Of a stretch of 64,000 nt of DNA, positions 1-64,000 are shown piece by piece. A program made the translations under genes and the position numbers. Source of the stretch: an uncultured Gemmatimonadaceae bacterium (GTDB lineage Bacteria; Gemmatimonadota; Gemmatimonadetes; Gemmatimonadales; Gemmatimonadaceae). Under the pieces are notes generated by a model. It searched no databases, had not been told where the DNA came from, and saw only the letters and a list, made by a program, of their open reading frames with translations. Location of the stretch: NCBI GenBank assembly GCA_963829055.1, contig CAWHHI010000011.1, positions 448,001 to 512,000 on the forward strand, given 5' to 3'. Position 1 is the first letter of the stretch; each line of letters opens with the position of its first letter.

Positions 1-926
1 GTCGCGCGGCGTCGTCCGCGCGGCGATGGCTGGCGGCGTGACCGTGATCAGCGCGAAGCCTTCCTCGCCACTCGGCGCGTACGGCAGCATCGCGACAGAG
101 GCAGACGACGTTCGGCGAAGTGGCAGCAGGACGGTGACCTGCGGCGCGTCGCCGACGGCGGTCACCTCGCGACGCGAGCCGCGATCGGTGACGCGCAACT
201 CGTGCGTCGGCGAGTACGGGCGACCGTACTCCTCGCGGTCCGTGTAGACGAGCGTGAACAGGTTGCCCGACTCGTCCTCGCCGCGCTGCTGCTGGCTGGC
301 GTTAGGCATCACGTCGGAGCGCATACGATCGATCCCGCGGCATTGGCACGGGCAGCGGCATGGGATGCGGGAACGGGATGCGGCATGGGCTGCGCTCGTG
401 GCCCGGACCCACGCAGGTAGTCGACGCGGACGCGCGCTGCCTTCGCGCTCGGCGACGGACTGGAAGCGAACGATGACGCGCTTCTCCTCGCCGGGTCGGA
501 TGGGGAAGATGCGTGTGCGCAGCAGGCCACGGCCCATGTACTCGACGAGCGCGGGGTCCTTGCTCCGCCTAACGATATCCTCGTAGACGCGACGTGCCTG
601 ATCGGCCGCCATGGTCTCGCCGGAGACCATCTCGCCATCGATCTCGAGCTCGAGGGCCTCGAACGCGGCGCCGGCGGGCATGGGGAAGATGTAGTCCGCT
701 TCGCCGATGAGCGGACCACGATTCCGGAAGGTCTCCGTGATCTGATAGCGGAGTACCCGATCCGCGAGATCGACGCGGACTTGACTGGACGTCCGCTGGA
801 TGGCGCCCGCGGTTGGCGGAACGCAGCTCCGGTTCTCGGCGCACGGGCGTGGAATGATCGTTCCCTGCCCCTGGAGGGCGATGGGCGCGGATAAGACGCT
901 ATGGCGAGCAGTGATCGGACACGCAT
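1..926 (-). CDS. VIT (vault/inter-alpha-trypsin) domain protein, probably VIT-vWA; 3' end runs off the window; frameshifted
   Basis: Manual minus-strand translation gives signal-like MRVRSLLAIA, then ITETFRNRGPLIGEADYIFPMPAGAAFEALELEIDGEMVSGE..ARRVYEDIVRRSKDPALVEYMGRGLLRTRIFPI (VIT-like), later GEEGFALITVTPP..PRD leading into a likely vWA domain. Confidence 0.75.
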
Positions 927-991
927 GACAGGGCCTGGGAAGAGGTTCTGTCATGGAGACGTCCGATCTTCGCGGACTTGCACACGTACAG

Positions 992-1257
992 ATCATCCCG
1001 CCGGGGTCGGTGGGAACTACGATTGGGCGGATGACACGGAAAACGGCCGGATCACGGCTTTGCATCGACGCTGGCTCGCTCGCCGGACCCTGAACATAAT
1101 GGGAACGGCCGCTCGGGAGACTCCTGCGTCCCGAGCGGCCGTTCCCAATAGGATTCCGGCCCGTGGCGTGAGGAGCCGTCGATGACGCGATTCGTATCCG
1201 GCTCACTTCCGCGTCATCCGCGAAATCGCCGTTCCCACCGGCCGCGCTGGGTCATGC
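992..1257. repeat. ~260-bp nested palindromic intergenic element, copy 1
   Basis: Outer imperfect inverted repeats (GGTCGGTGGGAAC.. / ..GTTCCCACCGGCC) and central 19-bp stem TGGGAACGGCCGCTCGGGA / TCCCGAGCGGCCGTTCCCA at 1100-1147; homologous inverted copy at 46658-46918. Confidence 0.85.
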
Positions 1258-1316
1258 GATCGAGCCGGCCCGCAGTCCGCGATGTGCCACTGACGCGCGA
1301 TCGATCCGAGATCGGG

Positions 1317-2259
1317 CTACGGGTGCTTCTCCATGCTCGCGGGCGTGTTTCTCCGCTCCATCTCCTCCGGGAGGCGCGGCCACTCGCCTGCCCTCGCCAC
1401 CACGCGCACGGAGATGAGCTCCTGATCCGCGCGATCTACGGTCCTCTCGAAGCGTTCCCCAGAGTTGCGCACCGCCCATCCCAACGAGAACGCCACCGGT
1501 GATCCGCGAGCCGCGGCTCGCTGTAATCGGATCGCGATCTGCTCCGTCCGTGCCGCGTTCTCGCCGGTGAGCACGATGAGGAACTCATCGCCCCCCAATC
1601 GGATCACCGGCTCCTCGGCGCGCACCTGACGCATGAGGAAGCGACTCATCTGCACGAGCACCTTGTCGCCTTTCTTGTGACCGTGCAGGTCGTTGTACGC
1701 CTTGAAGTGATCGATGTCGATGTAGATGCAGCCCCACTGCGACACCCGATCTTCCGCCAGACCGTCGCCCAGGGCGAGCAGGTACCGACGGTTGTAGCAG
1801 CCCGTAAGGGCGTCGCGGATGCTCTGCTCGCGAAGCTGGATCTCCAGCTCCTTGCGACGCGTGATGTCGATGAGGATGCCGTGGTAGTACGTCTCGCCCG
1901 TGTCGGGATCGCGGCAGACATACGTCGTATCGAGCACCGTGCGACGCTGGCCGTCGGGGCGCACGATCGCGAGCTCGAAGTCGCGCACCGCGCCGTCGCG
2001 CTCGAGCAGCGCCATCTCCAGCGACCGTCGACTCGGATCGGCGATGAGATCGCCGGCTCGGAGGCGCGAGAGCTCGCTGATCGACGGACACCCCGAACAT
2101 CCGGAGGAACGCCGGATTGGCATCGAGAATGTCGCCTTCAGCGTTCGTGATGTAGATGCCCTCCTCCAGATTCTGGACGATCAGGAGGAGGGTTTCGGGG
2201 TCGTCGAGACTTCGGAAGCGCCGTCCTTCAGTCACCGGATCGCGCTCGGACTCGCTCAC
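1317..2259 (-). CDS. PAS-domain diguanylate cyclase (GGDEF); one frameshift near 2080
   Basis: PAS-like LEEGIYITNAEGDILDANPAF; DALTGCYNRR, DIDHFKAYNDLHGHKKGD, RLGGDEF. Confidence 0.9.
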
Positions 2260-3461
2260 GCCGCGGCCCGCGACAGGTCAGCGACGGCGAGTCGAGGTTC
2301 CCATTTCGCCATCATCGCGATGAACGCCCTGCTGACATCGGGATCGAACTCGGTGCCGGTGCCGCGCTCGATGTACGTGAGCGTCGCCGCCGGCTCCCAG
2401 GCATCGCGATACGGACGCTTCGTCCGCAGCGCGTCGTACACATCGCACACGTGCACGAGCGCACTGGCTCTGTGGCAGTCACAGCGATAGTGCCGATCGG
2501 GATAGCCGCCACCATTGATCATGATGTGGTGCTCGAAAGCCACGAGCGCCGCCACGTCGAGGTTCTGATCGCTCTGCAGAATCAACCGCGCACCTTCGAC
2601 CGTGTGCGACCGCATGAGCGCCCATTCCTCGGGCGTGAGCTTGCCGGGCTTGGTCAGGATGTCTTTCGGAACGCGCACTTTGCCGAGGTCGTGCAACATA
2701 CCTGCAACCCCGTACGAGCGCACCTCCCTTGGCGACAGCCCCATGAACTCCGCCAGCCCCATCGACAACACCGACACGTTGAGTGCGTGCGTCGTCGTGT
2801 ACTGATCGAACTCCTTCAGCGTGAGCAGCGGCAGGAGCATCGCGCTATCGCCGTGCATCGCCACGGACAGCGAGCGCACGATCGACTCCGCCTCGAGCAG
2901 CGGAATGTTCCTGTCGCCGCTGACCTCGTCGTGAACCCATTGAAGGGCATCGACCTCGACGTTGAGGTCCATCATCGATGCCTCATCGACCGCCGCGACT
3001 TCGGTGACCCGCTGCTCGTTCGAGCCACGCACCCCGATCGCGCCGAAGCGTATCGTCGCCGCAGCGCCCGAGCGGGGGAGCGGCGTGGAGGCGGTAGCAT
3101 TCGCGAGCGCGATCGTCGAGAACGCGGACACCCGCGCCAGCACGTCCTCGAGGAATGCGACGTACGCATCGCGCTCCACGATGTCGGCGAATTCGAGACG
3201 CTGCACGCCGACGTTCGCGAGACGCAGGGCCCACTCCCAATCGGTGAGTGTGCGAATGGCCTGCTGGCCATACACCACGTCGCTGCCGAGGAAGGAGAAG
3301 CTCGGTCGCGGGTCCGCGTCCTGAAGGTCGCGAAGCGTGTCGAACGACGCGACCGCCGCGCGCGCGCGCGCCGGGTGTCCCTCGGCGTAGAGCGACATTG
3401 TCGCCAACGCCTGCGCCATGGACGTGAGGAAGCGAACGGCGAGCGTGGTGCGATCGGTCAT
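2256..3461 (-). CDS. HD-GYP domain phosphodiesterase
   Basis: YTTTHALNV, LHDLGK, KPGKLT, EHH..GGGYP, DVYDAL..RPYR; start MTDRTT overlaps upstream stop (ATGA). Confidence 0.9.
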   Translation of the reverse strand: MTDRTTLAVRFLTSMAQALATMSLYAEGHPARARAAVASFDTLRDLQDADPRPSFSFLGSDVVYGQQAIRTLTDWEWALRLANVGVQRLEFADIVERDAYVAFLEDVLARVSAFSTIALANATASTPLPRSGAAATIRFGAIGVRGSNEQRVTEVAAVDEASMMDLNVEVDALQWVHDEVSGDRNIPLLEAESIVRSLSVAMHGDSAMLLPLLTLKEFDQYTTTHALNVSVLSMGLAEFMGLSPREVRSYGVAGMLHDLGKVRVPKDILTKPGKLTPEEWALMRSHTVEGARLILQSDQNLDVAALVAFEHHIMINGGGYPDRHYRCDCHRASALVHVCDVYDALRTKRPYRDAWEPAATLTYIERGTGTEFDPDVSRAFIAMMAKWEPRLAVADLSRAAA

Positions 3462-5527
3462 GCGGCTCCGGTACGAGCGGCGGCGGTGCGGAGGTCGGCG
3501 TCCTTGGATTTCGCGACCAGCGCGAGCACCTCGGCGGCTTCCGGGGCGGAGCTCCAATGGGCGGCCAGGCCAGCGATGGAGGAAATGAGCTGCGGCGACT
3601 TCTCTCGAAGCACGGGCGTACGCAGCAGCCAGTGCTTCTTCACCGTGCGTTGCGCGATCCAGCGCATGGCGTCGAGCGATCCCGAAGCGGCGAGCGCGCG
3701 GATGCCGCGGGCTCGCAGCTCGCCACTCAGCGTGGAGGCGTCGATTCGACGCATGAGGATCGGAACGGCGAGCGCCGGGCATCCCTTGAGCGCCGCGGCG
3801 AGCGCGATGCCGAGCGTGCGTTCGTCGGAGTCGTCGAGCCCGATGACGATAGCGGCGTCACGCGTTGCATCGCGGCGAAGCATCAGCTTCACCGCTTCGC
3901 GGCGGACGCCGGCATCCGCGCTCGTGGCGTACGGCTCGGGCGTGAACTCGCCGGGCCATTCGCCGAGTCGGTCGATGACGTGCAGCATTTGCCGTTGCGC
4001 ATGCACCGGCGCGTCTGCCAACCGATCGACGATCCGCTGTCCCGAGACGTCGGCGAGTCGCACGAGCATGTCCGACGCCCAGCCGTGCAGACGTTCCTCC
4101 TCGTCCTCGAGGAGATCGATGATCGGATCGACGGCAACCTCCCGCAGTCGCAGCGCGAGACGCTCGGCCAGGCGCGCGTTAGGCGGCTCGCTGTGCAGGA
4201 GCGTCGATGAGACGGTCCGGCGTGACGACGCGCGACAGCAGCATATCGCGCGTCTCGCCCTCCGGCGCGTCCTCGAGCAGATCGAGCAATGGCGTGACAT
4301 CAGGACGCGCGAGCAGCTCGCCGAAGATCCGTTCGGTGTTTGGTCCGATGGTCGAGACCTCCAGCGCCAGCTGCAACATCCGTTCGGGATCGGCGCCGCC
4401 GCCTGCATCCACGTCGTGCGTCGCGGTGTGCCGGGCGATGGAGTCGAGCGCGGTGGTGTAGTCGTCGGGGTTCGGATCGGCGAGATCCCAGCTCGAGATC
4501 AGACGCCGCACCTGATCGCGCAACTCGGAGTCCGATCGCATCTGCACCGTGCTACCGGGGGTACGCTCGGCGTGCGCGGCAAGCTTCGAGAGCATGCGCG
4601 CCGAGCGAGCTCGAGATCGTCTGGCCCGACACATCGGCCGCGGCGCGCACGACGTCGACCACCGCGTCGACCGTGAGTCCATGGCTCGCGTTCATGCGCG
4701 AACTGCATGCGCTGCGCGGAATCACCGCCCATCGCGAGCAGGCGCTTGAGCGTGCGCGGCTCCATCTGGCGCACGAGCTTCGAGACGCGGTCGCGCAGCG
4801 GGGCCGCCGCGCGCTGCTCGTCGGTGTTGAGCTCGTCGGCGATCTGCAGCATGTAGCCGACGACGACCTGATCGTACGCCGAGTCGCCCTGGTGCGCGTC
4901 GATGGCGCGGGCAACCGCTGTCGGATCCGTGGACGTCAGCTCCGACGTCGCCTCGCGAGCGAGGGCCGCGCGCGCGAGTCCGATCCAGAGTTGAGCGGCA
5001 CGCGTGCGCGCCTCGCGAGCGTCCTCTCCTTCGACGGCAGCATCGTCGAGACCGTCACTGATCAGCTCGAGCTGATCGAATGTCAGCGCGAACAGACGTG
5101 CGTTGCGCCACCGCTGGAGGACCTCGGGTCCCATGAGTCCGAGCGGTCGCTCGACCCGCCCACCATCGATCGCGATCGTCGCGAGCACCTCGGCCAGCTC
5201 TTCCTTGTCGAGACCGCGGCTCAGACGCAGCGCGCCGATCTGGTGGCGATGGAGGCGCGCGGCGAAGTCACGGAGGATGGGATGATCTTCGTCGGTGGCA
5301 ATGCCTTCGATGATCAGTTGGCGGCGTGCGACGCCTATCGAGAGCGTCGGCGTCTGCTCGAGAAACGCGGCAAGCCGGCGCGCCAGACTATCGACGGCCG
5401 CGACGAGGAGCGGGTGGGTGCCGGGATAGATGGCGTTCTTGTGCACGGCCACCGCCAACTCGATGAGCAAGTCGGCGTGGTCCTGGGGCAGCGCGGCGTC
5501 GGCGGAGCCAGTGACGATCGAGCTCAT
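3458..5527 (-). CDS. HEAT-repeat helical protein; frameshifted across three ORFs
   Basis: N-terminal AVHKNAIYPGTHPLL; C-terminal HEAT-like ADAGVRREAVKLM and DADLRTAAAR; translationally coupled to the HD-GYP gene. Confidence 0.7.
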
Positions 5528-5711
5528 TGCATGGTGCACCCGCTGCAGGCGGGAGCCGAGTTCTGGCGCGAGAAGTGCTTCCCCAGGAGAGAGATCGCTG
5601 CCAAAAAGACGAGCCGGCGGGACTGAGGTTACGGGTCTTTACCGGGCAAAGCGACGATCGACGTTGAATTGGGATCGCAAACGACGTGAGCGCGCGGCGC
5701 GCGGAGGGAGC

Positions 5712-6173
5712 ATGGCGGATCGGGAGAGTACTGGTGGCGCAGGTGGCACGGACCGCTCGCGACAGCAAGGGAGTGGCCGAGCGGACGAGGGCTTCGGCGA
5801 CGACGCGGGAACGCGTGTAGGGCGCCCGGATTCCGCGGGGACACGTGCTGAGCCAAGCACGGGTACTGGAGTGCCGGTCGGCGAGGAAGGCTCGATTCTC
5901 GAGGGCGAGGAGAGCCGTCGCGGGATGACGGCGAGCGACCGCGCCGGCACGGGTGCCGGGGCAGAGGGCGCCGAGGGCATTCACGGGGCCAAAGGACGTG
6001 ACCCCAAGGAGAAATCCAGCGTCGAGCACGTCGAGCACGCCCACGGCGAGCCCGGACGCGGCGAAGGAGCAGGGCTCTCGGGATCTGAGCCACTCCGGCA
6101 TCGTGAGACTGAGCACCAAAGCGGCTATGGTGGCAAAGGTGCTGAGCCGAAGACCAGCTCGGATGATCGATAA
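5712..6173 (+). CDS. Gly/charged-rich hydrophilic protein (hydrophilin-like)
   Basis: GGAGGG RBS before ATG 5712; 153 aa with almost no hydrophobic residues. Confidence 0.65.
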   Translation: MADRESTGGAGGTDRSRQQGSGRADEGFGDDAGTRVGRPDSAGTRAEPSTGTGVPVGEEGSILEGEESRRGMTASDRAGTGAGAEGAEGIHGAKGRDPKEKSSVEHVEHAHGEPGRGEGAGLSGSEPLRHRETEHQSGYGGKGAEPKTSSDDR

Positions 6174-6179
6174 CCGCTA

Positions 6180-6221
6180 GCTGGTTGCTGGGTGGTCGTG
6201 CTGGTGGCTGGGTGACGCTGG
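6180..6221. repeat. GCTGG-rich 42-bp repeat (family C)
   Basis: GCTGGTTGCTGGGTGGTCGTGCTGGTGGCTGGGTGACGCTGG matches the reverse complement of 42482-42523 at 41/42; partial copy at ~6786-6814. Confidence 0.8.
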
Positions 6222-6257
6222 GTGACCAGCCACCGGCGGGCCAGGTAGCTTCTGCCG

Positions 6258-8370
6258 ATGCTTTCTGCCTCGCATCGGGAAGTGCTCGAGGCGGTCGCGC
6301 GGCGGGTCGTGCCGCACGCCTACGACGACGGCGCTCAGACGGCGGATCTCGTCGCGCGCATTGAGGCGCATCTCGCGCTGGCGCCCACCTGAACGCGTGC
6401 GCGACCTCGAGCTTGCGCTCACCGTGCTCGGTAGTCGAGCCGCGGCGCTGCTGCTCTCGGGGATGACGGCGCCCTTCCCTCGCCTGTCGGCCGAACGGCA
6501 GGACCGATGCTCGCGCGGTGGTCGACGTCTCGCGTGGGCGTCGCGCGCAGCGTGTATCAGGGTGTGCGGCGACTCGTGCTCGCGGTGTACTACTCGCAGC
6601 CCGAGTCGTTCGCGGACATTGGCTACCTCGGCCCGCTGCACGAGCGCGCGCTGGCGTTCGCGTGGGAGGGCCCGGCGCCAGCCGCACGCGCGCGCCTAAC
6701 GCCGACGAGCCGGTCGCGCGCGGCGCGAGCGGAAGCGCGCGAGTCACTCGTCGCCGCAGCCGCGCCGCCGGAATCGCGAGTGCCGGTCACTCAGCGTCAC
6801 CCAGCCACCAGCACCGCTCGCTTGACGGCGGACGTCGATCGTCATCGGCAGCGGCGCCGGTGGCGCTGTCGCGGCAGCACGGCTGGCCGAGGCGGGGCGC
6901 GATGTGCTGCTGCTCGAGGAAGGCAACCTCGTCGCCCCCGCCGAGTTGAACGAGCGCGAAGGCGACATGACCGCGCGCCTCTACGCGGAGCGCGGCATGC
7001 GGGCGACTGACGATCTCTCGGTGGTGCTGTTCCAGGGCGCGGCGGTCGGCGGCGGCACGCTCGTGAACTGGATGATCACGTTTCGCGCGCCCGACTTCGT
7101 GCTCGACGAGTGGTCGCGATCGCTTCGGCATTGGTCGGCTTCTCGCCGGCGGACATGGCGTCAACGTTCGAGCGCGTCGAGCGAGAGATTCACGCGACGC
7201 CCTGTCCCCGACGACGCGCACTCGCCCGCGAACCGCATTCTCCTCGACGGCGCCCGCCGGCTCGGCTGGCGCGCGACGACCGGATCGCATCAACGCACGC
7301 GGCTGCATTCGCGCCGGCTTCTGTGGACAGGGCTGTCGCTACGGCGCGAAGCAGAGCGTCGATCGCGTATACGTGCCGCCGGCGCATCGCGCGCGGCGCG
7401 CGGCTGCTCCCCGACGTGCGCGTCGAACGCATCGACGTCGTCGAGCGGGATGGCGCGTCGTCGACGGCCGCACGTGGCGCGCGACGCACGACGGCGCCGC
7501 TCAAGCGCGTGCACGCGACGGTCGTCGACCGCCTAACGCGCAAGCCCGTGGGCACGCTCGTCGCCGAAGCGCCCGTGGTGGTGCTCGCGGCCGGCGCCGT
7601 GGGAACGCCGGTCATCCTGCAACGGTCGGGGCTCGGCGGCGGCGGCGTGGGCCAGTATCTGCGACTCCACCCGACCACGGCGATCGTCGGAGAGCACAGC
7701 GACGACGTCTACGCTGCCGCGGGCATACCGCAGTCCGCCGTGTGCGACGAGTTCATCCGCCGCGACGACCACGGCTACGGCTTCTGGATCGAGTGTGCGC
7801 CGATCCATCCGGCGCTGGCCTCACTCGCAGTCAGCGGCATCGGGACCGAGCATCGCGACCTGATGCGGCGTTTTCGTCGCACGACGAATCTCATCGTGCT
7901 CGTGCGCGACGGCTCTGACCTCGACGCCTCGAACGGCTCCGTCACCGTCTCGCGCCGTGGGCGCCCGCGCATCGCCTATCGCGTGGGGCCGCGCGACCGC
8001 GCGAACCTCGTCGCGGGCGTGCAGGCCTCGGCGAAGATCCTGCTGGCGGCGGGCGTCACGCGGCGTTCGGACGCTGCACACGCTCGGGGGCGAGGTGCGT
8101 GACGACCGCGACGTCGCCGCGCTCAGCGACCGCGCGTGGGGCCCGCACGATCTCACGCTGTTCTCCGCCCACGTGAACGGCACCTGCCGGTTGGGAAGCG
8201 ACCCTCGCACATCGGGCGTCGACGCGACGGGCCAGCGTCACGGCGTGCGCGGACTCTACGTCGCCGACGGCTCGCTCCTCCCTACCGGGCTCGGGGTGAA
8301 TCCGCAGGCGACGATCATGGCGCTCTCCACGATGATCACGGAGCGGATGGTGGCGAGCGATGCTGTGTGA
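6258..8370 (+). CDS. GMC family oxidoreductase (long-chain alcohol oxidase-like); several frameshifts
   Basis: VVIGSGAGGAV FAD-binding motif near 6840, GAAVGGGTLVNW, VVLAAGAVGTPVILQRSG, SAHVNGTCRLG, GLYVADGSLLPTGLGVNPQATI. Confidence 0.85.
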
Positions 8371-8463
8371 GTCGAGGGTCACGCGGCCGAGGCGATAGTC
8401 CCCACTCGCAACCGCCGTGGCTAGATTGCGCGAATAACTCGCCCTTCACCGCCGGAGTACACC

Positions 8464-10507
8464 GTGTCCGAAACTGCCTCTTCCGCCGCCGTCGCGTCGT
8501 CGGCGTCGTCGCTCGATGAGTTGTGCATCAACACCATCCGCACGCTCGCCATGGACGCGGTGCAGAAGGCGGACTCGGGGCATCCGGGGACGCCCATGGC
8601 GCTGGCGCCGCTGGCCTACGTGCTGTTCACGCGGCACATGCATCACAACCCGGCCGATCCCGCGTGGCCGAACCGCGATCGGTTCGTGCTGTCGTGCGGT
8701 CACGCGTCGATGTTGCTGTACAGCGCGCTCTACCTGAGCGGCTACGACCTCTCGCTCGAGGATCTCAAGCAGTTTCGGCAGTGGCAGAGCCGGACGCCCG
8801 GCCACCCCGAATACGGCCACACACCCGGCGTCGAGACGACGACCGGCCCGCTCGGCCAGGGCGTCGCGAACGCCGTCGGATTCGCGATGGCGGAAATGCA
8901 CCTCGCGGCGACGTTCAACCGTGAAGGGCACAAGATCGTCGATCACCACACGTACTTCATCTGCAGCGACGGCGATCTCATGGAGGGCATCTCCCATGAG
9001 GCGTCGTCGTTCGGCGGCCACAACAAGTTCGGGAAGCTGATCGGCTTCTACGACGACAACCACATCACGATCGACGGCTCCGACGGACCTCTCGTACACC
9101 GATGATGCCGGCATGCGGTTCGAGGCGTACGGGTGGCACGTGCTGCACGTCGCGGACATCAACGACCTCGACGCGCTCGACGCCGCGATCGAGGCGGCGA
9201 AGGCCGAGACGGGCAGGCCGACCATGATCGTGTGCCGCACGCACATCGGCTTCGGCAGCCCGCACAAGCAGGACACGGCGAAGGCGCACGGTGAGGCGTT
9301 AGGCGAGGAAGAGATCAAGCTCACGAAGCGCAATCTCGGCTGGCCGAGCGAGGAGTCGTTCTACGTCCCCGAGGAGGCGCTGGCGCACTGGCGGAAGGTT
9401 CGCGAGCGTGGCGCCGCGCTGCACGAGGGATGGCGCCGCCAGCTCATCGCTTACTCGAAGGCGCATCCCGACCTCGCGAAGGAGTTCGGCCGTCGCATGC
9501 AGGGCGATCTGCCGACGGGGTGGGAGAGCGCGATTCCGACGTTCACGAAGGAGAACGGCAACGTCGCGTCGCGTGCGGCATCGGGCGTGGTACTGGGCGC
9601 GCTCGTCGAGAAGGTGCCCGAGCTGCTCGGCGGGTCGGCGGACCTGACGCCGTCGAACAACACGCAGCCAAAGTCGTTCAAGTCGTTCTCGCCCGAGACG
9701 CCGGCCGAGCGCTACGTGCACTACGGCATTCGCGAGCACGGCATGGCGGGCATCATGAACGGGCTCGCACTGCATGGCGGCATCATCCCGTACGCCGGCA
9801 CGTTCCTGATTTTCTCGGACTACATGCGTCCGTCGCAGCGACTCGCGTCGCTGATGCATCAGCGTGTGATCTACGTGTTCACGCACGATTCGATCGGACT
9901 CGGCGAGGATGGCCCGACGCACCAGCCGATCGAGCAACTGACGGCACTCCGCGCGATTCCGGGATTCACGATGATCCGTCCGGCCGATGCGAACGAGACG
10001 GCGGAGGCGTGGCGCGTGGCGATCAAGCACAAGACCGGCCCGGTAGCGCTGGCCCTGACGCGGCAGAAGCTCGGATACATCGACCGCGAGAAGTACGGTG
10101 CGGCGTCCGGACTGGCGAAGGGCGCGTACGTGCTGGCGGACGCGCCTAACGGCAAGCCTGACGTCGTGCTGATGTCCAGTGGGTCGGAGGTCGCGCTCGT
10201 GCTCGAGGCGCAGACGAAGCTCGCCGCGGCAGGGGTGCAGGCCCGCGCGGTCAGCATGCCGAGTCACGAGCTGTTCGCGCAGCAGCCGCTGGAGTATCAG
10301 CGAGAAGTACTGCCAGTGGGATCGAAGCGCATCGCGATCGAGGCGGCGCATCCGATGTCGTGGTATCGCTGGGTTGGAAGCGAAGGCATCGTGATGGGCA
10401 TCGATCATTTCGGGGCATCGGCTCCGTTTGCGGAGATCTATACCGGGCTCGGACTTACAGTAGACAAGCTTGTCGAGGCAGCCCGAGGACTCGTAGCGGC
10501 CAAGTAG
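8464..10507 (+). CDS. tkt: transketolase; one frameshift near 9080
   Basis: [55 protein letters not shown]. Confidence 0.97.
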
Positions 10508-10631
10508 TCAGGGCTGCACGCTGGACATTTGCCGACGGCTGCATGCTGCGGCTGCTCGCTGCCCGCTGCTGCTATGAGCGCCCAGCACCCTACATGCTGC
10601 GCGCTGCGCGCAGCTGCTGAAGCGGAATGGT

Positions 10632-11919
10632 GTGGGCGATAGCGGCGCGGCGAGTAACGTCTCCACCTCCTCGTCACCAATGAATCAGGTCGCCGAGTCG
10701 TACGTGAAGCTCGTGCTCGCGGTCGGCAAGCACGACGCCGACTACGTCGACGCCTACTACGGGCCGCCTGAATGGAAGGCAGAGGCGGATTCGGCGACCA
10801 TTCCCCTCGGCGACATCGAGCAGCGCGCTGCGGCGCTGATCGCGCAGCTCGGGGCCGATACAGGTAGCACCTCTGGTGCAGGCGCTGATACGGCGGACAT
10901 GGCTCGGCTTCGCCACGCGTACCTGCGCAAGCAGCTCGAGGCGATGGTCGCGCGGGTGAAGATGCTCCAGGGCACGAAGCTGTCCTTCGACGACGAGGCT
11001 CGCGCGCTGTACGACGCTCACGCCGCCGAAGAACACGGAGGAGCATTTCCAGGAAGTCATCGCGCGCCTCGATAAGATGCTCCCCGGCAGCGGCCCGGTG
11101 CCGGCGCGTTATGTGGCCTATCGCAGTCAGTTCGTCATTCCACCGGCCAAGGTCGACACCGTCTTCAAGACGGCGATCGCCGCCTGCAAGGAGCGCACAG
11201 CGCGGCACATCACGCTACCAGCGGGCGAGAGCTTCGTGGTCGAATACGTGAAGGACAAACCGTGGAGTGGTTACAACTGGTACAAGGGCAACTACCACAG
11301 CGTCATCCAGGTCAACACGAGCCTGCCGATCTACATCGACCGTGCTGTGGATCTCGCGTGTCACGAGGGATACCCCGGGCATCACGTCTACAACGCGCTC
11401 CTCGAGAAGAGTCTCGTGCGCGATCGCGGATGGCAGGAGTTCTCGGTGTATCCGCTGTTCAGCCCGCAGTCGCTGATCGCCGAGGGGAGCGCGAACTACG
11501 GGATCGAGATCGCGTTTCCGGGCGCCGAGCGCGCGGCGTTCGAGAGCATGTGCACTCTTTCCGCTCGCGGGCCTGCCGGCGGCGAAGGCTGAGGAGTACT
11601 ACCGCATCCAGAATCTCGTGCACGAGCTGTCGTACGCCGGCAACGAGGCCGCGCGACGGTACCTCGAATGGCGAGATCGGCGGCGCGGCCGCGGCGGACT
11701 GGCTCGAGCGCTATGCACTCATGTCGTCGGCGGCCGCGCGCGCAGCGCGTGAAGTTCTTCGACACGTACCGCAGCTACGTGATCAACTACAACCTCGGCC
11801 AGGACCTCGTGCGGCAGTACGTCGAACGCTCGGCCGGGCCTAACGCGACAGCCGACGATCGATGGCGCGTGTTCGGCGCGCTGCTCGCGTCGCCGAGGCT
11901 GCCCTCGGGGCTGCAGTAG
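10632..11919 (+). CDS. probable exported Zn-metallopeptidase-like protein (DUF885-like HEGYPGHH); frameshifted, start uncertain
   Basis: YVDAYYGP, WSGYNWYKG, ACHEGYPGHH, LIAEGSAN, YRSYVINYNLG across consecutive ORFs. Confidence 0.65.
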
Positions 11920-11999
11920 GCGACCGGACGGTTCGTCGCACTCTCGCTGTGGTGGTTGTCCGACCCGCTGCCTAACGACTCACCTTTCGTCCGGAACAC

Positions 12000-12575
12000 A
12001 TGGACTGGCTGACCTTCATCGCCGCGATCGTGAAGGCACTCGCCTGGCCGCTGACGGTGCTGGGCGTGTTCGCCGTGCTCCGCAGGCCGCTATTGGGACT
12101 CATCCCGCTGGTCGCCCGTCTCAAATTCAAGGATCTGGAGCTCGACTTCGGGCGTCGGCTGGCCGAGGTCCGCGCGGAGGCCGAGAGCCTGCCGAGGGTG
12201 CCATCCGCCGCCTCGACGGAGAGTGACGATACCCTGCTCCGCCTCGCAGCCATGGCGCCGCGCGCCGCGATTCTGGAGGCATGGCTGCGCCTCGAGGCGA
12301 CGGCGCTGCGCGCCGCGCGACGCAAGGGCACGAGCGAGCCGGTCACGCAGTTGCGAGCTCCCGTCCGGCTGATCGAAGCACTCGAAGAGCTCGGCGTGAT
12401 CGACGCGCGGCAAGCGGCAGTCTTTCATGAGCTCCGCAGCCTCCGTAACTCGGCCGCGCACGCACTCGGCTTCGAGCCCGATCCGGAGGCCGCGCGCGAC
12501 TACGTTCGACTTGCGGCGCGACTGGAGCAGGCGATCGACGAGCGTGTGGCAGGTCCTGAGAACCCGCAACGGTGA
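12000..12575 (+). CDS. hypothetical membrane-anchored protein
   Basis: N-terminal TM segment MDWLTFIAAIVKALAWPL; C-terminal LRNSAAH (HEPN-like RxxxxH). Confidence 0.75.
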   Translation: MDWLTFIAAIVKALAWPLTVLGVFAVLRRPLLGLIPLVARLKFKDLELDFGRRLAEVRAEAESLPRVPSAASTESDDTLLRLAAMAPRAAILEAWLRLEATALRAARRKGTSEPVTQLRAPVRLIEALEELGVIDARQAAVFHELRSLRNSAAHALGFEPDPEAARDYVRLAARLEQAIDERVAGPENPQR

Positions 12576-12837
12576 CGCCACGTTTGCACGCAGACCTCGC
12601 CGGTCGCGGGAGCGTTCTGCCGTGACGGGCGAGCAAACCGAGGGGTCTGCTTTCGGCCGGATCGGTGAGAACGCCGCGCGGCCGGGCGCGCCGGATTAGC
12701 TTCTGACGTTACTCGCCGCAGGGGAGGCGAACTGCAAAGTCAGACCGTCTCAGCTTTCGCGCTCTCCTGGCGCTTGGCAGCGGCCCACTTGGCATCGGCC
12801 CGCTGCCTCAGCTCCGTCCTACGGCTCGCCTAACGCG

Positions 12838-13107
12838 ATGAACGACACACGGCACGTCGATCCACTGCACGGGATCACGCTCAAGGCAATGATCGAGCAC
12901 CTCGTTGAGCGCTACGGCTGGGGCGGATTGGGCGAACGCATCGACATCCGGTGCTTCACCCATGATCCGAGCGTCAACTCGTCGCTCAAATTCCTGCGCA
13001 AGACTCCATGGGCGCGAGCCAAGGTCGAGTCACTGTACCTTCACTCGGTCGCGCATCCGCGAAAGGGCGTTGCGCCGGCAGCAGACGATCGGTCTCGCGC
13101 GGATTGA
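12838..13107 (+). CDS. VF530 family (DUF2132) small putative DNA-binding protein
   Basis: [37 protein letters not shown]. Confidence 0.9.
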
Positions 13108-13116
13108 CCGGACCGC

Positions 13117-13671
13117 GTGTCGCACGAACAGTTGCACGACCAGTTACCAATTCAGGAGTCGCTGCCCTGGCTGCGCACGCCGAGGCTTGTGCTCCGGCCG
13201 ATGACGCTCGCCGACGCCGGAGATGTCTTCGCGTACGCCGCTGACCCGGAGGTGCTCCGCTACACGACGGGCACCACGCCAAAACGTCCCGAGGAGACGC
13301 ACGCATGGCTGCAGGCGGTGCTCGCTGATCCGGAAACGCACATGTGGGCCATTCGCCTGGCCGATGATCCATCGGTGATCGGCGCGCTCGAGTTTGGCAT
13401 GCCGACACCAGGAGTCGGGTCGATTCACTACGCGCTCGGCCGATCACACTGGGGCGTCGGTCTCATGACGGAAGCCGTCGACGCGGTTTGCCTCTGGGCC
13501 ACGAACGCGCTTCCGTCGCTCCGCGAGATCACCACGTCCGTCGCAGCGGCGAACGTCAGGTCGGCCCGGGTTCTCGAGAAGTGTGGATTCCGGCGCGTCG
13601 GCTCCGCGTTCGAGGTCTGGGCAAAGGACGCTGCGCCCATCGAGCTTCACGTGTACCGGCGCGAGGCCTAA
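13117..13671 (+). CDS. GNAT N-acetyltransferase, RimJ/RimL type
   Basis: LRTPRLVLRP, WGVGLMTEA, NVRSARVLEKCGF. Confidence 0.9.
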   Translation: MSHEQLHDQLPIQESLPWLRTPRLVLRPMTLADAGDVFAYAADPEVLRYTTGTTPKRPEETHAWLQAVLADPETHMWAIRLADDPSVIGALEFGMPTPGVGSIHYALGRSHWGVGLMTEAVDAVCLWATNALPSLREITTSVAAANVRSARVLEKCGFRRVGSAFEVWAKDAAPIELHVYRREA

Positions 13672-13677
13672 CGCGAC

Positions 13678-14127
13678 GTGTTCACGTTCTCGGTGCGAGG
13701 CGCCCGGGAGGCCGCGGTCGTGGGACGCATCGACGCGTGGATCCATGCCTATCTCACGACCAGCCCTGGAGCCAACCTGCCCATGGCCGCCGGTCTCCGT
13801 CTCCAACAGCGCTGGTGGCTCGGACCCGTTCTCGTGCCGACGGCCTCGTTGACGAGGATCTGCGGCCCAGAGCCAGAAATGGCGTACCGCACCACCAGCG
13901 AAGCGTGGGAGCAGCGCGTGTCGGCGATCGCCGCGGCGGCCCACGACCCTGAAGCGTTGCCGCCGCTGATAGTCGAGTGGCGAGGCGACGAGCTTGGGTT
14001 ATGCGACGGGAACCACCGCCATGAGGCGCTGCGACGACGCGGCGAGCAACACGTGTGGGCGTTCGTCTGGTGCAACTCCGAAGCTGAATTCCTGAACGCG
14101 CGCGATCAGTTCGCGGCGACTCGATGA
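13678..14127 (+). CDS. stand-alone ParB/Srx N-terminal domain protein
   Basis: PPLIV..LCDGNHRHEAL motif; no HTH seen. Confidence 0.7.
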   Translation: MFTFSVRGAREAAVVGRIDAWIHAYLTTSPGANLPMAAGLRLQQRWWLGPVLVPTASLTRICGPEPEMAYRTTSEAWEQRVSAIAAAAHDPEALPPLIVEWRGDELGLCDGNHRHEALRRRGEQHVWAFVWCNSEAEFLNARDQFAATR

Positions 14128-15179
14128 CATTCCTGCTCTATGGCGCGAACGGCTACACCGGCGAGCTGATCGCTCGTCAGGCAGTCACGAACGGACTCCG
14201 ACCGATTCTCGCCGGCCGCAGCGAGCCGCCGCTCGCGCAACTCGCGCGTGAGCTCGGTCTCGAGCATCGCGTCGCCCGCGTTGACGACGCTGCGGCACTC
14301 GACCGGGCGATCGGCGACACGTCACTCGTCCTGAACTGCGCTGGCCCGTTCTCGCAAACGGCACGCGCGGTTGCTAGCGCCTGTATTCAGCGCGGCGCGC
14401 ACTACCTGGACATCACCGGCGAGATCGCCGTGTTCGAGTCACTGGCCGCACGCAGTGGCGAAGCGGAGAAAGCCCGTGTGATGCTCTTGCCCGGTGTTGG
14501 ATTCGACGTGGTGCCAAGCGACTGCCTCGCCGCGCACGTCGCGAAGCGGTTGCCATCGGCCACCCACCTAACGATCGCGATCCAGGGATCCTCCCGGCTG
14601 TCACGCGGCACGGCACTCACGAGTCTCGAAGGATTCGCGGCCGGTCGCGGCGCAGGTGCGGTGCGTCGAGGCGGTCGCATCGAGCGTGTTGCGCCGGCCT
14701 GGAAGACGCGGGCCGTCGACCTTGGCGCCGGTCACGTGCGGGTCACGACGATGCCGTGGGGCGACGTCGCGACGGCGTTTCACAGCACCGGGATTCCCGA
14801 TGTCGAGGTATACATGGCGATCCCCGCTGCCGTTCGCCGCGTTATGCGCTACGGCAGGCCGCTGTTGCCGCTGCTCGCGTCGGCTCCCGTTCGTCGCTGG
14901 ATCGAGGCGCGCGTGCGGCGTGGCACTCCGGGTCCAACGGCGCAGCAACGCGCACGCGGCTGGAGTCGTTTCTGGGCCCAGGCGCGCGATGACGCTGGAC
15001 ACTCGGCCACCGCTCGACTGCTGACGCCGGAAGGGTACGAGCTCACCGTACACACGGCGCTGGAGTGCACGCGGCGCGTGTTACAGGGCGATTGGCGGGC
15101 GGGCTATCAGACGCCATCGACGGCGTACGGTCCGGATCTCGTGCTCGCGATCGACGGTGTGCGTCGGGAGGACGTCTGA
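14124..15179 (+). CDS. saccharopine dehydrogenase-like NAD(P)-binding oxidoreductase
   Basis: LYGANGYTG, LNCAGPF, YLDITGE, GFDVVPSD. Confidence 0.9.
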   Translation: MTFLLYGANGYTGELIARQAVTNGLRPILAGRSEPPLAQLARELGLEHRVARVDDAAALDRAIGDTSLVLNCAGPFSQTARAVASACIQRGAHYLDITGEIAVFESLAARSGEAEKARVMLLPGVGFDVVPSDCLAAHVAKRLPSATHLTIAIQGSSRLSRGTALTSLEGFAAGRGAGAVRRGGRIERVAPAWKTRAVDLGAGHVRVTTMPWGDVATAFHSTGIPDVEVYMAIPAAVRRVMRYGRPLLPLLASAPVRRWIEARVRRGTPGPTAQQRARGWSRFWAQARDDAGHSATARLLTPEGYELTVHTALECTRRVLQGDWRAGYQTPSTAYGPDLVLAIDGVRREDV

Positions 15180-15362
15180 CGGCGAAGTGCGCCGCCCACG
15201 GCTGAGACTCCACACACCACAGTTGAGCCCATAGCATTCGCTCGTGGCATCGATGCTTCACCTGCCACGAGACGCAGAAGAAGGATGGGCTGGTGCTGAG
15301 CAGCTACCGTCAGTGAGCGTGGGGCACGCGCACCCCGGTGGCCGTCCCGTTAGGCGAACGAC

Positions 15363-16778
15363 TCAGGTGAACGGCGAATCCGGGAGGGCAATCGTCGCCC
15401 GACGACCGCGAAGCGCCCCGTCGAGACGGAGCATGGCCAGGCCCACGCCAGCGGCACCCTGCATGAGCCCCGTCTGCGCGAGCACCACGTTCGGGCTGAC
15501 GCGATTCTCCGCCTGAACCCACTTGAGCCCATCGCCCTCGGGCGTTGCGCGGTCGAGCGTGTCGTCAGCGACACGACGCGCGAACGCCAGGTACGACGCC
15601 TCGCTCGTTAGGCCGTACATCGTCGCGAAGAAATCCGACACGCCGCAGTTGCCGCAGCACTGACTGATGTTGTTCCAGAAGCCCGCGCTCCGCTGCGGCA
15701 CGCCGCTGCCGACGACTCCCTGCGCGAGCTTCGGCACGTAGTCGAACCAGGCGCGGTCGCCCGTGACCGTGCTCAGACGATGGAAGAGTCGCGCGGTCCC
15801 CACCGGACCGTGGCACCAGCTGAGATAGAACAGGTCGCGGCCATCCGGGTCATTGTGGAAGATCCGCATGCCTCCGCCGTCGGTTGGCGTCGCCACCGAT
15901 TGGAGATACCGGCCGCCACGAATCGCCGCGTCGGCGAATGCTCGATCCTTCGTCTCGCCAGCAAGCGTCGCGAGGAAGTACGCGACGCCGGCGGTTCCAT
16001 GCGAGAAGTTCGGCATGTTCCGCGTGAAGCTCGGCGACATCATCCAGAGCGACGCATCGCCGCTACGATACTCGCGCTCGAGCAAGCGCCGCCCTGCCCT
16101 GACGGCCAGGCGTCGAGCGGCTGGGTCACCGCTCGCGGTGGATCCGCGCATCAGATACAGGCCGATGCCCGCGGTGCCGCTGATGATGTCGGTCGAGTCG
16201 TTCCACTCCACTCCGTCGCCGACATCGTGCGCCGCCGCAATGACGGCGCCTAACGCCTTGGTCGCGGCGGCCCGATAGCGCTGCTGTCCGCTCGCCAGCG
16301 CTGCCTGCTCGAGCGTATACCCCACGCCCGCGAGTCCGGTGTAGAGACCCGCGCCTTCGTCGCCGGTAGCGGCGTCCGGGAGCGTCGCGGCGAGGTAGTC
16401 TGCACCCGCGGTTGCCAGATCGAGCCAGGCGCGGTCGCCGGTCGCTCGATGTAACTCGATCAGGAACAGCACCACCCCTGGGCTTCCCGAGTACAGATCG
16501 CGCTGGACCGTCTTCGGATCGGGGGGAACCGCGGGCCACGTCGTGCCCTCGGGCGACGTGATCGCCGTCGCTCGCAGCCATCGTGCGGCGCCGAGTGCGG
16601 CGTTGAGATAGCGAAGGTCGGGTTCGGCCGATCGCGTCGAGCGAACGGTGCGACGCAACGGCAGCGGTAGCGCCGCGAACGCCGCGGCTCCCAACCCAAC
16701 ACGGATCACGTCACGCCGGGACTGTTTGCGGTCCGCGTTCGCGCCGTTGCTGACGTCGTTCTGCGTCTCATCGCCCAT
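15363..16778 (-). CDS. lanthionine synthetase C-like (LanC-like) protein with Tat signal peptide
   Basis: SRRDVIRVG plus hydrophobic stretch; GxxG repeats LYSGSPG, LYTGLAG, IISGTAG, FSHGTAG, SWCHGPVG, QCCGNCG, LMQGAAG. Confidence 0.88.
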   Translation of the reverse strand: MGDETQNDVSNGANADRKQSRRDVIRVGLGAAAFAALPLPLRRTVRSTRSAEPDLRYLNAALGAARWLRATAITSPEGTTWPAVPPDPKTVQRDLYSGSPGVVLFLIELHRATGDRAWLDLATAGADYLAATLPDAATGDEGAGLYTGLAGVGYTLEQAALASGQQRYRAAATKALGAVIAAAHDVGDGVEWNDSTDIISGTAGIGLYLMRGSTASGDPAARRLAVRAGRRLLEREYRSGDASLWMMSPSFTRNMPNFSHGTAGVAYFLATLAGETKDRAFADAAIRGGRYLQSVATPTDGGGMRIFHNDPDGRDLFYLSWCHGPVGTARLFHRLSTVTGDRAWFDYVPKLAQGVVGSGVPQRSAGFWNNISQCCGNCGVSDFFATMYGLTSEASYLAFARRVADDTLDRATPEGDGLKWVQAENRVSPNVVLAQTGLMQGAAGVGLAMLRLDGALRGRRATIALPDSPFT

Positions 16779-16804
16779 GAGCTTCGCCCTCGGTTCGGTC
16801 CGCG

Positions 16805-17722
16805 TCAGTTCACCTTGAACGACGCGAGCACGCCGCGCTTGTAGTCGCGCTCGCGCTCGCCCACGTGCTTCGTAGTACAGAACACCACGTGCATCCCCGA
16901 CTGCAGTGTCAGCCGCGTCTGGGCAGTAACGAACGCCGACATTGGCGTTAGGCCGCCCACGTACACGAACGGCGCCTCGTCGTTCCGATCCCGGTCCCAG
17001 CGCGCCACGTCAGCCACCGTCTTGCCCGGCTTGAGGCGCCCGATCACCGCATCATGCGGCCTCGCGCCCACGTTGTCGAACTGCAACGTCCGCTGGCCGG
17101 TCTTCAGCACGCCGGTCACGTCGATGCGCGCATCCTTGAGCTTGATCATCGCGTCAGGCACCGCGAATCGCGCGGGGATGAGCACCGAGCCCGCAATGAT
17201 CGTGACGTCGCGCCAGATATAGCGATCCGCGCGTGGACGTCCGGCCGAGTCGACTTCGTACGACACGAGAACGTAGCGGCCGGGACGGAGGTCGACCGTC
17301 GCGTTCGCGTCAGGCGCGGAATCGCGCGGGACCGCGGGTCCGCCGAAGCTCGCCTGCTCGAACCACCGCTCTGGCCTGCCGGCCGCCCCGCGTGCGACCG
17401 TCTCGGGCGGAGTGCCCGCGGGAACGCGGTGCAGCGTGAGATCGCGCCGCGTCTTCCCCGCCAACTGCAAGCGGAGCGTCGTGATTCCCGCTGGCACCGA
17501 TGGGGGCGTCTGGAGCGCGCTATCGGTGGCAATCACCGTCAACGTGCGTTGCGCCTGAGCCGTGGCAAGCGGGATCAGAGTCGAACCAGCGAGTACAGTG
17601 ACCGCGAGACCGACGCGGGCGCAGAGCGCGGCAAGGCGGCGCGTAACGACTCTACTCGTGAGGCAAACCACCAGGGAGGGTTCGGAGGTGATGGGAGTGC
17701 AGTGCGCGACGGACGCGCACAC
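16805..17722 (-). CDS. secreted hypothetical protein with two internal beta-rich repeats; true start probably ~17660
   Basis: Signal peptide ending ATAQAQ; two similar halves (HRVPAG..GGP..DLRPGRYVLV / GRLKPG..GGL..LQSGMHVVFC). Confidence 0.6.
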   Translation of the reverse strand: MCASVAHCTPITSEPSLVVCLTSRVVTRRLAALCARVGLAVTVLAGSTLIPLATAQAQRTLTVIATDSALQTPPSVPAGITTLRLQLAGKTRRDLTLHRVPAGTPPETVARGAAGRPERWFEQASFGGPAVPRDSAPDANATVDLRPGRYVLVSYEVDSAGRPRADRYIWRDVTIIAGSVLIPARFAVPDAMIKLKDARIDVTGVLKTGQRTLQFDNVGARPHDAVIGRLKPGKTVADVARWDRDRNDEAPFVYVGGLTPMSAFVTAQTRLTLQSGMHVVFCTTKHVGERERDYKRGVLASFKVN

Positions 17723-17844
17723 AACGGCAGGGTGATTGGTACCCCGATCAAAGCGAAGTTATCTGCCGGGCCCGATACGCGGGAGCACGGGGCAAGGCAG
17801 TACGGTATCTTGTGCCTTCAACTTCCTACACTGGAGCGCTTTGC

Positions 17845-18201
17845 ATGCCACGCCCGCGAGCAGGAATCGTCTACCTCGGCCTCAAGAGCAGCGTCACTGC
17901 GCTGGATCGGCGCACGGGAATGGAAGTGTGGCGCACACCGCTCAAAGCCGGCGTCGGTCGATCCACCTCGTTCGTGACGCTGCACCGCGACGGCGACATC
18001 CTGTATGCCGGCGTCGGCGGTGAGCTGTTCGCCCTCGACCCGAAGACGGGGAACGTGCTCTGGCACAACCCGCTCAAGGGATACGGCTACGGGATTCCCA
18101 GCATTCTGGGCGACAGCGACGCCGCCACCGGCAACGCACTGCCGGCCGCCGCCGAAGCCAAGCGGGTTGCCGACGCCGCAGCGGCCGCCGCCGCGACCTG
18201 A
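17845..18201 (+). CDS. small PQQ-like beta-propeller repeat protein
   Basis: TALDRRTGMEVWR and LFALDPKTGNVLWHN repeats; GGAG upstream. Confidence 0.8.
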   Translation: MPRPRAGIVYLGLKSSVTALDRRTGMEVWRTPLKAGVGRSTSFVTLHRDGDILYAGVGGELFALDPKTGNVLWHNPLKGYGYGIPSILGDSDAATGNALPAAAEAKRVADAAAAAAAT

Positions 18202-18237
18202 GCCGGGCCGCCGACGTTGCCCGTTAGGCGCCGGACG

Positions 18238-19825
18238 ATGCGAGCCGCCTCGCGAACGCTCGCGGTAGTCGGCGCCGCGATTGCCGTCGCGGCGGCATGT
18301 GACAGGAAGCCCGGGACAGGCGGTACTGTCACATCCCGGGGCAGTGTCGCCGGCAGCGCGTCGGGCGTCGTGATCGACGAGATCATGGCGAACCCGCGCG
18401 CCGTGCCAGACGAGCACGGCGAGTGGATCGAGCTTCACAACGTCCAGTCGACGCCTGTGGACCTCCGCGGGTGGACGGTGGCGTCGCAGAACGATCGCGG
18501 CATCACCATCGATCGAAGCGTGGTCGTTCCGGCTCGTGGCTTCGTCGTGCTGGCGCGCGACGGAAACCGCGTCGACCAACGGCGGCGTCACCGCGAGCTT
18601 CACGTTCACGGACGGGCTGGCGCTCGGGAACGGCGCCGACTGGCTCGCGCTCAGGACGCCCGACGGCCGCACGGCCGACTCCGTCGCATGGACATCGGCC
18701 GTCGCCGGCGCGAGCCGAGCGCTCAGGGATGATGCAGCCGCGCATGCGGACGTGGGCGGGCCGGCGTGGAGCACCGCGACCACCCGCTACGGCGCCGGAG
18801 ACCTGGGCACACCGGGACGCCCGAATGACGGCGGCGCCATCGCGTCCGCGCCAGTTGCCTCGCCGGCTCCATCCTCCGGCGCGATAGCCCCGCCACCTCG
18901 GGTGGAGAGCATCGGCGCCCGCGACTCGACGCTCACGGTTCGCGTGCTCGACGTCGGGCAGGGCGACGCGATTCTCGTCGAGAACGGCGGCAGTCGCGTG
19001 ATCATCGACGGCGGACCCGAGCCGTCGCGCTTCGGGCGATTGCTCGACGAGCTCGGGCTCGACGGAGCGACGATCGATGCGGTGATCCTCACGCATCAGC
19101 ACTTCGATCATTACGCGGGCCTCCGAGAGCTCTTCCGCACTCGGCGCCGGATCACGATCCGCTACGTGTTCGAGAACAAGGACCCGTACGCGAACACGTC
19201 GCTGGCGCAGCTGCGCGACTCCATCATCGCGCGCGCGAATCGACGTGAGCTCATGTATCGCGACACAGATGACCCATGCGGCACGGGCGCGGCGGAGTGC
19301 ACGATCACGATGCGTGGCGGCGCGCGATTGCACGTGCTCCGTCCCGACCCGCGCGGCAGCGGCCCGAACAACCGATCGGTGGCTGTGAAGCTCGTCGCCG
19401 CCGACTCGAGTCGATTCACGATGTGGCTCGCGGGTGACGCGGAGCAGCAGGAGATCGCCTGGTTCGACACGACGGACTACGACCGGACGCCCGGCATGCG
19501 CGCGACGGTCCTCAAGGCCGATCACCACGGCAGCTGCGATGGCATCTCCCCGCGCTATCTCGATCTCGTGCGACCGGATGTCGTCGTATTGTCGCTCGCG
19601 GGAACGAACGACTACGGCTACGTGCACGCGCAGACGCTCGCGCTGCTCCAGGCGAGACGCATTCCGTGGTACCGCACGGATCAGAACGGGACGATCACGA
19701 TCACGGTGCCGCCCGGAAGCGCGCGCTACACGGTGACGACAGAGCGCGGGGCAGCAAATGCAAGAGGGCCGAGTGATCGACCGGCGCGAAACTGTGGAGA
19801 GGACGATTTCCGCGGGCGGCGCTAG
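18238..19825 (+). CDS. lipoprotein: lamin-tail domain + ComEC/Rec2-type metallo-beta-lactamase-fold hydrolase; frameshift near 18570
   Basis: Lipobox VAAAC; VVIDEIMANP..EWIELHN..VDLRGWT (LTD); VLDVGQGDAIL, THQHFDH, GDAE, HHGS, YRTDQNGTI. Confidence 0.88.
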
Positions 19826-19914
19826 ATCTTCGGTGACGGCAATAGATGCAATAGAAATCGCGGTCGGTATCACCAGTAACACGTCGTGAGTTGTCAGTCG
19901 TCAGTCATCGGTTT

Positions 19915-20673
19915 TCAGTCCCGCCTGGCGAACGGCTTCGAGCCGCCAATGGTCGTACTCACGACTCCACTGATGACCTGATGACCGAGAACTCGCGAAC
20001 TGATGCACTCACGACACGCGCGACCGTCCGCGATGCCGGCGATGACTATGCGGCAACTACGCGGGTGAATGTCCCCCGTGTCCGCCGGCGGTGCCCCCCG
20101 CAGTTGCTCGGCCGACCGCTGCAGCGCCAGCCGCGTCGCGTGTCGATCAGCCTCGATCGTGAGTGTCGAGCGCACGCCGGACCGCGTGTGCGTCACACGC
20201 AGGACATCTCCCTGATGCGCATCCGCGGGCAGCAGCCATCGCGGCATCGGGGTGATCTGGCGACCGTCCACCTCCACCGCGGCCGAGTCCTCATCGATGA
20301 CATCGACCACCCACGTGTGGTGCGAGCCGCGCGCCTGGAGCTCGTCGGTGCGACGGGCGTCGTCGGAGCGGGCGTGGCCGCCGCCGAGCCCTTGCTCCGC
20401 CAGCGGCGCGCCGAGCAGCGCGTCTTCGCGTCGCTCCTTCGCCATGCGGGCGAGGTCGACGTCGTCGGCGCGTGTGCCGATGAACTCATCGCGAATGTTC
20501 TCACGGAAGAACTCGTCGGGATTCCGCGAACGCGCGAGCTCGTCGTAGAGGTGCTCGGGGACGTCGGCGTAGTCGTACTCCGCTCCGCTCGTGAACTCGA
20601 CGCGCAGCGTGTGAGTCGCGCGGTCGAACTGGGCAGCGCGCACAGGCGACGCGTCGTCCCGATGCCTGGTCAT
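19915..20673 (-). CDS. KTSC domain + DUF3006 domain fusion protein; real stop may be nearer 20056
   Basis: FDRATHTLRVEFTSGAEYDYADVPEHLYDEL..FFRENIRDEF (KTSC); VVDVIDEDSAAVEV..PRWLLPADAHQGDVL (DUF3006-like). Confidence 0.75.
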   Translation of the reverse strand: MTRHRDDASPVRAAQFDRATHTLRVEFTSGAEYDYADVPEHLYDELARSRNPDEFFRENIRDEFIGTRADDVDLARMAKERREDALLGAPLAEQGLGGGHARSDDARRTDELQARGSHHTWVVDVIDEDSAAVEVDGRQITPMPRWLLPADAHQGDVLRVTHTRSGVRSTLTIEADRHATRLALQRSAEQLRGAPPADTGDIHPRSCRIVIAGIADGRACRECISSRVLGHQVISGVVSTTIGGSKPFARRD

Positions 20674-20734
20674 GTCGACTCCGGTCTGGTCCGTTGGCGG
20701 TGGTCGCAGACGCCGTGCCGCGTGGATCGGTTGC

Positions 20735-20875
20735 TGTCATCCCGAGGAGCGGCAGCAATGTCATCCCGAGGAGCGATAGCGACGAGGGACCTTCTGTGAT
20801 GGCATCGTAGCCGGATTGTCCACCAGTACTTCACAGAAGATCCCTCGCTGACGCTCGCTGACGCTCGGGATGACA
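20735..20875. repeat. REP/MITE-like palindrome TGTCATCCCGAG...CTCGGGATGACA (family B)
   Basis: Terminal IR, inner GAGGGA/TCCCTC stem, duplicated left half; homologue at 37428-37535. Confidence 0.85.
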
Positions 20876-20878
20876 AGG

Positions 20879-21601
20879 TTAGTCCTTCTCGTTGATGCGG
20901 AACGTGAACGTCTGCTCCACCAGCTGACGCACCTTGTGCCCACGCGCCTCCGCGGGCTCGAAGCGCGCCCGAGTGAGCGCCGTGCGGACCGCCGCCGCGA
21001 ACTGGTCGTGCGACGCATCGAGCACGCGCACGCTGCCCGATTCCACGCGACCGAGCGTGTCGACCACGAACTGTGCGTGCACATCGCCCTCCACGCCAGC
21101 GCTCTGCAGCATCGACGGGTAGCGTGGCGTGGCCGTGCCCGGAAGCGCGACGACCACCTTGTCCACGACACGCTCCGACAGCGGCTCTCCAGGCGCGCCG
21201 TTAGGCGCCCCACCCACCACCACGGAATCGCGGCCACTGATCCGACTCGGCCGCCCAAATGCCTCGTCCACCCGAATCATCGCGCCGGCATCAGGGAGCG
21301 TCATTGGAACATCGCTGGTGATCACTGGCGCGGGGAGCTCGATCGTCGGGATGGCCGGCACCGTCGGCGCGGACGTCGCCGGTAGAGTGCGCCGAACAGG
21401 CGGCGGCATTTTGGGCCGTGCTGGTCCTCGCTCCACGAACACCGGCTGCGGGACGACGTCGACCTTCGGCCGCGGCGCCGCTGTCAGCATCGTCGCCCGA
21501 ACAGCGAGCGCTATCAGCACCACGTGCATCGCCGTACTGACCACGAGCCCACCGGTGCGACGCTGGCGTGGCGCGTTCGATTCGGGAAGTCGACTGAACA
21601 T
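20879..21601 (-). CDS. tonB: energy transducer TonB
   Basis: TM STAMHVVL, Pro-rich linker, PRYP..GVEGDV.AQFVVDTLGRV..FEPA; GGAGGA RBS. Confidence 0.9.
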   Translation of the reverse strand: MFSRLPESNAPRQRRTGGLVVSTAMHVVLIALAVRATMLTAAPRPKVDVVPQPVFVERGPARPKMPPPVRRTLPATSAPTVPAIPTIELPAPVITSDVPMTLPDAGAMIRVDEAFGRPSRISGRDSVVVGGAPNGAPGEPLSERVVDKVVVALPGTATPRYPSMLQSAGVEGDVHAQFVVDTLGRVESGSVRVLDASHDQFAAAVRTALTRARFEPAEARGHKVRQLVEQTFTFRINEKD

Positions 21602-21778
21602 GCATCCTCCACGGTCGAGAGTTTGGCCTCGCCGCGCTGAGCGCACGGCGACTCTCGACAGGATGGGATGCGTCGATGAATCCGGGGTGACGGCGTGGTT
21701 AGGCAGCCGTGAATCGACCGTGAGGATTCATCGATCGACGCATTACGAAACCATGAAGCTCGCGGACGCCCGCGGGAA

Positions 21779-22327
21779 TCAGAACGCGACGCCGACGCTC
21801 GCTCGCGCGGTAGGATAGGTCAGATGCACGCTCGACACGTTGTACCGGTCGTAGCGAAGAATGCGCTTGAACCCGCCGCCCAGCGATAGCGCGAGATTAC
21901 GGCGCTTGCCACTGAGCCACGTGTAGCTCGCGTCCGTTCCGACCACGACGCCCGAGCCCTGAGACGCACGGGAGAACAGCCCACCCTCGTCCGCCGAGAG
22001 CCAGATCCGACCCGCGGACGCGCCGACGCTCAAACCCTCGAGCGCACGCTCACCCGGATAGAAGCGAATCTTCCCGTCCACTGACTTGTAGCCGAGCGGC
22101 CCGAGACTGAACGCGCTCCCACCAACCCCGATCGTGGCGTTGGACGTCACACGACGCTCGACCTCCCCTGTATAGAAGCCGAGCAGCGCGAATACCGGAC
22201 TCACGGAGATGACCTGACCGTACGCGTGCGCGCTGTCCGGAGAATTGGACGGCGGGGCAAGCTGTGCCCGCGCGTTGGTGGTACACGCCGCGAGCAGTGC
22301 GGTCACGAGGAACAGTCGTGGGGACAT
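21779..22327 (-). CDS. small outer-membrane beta-barrel protein (DUF3575-like)
   Basis: Signal peptide, amphipathic strands, C-terminal SVGVAF. Confidence 0.65.
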   Translation of the reverse strand: MSPRLFLVTALLAACTTNARAQLAPPSNSPDSAHAYGQVISVSPVFALLGFYTGEVERRVTSNATIGVGGSAFSLGPLGYKSVDGKIRFYPGERALEGLSVGASAGRIWLSADEGGLFSRASQGSGVVVGTDASYTWLSGKRRNLALSLGGGFKRILRYDRYNVSSVHLTYPTARASVGVAF

Positions 22328-22508
22328 CGAGTGAAACACCGGTGTGGAGGGTCGCTCGTTTCTACACCGCACCGCTGCTCGCGTGCCGGCATCGATGCGA
22401 ATCGACCGTGGCGGCCTGAGCTGCCACGGTCGATCGCCCACGACTCACTGTCGAGCAGACGCCCGCCTAACGCACGTCCGAATATCTACGCGCGTCAGGC
22501 GTCCCGGC

Positions 22509-23813
22509 TCAGGCGTCCCGGTTCGCGCACCCGGAGAACGCGGAGTTGTTTTTCTCAGCCTGTGACGGCGGGAGATTCATGTCGCTGCCATACACGCCGC
22601 CCTTGAAGTAGGTGCCGGTCGGCCAGACGGTATTCGGCGCTCGCGAATACTGCCGCACGAGGCGCCGAAGGTCGCCGACGCGATGCGACGTGAAGTACAT
22701 CCAGAACGCGCGCTCCCGGAACAGCAGGTCCACTCTCGCGTTCGCCGATCCGGGATCGGTGAGCGGCGTGAGACCCGACAGCGTCGCGCGCGCCGTGTTC
22801 AACTTGCCGAGCCACCCCGCGGCATCACCGGTGGCCAACAGATTCTCGGCCTCGATGAGCCGCGCCTCGATGCCCGTCGCGAGCGGCACGGGCGAATCGC
22901 CCTTCGGATACATCTGCGTCAACCAGATCGGAGTGCCGTCCTGCCCCGGGCGAGTTTTCGTCGCGTCGACCTTGATGCGCGGGTCCTTCGACGAGACGTA
23001 GTCCAGACCATTGCCGCCTTCCTTGTCCGACGGCCCGAAGTTCGGCGTCGCGAGCATCCAGTCGTAGACGTCGTTGACGATCGTCGTGGCCGAGAACTCG
23101 ACGTTGTAGACGTAGTCCGTCGGCACGGTAGCGACGGCGGTCGCGGCTTCGGCGTATCGCTTGAGATCGACGAGCGCGCGACCCTTTCCAACGAGCGCCG
23201 CGTTGCGGACCTTCGTGTCGGTAGCCGCCGCCGTGGTGAGTGCCGTGTCGAACTTCGCGATCGCCAGCGTGAACAGCTCGGCGTTGCTCATGATCGTCGT
23301 CGTCGGGTTCTGGTCATCCGCGTTTCCAACCGGGATGCCGTTGCAGTACCCTTCGCCGGCGATGACGTACGTGAAGCCCTCGAGCATGTAGAGCTGCGCG
23401 ATCTGCGACGTCGTCGTCGCGCCGGGCGTCGCATACTTGCTGAGCGACTTGATCGCGCGAATGATCTGCGTGTTCGCCTGTCCGAACGTGGTCCACACGG
23501 TCGAGGGGAACACGGCGTCGTTGACGGCGCGGCTGTCGAGGTGCTCTGTCCCACCGCGCGCGCTGAGCATCTCATCGCCGAGGAGCCCCGTGGCGATGTT
23601 CATGCCGACGCCGTTACCGGCGTTGTCGCCGGCAAAGAAGTTCGCGAAGTTGCCTAACGCCGCCGTGCGTAGCGCGGCGGCGCCGGGCGCCGAGTTCGCC
23701 TGCTCCGGCGTGATCTGATCCGGCGTCTCCACCTCCGTCAGCTTGTCGGCGCTGCAGGCCGCGACAAGGGCGGCGACCATGACGCCCGCGAGATATCGAT
23801 GCATCCGTGGCAT
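22509..23813 (-). CDS. SusD/RagB-like nutrient-binding lipoprotein
   Basis: Lipobox LVAAC; EARLIEAE, LNTARA, ERAFWMYFTSHRVGDLRR; directly downstream of SusC. Confidence 0.85.
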   Translation of the reverse strand: MPRMHRYLAGVMVAALVAACSADKLTEVETPDQITPEQANSAPGAAALRTAALGNFANFFAGDNAGNGVGMNIATGLLGDEMLSARGGTEHLDSRAVNDAVFPSTVWTTFGQANTQIIRAIKSLSKYATPGATTTSQIAQLYMLEGFTYVIAGEGYCNGIPVGNADDQNPTTTIMSNAELFTLAIAKFDTALTTAAATDTKVRNAALVGKGRALVDLKRYAEAATAVATVPTDYVYNVEFSATTIVNDVYDWMLATPNFGPSDKEGGNGLDYVSSKDPRIKVDATKTRPGQDGTPIWLTQMYPKGDSPVPLATGIEARLIEAENLLATGDAAGWLGKLNTARATLSGLTPLTDPGSANARVDLLFRERAFWMYFTSHRVGDLRRLVRQYSRAPNTVWPTGTYFKGGVYGSDMNLPPSQAEKNNSAFSGCANRDA

Positions 23814-23854
23814 GTGTGTGTGTCGTCCGAGTTTCGAGTTGGTCGGGCGCATGA

Positions 23855-26800
23855 TCAGAATCCGAGGTTGAGGCGCACGATCCAGTAGCGGAGCGCGGGC
23901 GGTGAGAAGAAGTCGTTGTTGCCACCGCCGGTGTTCGCGGCATTGCTGTTCGCCTCGGGATCGATGCCCGGATACTTCGTCCATGGCGTGCCGAGATTGC
24001 GCCCGCTCAGGACGAGCGTGGCGGACCGAGCGCGCGCGTTGCGGACGAACCGCTCCGGCACGGTGTACGCGAGCGACATCTCACGGAATCGGACGAAGTC
24101 GTTCCGCACGAACAACCCCCACTGCGTGCGCTTGCTCGGGCTGTTCGCGGCCACCGCCGCTGCCTGATCGGCGAGCGGCGCCGTCGGATCGTTCACCGCT
24201 CGGCAGTTGCCACTCGACACGCAGCGCTGGTTCTGGTAGCCCCACTGGTTGTAGAAGTTGCCGCGATAGTCGAAGAGCGTGGTGAGACGGAGCGTGTTCT
24301 TGAAGAAGCCGAGTGATCCCGAGAGTCCAGCCTGGCGCTCGGGAAGCGTGGGCCCCGGTACAGGGCCGTGTCGCTGACGACGATCTCATTTTCGGTGATG
24401 ATCCCGTCGTTGTTCGCGTCGGCGTAGGAAATCAGCTTGCGATCCCAGAGACCGAACAGCGGAAAGCCTTCGACGTTTCGCGAACCCGGGGCGGTCGGAA
24501 GAGGCGCGCCACCGGCGTCGGTCAGCTTGTTCTTGATGATGGAGCCGTTCAGCCGCAGGTCGAACGTGATGGGATCCGACGCGATAGACGGTCGCATCGA
24601 TGTTCGCCTCGAAGCCGCGGTTCTGGACCTGCGCGAGGTTCTCCCATTTGGTCGCGCCGGCGCCGTACGATGGCGGCAGCGGCCGGTTGAACAGCGCGTC
24701 CTTCGATCCCTTGTTGAAGAACGTGGCTTCCACGTTCACGCGATCATTGAGGAATCCGACATCGAGGCCGGCCTCCATTTCGGTCGTCACTTCGGGTTTG
24801 AGATCGGGGTTACCGATCGACGTTAGGCGCAGCCCTGGCGCCTCACCGCTCTCGGTCGGATAGGTCGCGGCGTTGAGGTACTGGATCGCGGCGACGGTGC
24901 CCGGCTGGACGCCGGCCTTGCCGTACGCACTGCGAAGTCGCAGACGATTCATGCCGGGAACTCTCGGCCACCACGTCCTCCTCCGAGATCACGTACGAGA
25001 GCGAGGCACGCGGATAGACCGTGTTGCCGACATCACGGCCGAACGCGCTGTTCTTGTCGATGCGCGCGCCCGCCGTCGCGAACAGCTTGTCGCGCCATCC
25101 GATCTGTTCCTCGACGAATGCGCCGTAGGTCGCGTTCTCGGTCGTGAACTCGAACGCCCGCACCTGCGATCCGGCGGAGTTGGGCGTCGACGCGCCCGGT
25201 GGCAGGTTGTAGCCCTGCCCCTGAGACTGATACAGCTCGTCCTTGAACCACTGCGCGCCAACCGACGTGCGCGAGGAGATCGTCGGTGTGGCTGCCCACG
25301 TCCCGGTCGCCCCGAGGTCGACCGTGTACTTGCGTGCTGTTGGAGCGGTCGAGGAACTTGCCGCCTTCCTGGCCGTTCGGTCCCCACGCCAGGCCGACGC
25401 GCGTGCCTTCGCCGCGAAGCTGCTCGCGGAAGTTGAACCCATGGTCCTGATCGATGCCGACGACCGCGCGCCCCTGGAGCCACGACTTGGGCGACCAGTT
25501 GAGCGACGTGCTCGCCGTCAGGCGCTGATCCTGGAGCTCCTGCTGAATCGACATCACGTCGCCAGGCAGCTCACGCTGGTAGCCTTCCGTCGTGCCGCGC
25601 ACACCGCGCGCGGTGATCGCCTGGAACGTGAGTCCGGCGAAGAACCCGCCGTCGAACGGCGTGAACAGACGCTGGTCCGTGTACCCGCTCGATACATCCA
25701 GCGTCAGCGTTGGCGTCAACGACAGACCGAAGTTGCCGCGAATGTTGTTCGACTTGAGCTGGTTCGGGTGGATCTGTTTCGGACGCGGGCGCGTTCCCCG
25801 CTCTTCCGTGAGCCGAGTGATCTCGCTCGCCGGCATCTCGTACGGCCCGACTTCCGACTCGTGATCACCGGACATGAAATAGCGCAGCCGTTCGGAGCCT
25901 CCGGAGAACTGCAACCCGACCATCGATCGGGTCTGGTCCTTGAACGGCGTCGTCTGTGAGTTCATGAGCGGATTGAACGTCGTCAGGCTGTCGATCATGC
26001 ACTGCTTCGCGGCGAACGACGTGATCTTGCACTGGATCGGGTTGCCGGTGGGCTGGCCCGACGCGTTCAGGGACCGACCCCAGCTCGTGTAGTTCGGTTC
26101 GAACTGAGCCGGCTGCTGAACGATTCCGCCCTCTCCGAAGACGCTCCAATTCGTTCGTCCGACCTGTCCGCGTTTCGTCTTGATGACGATGACGCCGTTC
26201 GCGGCGGCCGTTCCGTACAGCGCTGCAGCCGATGGACCCTTGATGATGTCCATCGACTCGATGTCCTCGGTGCCGAGCGTGTTGAGGCGATTGATCCGCT
26301 GTGTGCTGACGTTGCCGCTGTTGGGCAGCTGCTGATTGTCGAAGCGCACGCCGTCGATGACGATGAGCGGCTCGTTCGTGAGCGACAGCGAGCTCGTACC
26401 GCGGATGCGGATCGAGGACGATGCACCGGTCTGCCCGGCGCCCTGAATCACCTGCACGCCGGAGGTGCGTCCCTGCAGCATCTCGTTGACGTTCGTGATG
26501 GGCGCTTCCTTCGCGACCGAATCGGCCGAGATGGTCGCGACGACGTTGCCGAATGTGCGTCGCTCCTGATCGCCGGTCGCGGTCGTCACGACTTCCGCGA
26601 GGCGCGTCGCCGCGCGCGTGATCGCGAGGTCCAGTCGCACCTCACCCGACGCGGGAACGGTGACTTGAGTGTCTGTTGGAGCGTATCCGATGCGGACGAC
26701 GTGCACCCTCTGTGGGCCTGACGGGACGCTCAGGATGACGAAGTCGCCATTCGGCTGAGTGACGGCGCCGAGCCGTGTGCCGGTGACCGCCACCTGAGCG

Positions 26801-26973
26801 GCGGCGACAGGAGCGCCGCCATCCGAGTCGGTGATGCGGCCGCGGATGGTTCCGGTTCCCGCTGTTTGCGCTGATAGTCCCGCGGGAAGCGCGAGACTCC
26901 CCACGAGGAGCAGCGGCGTGAGCCTACCTAACGATGATCTCACCAGTAGTGATCTCGCGAACGACAATGACAC
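23855..26973 (-). CDS. SusC/RagA family TonB-linked outer-membrane transporter; several frameshifts
   Basis: AGGAGG RBS + GTG; IRIRG..EPLIVIDG, DIESMDIIKGPSAAALYGTAAANGVIVIKTKRG, GNPDLKPE, C-terminal LNLGF. Confidence 0.92.
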
Positions 26974-27420
26974 GGGGTACCTCCTGCGTGCAGGTGGACT
27001 GACACGGGCATGTGATCCATCCGGCGTGGGCCCCTGGGCTGGCCGATCCGGCGGGCAGGACACGCTCGGACGGCGTGACGCCGGGTGGCGGACGCGCGGT
27101 GGCGGAGGCGTCGTGAGACGCGGGGTGCGGGGCGCGATGGCTCGTCGGACGACTCGATGCCATGGAATGATCGTTAGGCAGTGACGAAACGATCGCCGTG
27201 CATCACGGTTCGTCACAGAATTTTGCGTCCGGACGCCGGGTCCGACGCGCTCGATCTTCCTTTCGGTCGCGCAGCCGCGCAAACCTAGTGCCGGGACGTT
27301 GCGGGCGTGGGTGTATTGAGGGGCCGTGACGAGATGCTTCACGACGGGCGCGACTGTAGGATGCGACGTGATGCACCGCGCGCGGCCTAACGCGGCCGGC
27401 GGGATGTGCTCGAGGCCGGC

Positions 27421-27460
27421 AAAAACAAACACCGGGGTGCTCTCAGAGAGAGCACCCCGG
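27421..27460 (-). terminator. rho-independent terminator of the amidoligase operon
   Basis: 12-bp stem CCGGGGTGCTCT/AGAGCACCCCGG followed on the minus strand by TGTTTGTTTTT. Confidence 0.85.
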
Positions 27461-27497
27461 CGACCTCACGCTCGAGTAAGCGACGTGAGCGCTGCCG

Positions 27498-28247
27498 CTA
27501 CGCGGCCGCCGCCTCCACGAAGTCGCGGAACAATACACCCGTGCTCGGCTCCGAGAGCTCGAATACTTCCGGGTGCCACTGCACGCCGACGATGAAGCGA
27601 TCGGCGTTAGGCGACTCGACCGCTTCGATGAGCCCGTCAGGCGCCGTGGCGGACGCGACCAGCGCCGACGCCAATACTTTGATTCCCTGATGATGCATGC
27701 TGTTCACGGGGACGGACGCACCAGTGAGCGCATGTCTCATTCTCGAGCCGGCCTGTACTGCGACCTCGTGCGCGAGATGATCGCGCGAGAAACCATACGT
27801 CGGGAAATAGTCGTGCTTGATCGCGTTCGGGTACTCGGCGTCGAGATCCTGATACAGCGTCCCACCGAGCGCGACGTTGATCACCTGCAACCCTCGGCAC
27901 AACCCGAGCACCGGTTTCCCGTCCTCGACCGCCCACTTCACGAGCTGGATCTCGACACGATCACGCGCCGGGTCGATACGACCCAATCGCTCGTGGGGAG
28001 TTTCTCCGAATACACCCGGGTCGACGTCGACGCCACCGGGGATCAGGATCCCATCCATGCGCTCGTAGATCGCGCGCAGCGTCTCGACCTCGTCGAGCAG
28101 CGGGATGAGCACGGGCGCCGCACCCGCCATCGCAGCCGCGTGGTAGTAGCGCTGGTTCATGACCACCGAATGCGGCAACCCCTCCGGGATGCCATCGATG
28201 GCCTGCAACGTCTGAGTAGTGATACCGATCAGTGGACTTGCGCGCAT
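27498..28247 (-). CDS. gamma-glutamyl-gamma-aminobutyrate hydrolase family (peptidase C26, PuuD-like)
   Basis: GGVDVDP, GLCRGLQ, VNSMHHQ, GVQWHPE. Confidence 0.93.
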   Translation of the reverse strand: MRASPLIGITTQTLQAIDGIPEGLPHSVVMNQRYYHAAAMAGAAPVLIPLLDEVETLRAIYERMDGILIPGGVDVDPGVFGETPHERLGRIDPARDRVEIQLVKWAVEDGKPVLGLCRGLQVINVALGGTLYQDLDAEYPNAIKHDYFPTYGFSRDHLAHEVAVQAGSRMRHALTGASVPVNSMHHQGIKVLASALVASATAPDGLIEAVESPNADRFIVGVQWHPEVFELSEPSTGVLFRDFVEAAAA

Positions 28248-28367
28248 TTACAGAGGATTGGGAGCTGTCATCCCCAGGGACATCCTGGAAAGCGACCACA
28301 CCGAAAGCACGATTGACGCCAGACTGTTCAAACGAAAGCTAGGTCACGACGTAGAGCCTCGGACATG

Positions 28368-29521
28368 TCAGGGAACGCCCGCCCCTTCGCCCTTCGGAAG
28401 CTCAGCGTCCTCCGGTATGACCCCCTCTCGCGTTTCCGCGATGAGGTGGTCGACGACCGCCTTGATGTCGCCCGTCTTCTCATACACGGCGATCTGCCGG
28501 TCGGCGCTCGACCCTCCCTCGAGGATCTTGAAGGCGTACTCGATTTCCTTGCGGCTGCCGAGCTCGTCCACGACGTCGTCGATGAACCACTCGATGCAGC
28601 TCGCGAATGAGCTCGCGCGCCGGCAGTTCGCGCTCCTTCCCGAAATCGATCAGCTTCCCGTCGAGCCCGTAGCGCACCGCGCGCCACTTGTTCTCGTCGA
28701 TGAGCTCCGACGGGTAGACGCGGAACGTGATGTTGTCGCGGCGCATCTTCCACATCTTCGCGACGATCGCCTGCAGGATGGCGGCGACACAGACGGCCTC
28801 GTCCACGCGCGTGAACACGTCGCAGACGCGGAACTCGAGCGTCGGGTACTTCCAGTGCGGGCGGACGTCCCACCAGATCTTCGAGCCGTCGGGAATGCAG
28901 CCCGTCGTGATGAGCGTGTCGAGATAGGTCTGGTAGTCGTTCCACGAGTCGAGAATCGGCGGGACGCCCGAGCGCGGAAAGCGCGGAAGACGACGCTGCG
29001 GTACGACTTGAGGCCGGTGCTGCCGGCCGATCCAGAACGGCGAGCTGGTGGAGAGGCAGAGGATGTGCGGCAGGAAGTAGCGCGCGACGTTCATCGCATC
29101 GATGAGGAAGTCGCGATCCTCGATGCCGATGTGCACGTGCGTGCCGAAGATCAGCAGCTGCTGCGCGAGATCCTGCATCGCGTCCTGCGTCCCGATGTAG
29201 CGCTCGAGCGGCGTGATCTCCTGGTCGACCCAGTGCGAGAACGGGTGCGTGCCGGCCGCGGCGATCGAGAGATTCTTGAGCCCGGCGAGCTCCATCACGC
29301 CTCGGCGCAGTCGCACGAGCTCTTCGCGCACTTCCTGCGGCGTGCGGCAGACCGTCGTTGCCGACCTCGACGATCGACTGGTGCAGCTCCGGCTTCACCT
29401 GCCCGAGAAAGCGGTGGTCGTACTCGAGGATCTGCGTGATGTACGACTGCAGCTCGCGAGTCTGCGGGTCGATGATCTGGTACTCTTCTTCGATGCCGAT
29501 CGTTAGGGAAGGAGGCTTCAT
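28368..29521 (-). CDS. carboxylate-amine ligase, YbdK/GCS2 family; frameshifted
   Basis: [54 protein letters not shown]. Confidence 0.92.
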
Positions 29522-29535
29522 AGTCCTGTCTGATC

Positions 29536-30897
29536 TCACCGTTTTTCGACGAGGAACGTCGGCACCGTCGACCCGCCTCCGGCCGTCACGTTCAGCAGCG
29601 CAGCCGTGGAGAGTCGCGTCAGGCACCCTTCCATGTACTCACCGTAGCTCACGAACGGCGCCGTGTCGAGCATCCGGTCGACCACCTGCACCTTCCCGTC
29701 CACCATGCTCGGGTAGGGCTCGTACGGAATGCGCACGCGCTCCTGCACGATGTACGGCGCGGCGAGCGCGCGCGCAATGGCTTCGCCCCACGCCGCGTCG
29801 TCCACTGTCCAGCCGAGCATGATGCCGGCTCCGCCGTAGTCGTCGTTCGGCTTGAGCACGAGCTGCTCGCGGTGCTCGCGCATGAACGGCACGAGGTCGA
29901 CGTCGCGTCCGTCGAACTGCGTCTTCCGCTCGACGACCGTGCGCGTCCACGGCACGTGCGCGTCGATCGCCGCGCGCTCGTCGTCGTCGAACAGGTGCGC
30001 GTTCCGCTCGTCGCTGAGCACGGCGAGGCTCGCCTTCTTGTGCAGCATCTTGCAGCGGAAGCCGTTCACCATGCACACCGCGCGGTCGCGCACGGCGCGG
30101 ACCATCGGGCTGTCGAGTCCGCACTGCTCGACCAGCTCGTGGATGAGCACGCGCTTGTAGATCAGGTCGACTGGATCACCATCGCCGAACGACAGCCGGC
30201 CGTTGCGGTACTCGGCCGTCGCGCGGGTCGGCGATGACGCACTCGATGCCGCGCGAGTGGAAGTAGTCGCGGAACAGCTCGAACTCGCTCACCGTCGGCA
30301 CGTCCGGCCAGTCGACGATGGCGATGCGCGGCAGCTCGCGGCGGCCGAGCCATTCCTCGTACGTCGCGAGCAGCGACGTGCAGGACGCCGTGTCGCGACG
30401 GGATCGGCGAGATCTCGTACTGCCGCGCGAACGCGCGCATGACGGGCAGGTCGATGAACACGTCGGTCAGCGCGTCGCCGTACGCCGCCCCCGCGGGCGT
30501 CTCGGCGTTGTACTCGGTGAGCTTCATCTCGCGGTCTTCGTCGACGATGAACGCGTCGAGCCGCGACGTCGGGCTGGGGTTGCGGATGCCCGGGTCGTCG
30601 GCGACGAGCGTCTCCTCCCAGTCGGTGAGCAGGAACTGCCGCCGGAACTCGCGGCTGGCGATGCGCGGCGTCGTACGTCTTGGCGAACACGCGCATGAGC
30701 GACGCGGCACGCGACCCTGCAGCCACGCGTGACTGCGTCGTGATTCGTGAGGCGCGGGCGAAGCACGGTGCAGAGCGGGCGGCCGCCGAAGATGAGGCCG
30801 CTGCGCCGCAGCTGAGCTCGTCCAGCATGCCCTGCGAGTCAGCCGCGAGCTGCTCGTCGTCGAGCAGATCATGATACGTCGAGATCGCGTCGCGCAT
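29536..30897 (-). CDS. circularly permuted ATP-grasp (type 2 / glutathionylspermidine synthase-like) ligase; frameshifted
   Basis: SRLDAF, EYNAETPAG, HKKASLAVL, HVPWTR, LVLKPNDDYGGAGI, YIVQE, LNVTAGGG. Confidence 0.82.
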
Positions 30898-30936
30898 GCC
30901 AGTGATCGTCGGACACTCACGTCGAACGCGATCGCG

Positions 30937-31948
30937 TCAGCGGCAGGCTCCGACCTGCCGCGCTGCAGCCAGCGCGGCGAGCTGCGCCGTGAACGCCGTG
31001 CTCCACTTGAGGTCTTTCGCCTGCGGCGCGGCTTCTTCGCGAGCGCGATGACCATGTCGGCCATGTGCTTCACCACCCACTCGAAGTAGTGCGGCGTCAG
31101 CGAGTTGATGTCCATGTCCGGCGCCGGGTTCATGAAGTCGATCGCGTACGGCACGCCATCGCGCACCGCGAACTCGATCGAGTTCATGTCGTAGCCGAGC
31201 GCGCTTGCACGAGCGTGCGCGCGTCCGTCGATCGATGCGCGCTGCCGAGGCCGGCGCGCAGGTGGTCCGTCCTCGACGATGTACTTCCGCTCGCGCGGAT
31301 CGTACTTCATCGGCAGGATCTCTTCCTGGCCGAGGCACATGCAGCGGACGAACTGGTCCCACTCGATGAACTCCTGCACGATCATCGTGAGCAGCCCGGA
31401 GCTGATCGTAGTGCTGGATCAGCTCCTCGAGCGAGCGGCAGACGTACACGTCGCGCCAGCCGCCGCCGTGCGCGTCCTTGAGGATGCACGGCAGGCCGAT
31501 GTGCTCGACGATGCCATCCCAGTCGAGCGGGAACTCGAGGTTGCGCAGGCTCTCGTCGTGCTTGATGCCCGGGCACGTACTCCTTGTTCGGCAGCACGAC
31601 CGTCTTCGGGCTCGCGACGCCGAGCTTCGTCGACCAGCGACGCGCCGAAGAACTTGTCGTCGGCCGTCCACATGAACGGGTTGTTGACGACCGTCGCGCC
31701 CTGCGAGCACCGCGTGCTTGAGGTACGATGCGGTAATACGGGACCTCGTGCGAGATGCGGTCGACGATGACGTCGTACGGCACGGCCGTCATCGTGCGCC
31801 GGCGCGCCGATCTTCACGAACTCGACCGTCGACGCCGGCGTCGCGGCTGCTGCACCTCCTCGATGAACGCGGGCGGGAAGGACCACTCGCGCCCGACCAT
31901 CAGGCCGACGCGGTACGTACGAGCGAGTTTTGCGGGACGCTTTGCCAT
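30937..31948 (-). CDS. RimK-like ATP-grasp ligase; frameshifted
   Basis: GREWSFPPAF, VDRISHEVPY, VNNPFMWTADDKFF, LKDAHGGGW, IVQEFI, NSIEFA, IDFMNPAPD. Confidence 0.85.
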
Positions 31949-32017
31949 GGTAAAGCTCTATCCGTGCGAGAGGAATCGAGTGAGGACTGGTGGAGCGAAT
32001 CACAGGTCGGAAAGTAG

Positions 32018-32160
32018 GTCATTCGGCGAGCGGGTGCATCGGCGAGCCCGGAGGCGCGGAGTCGAGGAATCGCGATCCTACCGGGTCGAGGCCCTCTATC
32101 CGAGCGATCGCGATTCCTCGACTGCGCGTGCGCTCCGCGCACGCTCCGCTCGGAATGACA
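32018..32160. repeat. REP/MITE-like palindrome GTCATTC...GAATGAC (related to family B)
   Basis: Terminal IR plus inner stem AGTCGAGGAATCGCGATC / GATCGCGATTCCTCGACT. Confidence 0.75.
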
Positions 32161-32162
32161 CC

Positions 32163-32883
32163 CTAGTCATGCCCGCCGATGTACAGGCCGATCATCTTCT
32201 CCCAGATCGGCCAGTCGTGCGCGTGGCCGTTCCAGATGCGCAGCGCGTTGCCGATCCCCTTCTCCCAGAGGATCCGCGAGAACTCCCGATTGTTCTCGTA
32301 CATCGGGTCGCCCTGGCCGATCGCGAAGATGAGGTCCTGCGCCCGGAACGCGGCCAGGCGTCCCGGATCGTGCTCGTGCTGCATGAAGTCGAACGGGTTG
32401 CAGGCGTAGACGTTCGTCGTCCGAGTAGCCGCCCGTGAACCGCTTGATGTCGTAGTTGCCGCTCATCCCGATGATGCGATTCACGCGTTCGGGATAGCGA
32501 AAGCCGAAGCTCGCGGCGTGGAACGCGCCGAAGCTCGCGCCGGTCGCGATCACATACGGGTTGTCGTTCCTGGACATCGAGAACGGCAACACCTCGTCGG
32601 CGATGTACGACAGGTACTGCAGATGACGCCACGCCTGCGCGCCTGGATGCAGATGCTTGCCGTACCAGCTCTCGTCGTGGACCTGATCCACGCAGTACAG
32701 CTGAATCCAGCCGTTGTTGATCTGGTCACGCAGCACTTCGTGCATGCGCCGATCCGGCCATTCGCTGTGCGTCCCCATCGTCGTCGGAAACACGATCACC
32801 CGGGCACCGGCGTGACCGATGACCTGCAGGTGCATGTATTTGTTGAGTGACGGACTATGCCACCCGGCGTGTTCGTGGTGCAT
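32163..32883 (-). CDS. putative esterase (alpha/beta hydrolase); frameshift near 32410
   Basis: WHSPSL, GASFG nucleophile elbow, HDWPIW. Confidence 0.88.
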
Positions 32884-32995
32884 TGTTTGGGAACTGGGGA
32901 CTGGGGACTAGGGACTACGGCTGGTTGCTGGTCGCTCGTGCTGGTCGCTGGTCGAGAGCTGACGGCGGGCTGATGACCCGGGTCATGGCCGATGG

Positions 32996-33794
32996 CTACG
33001 TCTGCAACAGGAATGGCAACGCCTCGCCAAGCCGGCGACCCCAGTCGACCTCGTTGTGGCGACCCTTGGGATCCTCGACCCAGCGCAGCTCACTGCCCAG
33101 CATGTATCCCTTCTCGACGAGCGCATCGCGCATTCGTCGGGCATCGTCCAACGCGACTTTCCCTTCCCGCGCGCCGATATCCAGGTAGATCCGACCAGGA
33201 ACGTGCGCGGCCGATTCCAGCTCTGGAAAAATGCTGCGTCCAGCGAACCACAGCGAGGGGCTCAACACGCCAACGAAGCCGAAGACCGATGGGATTGCGC
33301 AGGTAGGCATACAGCGTGATCAGCCCGCCCATGGATGATCCGACCATCCCCGTATGCGCGCGATCCGGACGCGTGCGGAAGCCGGCGTCGACGAGCGGCT
33401 TGACCGTCCCGATGATCCAGTCGAGGTACAGATCGCCCTTCCCACCACCAACCTTCGCGTCGACGTACGGCGAATACTCGGCGAGCCGGTCCGCGCCCAT
33501 GTTCGGGATGCCGACGACGATCGCCTCGAGCGACCGCTTCCCGGCGCGCTCCATGGCCGTATCGACGCGCCACGGCTCCGCGTAGCTCGTGCGCGGGTCG
33601 AACAGATTCTGCCCGTCATGCATGTAGATGACGGGATACCGGCGCTCCGCGCGCGAGTAGGCGGGCGGGAGCCAGACGGTGAGGTCGCGGCGGTTGCCGA
33701 GTTCGGCGCTCGGGACGTCGGGGAGCGTCACGAGCGTGCCGCGGGCGCGACGCGCGCGGACGCGCGGCCAGAGCGCGCTTCGACGCTGGGTCAC
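32996..33794 (-). CDS. alpha/beta hydrolase, IroE/Fes-like putative esterase; frameshift near 33290
   Basis: VWLPPAY, YPVIYMHDGQNLF, GSSMGG, SPSLW, HNEVDW. Confidence 0.9.
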
Positions 33795-34531
33795 GAGCGA
33801 GGCCGAATTCGGCCTGTCAGTTTCGAAGCCGGAGATACGTCACCACCTGGGTCCGCCTGCCGTACGTAGAGAGCCTGTCGACGGCGGAATCTACACTGAC
33901 CCGGCGGGGCACGGCACGGAGGAGATGCGGGCGGAATTCCGCACGAGGAGGCACCCGTCGGGAGGGGCTTTCCGTGCTCCGCACCGCACCTCCCCGTTAT
34001 GCCATTCTAACGTGCCCTTCGGTGGTGCCCTTCGGGGGAAGGTGACGCGCCCAACGTCAAAGCAGGGCGCGTTCCCACACCGCGAAACCGCGATTTCATG
34101 CGTTAGGCGCGTGGATTCGAACTCAAGGCTGAAGAACGCGACTCTTGACACGCCACGTCCGGCGCACGGCGGCGACAGGCGTTGGTGGAACGCCACACAG
34201 GAGGCAGTACAGAGGCAATGTGCCCGTGCGTGCCGCGGTGCTCAACGTCGCAGAACGCGTGAGTGGTCCGACCACCAATCATCATCGCTGGGATCGCGAG
34301 CGACGATCCGCCCGCGTTAGGCGGGCGCGCGACGCCACGTGTGCCCACGCAGCCGAACCTGGTGCGTCCGTGGACCAGCCCCGACAGCGCCGGCGCTGCA
34401 ATCGCTAGAATCTCCTAATGTCCGGCCAGACCCAGCCCAGACCATAGCGCGCGCCCGTCCCGGCATTACGTTTTTGTCGCAGGCCAACGCCGCTGTCCCG
34501 CGGCGCCCGTCGCACATCCGGGAGCCACCCG

Positions 34532-35741
34532 ATGGACACGACCACCACCGATTGTCCGCTCGCTGTCACGCTCGCGGCGGCCCTCCGCGAGCAGCGCGAC
34601 ATGCTCACGAGCCGTTGGCTGCTGCGCATCGCCGACCGCGTGAATCTGACGCCCAATCGGATCTTTCCATCGGACGACCTCATTGACCACGTGCCGCTGC
34701 TGCTCCTCGGCATCGCGGACTACATTGAGGATCCGGCGCGCCCCGTACTCGCGGAGACGCCCGTCATCGCGAAGGCCATGGAGCTCGGCGCGTTGCGTCA
34801 TACGCAGGGCTTCGACGAACATCAGCTGCTCAAGGAATACGAGATCCTGGGTGGCATTCTCTTTCAGTTCGTCGCCGATACCGTCACCGAGATCGGGACC
34901 GAGTGCACACCCAGTGAGTTGGTGACCTGTGCCAGCCGACTCTTTCAGGCCATCGCCGTGATCCAGCAAGCGACGACGACCCAGTTCCTCATGCTGGCGC
35001 GCGCGCAGATCACGGAGCGTGAGGATCGACTGCGCACGTTCAACCGCACGCTCACGCACGAGCTCCGGAATCGCATCGGCGCAGCGCTCGGTGCGGCGCA
35101 GATCATGGACATGCCCGACATCGACCCGAGCGAGCGGCAGCGATTGAACGACGTCGTGATGCGGAACGTCGAGAGCATGCGCGTGGTGCTCGACAACCTG
35201 CTCGTGCTCACCGGGATCCCGATCGACACGCGACAGCAGCGTCACGTGCACTTGCCGGAAGCGGCGCAGGAAGCAGCACGTCAGGTGCGCGCGGCGGCGC
35301 GAGCGAAGAACGTCGCGATTCGCGTCGACCCGCTGCTGCCGGCCGTCGAGGTGAGCGCGGCAGCGGTGGAGCTCTGCCTAACGAATCTGCTGGCGAACGC
35401 GATCAAGTACTCCGACCCCGACGCGAGCGACCGGTGGGTCGAGGTCCGCGGTCGCCTCGAAACGCGCGACGGCGAACCGACGGAAGTCATCGTCGAAGTC
35501 GTGGACAACGGCATTGGCGTGCCGCCCGAGCGCGCGGTCGCGTCTCTTCCAGCGCTTCTTCCGCGCGCACGAAGGCGCGATGCCCGACATCGAGGGCACC
35601 GGCCTCGGGCTCAGCATCATCCGCGATACGGTCGGCGGACTTGGCGGACGCGCGTGGGCCGAGTTTCCGGAGAAGGGATCGACGTTCGCGTTCTCGCTGC
35701 CGTGCCGGCGCGAGACCGATGCCGACGCGCTGCTGGCCTAA
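34532..35741 (+). CDS. histidine kinase with N-terminal RsbRD-N-like helical domain; frameshift near 35535
   Basis: THELRN, NLLANAIKY, DNGIG, GTGLGL. Confidence 0.9.
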
Positions 35742-35772
35742 CGCCGCCAGCGGTTGGGCTGAACGCCCAGCG

Positions 35773-36223
35773 TCAGGGGTTGGGCGTTCGCACCGGCTCC
35801 CGATCCACCGAAACGCGATCGTCGTGGTGCACGCGCCACTCGCTCGCCGGCGCAGTCCCGGCCGCGAGCCGCTCATGGCTCACACCGCTCACTGGCTGAG
35901 CTGACGGCAAGTCGGCCGTCGGCCGTTGTCGGACAGCGAGCCAGACGAGCCAGAGCGCGAGTGGCGGTCCGATGAGCCACGCCATGATCGTCCCGAGTGG
36001 CGCCGAAGCGGCGAGCGTCTTCACGCCTTCTTCGACGACCGTGAAGTGGAAGACGGTGTTCTCGAATCCGGCCGTGATCGTGCCGTGGCCCTCTGGAAGG
36101 TGCGTGGCGCGCCACGACTGCGGGGATTGCCGGACCCAGCGCCACACCAGCGAGCCCGGCCCAGTACGCGGTCCAACTCGCGAGCAGCTGACCTGGACGC
36201 CACCGTCGTATCGAAAGCTCCAT
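35773..36223 (-). CDS. hypothetical two-TM membrane protein; frameshifted
   Basis: GGAGG RBS; LLASWTAYWAGL.. and WLIGPPLALWLVWL. Confidence 0.6.
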
Positions 36224-36284
36224 CGTGAGACCTCCGCGTTTCTCTCGCGCTTCACGCGCATATTACTCGCGTGTCACGCGCGTT

Positions 36285-37383
36285 TCACGTCGCCCAGCGA
36301 ATCTCGCGCTCCGTCGCGTCCTCCTCGAGAAACGCGAGCAGACGCTCCCCTTCCTCGTCCAATGCGGTGCGCACGCGCTTCGTTACCGCGCCGAAGGGCT
36401 CGATGACGAGTACCGCCGTCTTCCGCTTTCGTTCCGACTTCCACGTGCCCGCAACGATTCCATCCACGAGGAACGTCGCGCGCACCTGCAGGTTCTTGAG
36501 CGTGACGCGCGAGCGATGATCGTCGGCGACGATGCGTGTCCGGTCGTCGTGCGACAGCACGAGGTTGTCGAAGTCGGGAACGAAGCGAGCCGGTGCCAGG
36601 ACGTCCTCGTCCGGGCGCGGCGCACTCGGCAAGTCGAACAGCTCGCGCTTCCGCTCGTCGCGGAACGTGACGAGCGACGGCCGAAGCGTCTCGAACACGT
36701 CGCGGAGGCCGTTCATGCCCGACCACGCCTGCGCATCGGCGGGCGTCGCCGGCCCGAATGCGCCGAGGTACCGCAGCACGAGCGCTTCGGCTGACGCCGC
36801 CGAGGTGGAGATGCTGCGGCCGAGCCAGCCGTCGGCGAGCGCGAAATCCGCGGCGGCGGGAAATGCCCAGAGCGCGTCGGTCGGCACCTGCACGAGCGGC
36901 AGATGGGTGCGGACGGCATAACCCATCGCCCGTTCGTCGCCGTCGGGAAACTTCTGGACGAGGTGATTCCGCAGCGCGTCGAACGTTGCTGGCGTCTTGC
37001 CGAAGAACCGCCGCGCCTCCGCGATCACGGCGTCCATGTCGAACGTCGACGTGCGGTCGCGAAGGATGGACTGCGCGCCGCGCGTCAGCATCGGATGCAG
37101 GACGCCACGCATCGCGGCGTAATCGGCGGTGGTCATGAGGTGCAGCGTGCCGCGCATCGCGGTGACCCGAACGATGGTGCGCTCCTGCAGCGCGCGGGCG
37201 AGCTCGGCTCGTTGGAACCCCTGCACGCGCGTCCACAGTCCGACGAACGGTGGTCGCGCCACCTGCGCCTGCATCCCGACGAGTCGCGCGACGCCATCGA
37301 CCGCGGTGGAGGTCCTCGCGCTCGAGCAGCATCTGGCGCGCGAGCAGCGCGCGGTTGAGGGCGCGCCTGGTGAGCGTGGTCAT
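36285..37383 (-). CDS. AlkZ/YcaQ (HTH_42) family DNA glycosylase-like winged-helix protein; frameshift near 37310
   Basis: LNRALLARQ.L, MQAQ (QxQ), MRGTLH, RYLGAFGPAT, PDFDN, LVDG.VAGTW. Confidence 0.9.
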
Positions 37384-37427
37384 GTGATGCGGGAAGTCTG
37401 CAGAGTCGTCAGCCCGAGCGGCGGCGT

Positions 37428-37535
37428 TGTCATCCCGAGGAGCAACAGCGACGAGGGATCTTCTCGAACGTCATCGTGGCCGGCCCTAGCTACGATACCA
37501 TCACAGGAGATCCCTCGCTGCGCTCGCGGATGACA
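37428..37535. repeat. REP/MITE-like palindrome (family B, copy 2)
   Basis: TGTCATCCCGAGGAGC..GACGAGGGATCT..AGATCCCTCGCT..GGATGACA; internal GCTACGATACCATCACAG shared in inverted form with 20735-20875. Confidence 0.85.
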
Positions 37536-37538
37536 ATC

Positions 37539-38366
37539 CTACCAGCGGCGCGCGAAGCCAGCGCCGACGAAGTAATCCGTATCGGCCCCGTTGAAGCCGA
37601 CGCCCGCGCGAACGTCCAGCTGAAAGTTTGGCGTCAGGCCCGCCGTGAGGCCCGCGTTCCCGTACGCGCTGCGCGACGCCCCATCGAGCCTCGGATCGAA
37701 GCCGAAGACCTCGGCGTACATGCCGTAGCGCTCGGTGAGCGACACGCCTAACGATCCACTCGCCGCCCACTCCATGTACCGCTGACTCTCCTCCACCCCC
37801 CACCTGGCGTTGAGATTCGCGCCGAACGAGAGACGCTCGCTGAGCGTCCAGCTCGTCGCGAGCTTTGCCTCGGGTTGCATCGCTTGCTGCCGGAACACGG
37901 CGCTGCCCGTCGGCACACTCGTCGCGGCGAGGAGCGACACCGAGGGGACAAAGGACGGTTTCTCCGGCCCATCGTGCAGCCGGACCTTCATCCCCACGGC
38001 CGCATCCTCGAAACCGTCCACGTCGCCGTCGGGCGACGTGATCGTCGAGTACGACCCGATGTCCAGCCGAAGCTCTGCGCGTTGAGCAACGCCAATCCGC
38101 ACCAACGCCTCACCGGCGGTGTTGATCGTGTACGCATTGATACGCGTGAGCGTGTAACCGCCCTCGAGTTGCACGCGTTTCGGCGCTACGGTTTCGACCG
38201 CCTCCGTGAAGTCCGGGCGATCGGACACGAGCGCGACCTCACCCGGTCGAGCGGTCGCGCAGCCAGCGCTGAACCCTAACGCGACGACGAACGCGACGTG
38301 GCGCGGGACGCCACCACGACCAAAAACACGACGCGTGTTGTGCGACTCGCGGTCGGTTGGGTTCAC
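37539..38366 (-). CDS. outer-membrane transporter, MetA-pathway of phenol degradation family
   Basis: SDRPDFTE..TV..VQLEGGY; beta-strands; aromatic C-terminus. Confidence 0.8.
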   Translation of the reverse strand: MNPTDRESHNTRRVFGRGGVPRHVAFVVALGFSAGCATARPGEVALVSDRPDFTEAVETVAPKRVQLEGGYTLTRINAYTINTAGEALVRIGVAQRAELRLDIGSYSTITSPDGDVDGFEDAAVGMKVRLHDGPEKPSFVPSVSLLAATSVPTGSAVFRQQAMQPEAKLATSWTLSERLSFGANLNARWGVEESQRYMEWAASGSLGVSLTERYGMYAEVFGFDPRLDGASRSAYGNAGLTAGLTPNFQLDVRAGVGFNGADTDYFVGAGFARRW

Positions 38367-40592
38367 CGGTCGACCAGCGATTCGGCCGGCGCGGCAACGA
38401 ACCCGAGCCTGACGGCGATCGCGCAGAGACGTGCATCCGCCAGGCGTTCCGTGTCAGGGAACGCGTCGTGAAAGCGAGTCTGCACGTCGAACGGGATGTG
38501 CAGTTGCTCCAGCTCGAACAGATCGAGCAGTGCCGCGACCCGTTCGATGTCAGCGTCACTCGAGTCTTCCCTCAATCGCGTAACCGCGTCGAGGAGCGCG
38601 CTCGTCAGCTTCGCGCTGGTCTCGCCCGCTGGTGAGATGGCGCTCGTCGGTCCCGAACGCCGCGGTCACGAGCCGACGACGAATCCCCTGCACCACCACG
38701 TCGCGCTGCCGTTCCGTCATCTCCGCGAGCGTGAGCTCGATCGGCGCATGTGGCGCCGAGTCTCGCGACGCGACGCGCACGTGCGCGATGACGCTCGATG
38801 GCGCGTGGTGGCCGGCTCCGTTTCCTGGTGCATTCCCCAGTGCGCTGGATGGAACGCCCGTCACGTCCACGGCGAACACCGAGCGCTCCCCGGTGCGGCG
38901 CTGCGTCACCGTGATCCCGTCGTCCGACGCCGCCACCTCGAGCGCCTTCGCGGTCGCACGCCATCGTTCGTCGTTAGGCGCGACGGCGTGCGCCGCAGCC
39001 ACCGAGCCTGCGAGCCGCGTTACCTGATCGATATGCGGCTTGGCCATCGTCAGATAGACATCGCGGCCGGTGCCGATGCCGGGATCGTTGCTCTGTGCGG
39101 TCGCGAGGCGAGCGAGGAGCGCATCCTCGAGCCGCGCGCCGTCCGGGCCCGCGAGCTCGATCGCCCGGGCCGCATATCGCAGCACCTCGATGGGCTCGAG
39201 GCCGCCAATGTCATCGAAGAACCACGCGCACGACGTGAAGATCCGCAGCGCACCGCGTTCCATCTCCAGCAAGGACTGGGGACTCGGGACCGGGGACTGG
39301 GAAACGTCGCCTCGTGCACGCGGCGCGATTCGCTCGGCCACCCATTGAGAGATGCGTTCGGGCGTTCCGACGACCTCGCCGTAGGCATCACGCACGGCCC
39401 ACGGGTCATCGAAGTAGCGGCGCGCCTCACGCTCATAGACCGCGTGAATGCCGTCGGCGAGCTCTGCGATCGCCTCGCGCAGCGGAGCGCGCCACGCCTG
39501 ACTCGTTCCCTGGTGCATGCGACAGCTGCAGTCCGATCGCCACCGCTCCACACCGTGCGCACAACTCCACGCACTCGGCGCCACGATCTCGACGTCATCC
39601 GTCGCCGGATGCTTCGCGAGATACGAGGCGTAGTTCCCGACGTCGACGTGCTTCGTCGCCTGCAGGTCGAGCACCACGCGCGCGAGCGCCATCTCCGAGA
39701 ACCGATGGTGGTGTCCGTACGTCTCGCCGTCGGTTGCCGCGGACACGAGGCGATGCCGCCCACGGGCATGGTCGGCTGGGTCCGCGATGGCGAGCATCTC
39801 GCCCGTCGTGAGCGGGCGAGTCCCGCCGTCGCTCTTGGGATCCGGCTCCCAGTGCGCGGCGCCGACCAGTCCGCCGTCACGCGGCGTGCGCCGTCGATCG
39901 CCACGCGCGAGCATGCGCTTCGCCCACACGTTCGCGTCCCGCAGCAGCCCACCGAACGCGATGCCGTGCGAGATGTCGCCGTCGTAGATGCACAGCGTGA
40001 TCGTGCGGCCGTTGCTCGTGGTATAGCGCCCGGGGTGTCCATCGTTAGGCACCGATTTCACCTGCCCCGGCGCCACGACCGTGAAGCGCATGCCTTCCTG
40101 CGCGAGCACGTCGAGGGTCTCGTCGTCCAGCGCGGTTTCCGGCAGCCACATGCCTTCGGGGTCCCGCCCGAACCGCCGACGAAAATCGGCGATCCCCCAC
40201 CGCACTTCCGTGACCTTGTCGCGGCGGCTACTCAGTGGAAGGATCGCGTGGTGATAGGGCTGCGCGATGGCGTTACCGTGGCCGAGCCGCGCGAGGCTCT
40301 TGCGGTCGGCGTCGAGAACGCGCGCGTACGTGTCCGGCGCCGCGTGCTCCAGCCACTCGAGCAGCGTCGGCCCGAAGTTGAAGCTGATGTACTCGAGGGT
40401 GTTGACGATCTGGCTGATGCGCCCGTCCGGCGCGAGCACGCGCGCCGCGACGACGGTGCGGTAGCTCTCCTGCTCGATGCGGGAGTTCCAGTCGTGGTGC
40501 GGCGCGGCCGACGCCTCGCGCTCGATCTCTTCGAGCCACGGGTTCTCGCGCGGCGGTTGATAGAAGTGGCCGTGAATGACGATCGAACGCAT
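38363..40592 (-). CDS. DUF3536-containing GH57-related protein; frameshift near 38630
   Basis: IHGHFYQPPRENPW, SFNFGPTLL, GMWLPETA, ATDGETYGHH, WSCAHGVERW, FTSCAWFFDD. Confidence 0.92.
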
Positions 40593-40665
40593 GAACGGGA
40601 ATCGGAATGGCGGAATGGCGAACGGCGGACAGCGGTGCTGCGAGCGCGCGATGGTATCCTGCAAC

Positions 40666-42402
40666 CTATCGTGATGCCACGATCCTGCCCGCCGTCCGCC
40701 CGTCCCGCCCGATTCCCGATTCCCGATTCCCGATTCCCGACAGCACCGCTTTCACCGACTCCAGCACATCCGGAAACACATCGTCCTGCGTCCGCAGCTC
40801 GAGCGCGACATTCGTGGCGCGCTGGAGGTCGCCGGAAGCGAGGCCGTCCTCGATCGCGTCGATCAGGCGATCGCACGCGTCGGCATGCCCGTTGAAGCGC
40901 TTGATACCGTAGTCCGTCACCGCGCCCGTCGAGATGATGAACTGCCAGTCCGAAGACTGCACGAGCAGCAGCTCGCGTGCAGCCTGCGCGAGCGCGTCGT
41001 ACGCTGACGGCAACTCGATCGCCTCGCGCGCCATCGTCCAGAACCGCTCCTCGATGGTCCAGATCCTCGGCCACGTCCAGGCCGTCTGGGCGTTGAGCCA
41101 CATGCTGAAATCGCCGTTCGCGCCCCATGATCCGGTCGCGAGCCGCAGGCCGGTTCTCGCGCGGAACGTGTCGAGGTGCGTCGAGGCTGTCGCCGGCCTC
41201 ACGTTAGGTTGCTCCCGCAGCGCACGGTATACGTTGCCGAGAAATTCCGGGCCCTCGTACCACCAGTGGCCAAACAGCTCCGTGTCGAACGGCGCGACGA
41301 CGACGCCTCGGCGATGCGCCGGGTGCGTCGCCGCGATCGTCGCCAGCAGGCTCGCGAAGTGCGCGGCGTGCGCGGATGTCATGGCACTCGCGGTTGGCGG
41401 GTCGTATGGCTCCTTCTGACCAAGGTCAACGCCATTGCCCGTGACGCGCCACAGCTTCAGCCCGCCCGGCCAGCGGATCTTGTGGAACTCGAGGTAGCGT
41501 CCGTCGCCCGGATAGCCCTGGAAACGACTCCACACCTGTGCCGACGACTCCGGATCGCGGATGAACGCCGCCACGGTCTCGGACGTGTACGCCGACGTCA
41601 CGCGATAGGCGCGATACGGCGTCCGTGTCGCCTCCCACTGCGCGTCGGCCGACGCGACGTGCTCCAGTTCATTCGCCACCACCTGCCCATAGAGGCCGAG
41701 TGGGCTGCCGGCCCGCGCCATGTGCGCGTCGGCGAAGAAGAACCGGAACCCCGCATCCGCGAGGTATTCCTCGATGCCCGGGCGCGGTCCGGTGTCCGGA
41801 GCGTTAGGCAGCGGCTTCCATGGGCCGCGCGGGCGATACGCGCACTCCGGCAGCCAGCACCCGCGCGGCGCTTGGCCGAAGAGCCGCTTGTGCTCGCGCT
41901 GTCCGACGTCGAGCTGGAGTTGAATGCTCTCGTCGCGCGCGAGGAGCGGCAGGAACGCGTGCGTCGCCGCGGACCCGATGATCTCGAGCCGGCCGCGCGC
42001 CTCGAAGTCGCGGAAGACCGAGATGATGTCGCCATCGATCGAACGGAACAGTGCGCGCAACCGCGTGAGCCGTTCGCGCCAGTAGTCGACGAGCGGAATC
42101 AGGTACGTATCGCCCGTTTCCCGAAGCGATGCGGGCGCCTCATCGCAATGCGTCAGGCGCTGCTCGAAGTACAGCTCGAGCTCCGCACGGAACGCGTCGC
42201 TCGCCAACTGGTTGGCGAGCACTGGCGTGAACCCGATCGTGACGGGCGCCGTGACGCCTTCGGCTTCCATCGCCCGCAGCGTTTCGACCAGCGGCAGGTA
42301 CGTGTCGATCGCTGCCTCGGTGAGCCAGTCGCTGCCATGTGGCCAGCGACCGTGATTCAAGACGTACGGCAGATGACTATGTAGAGCGAAAACGAAATCC
42401 AT
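40666..42402 (-). CDS. GH57 1,4-alpha-glucan branching enzyme (DUF1957)
   Basis: HSHLPY, WLPEC, FDTELFGHWW, QSSDWQF. Confidence 0.93.
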   Translation of the reverse strand: MDFVFALHSHLPYVLNHGRWPHGSDWLTEAAIDTYLPLVETLRAMEAEGVTAPVTIGFTPVLANQLASDAFRAELELYFEQRLTHCDEAPASLRETGDTYLIPLVDYWRERLTRLRALFRSIDGDIISVFRDFEARGRLEIIGSAATHAFLPLLARDESIQLQLDVGQREHKRLFGQAPRGCWLPECAYRPRGPWKPLPNAPDTGPRPGIEEYLADAGFRFFFADAHMARAGSPLGLYGQVVANELEHVASADAQWEATRTPYRAYRVTSAYTSETVAAFIRDPESSAQVWSRFQGYPGDGRYLEFHKIRWPGGLKLWRVTGNGVDLGQKEPYDPPTASAMTSAHAAHFASLLATIAATHPAHRRGVVVAPFDTELFGHWWYEGPEFLGNVYRALREQPNVRPATASTHLDTFRARTGLRLATGSWGANGDFSMWLNAQTAWTWPRIWTIEERFWTMAREAIELPSAYDALAQAARELLLVQSSDWQFIISTGAVTDYGIKRFNGHADACDRLIDAIEDGLASGDLQRATNVALELRTQDDVFPDVLESVKAVLSGIGNRESGIGRDGRTAGRIVASR

Positions 42403-42419
42403 TGTTCCTTGCCGACTGC

Positions 42420-42523
42420 GCTGGTGGCTGGGTGGTTATGCTCGTGGCTGGATGACGCTGGGTGTCAGCAACAAGCCGCAACCAGCGTCACCCAGCCACC
42501 AGCACGACCACCCAGCACCCAGC
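42420..42523. repeat. GCTGG-rich inverted repeat pair (family C)
   Basis: Left arm GCTGGTGGCTGGGTGG..GATGACGCTGG pairs with right arm CCAGCGTCACCCAGCCACCAGCACGACCACCCAGC. Confidence 0.8.
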
Positions 42524-42536
42524 TTCAGTTCAACTG

Positions 42537-44340
42537 TTAGGCAACGCTTGCACCAACGTTCAATGCCCTTCTATACAGATCGCGGTAGCGAGCTTCGGAC
42601 TTCTCCCACCCGAAGTCACGCGCCATCGCTTCCCGCATCATCCCGCGCCATGCCTCCGGATCGTGATACTGATCCAGCGCTCGCACTGCCGCGTGCATGA
42701 ACTCCTCCGACGTGTAGCCGTCGAACAGGAAGCCCGTCACGCCGTCCTCGATCGTATCCGCCAGTCCACCGACGCGACGCGCCACCGGAATGGTGCCGTA
42801 GCGCTGCGCACGCATCTGCGTCAGTCCGCAGGGCTCGTACTGCGACGGCATGAGACACATGTCCGCGCCCGCCATCAGCCGGTGCTCGAGCCGATCCGTG
42901 AAGTTGAACTCACACGCGATGCGCCCTGGCGCGCGCTCCGCGAGCTCGCGCAACTCCGCCTCGTAACGCGGCTCTCCCGCGCCGAGAAACAGGAACTGCG
43001 CGTCGAGCGCGAAGTAGTCGTTGTAGCCGAGGATGAGATCGAGCCCCTTCTGATACGTCAGGCGCGCGCTCATCGCGAAGATCGGAATGTTCGCCCGCTG
43101 CTTGAGCCCGAAGATGCGCTGCAGCGACGCCTTGCATTTCTTCTTGTTCTCGAGCGTCTCGCGGCGTGTAGTGCGTCGTGATCTGTTTGTCGTTCGCCGG
43201 ATCCCACACGCGTTGATCGATGCCGTTCACGATGCCGACGAATCGGTCACGCAGCCCGATGAACGTGTCCTGCAGTCCGAAACCGCCGAACGGCGTGCGC
43301 AGCTCGTGCGCGTGCGTCGGGCTCACCGTCGTCGCCATGTCGGAGAACGTCAGGCCGCCCTTGAGGAAGTTCATCCGATCGTACCACTCGAGGTGACGAT
43401 GGGTGAACAGCTCCCACGGCAGTCCGACGTCGGCCATCGTGTGCGCCGGATACTGGCCCTGGAATCCCGCGTTATGCACCGACAGCACCGTGCGCACCTG
43501 ACGGTAGTACTGATCCGCCATGAAGTACGTGCGCAGGTACACGGACGCGAGCGCGGCATGCCAGTCGTGCGCGTGGAGAATGACCGGCGCCTCGGGCGCG
43601 ATGCGCGGCAACGCCAGCAGCGCGGCGAGCGAGAAGAATGCATAACGCCGCGGATTGTCCGGATAATCGTACCCGTTCTCACCATAGAGTCCGGGCCGAT
43701 CGAAGAAATGCGGATGATCGAGGAAGTACACGCGCGGGCTGCCGCGGGACTTCGAGCGACGGTCGGGCGTGATCTGAAACAGGCGCGCCTGCTCCTGCAT
43801 CGGGCCCACCTGCACCATGAACGGCTCGCCCACCGGCTCGAGGTTCGGCGCGACGGCGTGCACCTGGCGATAGAGCGGCATGATGATCGCCGTCGGAATG
43901 CCCGACGCCGACTGGAACTCGGCCAGACTCTTCACCGCTTCGCCAAGGCCGCCCGTCCGCGCGAACGGCGCAAGCTCGGCGACGATGTGCACCACCGATA
44001 CGATGCGTCCGTCGTCGGAGCGGAGCGGGTTGAGCGCGTCGGGGATCGCCGGCTGTGCGCCGGACCGACTCCGCACGGTGCCCGGCTCCCGAATTGACGA
44101 CGTCTGCTGGGCGTCGGCCGCTGAATACGGGTCGAGTGGGTCGACGCTCTCGGCCATCATCGTGTCGTCAGGCGCGACTGGCATGAACGATGGCCCGATG
44201 CCGACCTCGCGGTCGCCTGTGACGCCTGGCGTGGGCGGCGCCGCCGCGCCCGCCGAATACGCGATGCCCTCGGCCTCGGGATCGCGCATCGATTCACCCG
44301 TGCCCATCTCTTCCCGGCCGCCCTTCCGTCTCGCTCTCAT
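42537..44340 (-). CDS. glgA: glycogen/starch synthase (GT5) with N-terminal extension; frameshift near 43160
   Basis: ELAPFARTGGLG, HAHDWH, VHN..FQG, GIVNGID, QKG, PSQYEPCGLTQ. Confidence 0.93.
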
Positions 44341-44424
44341 TGTCTCACCGCTTTGATCTGCCGCTGCGGATTCCAGCCATCCGTTGACCGACCGATTCCC
44401 GATTCCCTATTCCCGATTCCCGAC

Positions 44425-46579
44425 TCAGGCGGTTGGCGGATCGTCGCCTGTCGTGTCCCCGGCCACTGCCGGAACGTAGTAGTTGGTCACGTACTCCTGG
44501 AGCATTCGCCGCGCCGTAAAAAAGGAGCCCGACACGCGGAGGGCGTGCTTCATCTTCTGCACGAAACCTACGGGTACACCATCTTCGTTCCGTTCATAGA
44601 AAAGCGGAACCACATGACGCTCGAGAAGAACGTACAGGCGTTCCACATCTTCGCGATCGGCGTCTGTGCCGCGAGCCGCCGTGGGGATCGCCCAGCCGTT
44701 CAGGCCATCGAACGCCTCCGGCCACCATCCATCGAGCGTCGAGAGGTGCGGCACGCCATTCAGCGCCGCCTTCATCCCGCTCGTCCCGCTCGCTTCCATC
44801 GGAACGCGCGGCAGGTTCATCCAGAGATCCACGCCCTGCACGAGCACGTGCGCCAGGTGCAGGTCGTAGTCCTCGATGAACGCGACGCGCCCTTCCAGGC
44901 TCGGATCCCGGCTGAAGTTGTAGACCTCCTGCAGAATCTCCTTGCCCGGATTGTCGGACGGATGCGCTTTGCCGGCGAAGATCGAGCTGCACTGGTCTCC
45001 GCTGGTTCGTCAATAGCTCGCGCAACCGCTCGAGGTCCTCGAAGATCAGGTTCGCGCGCTTGTACGTCGCGAACCGCCGCGCGAACCCGATCGTGAGCGC
45101 GTTCGGATCGAGCAACGTCCCGGCACCAACAACATGCGCGGCCTCCTTCCACTGCCGCGCCCAACGGCGTCGCGCCTGCTCGCGAATGAAGCCGATCAGC
45201 CGGCGCTTCATTCGATGATGCGCGCGCCACAGCTCGCCGTCATCGATCGACAGCACGCAGTCCCAGAAGCCCGGCTCGTCGAGCCGACTTCCCCAATGCT
45301 TTCCGGCCTTTTCGTCCAGCAGCTCCATGACGTCGCGCGCCATCCACGTCGCCAGGTGAACGCCGTTCGTGATGTGCCCGATGGGCACATCGTCCGCCGT
45401 CCGCTCGGGCCAGAGGTTCCGCCAGATCTCGCGCGAGACCTCGCCGTGCCGCTTGGCGACGCCGTTCACGTGCGACGATAGACGAAGCGCCGCCACGGTC
45501 ATGTGGAACTGCCCGTGATTCTCGATCGGATGGCGTCCGAATTCGGCGATACGCTCGCGCGGGACCTTCATCTCGTCCCAGATCGGGCCCGTGCATTCCG
45601 CGACCTGGTCCATCATGAACGAGTCGTGCCCAGCAGGCACCGGCGTGTGGGTCGTGAAGACGCTCGTCGCCCGAACACGACGCACGGCCTCGTCGAAGTC
45701 GACGCCCTGGAGGACGTACTCGCGAACGCGCTCCACGAGCATGAACGCCGCGTGTCCCTCGTTGGCATGCCACGCCGCCGGCTCGATGCCGACCGCGCGC
45801 AGCACGCGCACGCCTCCGACGCCGAGGATCCATTCCTGGCGCAAGCGAAGATCGGGGCCGCCGGCGTACAGCTTACTGGCGAGATCGCGGTCCTGCGGGT
45901 CGTTCTCCTCGAGGTTCGTGTCGAGGAAATAGACCGGCACGCGACCCACCATCATGCGCCACGCCCCGACGTGAATGTCGCGGCCGTGCGTCTGCACGAC
46001 GGCGAGCCACGGCTTCTGTCCCGGCCCGAACACCTGCTCCAGTGGCGCACTCGACGGATCGAACTGCTCGTCCGTGTCCTCCTGCCATCCGTCGAGACGG
46101 AGGTGCTGGTCGAAGTAGCCCTTCGTGTAGAAGAGGCCCACGCCAACGAGTGGGACCCCAAGATCCGAGGCGGCCTTGCAGTGATCGCCGGCCAGCACGC
46201 CGAGGCCACCGGAGTAGATCGGCACGGAGTTGTGGAGGCCGAACTCCGCGCAGAAATACGCGATCGGCCGGGTGACGAGATCGGGCTGGTTTTTGGCGAA
46301 CCACGTGTCCTGGTTCGATCGCTCACGCTCGAGTTTCTGCATGAGGCGATCGTACATCTCGAGGAACTGCGGATCGCGCGCGACGGCACTGAGACGTTCC
46401 GGGTGAACGCGCCGGAGCACCTGAATCGGATTGTGTCGCGTGAAGTGCCACAACGGCTCGTCGATGGTCGCGAACAGCGTGCGAGCGTTGCGGCTCCAGC
46501 TCCACGAAATGTTCATCGCCAGCGACGCGAGTCCTTCGATGCGCGGTGGCAGGTACGGGAATCGTCGGCGGTTGGCCAT
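44425..46579 (-). CDS. glgP: alpha-glucan phosphorylase; frameshift near 44985
   Basis: EFGL..YSGGLGVLAGD, NEGH, FTTHTPV, FARRFATYKR, EASGTSGMKA (PLP lysine). Confidence 0.95.
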
Positions 46580-46657
46580 GACCGGGTAGGCTAATGGCAT
46601 CGAGCGATGCCGGGAAGCCGAGTGAAACGAAGGTGCCGGATACTGCTCTGCATTCAC

Positions 46658-46918
46658 GCATCATCGCGCGGCGGTCGGTGGGAACGACGATGGCGCGGAT
46701 GAAACGGAAGAAGCAGGATAGCGCTCGGTAGGGGCAGCTCCGCGCGCAACGAGCGGAGAATTTGGGAACAGCCCTCGGGACGGGTTGGTCTACCGAGCGG
46801 CTGTTCCCATTGCTTCAGAGAGTCCGGTGATGAGCCAGCGTCAATGCAAAGCCGGATCCGGCCGTTTTCCGTCTCATCCGCCCAATCGCAGTTCCCACCG
46901 GCCCCGGCGCGATGATGC
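46658..46918. repeat. ~260-bp nested palindromic intergenic element, copy 2 (inverted relative to copy 1)
   Basis: Terminal IR GCATCATCGCG../..CGCGATGATGC; central stem TGGGAACAGCC../..GGCTGTTCCCA at 46763-46809; right arm matches the reverse complement of 1001-1053 at about 50/53. Confidence 0.85.
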
Positions 46919-46952
46919 CGACGGCACGAACGGCCGACGCGATGATCGCGGA

Positions 46953-48881
46953 TCAGGCAGGCGGCGGCGCCTTCGTCGTATCCGCGCCGATCGTCCCCTT
47001 ACAGAAAACCTCCACCTGCTTCGCCGAGATGGGCTGGAGCTGCGTGAGGTAGTCCTGGTACTGCTTCACGGCTTCGGCCGCGACCTCCACACCCGCCGCG
47101 AGATTCGGCTGCGCGAACGCCAGCATGTCGAAGCCGAGCCGACTCAGTTCGCAGTCCTTCGTCTTTGGCGCCTCGGTGGCCGCGCTCTGCGCGACCGACA
47201 ACGCCGCCGCGCCCATCAGGAGCTTCGCCTGTGGCGAGTTCTTCACGCTGTCCGCCAGCGCGAGGAACCGCAACGCGAGCATGTAATCCGGGCGCATCTT
47301 CGTGCTGTTCGCCGCGCGGTACAACTGGTTGCCGCGGGCGAGCGCGAACTGCGCGATCAGCGCGCTGTCCTCGCCGACGGAGAGCGCGCGTTTGAGCGTC
47401 GCGAACGCGCTGTCGTTCTGCCCCAATTCCGCCTGGGCGCGCGCGAGCTGGATGTGCCCGTGCTGAATCGTGGAGTCGAGCGCCAGCGCCTCACGCATCA
47501 CGTCCACCGACTCCTCCGCCTTCCCGCGCGTCTTGAGGTCCTGCGACTGCATGATCTTGAACTCCGCGTTCTGCGGGAATGCCGCGAGACCACGCGTTAG
47601 GCCCTCGACCGCTTCGCCACGTACGAGCTGCACGTACATCGAGAAGATGCGCGGATCCTTCGGGAAGGCCTGCAGCCCGCGCGCCGCGACCTCGACCGCG
47701 CGCACCACGTCCCCATTGGACTTGTACGCGGTCGCCAACCGGAGCAGGAACGTCGAGTCCTTCATCGACAGCGAGTCGGTGGCGAGCAGGATGCCGCCGA
47801 TGCGCGTCGCTTCCTTCCACGACTTGTTCGCGAACAGCACCTGCCACCGGAGTCGCAACAGTCCCATGTGCTCCGGCGCGGCATCCGACAGCCGCGCCAC
47901 GAGCGGCTCGGCTTTCAGTGAGTTGCCGTCGAAGATCAGCGCGGAAACGACGCGCTCGCCGAGCGCGATGTCGGTCGTGTCGGCCGCTTGCAGTCGCAGC
48001 CACATCTCCGCTGCGCGATCCTTGTTCTTGAGGACGTCGTACGCCTGCGCCGCGCCCTCGAGCGCGTAAAAGCTCGCCGTGTCTACACGCAGCATCTCAC
48101 TCACGACGCCCAACACGGAATCAGCCGCGGTTCCAACCACGAGATGCGCGGCGAGCATGCATCGCCGAGCGAGCGTCGAGCGCGGGTAGAGCTTCACGCC
48201 TTCACGCGCCGCCTCGACTGCCTGAGCCGCTCGCCCGTCGCGGAGATGGTTCTCGCAGCGACGCTGCGGCGTGAGCTGTCGTCGCGCCTCGGTGACCGCG
48301 GCCGCCATTCGCGCTGCCGCACGCTCCGCATCAGGATCGATGGCGTCGGGGAGCGGCTGCTGCATGCGGACGTCGCGCGCGAGAATCAGGCGCGCGCTGA
48401 CGCGATAGCCCGCCGGCGTCTTGTCCACGGTGCCCATGAGGTACTCGTCCGCTCGCAGGTAGCGCGACAGCGCGCGCACCTGCGTCAGGTCGGGCACCAT
48501 ATCCGCTGGGAATCCGGCGTTGAACAGCGCCGTGGTCAGCGACTTCTCGTCGACGACCTCGAGATCGCGTTTGTTGCCCGCCTTCTCGACGCGTCCGCGG
48601 ATCTCGTCGGCGACCTTGTTGCCGACCTTCTTGTCAGCGCTCTTGAAGGGCGCGATGAGCAAGCCCTGTTGGGTGAACTCCTGCTGGCGTTGGGCGCCGA
48701 GGGGAGAGCCCGCCGGGGCTACGAGTGCCAGGAACAACGTCGCGACGGCCACAGCACGTATCGCGCGCCCAGAAACGCACCACTCCACCGGTGATCCTCG
48801 ACGAAAAGACAAGGCCGACCGTCCCCCGGCCGGCTCGACCGCCACGTCACATATGCGAACGTTAAATCGCCGGACGAACAA
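46953..48881 (-). CDS. exported TPR-like helical repeat protein; true start probably ~48780
   Basis: Signal peptide ending PLGAQ; TolB-N/CsgG-like RADEYLMGTV; repeated A/L/Y helical TPR-like pattern. Confidence 0.7.
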   Translation of the reverse strand: MFVRRFNVRICDVAVEPAGGRSALSFRRGSPVEWCVSGRAIRAVAVATLFLALVAPAGSPLGAQRQQEFTQQGLLIAPFKSADKKVGNKVADEIRGRVEKAGNKRDLEVVDEKSLTTALFNAGFPADMVPDLTQVRALSRYLRADEYLMGTVDKTPAGYRVSARLILARDVRMQQPLPDAIDPDAERAAARMAAAVTEARRQLTPQRRCENHLRDGRAAQAVEAAREGVKLYPRSTLARRCMLAAHLVVGTAADSVLGVVSEMLRVDTASFYALEGAAQAYDVLKNKDRAAEMWLRLQAADTTDIALGERVVSALIFDGNSLKAEPLVARLSDAAPEHMGLLRLRWQVLFANKSWKEATRIGGILLATDSLSMKDSTFLLRLATAYKSNGDVVRAVEVAARGLQAFPKDPRIFSMYVQLVRGEAVEGLTRGLAAFPQNAEFKIMQSQDLKTRGKAEESVDVMREALALDSTIQHGHIQLARAQAELGQNDSAFATLKRALSVGEDSALIAQFALARGNQLYRAANSTKMRPDYMLALRFLALADSVKNSPQAKLLMGAAALSVAQSAATEAPKTKDCELSRLGFDMLAFAQPNLAAGVEVAAEAVKQYQDYLTQLQPISAKQVEVFCKGTIGADTTKAPPPA

Positions 48882-48941
48882 AGGTTGTCAAGCTGCGCAC
48901 CCGCCGTCTCGTCATAATACGTCTCGCCCCCGCAAATCCGG

Positions 48942-51900
48942 TCATCCGATCTCGACCACGACCTCGTGGCGTTGCCCATCGTCCACCAGCGGGATCGTCA
49001 GCTCCGCCCGATCCGCTCCATCGACCGTCACCCGCGTGACGTCCTGGTCGCGGCCAACTCTCGTGACGGTCACGGCATACGTGGACGACAGGTAGCGATA
49101 CTCCAGCGCGAACGACTTCCAGGCGCGCGGCACGCACGGCTCGATCGTCAGCGTCTCGCCGTGCTTCGTGAACCCGAGAATGGTCTCGAGGCCAACCCGG
49201 TACATCCACGACGCCGACCCGGTGTACCACGTCCAGCCGCCGCGCCCCAGATGCCCGGTGGCCGTGTACACGTCGGCAGCCACCACGTAGGGCTCTACCT
49301 TATACCTGCTCACGTCCTCCGGCGTCACCGAATGCGTGAGCGGATTGATCATCTGATACAGCTCGAAGGCGCGGTCGCCGTCGCCGGCCAGAGCGGTCGC
49401 GAGGACAGCCCAGAGCGCCGCATGGGTGTACTGCGCGCCGTTCTCCCGCACGCCAGGGAGATAGCCTTTGATGTAGCCCGGGTCGTGGACGGTCTTATCG
49501 AACGGCGGCGTGAGCAGCATGATCAGCCGCGCGTCGGGTCGCACGAGCCGCTCCTGCAGCGACGCCATGGCGCGCGCGCGCTTGTCCAGCTCTCCGGCGC
49601 CGGAGATCACGCTCCAGCTCTGCGCGATCGAGTCGATCTGGCACTCGTCATTCTCGGCCGAGCCTAACGGGGCGCCGTCGTCGAAGTAGGCGCGGCGGTA
49701 CCACGCGCCGTCCCACGCCGCCTCGTTGGCGGCTTTCGCGTACAGCTCCGCCGATACGCGCAGCTCGCCGGCGGACGCGCCGTCGCCCTGGCTGTCGCAG
49801 TGATCGGCGAACGCGCGCAGGGTGTCGTTGAGGAACCAGGCGAGCCACACGCTCTCCCCACGCCCCTCGATGCCGACGCGGTTCATGCCATCGTTCCAGT
49901 CGCCGACGCCGATGAGCGGCAGCCCGTGCGCACCGACGGTGCAGGCATGGCGCAGCGCCCGCAGGCAGTGCTCGTAGAGCGATGCCGTCTGCGTCGGATA
50001 CGTTAGGCAGGTCGTACACCTCGTGCTCGTGCGGCTCGAGCGGCCGCATCTCGATGAACGGCACGAGCTCGTTCAGGATCGTCGGCGTCGCCTGTCGTCC
50101 GGATGTAGTGATCCACGACGAACGGGAGCCACACGAGATCGTCCGAGAAGCGCGTGCGCGTACCGCGGCCGGTGTGCGCGTGCCACCAGTGCTGCACGTC
50201 GCCCTCGACGAACTGCCGCGCCGCCGATCGCAGGATGTGCTCGCGCGCGATGGCCGGATCGTGATACACGAACGCCATGGCGTCCTGCAGCTGGTCGCGG
50301 AAGCCGAACGCGCCGCTCGACTGATAGAACGCCGATCGCGCCCACATGCGACACGAGAGCGCCTGATAGAGCGACCAGCGATTGATCATCGCGTCGAACG
50401 TGGCGTCCGGCGTTTTCACCGTGATCGTCCCGAGGCGGTGCGCCCAGTCGGCGATGGTGGCGTCGATCGCCGCGTTCGCGGCGCCCGTGCCGCCATACCT
50501 TCCGATCAGCGTGCGCGCCTCGTCCACGCCACGGGCGGCGCCCAGCAGCACGATGACGTCGCGTGTTTCGTTAGGCGCGAGCGAGATCGTGCGCCTGCAG
50601 TGCGGCACACGGGTCGACGGCGGCGCCCACGGTCTCGCCGAGCGCCGCGCCGTCTGCCAGTCCAATCGGCCGCTGCAGGTCACCGTTCCGGCCGATGAAC
50701 TCACGCCGATCGGCCGTGTAGCCGGCGAGCGGCTCGCTGATCCAGCTGAACGCGACGCGGTCGGCGAAGCTGGCGTCGAAGTAGTTCGACGCGAAGATCG
50801 CCTGCGTCTCGCGGTCGAACGTCGTCACGATCTGGTGCTGCGTGTGCTCGCGCATGACGCCCAGCGCCCACTCGACGAAGCTCGTCATGGTCAGCGCAGC
50901 GGGTCGACCGCTCCGATTTGTCAGGCGAAGACGCGTGAGCTTGACCGGATCGGTGGGTGCCATGCTGACGGTGAGCTCACTGGCGATTCCGCCGCGCTCG
51001 TGCAGGAACGTGGTGAATCCCGCACCGTGCCGCACGGTGTACTGAGAGCTGTCGCGCGCGATGGCCGGCGTGGGCGACCACAGCGCGCCCGATCGCATCA
51101 CGCAGGTAGACGATCTCGGTGCACGGGTCGCTCACCGGGTCGTTGTACCACGGCGTTAGGCGGAAGAAGTAGCTGTTCTCGACCCAGGCAAACCCACCAC
51201 CGCGCTCGGTGACGACGAACCCCGCCTGCGGATTCGCGATGACGTTCGACCACGGCGCCGGCGGCAGGGCGTCGCCGGTGAGGGTGATTTCGTAGTCCAG
51301 GTCGGGCGTGAGGCCGTGTTTCAGCACCGGCGACTTGGGCGCCGGGAACGGGGAACCGGGAACCGAGGCTGCTCGCTGTTTGCTGCGTGCAGCACCGGTT
51401 CCTGGTTCCCCGTTCCCGGTTCCCGCTTTGTCTCCTCGTCCGAAATCAGGAAGCTCGAAGCTCTCGGCGAGATCGAGCGCGGCGTCGCGCGCATACGCTT
51501 TCGCGCGCGCCAGCACCGTGCTCACCACGCCTTCGCCGCTCACGTCGCTGACGGTTCGTGGGTCCCACGCACCGTTCCCCGAATCTCGATTCGAGAAGAT
51601 CGACAGGCGACGCGGTCGCTCCGGCTCGTCAGGCGGCTGCTCCTCGACCTCCGGCGCGTCGAGCACGCGCCCGAGCCCGAGCCCGTCACAGACGACGTGA
51701 ACGCGCGCCGTCGTGCGCACCAACCGCAACACATCGGGCATCAGCAGGTCGGCGCGTCTGATGAAGATGCCGCCCGGCTTGTCCGCGAGATGCGTTTCGC
51801 TCGATCCCATCACCATCGCGAGCAGTTGGTCGGCAAGCTCCTGTTGATAGGACGGTGCTCGCGTGATGAGAATGACGAGATCCACCGTCATTCCCTTGAG

Positions 51901-54900
51901 CCGCCAGTAACGATGCGCCTGCAGCAGTTGCCGCACCGTCGGCAGCCCTTCGACGGAGTCGATCGTCGCGAGCAGAATGGGCCAGTCGCCCGACAGACCG
52001 ACGGTCCACAGCTCTCGCTGCCCGAGACGGTTTTCGCGCATCTCGTGCTGCGTCGAGCGGGTCGGCGGGTTCGAGTAGAACAGGTGCCCCGCCATCTGCT
52101 GGAAGAGCGCCGCGTCCGACGGCGTTAGGCCGAGGTCGCGGAGCTCGACCTGCGTGCGCGTCCACGAGAGGTCGAGGGCCCGCTGCGCGCTGTACGGCTG
52201 GCGATACAGGTCCGCCAACTCGATCGCCCGCTCTCGCGTCTCCGCGACGAGCGTGGTGAACGCCACGCGCGCGGACTGCCCCGGCGCGAGCCGCACCCGC
52301 GCCCGAAGCGCGAAGATCGGATCGAGCACCGCGCCAGCGGTGCCGCTCAGTTTCGCCGAAGGCTCGAGCGCCGCGGGGCTGCGCGTGTCACGGCCACGCC
52401 CCACGAACTGCGCGCGGTCCGTCTCGAACGTGATGTCGCCGACGAGCTCGGGGCCGACGGCTGCCACGTGGGCGAGCCATCGTCGCGGCTCGTCGCTCGC
52501 GCGCGGACGGCGCGTCGCCAGGATCGCGCGCTCCGCCTGCACGCCACTCGGTCTCGACGAACAGGTTCGCGAACGCCGGGTGTGCTCGATCCGCATCCGG
52601 CGACGCGAGCACGATCTCGCCGTAGCTCGTGAGCTCGATCTCGCGCTCGATCCCCGAATGGTTGACGACCGTCACGCGCCGGACCTCGGCGTTGTCGTCC
52701 GAGACGACCGTCACGTCGAGCCGCGTCTCGACGTCGCCGTCTCGGCGGTCGAAGGAGATGCGGTCCATCGCGAACGACGCCTGATACGAGTCTGCCCGCT
52801 TCCCGGTCGGCTGAAACGTCGCGGACCACAGCCGACCTTCGGTGATATCGCGAACGTAGCACCACTGCCCGTGGTCGTCGCGCGTGCCATCGGCGCGCCA
52901 GCGGGTGATGGCGAGCTGCTCGTAGCGGCTGTAGCCGGCCCCGGCGTTGCTGAGCATCACGGTGAAGGGCAGACTCGCCAGCAGCCCCACGCGCGGCTGC
53001 GGCGTGTCCGGCGTCTCGACCTGCCTAACGGCTGGCTTCTCCCTCTCGACCGGCACGCGTCCGCCCTCCGCATCGCTCTCCTGCGCTTCCTGCAGGACGA
53101 GTCGGCGCGGGATACGCTCGTGCAGCACGAGCTCCACCGCGCGCGCGAGCGGCTCCGAGTGGAAGCGGCGTTGCCACGAATGGTCCGCCAATGCATTCGC
53201 GAGCGCGACGAAGCTCATGCCAATGTGGTGCGCCATGTACGCGCCCACCACACTCCTCGTCTGGCCCGGATCGGGGCGCGTGAAGTCCAGCGCCTCGCGG
53301 AACCCGTACGGACCCAGCATCCCCTCGCGCTCGAGCGCCGCGAGGTTGCGCATGGCTTCGTGTGGCTCCACCAGCAGCGCCAGCGCCGTCGCGTACGGCG
53401 CAATGACGACTTCCTTTCCGAGTCCGCGCTTGAGCGCGAGGTCGGGCACGCCGAACGCGCGGTACTGATACGTCATGTGCCGATCGCGCACGTTGTACGC
53501 CGACTCCGAAATCCCCCACGGCACCGAACGCTCGGCCGCATAGTCGATCTGACGCCGCACCGCGCCACGATACGTCTGATCGAGCAGCGTGTACGGGAAC
53601 GAGCGCATGACGAGCAGCGGCATCAGATACTCGAACATGCTGCCGCTCCACGACACGAGCGCCGTCGAGCGCGAAGACGCCGTGAGCGAGCGGCCGAGTC
53701 GGAACCAGTGCTCCACCGGCACGTCGTCCTTCGCGATCGCGACGTAGCTCGCGAGGCGCGCCTCCGACGCGAGCAGGTCGTAGTACGAGTTATCGAGGGT
53801 CGCCGAGTCCACGCTGTAGCCGATGGCGAACAGCTTGCGCCGAGCGTCGTAGAGGAACTTGAAGTCCATCTCCATCGCGTAGCGCTGCGCCGTGTGAGCG
53901 ATCGCCTCGAGCCGATCGACGCGCTCGCGGAGAATCGCGTTCGTCTCTGCTCCCACGCGCGGGGCGAGGTTCTCTGCGTCGCCAAGCTGCGTCCGCTCAG
54001 CCACGTGACGCTCGGCCAGGTTGGCCGCCCACGTCAGCCACTCACGCGCGCGCGGTGCTTCCTTCGGCGCCAGACCGGCCGCGTTCAACGTGGCATCCGC
54101 GCTGGCAAGCGCGCGCGATACGCGGACGAGTCCCGCGTCGTCCGTGACATCGGCGATCTCCGTGCGCGCCGTCTTGAGCAGCGCCGCGGCCTTCGACACC
54201 GCTTGCCAGCGTGCCGGATCCCCGACGCGCCCCGAGCTCGCGGCATCCGCGAACGACTCGTGTGTGATCGTCAGCGCCGACGCCAGTGCACGAACCGGCG
54301 CGCGCGCGTCCGGCGCCGACTCGATGATCTCGCGACACGCCTGCTTCAGCGCCAGCAGATGCCCCGCCAGATTGCCGCTGTCCACCGTCGAGATGTACGC
54401 GGGCTGCAGGACCTCGAGCCCCTGGAGATCGTACCAGTTGAAGAAGTGTCCGCGGTGCCGCCGCATGCGCTCGAGCGACTGGAACACGTGCTCGAGTCGG
54501 TCGAGCATCTCGCCGCACGTGAGCAGTCCGAGGTCGTACGCGCTCGTGATGCCCAGCAGTTGCAGCCCGACGTTCGTCGGAGATGTCCGCAACGCGACGA
54601 CCGGCTCCGGCGATTCCTGGAAGTTGTCGGGCGCGAGCCATTGCGTCTGCTCGCTGACGAACCGCTCGAAGAACCGCCAGTGGAAGATCGCATACCGCAT
54701 CGCGCGGTCGCGCTCGTCGGCGGCGAGTCTGAGCTCGCGGCGGAGCGCCGGCGCGCTCAGCGCGTGCGCGACGAGTGGGCCGACGGCCCACAGGAGCACG
54801 ATCGGAAGCGCGTACGCCAGCGTCGGCAGATGAACCGGGAGTCCGCTGGAGAATCCGACGTCGGCGCGGTGCCACGCGCTGATCCCGACGAGCACCGCGA

Positions 54901-57800
54901 TCACCAGCGTCACCGCCTCGGCCGGCAGCATGCGCCGCCACACCTCACGCTGCGAGCCAGCCGTCGTGCGCTCCGTCTGCGACGCCGTCTGCCACTCGAG
55001 CAGGTGACGCTTGGTCGCGAACAGGCGCACGAGCGTGCGTACGATCGCGTCCGCGGACACCCACGCCTGATGCGGCAGCACGATGACCGTCAGCGCGAAC
55101 TGCTGCGCACTCGTCACCGCGTCGCGCCACACGGCCGCGTAGTAGGCGAACAACGATTTATCGGCGGGCGGCCGAACCACTGCCAGCGTTAGGCCGAACA
55201 GCCACGGGAATCCGATCGCGATCAGCACCGCCGCGGTCCATGGACCTTGCGGCACCGGCAGAACAGTCCATCCGGCGACGAGCAGCAAGAGCTGGAAGAT
55301 CTCGACCGTGCTGCGCCGCAGGTTGTCGAAGATCTTCCACCGGGAAACGGCGGACAGTCTGTTGTGCTCGGCGCGTCCATCGGGCCGGGGAACGGCGCTG
55401 CCGATCCATCGCAGAATCTGCCAGTCACCGCGAATCCATCGGTGCTTCCGACGCGTGTACGTGAGGTATCGGGTCGGGTAGTCGTCGTACAGTTCGATGT
55501 CGGTAACGAGCCCGGCGCGCGCGAACGCGCCCTCGATGAGATCGTGGCTCAGCAACACGTTCTCGGCGAACCGGCCGTGCGTCGCGCGCTCGAACGCGTC
55601 GACGTCGTAGATCCCCTTCCCCGTGTACGACCCCTCGCCGAACAGATCCTGGTAGACGTCGGAGACGGCCGTCGTGTAGGGGTCGACGCCCGGATGCCCC
55701 GAATGGATCGACGCGAACCGCGACCGATACGCGCTCGTCAGCGAGACACCCACGCGCGGCTGCAGGATACCGTACCCCTCCGTGACGCGGCCCCGCTCCG
55801 GATCGAACACCGGGCGGTTGAGCGGGTGCGCCATCGCGCCGACGAGCAGTTGCGCCGCGTCAGGCGGGAGCACCGTGTCGGAGTCCAGCGTGATGACGAG
55901 CCGGACCTCGCCTAACGGGGTCGGGTCGCCGACGATGCGCGAGAACGCGTCACGCGCACCGCCGCGCAGATACTGATTGAACTCGGAGAGCTTGCCTCGC
56001 TTTCGCTCCCAGCCCATCCACACGCGTTGGCTGTCGTTCCAGCGACGCGGCCGATGGAAGAGGTAGAAGAGCGTCTGATCGTTGCGACCGTACTTCTCGT
56101 TCAGCGCGGCAAGCCCCGCCGCGGCCGCATCGAGGATCGCCGCGTCGTCAGGCATCGTTTCCGATGGCGCGTCGAGAAAATCCGTGAGCAGCGCGAAGTG
56201 CAGGTGCGGGTCACGGTTCGCGAGAAACTGGACTTCCAGGTGTTCGATGGCCTCTCGCGCCGCGTCGACACTGCCGAGCAGCGTCGGTACGACGACTGCC
56301 GTCCGCCACTCCGCGGGAATGCCGCGCTCGCGAAACTCGAGCTTCGGGATGAGGCGCGGGTCGGTCACGAACGTGACCAGCTGATTCACCACGCTGACGC
56401 CGATCTCGCTCGCGGGCACGAGCGCCAGCAGGAGTACGAGGAGCGTCGCGCCCGCTCCAATGGGGCCAGCCACGGCGAGCGCCGCGGCGAGCGCCGCCAG
56501 CGTCACGAGAATGAGTGATGGGAAATAGGCCGCGTTAGGCCTGCGGGAGATCGCGCGCCGCAACCGCTCGTGCCACCGCGGGCTGTAGTGTACCGCCGCC
56601 TCGAGCTCGGCGAGGCCGCGGTCGACGAGCCAGTAGCCCACGTGGCGACGACGTTGGCCTGGTCCCTCAGCCGGCTGCCGGTTCGCGAGGTCGATCGCGA
56701 TTTCAGCCACCTTCGCTTCATCGCGCTCGGTCCGCTTCGCCAGCCGTTCGATCTCGTGTCGATACCGATCGCGCGCGGCGAACGTCATGGACGTGTAATC
56801 GCCCGTCGGATCGCCACGCAGCACACGCTCGATCGCGCTCTGCGACTCGACAAAACTGTTCCAGTCGAGACGCGCGATCGTTCGCAGACTCGTGATGCTG
56901 TTCGCGATCGTGACGCGGGTGATCGCGGCGCGCTGATTCGCGCGCGCTACCGCCTCCTCCGCGCTCATCAGATCCTCGGCGATCCACTGCTCGAGCCAGA
57001 CGAGCGGCGTGAACGAGGCCTGGATACGACCGGATCTGCGACAGGAAGCGCGAGACGAAGATCGCCGACAACTTCGGCGTGTGATCCACGAACTCGTGGA
57101 GGGCGACGCCGAGTTGCTTGGGCCCTGCCTCGCTCGCCTTTCGCAGCTGCTCAGCGGCGGCGTCCGCCGCGCGTACTTCGTCGAGCCGCGACAACGTACG
57201 GCGCGTCATCCGCCGGATGTTCTCGATCAGGCCCAGCCGCAGCATCGCCGGAATCGCCCACAGCTCGCCGATACGCAGCGGCGCGATGCGCTGGAACTCG
57301 CGCACGAACAGCTCCGTGTTCGCGAGGTCGAGATGCCCCTCGGTGTTCGCGATCAACTCGATCGCGATCTCGTACACGCGGGGGAAGCGCGCGAGCGGCC
57401 CGATTGCGAGCTCGGGCAGCTCCCGGTAGTAGCCGCGCGGGAGCGTCGCGCGAATCTCGCGAATGTGCTCTTCGACCGTGTAGAAATTATCGAGGAGCCA
57501 TTCACCAGCAGGACTTACATCGATGCCCTCATCGGCCGCTTCGCCAAGCGCCTCTCGGGCCTCGAGCAGGATGCTGTAGGTCTCTTCGAGTCGCCCGAGT
57601 AGCGGGACCTTGCGTCCCTTCCCAGACGGGCGGACACGTTGGCGCCGCGCCAACGCGCGCGCATGCTCCGCAAGCCGGTCGGCACCAAGCAGCTCGCCGC
57701 GGATGGGGCCGACGAGAGGCTCTTGCCGACCGTTCGTTGCGCGCGCCAACATGCGCGCGAGGAGTCCTGTTCTTCTCGCCGGGGGTGTACTGGTCGCCAC
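48942..57800 (-). CDS. ndvB: cyclic beta-1,2-glucan synthase (GT84 + glucoamylase-like + GH94), ~2950 aa; several frameshifts
   Basis: EWLLDNFY, WMGWERKRGKL, ITLDSDT, LSHDLIEG, RWIRGDWQ, YDLLASEARL, WSGSMFEYLMP, QSSGAFGFRDQLQD, ENGAQYTH, GRGGWTWYTGSA. Confidence 0.95.
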
Positions 57801-57890
57801 GATCCATAAACTTGAGTCGTGGAGCGAACTTTAGCAGTTACTGGGCCGTGATGGTCGAGATTTCTGACGTCGACCTCGCTTCGCTCCGCG

Positions 57891-58599
57891 TCACCGATAC
57901 GCAGGACGCAGATTCGGCGCTGTCCGAGCCGCAGGTGAGACGTTGAGTCGGTAGCCGGCGAAGATGCAAAGCAGGCCGAGCAGTTCCGTTACGTACAACA
58001 CCTCGGTGTGGCCGAATCTCGTGAAAGTCGCCACCAATGCCTGGCAGGATTCCACCCACGGCAATGCACACGTTGCCGATGAATCGGTGATACGTCTCGT
58101 GCGTCCGCCGATACCTGATGGCGGACACGATCGCTCCGCCCACGAGAAAGATCACGGCGTACAGGTTGATGAACGGGCTGAACAGTCGAACCCACCGCCA
58201 CTCCAGCACTTTGCCAGTCAGTCGAAACGGTTCGACGAGCGAGTAGTCGATCGGCGACGCGATCACGCACGCACTCGCGATGACGATGACTGTCGCGACG
58301 ATCGCCGAAAGCCAGTTGGCCGCCTTGCGATTCACGTGGAGATACACGGAGCCCTGGGCCAGCGGCGCGCCTCCGAGTAGCGCACCCGTGATGTACCACG
58401 CGCGAAACACGGGTTCATGCCAGCCTAGCAACGTCGTCGCCGACTCGGTGATCGTTCCGGCAGCATACGTGAGCATGCCGATCCCCCACCACAGGAGATG
58501 CGGAGCACGCCGATCCATCCATCGGCCGAGCACCATGCCCGCGAACGCCAGCGCGACGACAGTCGTGATGATCGGGATGAACTGGATGGCGTGTCGCAT
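57891..58599 (-). CDS. hypothetical multi-pass membrane protein; frameshift near 58030
   Basis: About 7 hydrophobic segments (HLLWWGIG, WYITGALLGGAPLAQG); alternative frame completes GHTEVLYVTELLGL. Confidence 0.75.
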
Positions 58600-58616
58600 T
58601 GTCTGGTTGGTTGTCG

Positions 58617-60825
58617 TCAGAACTCGACGACGAGCGACGTGCTCAGGCTCCGTCGCGGCTCGGGACGGAAGAACGACGCATTCGCGAATTCCGCGTAGAG
58701 CGCGTTCGTGAGGTTGTTCACGCCAAGCATGAGTGACGTGCGACTGCGTCCACGCTCGAACAGCGCAGCCTGCGCGCGGACATCATGCACCGTGAACGCA
58801 GGAAGCACCGCGCCGACGGGACTCGAACCGGCAATGATGTCCTTCTGCTCGCCGTTGTGCCGCAGTGCGTATCCGACCGACACGCGGTTGCCCACCGGGC
58901 GCCATGCGGCGTCGAACACCACCTTGCGCGAGTACGTGTCACCGACCGGGCTGTTGGGATCGGTGACGTTCTTCGACTGAATGCGAGAGAAGTTCGCCGA
59001 GAGATCGAAGGCGTTCAGCGCGCGCGCACCAGCCGTGAGCTCCAGCCCGCGGAAACGCAGATGATCGACGTTGACGTTCTTGTAGACAGGCAAGCGAGTC
59101 ACCGTGTCGCCGGTTGCCTCGATCGCGATGCCATCGTGCACGTTGTTCTGGAACACGAAGCCTTCCGCGAACAACGCCCCGCGACGCCACCGCGCACCGA
59201 CGTCGACGTTGAGGCTCGTCTCGGGATCGAGATCGAGGTTTCGCGCCTGGTATCCCGAGCCTTCGGGCGTGGGACCGTCGAAGAAGCGCTCGACCAGATT
59301 CGGCGACCGGAAGCCGCGCCCCACCGAAGCGATGAGGTTGAGCCCGGACGCCGCACGCACGAGCAGGTTCGCGGTGCCCACCGCCGTACGGTCACGGCTC
59401 TCGTACGAGGACGTGAGGCCTGGCGTGTCCCGCGTCTCCGCAACGACGTCCTGCACGCGCGCGCCGAGAATGACCGACACGCGCTCAACGACCCGCATGT
59501 CCCCCTGGGCGAACAGACCCGCGCTCCGGAACGTCGCGTTAGGTACCTGCGGCGTCGTGCTGACCTGCGACCGCGGCGGGCCGAACCCCGTGACGACCGT
59601 CAGGCTGGAATCGGTGTTGTCGGAATGGTCGCGGAATGCATCCGCGCCATACGTCATCAGCAGGCGATTCCCGACGAGCTTCGTCACCTCGGCCCTGAAC
59701 CCGAGGCTCTGGAGGTCCGTCCAGTTCCGCTGCTGCGAGGTCACGCCCGCCGTGGATGGCAGTCCGCCCCCGAACGGCACGAACACGTCGAGATCCGAGA
59801 TGCCGGGTGTTCTGCTGCAGGTACGTCGTCAGCTCGACGCGGTCGGCGACGGCTGTGCGCAGGGCCAGGGCGCGCCAGCCTAACGAGTAGCGCGACACGT
59901 CCTGATCCGGATACGTGATCTGAATGGTGGGGGCACCCGTCACGCCGAGATCGCCGTTCGCGACATAGCCGAATCCCGCGTCCCGTGCCGTGTAGTGCTC
60001 CGCGCGCGCGAACAGCGACTGCGACCGACCGAGGTCCCAGCCGGCCGTCGCGTTGTAGGAGTAGTCGCGAACGCCGGTGTCGTTCACGCGAACGTCGCTC
60101 GGGAGATCGATGTCGCCGAAGCTACCCGACGGCGCCGTGTATGATCGCGTGTCTCGATAGGCACCGCTCGCTCGAAACGCGAAGCGGCCCGATCGCCCCT
60201 GAACGCCCGCGCTCGGTGTCTGTTGCTTGTCCGCCGTAGAGTACCGGAAGCCAGCCCATCCATGAAACGAGTCGCCACCTGTTGGCAGACCCGGCGTGAT
60301 GATGTTCACGACGCCGCCAATGGCATCGGTGCCGTAGAGCACTGACGCTGGGCCGCGCACGACTTCCACCCGGTCGATGCCGTTGATGCCAGCGATCGCC
60401 GGCAACTCTCCGAAATCCTGCTGGCGGCGGGAGTTGTTCAGGCGCAGCCCGTCCTCCAGGAGAAGAATGCGCTGACCGCTGAGCCCGCGAATGGTCGGCC
60501 GCGTCTGATTCGTACCGACGCCAGTGATGTCGAGCCCAGGCAGATCACGAAACGCGTCGACAGGTGTGTTCGGCATCCGCCGGTGCAGCGTCGCCGAGTC
60601 GATGACGCTCACGGCCGCGGGCGTGTCGAAGACGTCCTTCTCGGTGCGCGTCGCCGTGATCACCACTTCCCCGAGGGATCTCGCTCGCCGGCGTGAGGAA
60701 TCCGCCCGCGCTGCAGAGTCTCGCGCGGTTGGTGACTGGGCAGCGGACACGGTGGCGATCGTCGCACTGGCGATGAAGGACCAGACTACGGCGAGCGACC
60801 GCGGTCGCGCCGATATGAGGAGCAT
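58617..60825 (-). CDS. TonB-dependent receptor (heme/siderophore-like); frameshift near 59790
   Basis: EVVITATR, PTIRG, VEVVRGPASVLYG, GFRSPN..NLDLDPE, C-terminal F. Confidence 0.92.
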
Positions 60826-61135
60826 CAATTCTCTCGCTTGTTTCGATTCGTGGAGTGAACGCGCGCCCCTGTGTTGCGGTGTCAGCGTGGTGAGATATCG
60901 GACGGGCAGCGCACTTCTACCATATGACTCCTTCGCGAGCCTTGGCATTCGGCACGGTACGGAGTGGAATCTCGGTACAAATACGGAACGTGTCCGAATT
61001 CGCGGCCGGAGTCTTGCGCACGGTTTCGTTCGCGCGACTGACGTCGACCTGTTCCGCATTGCAATGCTCCGGCGATGACCCCTCATGCCGGCATTGGTGT
61101 CCCTCGTATGTCGTTGCTGCTTCTGTCCCGGCTCG

Positions 61136-63242
61136 GTGACACTCACTCACGATCCTTCGAACCCTGACGACGAACGCTTTCACACGCCGATCGAGGCCGA
61201 AGCGTTAGCGCGCGGCCTCGCGGCGCGTAGTCCATCGCGTCTGGCCACGGCGCTTCGCATCACCGAATCGGTGAATCGCGAAACGACGCTGGTCGAAGGA
61301 CTCGCTGCGCTCGTCGCGGGCGTGCGCGAGGCGCTCGCGACGGACACAGCGGCGGTCCTGCTGGTGGAGGATTCCGCCGATGGTCAGGTGCTCGTGATGT
61401 ACGCGGGCCGCGGCCGGGCCCTGGGCGACGCGAACGCGCGCATCCCGGTCGGCCGAGGGCTTCTCGGGCGCATCGCGGAGCGTCGTGAGACTGTTGTGAT
61501 CGACAACCTCCGCGAGCTCGGCGATGTCCCGATTCCACTCGGCACCGAGCACGTCGTTTCGTTCATTGGCGTTCCGGTGGTTGATCAGGGTCGGCTGATC
61601 GGCGTGTTGTACGCCGGCTCACGCACGCCGCGCCGATTTGGTGACGATGACCGTCAACTGATCGAGCTCGTCGCGTCGGGCGCTGGTCCGACGATCGCAC
61701 GCGCACGTCTCGGCGACGCACTCGATCTGTATCGCCGACAGCTCGAAACGCAGACCGGCGAGCTCGAGGCTACAGCGAGCGAGCTCGAGCTGACGGTCAC
61801 AGGCGCTGCGACGCGCCAACGCCGAGCTCGCAGCGACAGCCGAGGCCGCTCGTGCCGCACAGGTCGCCGCCGAAGCCGCCAACCGCGCGAAGTCGGCGTT
61901 TCTCGCGACGATGTCACACGAGCTCCGCACACCGCTCAACGCGATTCTCGGCTACGCGTCGTTGCTGCTCGATGGTCTCGCAGGACCACTCGACGCGCCA
62001 CAGCGCGACTTCGTCGAGCGCACGCGGGCGAGTGGCCGGCATCTGCTCGGACTCGTCGAGGAAGTGCTCGACATCGCGAAGGTCGAGGCCGGCCAGATGC
62101 GCGTGGACGTCGGACCCGTAGCAGCGGCTCGCGTCATCAACACCGCGGTCACCCTCGTGCGTCCGCAGGCGGCATCGGCCGGTGTGAACGTCGATGCGTC
62201 ACAGTGCGAGTCCGTGTTAGGCGAGGTCACCGGCGACGAGCGGCGCGTCCGTCAGATTCTGCTCAACCTGCTCGCCAACGCGATCAAGTTCACCCGAGCC
62301 GGCGGCCGCATCACCGTGCGCTGTGAGCGCGTGGAGGGAAAGTCGCCGTTCACGCCCGGGTCGCTCGGATCCTGGATGTGCCTGGGCGTCACCGACACGG
62401 GAATCGGCATCGATCCCGAGCACCTCGAGACGATCTTCGAGCCGTTCGTGCAGCTCGACGCGAGCCACACGCGGGCGCGCGGCGGCACGGGCCTTGGTCT
62501 GGCCATCAGCCGCCGCTTCGCGCGACTCATGGGCGGCGACATCACGGTCTCGAGTCGCGTCGGCCAGGGCACGACGTTCACGCTGTGGCTGCCGGCGTGG
62601 GAGCGCGATCGACCGGCGACCGCGCGTCCGGCACACTGGCGCGACGGCGAGCGCATCACGACGCCGCAGCATCTGAGCGTGCGCTTCGCCGGGACCAGGG
62701 CGGGGCGCGTGGCGTTAGGCGAGCTGCTCGTCATCACGGCAGCCGACATCGTGGCGACGGTCGTCGACCGATTGCGAGGCGATCCCCAGATTCCGCGGGC
62801 GCGCGAAGTCACGCGCACGGAGCTCGAGGATCACATCGCGACGTACCTCAGCGACATCGGTCAGATGTTCGCGGTCCTCGATGAGCGCGGCACCGACCGC
62901 ACGCCGCTCATCATCGACGGCACGACCATCCAGCGTCTCATCGCCGAGCGCCATGGCGCGCAGCGGTATCGTCTCAAGTGGACGGAGGAGGAGCTCCGAC
63001 GCGAGCTCTCGACGCTGCTCGCCGAGGTCGAACGCGTCGTGCTCGACTCGTCGCTGCTCACGGGGTCTCCGCCCAGTGACACCGTTCCGCTGCTCCGCGT
63101 GATTCTGCAGGAGGCGGAAGAGGTGAGCGTGCTGGGATTCCACGAGGCGGCGGCACGCGACCGGAGTCGTCAGGAAGCCGAGACTGGACAGCAGCACGGA
63201 GCCGAGCCGGGACAGCAGCCCGTCCATTCGAGGAGCGACTGA
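61136..63242 (+). CDS. GAF-domain sensor histidine kinase with extra C-terminal helical domain; frameshift near 61800
   Basis: GAF (GRGLLGRIA, GVPV..GRLIGVL), MSHELRTPL, NLLANAIKFT, DTGIG, GGTGLGL. Confidence 0.9.
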
Positions 63243-63263
63243 CGCGCGTCGCCGACGACGTTT

Positions 63264-63926
63264 CTACGGAGTGACGAGGCCCTCTTCGACCGCGAGCCGC
63301 GTCAGTCCGGCAACGCTGTGAATGTCCAGCTTGCGCATGAGACTCTCGCGGTGTGTCTCGATCGTGCGCGGGCTGATGCCGTAGCGCGCGGCGATCTCCT
63401 TGTTCGTCTCGCCGTTCGCGATCCCCTCCAGCACCTCGCGTTCGCGTCCGGTGAGGAGCGCGAGCTTCGACACGCGCGCCATTCGATCAGACTCGCCGCG
63501 TAAGGCGTCGCCGAGACGCACCGCCATGGCGGCGCTGAAGAACGACTCACCGCGGTCCACCGCGCGAACCGCGTCACGCAACTCGTTAGGCGACGAGTCC
63601 TTCCGCAGGTAGCCGTGGGCGCCGGCACGCACGGCCTGCAGCACGTACTCCGCCTCGTCGTGCACGCTCAGGATCAGCACGCGCGCGCGTGGTGCGGCGC
63701 CGCGGACGTCACCGATGACCTCGAGCCCTGTTCCGTCCGGCATCGAGACGTCGAGCACCACGACGTCGGGCTCGCACTCGCCCGCCAGTTTCACTGCTTC
63801 GGAACCACTCGCCGCTTCGCCGACGACGTCGAAACCACGCGACGCGGCGAGCACGTTCCGGATGCCCTCGCGGACGACGGCGTGGTCGTCTGCCACGAGT
63901 ACGCGAATGCGGGGTGCGCTCTTCAT
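63264..63926 (-). CDS. NarL/LuxR family response regulator
   Basis: ADDH, LDVSMP, LTGREREVL..GETNKEIA..IS.RTIETH. Confidence 0.95.
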   Translation of the reverse strand: MKSAPRIRVLVADDHAVVREGIRNVLAASRGFDVVGEAASGSEAVKLAGECEPDVVVLDVSMPDGTGLEVIGDVRGAAPRARVLILSVHDEAEYVLQAVRAGAHGYLRKDSSPNELRDAVRAVDRGESFFSAAMAVRLGDALRGESDRMARVSKLALLTGREREVLEGIANGETNKEIAARYGISPRTIETHRESLMRKLDIHSVAGLTRLAVEEGLVTP

Positions 63927-64000
63927 CCTGCCGCCTGATCGACCGGGAGGCGAACGGCCAGTCGCGTGCCGCCGTCAGCGGCGTTCGTCAGCCGCATCGC
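63923..64000 (-). CDS. C-terminus of probable cognate sensor kinase (partial)
   Basis: ..LTNAADGGTRLAVRLP..; TGA overlaps the regulator ATG. Confidence 0.65.
   Translation of the reverse strand, partial: AMRLTNAADGGTRLAVRLPVDQAAG

What the first reader, a model, noticed from the sequence alone, without database searches (positions are those of the whole stretch)
300..63591. Highly iterated non-palindromic octamer GCCTAACG/CGTTAGGC written through genes and spacers
Seen: 44 exact copies by manual count, starting at 300, 567, 4177, 6694, 7531, 9297, 10144, 11838, 11970, 12828, 13666, 15348, 15606, 16248, 16946, 18222, 21199, 22465, 23652, 24821, 27172, 27385, 27605, 34101, 34315, 35376, 35736, 37746, 38972, 40043, 41802, 47595, 49662, 50001, 50569, 51154, 52123, 53023, 55187, 55910, 56533, 59878, 62713, 63584. 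There are also 9 edge-mismatch copies (14566, 21697, 26926, 29501, 38274, 41202, 42535, 59537, 62215). A rough zero-order estimate at ~68% GC expects only 2-3 exact copies. Orientation is near balanced (19 vs 25), unlike polar Chi or KOPS sites. Most copies sit inside genes, including housekeeping ones, in different frames and using codons rare in GC-rich genomes: GCG-TTA-GGC in tkt, CGC-CTA-ACG in the GMC oxidase, GTT-AGG in ndvB. The motif also supplies TAA stops at 13669, 35739 and 42537. Established parallels are Neisseria/Pasteurellaceae DNA uptake sequences and cyanobacterial HIP1. Inference: a lineage-specific uptake, protein-binding or modification-linked signal. I know of no description of this motif.
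Basis: partly seen in the sequence, partly recalled or inferred. Interest (0 to 1): 0.85.

Follow-up and report, generated by a model that had tools for sequence, protein, structure and literature searches.

The report
Genome-wide GCCTAACG tag in Gemmatimonadaceae
A soil bacterium and many of its relatives carry one eight-letter DNA word thousands of times through genes, spacers, plasmids and phages, against normal codon choice; this is the pattern left by the "own-DNA" uptake tags of Neisseria and Haemophilus, but what reads the word is unknown.

Summary
All 44 exact copies and all 9 edge variants sit at the stated coordinates, against 0.96 expected.

The window comes from a 7.78 Mb Gemmatimonadaceae MAG with 5002 copies (0.64/kb). 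That is 17-49x over Markov orders 0-3, and 20.6x over a null that keeps every protein and each gene's codon usage.

- **Anatomy:** a tight 8-mer with no longer repeat around it.
- **Placement:** strand-balanced, non-polar, equally dense in coding and unassigned DNA, and under-dispersed, with few neighbours under 200 bp.
- **Origin:** it arises by point substitutions, often synonymous ones to the rarest codons; 46.5% of all TTA codons lie in it.
- **Distribution:** bimodal across 251 family genomes. 78 genomes in 28 of 77 genera have 100/Mb or more; 158 have a median of 4.6/Mb.
- **Other DNA:** secondary replicons, a 15 kb integrative element and phage structural genes carry it too.

Best reading, at 0.45, is an uptake-sequence-like self tag spread by molecular drive. 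No reader was found: ComEC, pilins and two methyltransferases do not track the word. Chi-like, methylation-linked and binding-array readings remain as rivals.

I found no published description. The scan had already noted this word in other Gemmatimonadaceae windows and, untested here, in soil Verrucomicrobia.

The parts
300..307 (-). exact copy; coding strand reads nnG-CCT-AAC-Gnn in the VIT-domain ORF
567..574 (+). exact copy; coding (-) strand reads nnC-GTT-AGG-Cnn, same ORF
4177..4184 (-). exact copy; not assigned to a gene by my model
6694..6701 (+). exact copy; unassigned
7531..7538 (+). exact copy; nGC-CTA-ACG in the GMC-oxidoreductase ORF
9297..9304 (-). exact copy; GCG-TTA-GGC (Ala-Leu-Gly) in transketolase; same site carries the word in 7 of 9 word-rich genomes and 0 of 32 word-poor ones
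10144..10151 (+). exact copy; nnG-CCT-AAC-Gnn in transketolase
11838..11845 (+). exact copy; in small predicted ORF 11749-11919
11970..11977 (+). exact copy; unassigned
12828..12835 (+). exact copy; unassigned
13666..13673 (+). exact copy; GCC-TAA supplies the stop of the GNAT acetyltransferase ORF 13117-13671
15348..15355 (-). exact copy; just downstream of the LanC-like gene
15606..15613 (-). exact copy; nGC-CTA-ACG in the LanC-like gene
16248..16255 (+). exact copy; nCG-TTA-GGC on the coding (-) strand of the LanC-like gene
16946..16953 (-). exact copy; nGC-CTA-ACG in ORF 16805-17542
18222..18229 (-). exact copy; unassigned
21199..21206 (-). exact copy; CCT-AAC frame in the TonB-C ORF
22465..22472 (+). 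exact copy; unassigned
23652..23659 (+). exact copy; TTA-GGC frame on the coding (-) strand, ORF 22509-23804
24821..24828 (-). exact copy; CTA-ACG frame in a TonB-dependent receptor fragment
27172..27179 (-). exact copy; inside the 799-aa ORF 25033-27432 (-), beyond my model's start
27385..27392 (+). exact copy; same ORF end, unassigned by my model
27605..27612 (-). exact copy; CCT-AAC frame in the peptidase C26 gene
34101..34108 (-). exact copy; unassigned
34315..34322 (-). exact copy; unassigned
35376..35383 (+). exact copy; CTA-ACG frame in the histidine-kinase ORF
35736..35743 (+). exact copy; CTA-ACG frame in the histidine-kinase ORF (its TAA is out of frame, not a stop)
37746..37753 (+). 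exact copy; TTA-GGC frame on the coding (-) strand, MetA-pathway porin-like ORF
38972..38979 (-). exact copy; CCT-AAC frame in the GH57/DUF3536 gene
40043..40050 (-). exact copy; CCT-AAC frame in the GH57/DUF3536 gene
41802..41809 (-). exact copy; CCT-AAC frame in the GH57 branching-enzyme gene
47595..47602 (-). exact copy; CTA-ACG frame in the TPR gene
49662..49669 (+). exact copy; TTA-GGC frame on the coding (-) strand of a GH94 fragment; conserved in all 5 aligned genomes of the genus
50001..50008 (-). exact copy, found only in G000 among the 5 aligned genomes; relatives read L-P-T-V here, G000 L-P-N-V; in a shifted frame its TAA ends ORF fragment 50003-50704
50569..50576 (-). exact copy; GH94 fragment
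51154..51161 (-). exact copy; unassigned
52123..52130 (-). exact copy; unassigned
53023..53030 (+). exact copy; GTT-AGG frame on the coding (-) strand of the ndvB-like gene
55187..55194 (-). exact copy; CTA-ACG frame in the ndvB-like gene; conserved in all 5 aligned genomes
55910..55917 (+). exact copy, found only in G000 among the 5 aligned genomes; TTA-GGC frame in the ndvB-like gene
56533..56540 (-). exact copy, found only in G000 among the 5 aligned genomes; CCT-AAC frame in the ndvB-like gene
59878..59885 (+). exact copy; unassigned (TonB-dependent receptor region split over frames)
62713..62720 (-). exact copy; TTA-GGC frame in the histidine-kinase gene 61911-63242
63584..63591 (-). exact copy; CCT-AAC frame in the response-regulator gene
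14566..14573 (+). edge variant ACCTAACG (position 1)
   Evidence: this variant is 17x enriched genome-wide
21697..21704 (-). edge variant GCCTAACC (position 8)
26926..26933 (+). edge variant ACCTAACG (position 1)
29501..29508 (-). edge variant CCCTAACG (position 1)
38274..38281 (+). edge variant CCCTAACG (position 1)
41202..41209 (-). edge variant ACCTAACG (position 1)
42535..42542 (-). edge variant GCCTAACA (position 8)
   Evidence: this variant is 15x enriched genome-wide
59537..59544 (-). edge variant ACCTAACG (position 1)
62215..62222 (-). edge variant GCCTAACA (position 8)

Best explanation
GCCTAACG is a self-identifying genomic word of one sub-clade of Gemmatimonadaceae. A directional process acting on DNA installs and maintains it; selection on proteins, codons or RNA does not.

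The most likely process is the one known for DNA uptake sequences. A component of the type IV pilus/ComEC transformation machinery binds duplex DNA better when it carries the word. Fragments from relatives that carry the word are then taken up and recombined more often. Substitutions that create the word therefore spread, and those that destroy it are replaced (molecular drive). One word per fragment is enough, which spaces the copies out.

Shown here:
- the enrichment and its survival of a protein- and codon-preserving null;
- the tight 8-bp anatomy;
- strand balance and equal density in coding and unassigned DNA;
- short-range repulsion between copies;
- origin by point substitution, including purely synonymous changes to rare codons;
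- a bimodal, clade-limited distribution;
- presence on all replicons, on an integrative element and in phage genes;
- presence of ComEC, DprA, a ComEA-like HHH protein and type IV pilins.

For: **Size of the excess**
- 5002 copies in 7.78 Mb, rank 31 of all 8-mers by count.
- Observed/expected is 17x, 38x, 49x and 19x at Markov orders 0-3.
- 3330 copies in predicted genes against 161.8 +/- 12.4 (maximum 185) in 20 synonymous-codon shuffles within each gene.

**A word, not a repeat element**
- There is no information beyond G-CCTAAC-G.
- One-off variants are enriched only at position 1 (A 17x, C 9x), position 8 (A 15x) and position 3 C>A (7.7x). This is the graded tolerance expected of a protein reading duplex DNA.

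**DNA level**
- Density is 0.63/kb in predicted genes against 0.70/kb elsewhere.
- All four stop-free frames are used: 1324, 938, 609 and 446 copies.
- 46.5% of all TTA codons and 15% of CTA codons lie in the word.
- At a conserved H-G-x-[AP]-L-G site of transketolase the Leu codon is TTA, forming the word, in 7 of 9 genomes with 100/Mb or more. It is CTC, CTG or TTG in 32 of 32 word-poor genomes.

**No polarity**
- 2457 forward against 2547 reverse in G000.
- 86,768 against 87,141 over the 78 rich genomes.
- No link to GC skew or gene strand in 145 windows of 50 kb.
- No consistent link in 15 regions of a closed genome.

**Spacing**
- Observed/expected is 0.19 at 8-50 bp, 0.41 at 50-200 bp and 1.24 at 400-1600 bp.
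- All 12 control 8-mers of similar abundance gave 0.89-1.25 at the two short ranges.

**Ongoing turnover**
- In a 9-kb alignment of 5 genomes of the genus, 2 of 13 sites are shared by all. The rest are specific to a clade or a single genome, and differ from the orthologous sequence by 1-4 substitutions without gaps.

**Lineage limits**
- Of 251 family genomes, 78 have 100/Mb or more (median 356, maximum 1340), 15 have 30-100/Mb, and 158 have under 30/Mb (median 4.6). The rich genomes fall in 28 of 77 genera.
- On a transketolase tree all rich genomes fall in one 20-row clade.

**Parallel with USS in phages**
- Temperate phages of Pasteurellaceae accumulate USS with time spent in the host (PMC6776037, passages read).
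- Here phage contigs carry the word at 0.5-1.5/kb inside terminase, head and tail genes. A 15-kb integrative element carries it at 0.8/kb.
- Six related terminase regions in word-poor hosts hold 0 copies in 26.5 kb.

**Machinery**
- G000 has ComEC, a ComEA-like HHH_3 protein and DprA, plus PilM and several type IV pilins.
- ComEC is found in 27 of 27 word-rich genomes tested.
Against: - No uptake or transformation data exist for any of these organisms.
- The machinery does not explain the distribution. ComEC is also found in 23 of 25 word-poor genomes.
- No reader was found. An orphan pilin matches every genome through its N-terminus alone. A 383-aa protein of the pilus cluster is in 27 of 27 rich genomes but also in 15 of 25 poor ones.
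- About half of all DUS/USS copies lie in terminators (abstract of bioRxiv 10.1101/2025.10.24.684340). Here only 13 inverted pairs within 60 bp exist among 5002 copies.
- No dialects were seen. The identical word tops the lists in all four rich or moderately rich genomes sampled from other genera (G014, G010, G165, G123). The five word-poor genomes sampled showed no alternative word.
- Density is the same on the chromosome, two megabase replicons, a small integrative element and phages. A process inside the cell that acts on any resident DNA explains this at least as simply.
- Earlier notes of this scan report the same word in soil Verrucomicrobia (untested here).
- My gene model is crude (76% coding) and the assembly has many frame breaks, so the frame and stop-codon counts are approximate.
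Confidence: 0.45

Rival explanations
1. Chi-like signal. The word is read on unwinding DNA by an AddAB-type helicase-nuclease, which stops degrading and starts recombination. Linear DNA carrying the word survives, whether it is a broken chromosome or incoming DNA. The word is therefore selected, or driven through recombination of incoming fragments, in chromosomes, plasmids and phages.
For: - Two PD-(D/E)XK nuclease domains lie 3.6 kb apart on one strand at G000:C15:11.7-16.0 kb. This is the layout expected of addB-addA (the layout is my inference).
- Chi is an over-represented 8-mer that is richer in the core genome (PMC8022716, passages read).
- Papers on Chi-rich phages exist (PMC3784561 and PMC12315714, search listing and start of abstracts only). 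The word is in phage and mobile-element genes here.
- Even spacing would also suit a signal that must be met soon after any break.
Against: - No polarity: 49.1% forward in G000, 49.9% over the 78 rich genomes, and no link to GC skew. Polarisation on the leading strand is used as a defining criterion for Chi (PMC8022716, passages read).
- Density is 0.6-1.3/kb, against about one Chi per 5 kb in E. coli (same paper).
- The excess is 20-49x and runs against codon usage.
- No RecC (PF04257) and no alpha-type AddB (TIGR02786) match in G000, which is 86% complete.
- I did not test whether AddAB tracks the word.
Confidence: 0.15
2. Methylation- or repair-linked drive, in the manner proposed for HIP1 or seen with very-short-patch repair. 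A methyltransferase marks the word, and a partner repair enzyme converts near-matches into it inside the cell.
For: - The core CCTAAC looks like the asymmetric 6-7 bp sites of type IIG/IIL enzymes (my recollection; no call).
- G000 has a type IIG-like Eco57I-family methyltransferase next to an SNF2 helicase, and a D12-class methyltransferase.
- A process inside the cell would explain equal density on all replicons and in phages.
Against: - G000 has no match to PF00145 (C5), PF01555 or PF02384, so there is no substrate for a Vsr-type mechanism.
- The IIG-like gene is found in 46 of 47 genomes, rich and poor alike. No stretch of it is more alike among 10 rich genomes than between those and 10 poor ones.
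- The D12 enzyme is found in 10 of 27 rich and 11 of 25 poor genomes.
- Transition neighbours of the word are no more depleted (0.41-0.59x) than transversion neighbours (0.22-0.84x).
- A local conversion process does not predict the deficit of neighbours under 200 bp.
- Raw signal could not be examined, because only contigs of the runs are served.
Confidence: 0.08
3. Array of binding sites for an abundant chromosomal protein, for nucleoid organisation or self/non-self marking by a defence system. Selection at each site keeps the sites at regular distances.
For: - Even spacing and a nearly uniform density of 0.48-0.80/kb over the 20 contigs.
- Orientation does not matter.
- The pattern of tolerated variants is that of a protein reading duplex DNA.
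Against: - Selection site by site is unlikely to hold 5000 sites against codon bias, or to vary 75-fold between sister lineages. One genus holds five genomes at 870-974/Mb and one at 13/Mb.
- No candidate protein was found.
- No enrichment towards particular chromosome regions was seen.
Confidence: 0.12
4. Artefact or plain composition: a product of base-calling, polishing or assembly, or a by-product of amino-acid and codon usage.
For: - The enrichment is only 1.05x and 0.99x under Markov orders 5 and 6.
- The G000 assembly has many frame breaks.
Against: - The high-order models are saturated by the word itself.
- The codon-preserving null still gives 20.6x.
- 78 other genomes from many projects carry the word, among them MAGs whose contig names suggest short-read assemblers.
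- Contigs of four runs from four studies cover the stretch. None of the 40 differences shown, of 288, falls in the 10 copies there.
- A roughly 45-kb foreign chunk in the same assembly has none.
Confidence: 0.01

Closest known systems
Uptake signal sequences (USS) of Pasteurellaceae
   Same: - Short, non-palindromic word at about 0.6-1.3 per kb.
- On both strands, inside genes in several frames and between genes.
- Limited to a lineage.
- Accumulates in temperate phages of the host (PMC6776037, passages read; there USS saturate near 750/Mb, here the rich genomes have a median of 356/Mb and a maximum of 1340/Mb).
- ComEC, DprA and type IV pilus genes are present.
   Different: - Different phylum and an unrelated sequence.
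- 8 bp with no extended flanks.
- Almost no inverted pairs or terminator hairpins.
- No second dialect seen.
- Uptake bias and the receptor are not known. ComN is predicted for Pasteurellaceae (bioRxiv 10.1101/2025.10.24.684340, Introduction).
DNA uptake sequences (DUS) of Neisseriaceae, read by ComP
   Same: - Hundreds to thousands of copies.
- Self-recognition logic.
- Core positions strict and outer positions tolerant.
- Varies between related lineages.
   Different: - DUS come in 8 or more dialects and often sit as inverted repeats in terminators (bioRxiv 10.1101/2025.10.24.684340, abstract and Introduction). Here there is one word and 13 close inverted pairs among 5002 copies.
- No ComP-like reader was identified.
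- DUS distribution has been used to spot integrative elements in Neisseriaceae (PMC7371117, listing only). Here a 15-kb integrative element carries the word at host density.
Chi sites (RecBCD/AddAB recombination hotspots)
   Same: - Over-represented octamer that marks 'own' DNA.
- Found in some phages.
- A helicase-nuclease of the AddAB type is probably present.
   Different: - Chi is polarised on the leading strand and occurs about once per 5 kb in E. coli (PMC8022716, passages read).
- This word is unpolarised, 3-6 times denser, and runs against codon usage.
HIP1 and other highly iterated palindromes of cyanobacteria
   Different: - HIP1 is a palindrome and has been linked to methyltransferases (recalled).
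- This word is asymmetric, and no methyltransferase tracks it.

Membership tests
DNA uptake enhancing sequences (DUS/USS) | Short word present in hundreds to thousands of copies, far above composition | tested here: met
   5002 copies; 17-49x over Markov orders 0-3; 20.6x over the codon-preserving null
DNA uptake enhancing sequences (DUS/USS) | Both orientations, no replication polarity, in genes and between them | tested here: met
   49.1% forward; no link to GC skew; 0.63/kb in predicted genes against 0.70/kb elsewhere
DNA uptake enhancing sequences (DUS/USS) | Restricted to a lineage; absent from relatives and foreign DNA | tested here: met
   78 of 251 family genomes at 100/Mb or more, 158 at under 30/Mb; one clade on the tkt tree; none in the foreign chunk C6:10-55 kb
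DNA uptake enhancing sequences (DUS/USS) | Related lineages use variant dialects | tested here: not met
   The same word tops the lists in G014, G010, G165 and G123. The 5 word-poor genomes sampled (40-100 kb each) show only 7-bp tandem arrays. Samples are small.
DNA uptake enhancing sequences (DUS/USS) | Frequent inverted pairs forming terminators | tested here: not met
   13 inverted pairs within 60 bp among 5002 copies
DNA uptake enhancing sequences (DUS/USS) | Accumulates in temperate phages and elements that co-evolve with the host | tested here: met
   L195, L207 and L224 carry 0.5-1.5/kb in structural genes; a 15-kb integrative element carries 0.8/kb; related terminase regions in word-poor hosts carry 0 in 26.5 kb. 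The hosts of the phage contigs are inferred.
DNA uptake enhancing sequences (DUS/USS) | Transformation machinery present | tested here: met
   ComEC, HHH_3, DprA, PilM and pilins in G000; ComEC in 27 of 27 rich genomes but also in 23 of 25 poor ones
DNA uptake enhancing sequences (DUS/USS) | Word-dependent bias of DNA uptake, and a receptor that binds the word | not testable with these tools
   Needs uptake or transformation assays and binding assays. No receptor candidate tracked the word.
Chi | Polarised with the leading strand | tested here: not met
   the criterion is taken from PMC8022716
Chi | Cognate RecBCD/AddAB enzyme that changes activity at the word | tested here: inconclusive
   No RecC and no alpha-type AddB match. 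Two PD-(D/E)XK domains lie in an AddAB-like layout. Activity is not testable.
HIP1-type iterated palindromes | Palindromic word | tested here: not met
   GCCTAACG is not its own reverse complement
HIP1-type / VSP-type methylation-linked words | A DNA methyltransferase (and repair partner) that goes with the word | tested here: not met
   No PF00145, PF01555 or PF02384 match. The IIG-like gene is in 46 of 47 genomes with no region specific to rich genomes. The D12 gene is in 10 of 27 rich and 11 of 25 poor genomes.
KOPS/AIMS (chromosome-orienting words) | Strong strand skew that switches at origin and terminus | tested here: not met
REP/MITE-type dispersed repeats | Conserved sequence or hairpin beyond the core | tested here: not met
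   No information outside the 8 bp. Orthologous sites differ by substitutions, not insertions.

The most novel reading that the evidence does not exclude
The word is the visible trace of a small, horizontally mobile 'reader' that has spread across phyla.

That would be a channel for gene exchange between phyla.

What fits this reading:
- The distribution is bimodal and patchy, with one genus holding genomes at 870-974/Mb and at 13/Mb.
- There are no dialects.
- The cross-phylum report, which I did not test.
Probability: 0.12. Interest if true: 0.92.

Novelty: new variant of a known kind. Interest (0 to 1): 0.72.

Why it matters
Sequence-specific self-recognition of DNA is accepted for only two proteobacterial families (bioRxiv 10.1101/2025.10.24.684340, Introduction).

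A third, unrelated word with the same genomic footprint, in at least 28 genera of an abundant and mostly uncultured soil family, would have three consequences:
- Natural transformation with kin preference would be much more widespread in soil than is known.
- Closed genomes in the family carry the word, so the system could be tested if any of them stems from a culture.
- The word gives a practical marker. Its density separates contigs of these lineages from foreign DNA, as the chimeric chunk in this MAG shows. It can also link phages and mobile elements to their hosts.

Tried and rejected
- **Polarity scare.** One search listed only '+' hits for some genomes. Fetching those contigs showed mixed orientation, so this was a listing order.
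- **Dialects.** Enriched words in word-poor genomes (G007, G124, G018) turned out to be 7-bp tandem arrays, not dispersed words.
- **Long word-free gaps as islands.** Five gaps of 12-16 kb hold ordinary metabolic genes plus one RepA-like gene. Three gaps over 12.8 kb occur against 1.2 expected. Only C6:5440-55037 is an outlier.
- **Reader hunt.**
  - An orphan pilin matched all 47 genomes through its N-terminus.
  - A 383-aa pilus-cluster protein is in 27 of 27 rich and 15 of 25 poor genomes.
  - The IIG-like methyltransferase is in 46 of 47 genomes with no region specific to rich ones.
  - The D12 methyltransferase is in 10 of 27 rich and 11 of 25 poor genomes.
  - ComEC is in 27 of 27 rich and 23 of 25 poor genomes.
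- **Host of phage contig L195.** Terminase relatives at 29-41% identity were found only in 6 word-poor genomes and none in the 28 word-rich genomes searched (G000 included), so the host remains inferred.
- **IMG/VR hits L199, L241, L196.** The word sits inside longer repeat units there, which are unrelated. L212 has clustered GCCTAACGT copies, mostly between genes, and is probably a different thing.
- **Sequencing runs.** No RNA holder is listed and only contigs are served, so neither expression nor base modification could be examined.
- **Literature.** The word itself gave 478 papers; the 20 listed are primers and unrelated sequences. 'DNA uptake sequence' with 'Gemmatimonad' gave 0 papers. 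'Uptake sequence/overrepresented/Verrucomicrobia/k-mer' gave nothing relevant.
- **Scan patterns.** A 200-230 gap was accepted.

Full report
**The observation**

Dinucleotide shuffles gave a mean of 0.96 and a maximum of 5.

The three codon examples hold: tkt GCG-TTA-GGC, GMC oxidoreductase nGC-CTA-ACG, and ndvB-like GTT-AGG.

Of the three 'TAA stop' examples, only 13669 ends a gene of my model. 35739 is out of frame in the histidine-kinase ORF. 42537 ends an ORF that I do not take for a gene.

**The organism and the scale**

The window is G000:C11:448001-512000 of a 7.78 Mb, 20-contig, 66.7% GC assembly. Its transketolase is closest to MAGs labelled Gemmatimonadaceae or Gemmatimonadota from soil.

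- The genome holds 5002 copies, at 0.48-0.80 per kb on every contig. That is about 0.5% of the DNA.
- The word ranks 31st of all 65,536 octamers by count, although it contains TAA in a GC-rich genome.
- Observed/expected is 17x, 38x, 49x and 19x at Markov orders 0-3, and 1.7x, 1.05x and 0.99x at orders 4-6.

5004 of 7103 CCTAAC, 5004 of 6391 CCTAACG and 5004 of 5630 GCCTAAC are the word itself, so these models are trained on it.

The codon-preserving null is the fair test. I shuffled synonymous codons within each predicted gene, which keeps every protein and each gene's own codon usage, including the rare codons the word brings. This gave 161.8 +/- 12.4 copies (maximum 185 in 20 shuffles) against 3330 observed.

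**Anatomy**

- Aligning all 7103 CCTAAC sites shows information only at G(-1) (79%) and G(+6) (90%), and next to nothing beyond. There is no longer repeat, hairpin or element.
- One-off variants are enriched only at the two ends (ACCTAACG 17x, CCCTAACG 9x, GCCTAACA 15x) and at position 3 for C>A (GCATAACG 7.7x). Changes at positions 2, 4, 6 and 7 are at or below background.
- The only other variant above expectation is GCCTGACG (2.1x), an ordinary GC-rich word.
- Purines are tolerated at the ends, and C or A at position 3. A reader contacting the major groove of duplex DNA would tolerate these; that step is inference from base chemistry.
- Transition neighbours are no more depleted than transversion neighbours, so there is no very-short-patch signature.

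**Placement**

I made a simple codon-likelihood gene model. It covers only 76% of the genome, partly because this assembly has many frame breaks (see the caveats).

| Reading on the coding strand | Copies |
|---|---|
| nCG-TTA-GGC | 1324 |
| nnG-CCT-AAC-Gnn | 938 |
| nGC-CTA-ACG | 609 |
| nnC-GTT-AGG-Cnn | 446 |
| At gene ends | 405 |
| Unassigned DNA | 1280 |

- Density is 0.63/kb in predicted genes and 0.70/kb elsewhere.
- 46.5% of all TTA codons and 15.2% of all CTA codons of the genome lie inside the word.
- 254 of 935 TAA stops and 199 of 1932 TAG stops are supplied by it. This last figure is inflated by frame breaks. After a frameshift, the word's TAA or TAG is often the first stop met, as at 50003 in the window.

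**Orientation and spacing**

- Forward and reverse copies are 2457 and 2547.
- In 145 windows of 50 kb, orientation does not follow GC skew (rho -0.16, p 0.06) or gene strand (rho -0.12).
- In 15 regions of 20 kb from a closed four-replicon relative, G057, there is no consistent polarity.
- Neighbouring copies avoid each other. Observed/expected is 0.19 at 8-50 bp and 0.41 at 50-200 bp, 0.94 at 200-400 bp, and 1.24 at 400-1600 bp.
- All 12 control octamers of similar abundance gave 0.89-1.25 at the two short ranges.
- Only 13 inverted pairs lie within 60 bp.

**Not an artefact**

- The first roughly 55 kb of contig C6 holds a 49.6-kb gap without the word. From about 10 to 55 kb the GC content is 69-73% and not even the core hexamer occurs.
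- Its FtsK, chorismate synthase, DAHP synthase, TrpG and other housekeeping genes each have a second copy elsewhere in G000 at 47-60% identity; the phosphoglucomutase and amidase copies are more distant, at 32-36%. It is therefore a piece of another organism, either a chimeric join or contamination. It serves as an internal negative control from the same data set.
- The word is abundant in 78 other genomes from many projects.
- The species is held by 20 runs of 15 studies. Contigs of four runs from four studies cover window 9000-17000. None of the 40 differences shown (of 288) falls within the 10 copies there, although most differences were not listed.

**Distribution among relatives**

- All 7 genomes of the genus carry 350-740 copies per Mb.
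- Across 251 genomes of the family the distribution is bimodal. 78 genomes have 100/Mb or more (median 356, maximum 1340), 15 have 30-100/Mb, and 158 have under 30/Mb (median 4.6). In that last class the word is rarer than its non-complemented reverse control.
- By genus, 28 of 77 are rich, 6 intermediate and 43 poor. One genus is mixed: five genomes at 870-974/Mb and G124 at 13/Mb.
- Over the rich genomes, forward and reverse copies are 86,768 and 87,141.
- In the two other families of the order, 11 of 12 genomes are poor.
- On a transketolase tree of 41 rows, all rich genomes lie in one clade of 20 rows (support 93/87), mixed with poor ones. The 15 other Gemmatimonadales rows, 5 Longimicrobiales-type rows and 1 outgroup row are poor. 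This is a single-gene tree. One 'poor' row, L011, is probably a mis-binned contig.
- These tallies include unpublished genomes: G013, G051, G052 and G150, and G279 (L018) and G286 (L025). No conclusion rests on them.

**How copies arise**

- In a 9-kb alignment of five genomes of the genus (77-80% identity), 13 sites carry the word in at least one genome.
  - Two are shared by all five.
  - Six follow the split G000/G005/G001 against G003/G004, wholly or in part.
  - Five are private to one genome.
  - Where the word is missing, the orthologous sequence differs by 1-4 substitutions, never by a gap.
- At a universally conserved H-G-x-[AP]-L-G site of transketolase, 7 of 9 genomes with 100/Mb or more read xCG-TTA-GGC. 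All 32 poor genomes read CTC, CTG or TTG for the same leucine.
- That change is fully synonymous and goes to the rarest leucine codon. The force therefore acts on DNA, not on the protein.

**Replicons, mobile elements and phages**

- In G057, sampled density is 0.60/kb on the 5.31 Mb chromosome and 0.57 and 0.67/kb on two replicons of about 1.1 and 1.0 Mb. A 21-kb contig is a roughly 15-kb circle assembled with an overlap. It encodes a tyrosine integrase, an excisionase-like HTH protein and a DUF5906 protein, and it carries 12 copies, or 0.8/kb.
- One IMG/VR scan for two copies 200-230 bp apart returned 120 loci, mostly chance pairs. Three contigs have host-like density and varied flanks:
  - L195: 7 copies in 13.6 kb, with terminase, major head and Dit genes.
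  - L224: 12 copies in 7.8 kb, with virion structural proteins.
  - L207: 18 copies in 20 kb, with tail-fibre proteins.
- In L207 all genes point one way, and 15 of the 16 copies inside genes are in the synonymous-capable TTA-GGC frame. This explains its 16:2 strand bias without any polar function.
- Terminase regions related to L195 in six word-poor family genomes hold 0 copies in 26.5 kb.
- The same behaviour is described for USS. Phages that lysogenise Pasteurellaceae accumulate USS, up to about 750/Mb, while large lytic phages do not (PMC6776037, passages read).

**Search for a reader**

- G000 has ComEC, a small HHH_3 (ComEA-like) protein and DprA. It also has a PilM-containing pilus cluster with several pilins, and three orphan pilins.
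- None of these separates rich from poor genomes:
  - ComEC is in 27 of 27 rich and 23 of 25 poor genomes.
  - An orphan pilin matches every genome through its N-terminus.
  - A 383-aa pilus-cluster protein is in 27 of 27 rich and 15 of 25 poor genomes.
- G000 (86% complete) has no match to the three main DNA-methyltransferase families, PF00145, PF01555 and PF02384.
- It has a D12-class enzyme, found in 10 of 27 rich and 11 of 25 poor genomes.
- It also has a roughly 1070-aa type IIG-like Eco57I-family enzyme next to an SNF2 helicase. This is found in 46 of 47 genomes. Along its whole length, identity within 10 rich genomes, within 10 poor ones, and between the two groups agrees to within 0.05.
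- No RecC and no alpha-type AddB were found. Two PD-(D/E)XK domains 3.6 kb apart suggest an AddAB-like enzyme.

**Reading**

The data show that a DNA-level, orientation-blind, distance-sensitive and lineage-limited force writes this word. The one well-studied mechanism I know of that leaves this footprint is molecular drive by sequence-biased DNA uptake followed by recombination.

I put that at 0.45. It is not higher for these reasons:
- Uptake is untested.
- The machinery is equally present in poor lineages.
- There are no terminator pairs or dialects.
- The even density on every replicon, element and phage is as easily explained by a process inside the cell.

The rivals stand as follows:
- A Chi-like signal (0.15) fits the phage data and the spacing, but fails on polarity and on the size of the excess.
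- A methylation or repair drive (0.08) lost its candidate enzymes.
- A selected array of binding sites (0.12) does not explain the 75-fold swings between close relatives.

**Known or new**

My searches found no description of this word, nor of uptake sequences in Gemmatimonadota.

This scan has noted the same word before, in other Gemmatimonadaceae windows, and GCCTAACGA/TCGTTAGGC in soil Verrucomicrobia. I confirmed the former on this genome and its family. I could not test the latter.

**Caveats**

- The gene model is home-made.
- G000 has many genes split over frames: the ndvB-like gene, tkt, TonB-dependent receptors, both methyltransferases and the AddAB-like locus. Counts by frame and at stops are therefore approximate.
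- Genome sizes of relatives are rounded.
- Relatives are not independent samples.
- The hosts of the phage contigs are inferred from the word itself and from distant terminase relatives.

Noticed in passing
window 32888-32954, 39273-39301, 40708-40740, 44392-44423, 51342-51425: Short tandem arrays of 7-bp units (TGGGGAC, GCTGGTC, GGACTGG, CCCGATT, CCGATTC, CCGGGAA/CCGGTTC). Identical 34-35-mers of the CCCGATT type recur at many loci in five genomes of the genus. Their words top the order-6 Markov list of G000. Word-poor relatives have their own units: AGCAGAA in G124, GTCAGAT in G018, GATAGAC in G007. This is a genome-wide family of heptamer arrays, separate from the 8-mer.
   Followed up: partly
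G000:C6:~10000-55000 (outside the window): A roughly 45-kb stretch with 69-73% GC and no copy of the word or its core. It carries second, divergent copies of FtsK, AroC, DAHP synthase, TrpG, PepA and others. A D5-primase-like gene lies at its edge. It is probably a chimeric join or contamination in the MAG.
   Followed up: yes
window 8464-10507, 24386-27432, 48942-56968, 58617-61146; G000:C8:73.5-78.3 kb; C15:10-17 kb: Many long genes of G000 are split over two or three frames: tkt, two TonB-dependent receptors, the ndvB-like GH94 gene, the IIG-like methyltransferase (intact at about 1070 aa in relatives) and the AddAB-like locus. This suggests indel errors in the assembly rather than pseudogenes.
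   Followed up: partly
G000:C8:73551-78317 and orthologues (L166-L191): A roughly 1070-aa type IIG-like (Eco57I/MmeI-type) methyltransferase followed by an SNF2 helicase is conserved as a single-copy gene in 46 of 47 Gemmatimonadaceae genomes, at 45-60% identity along its length. Such conservation is unusual for a restriction-modification or DISARM-like module.
   Followed up: partly
G021:C95, C43, C80; G019:C3; G291:C1, C12; G287:C1: In word-poor genomes, some contigs show the word on one strand at regular steps of about 550 or 700-800 bp over 5-24 kb. These are most likely tandem repeat units of giant genes that happen to contain it.
   Followed up: no
L340 = G057:C4 (21 kb): The contig is a roughly 15.0-kb circle assembled with a 6-kb overlap. 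It encodes a tyrosine integrase, an HTH_17 excisionase-like protein, a DUF5906 protein and a 1024-aa protein with no Pfam match, so it is probably an excised integrative element.
   Followed up: partly
L199, L241, L196, L212 (IMG/VR contigs): The word also sits inside unrelated longer repeats of viral contigs with 30-58% GC: a CCCATCGCCTAACGGC family, 108-bp tandem repeats, and hairpin-flanked units. L212 has a cluster of GCCTAACGT copies, mostly between genes.
   Followed up: no
L011 (contig DATEPN010000189.1): A contig in a MAG labelled Acidobacteriaceae carries a transketolase that nests inside Gemmatimonadaceae, next to a word-rich genome, and holds one copy of the word. The rest of that MAG is word-poor, so the contig is probably mis-binned.
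   Followed up: no
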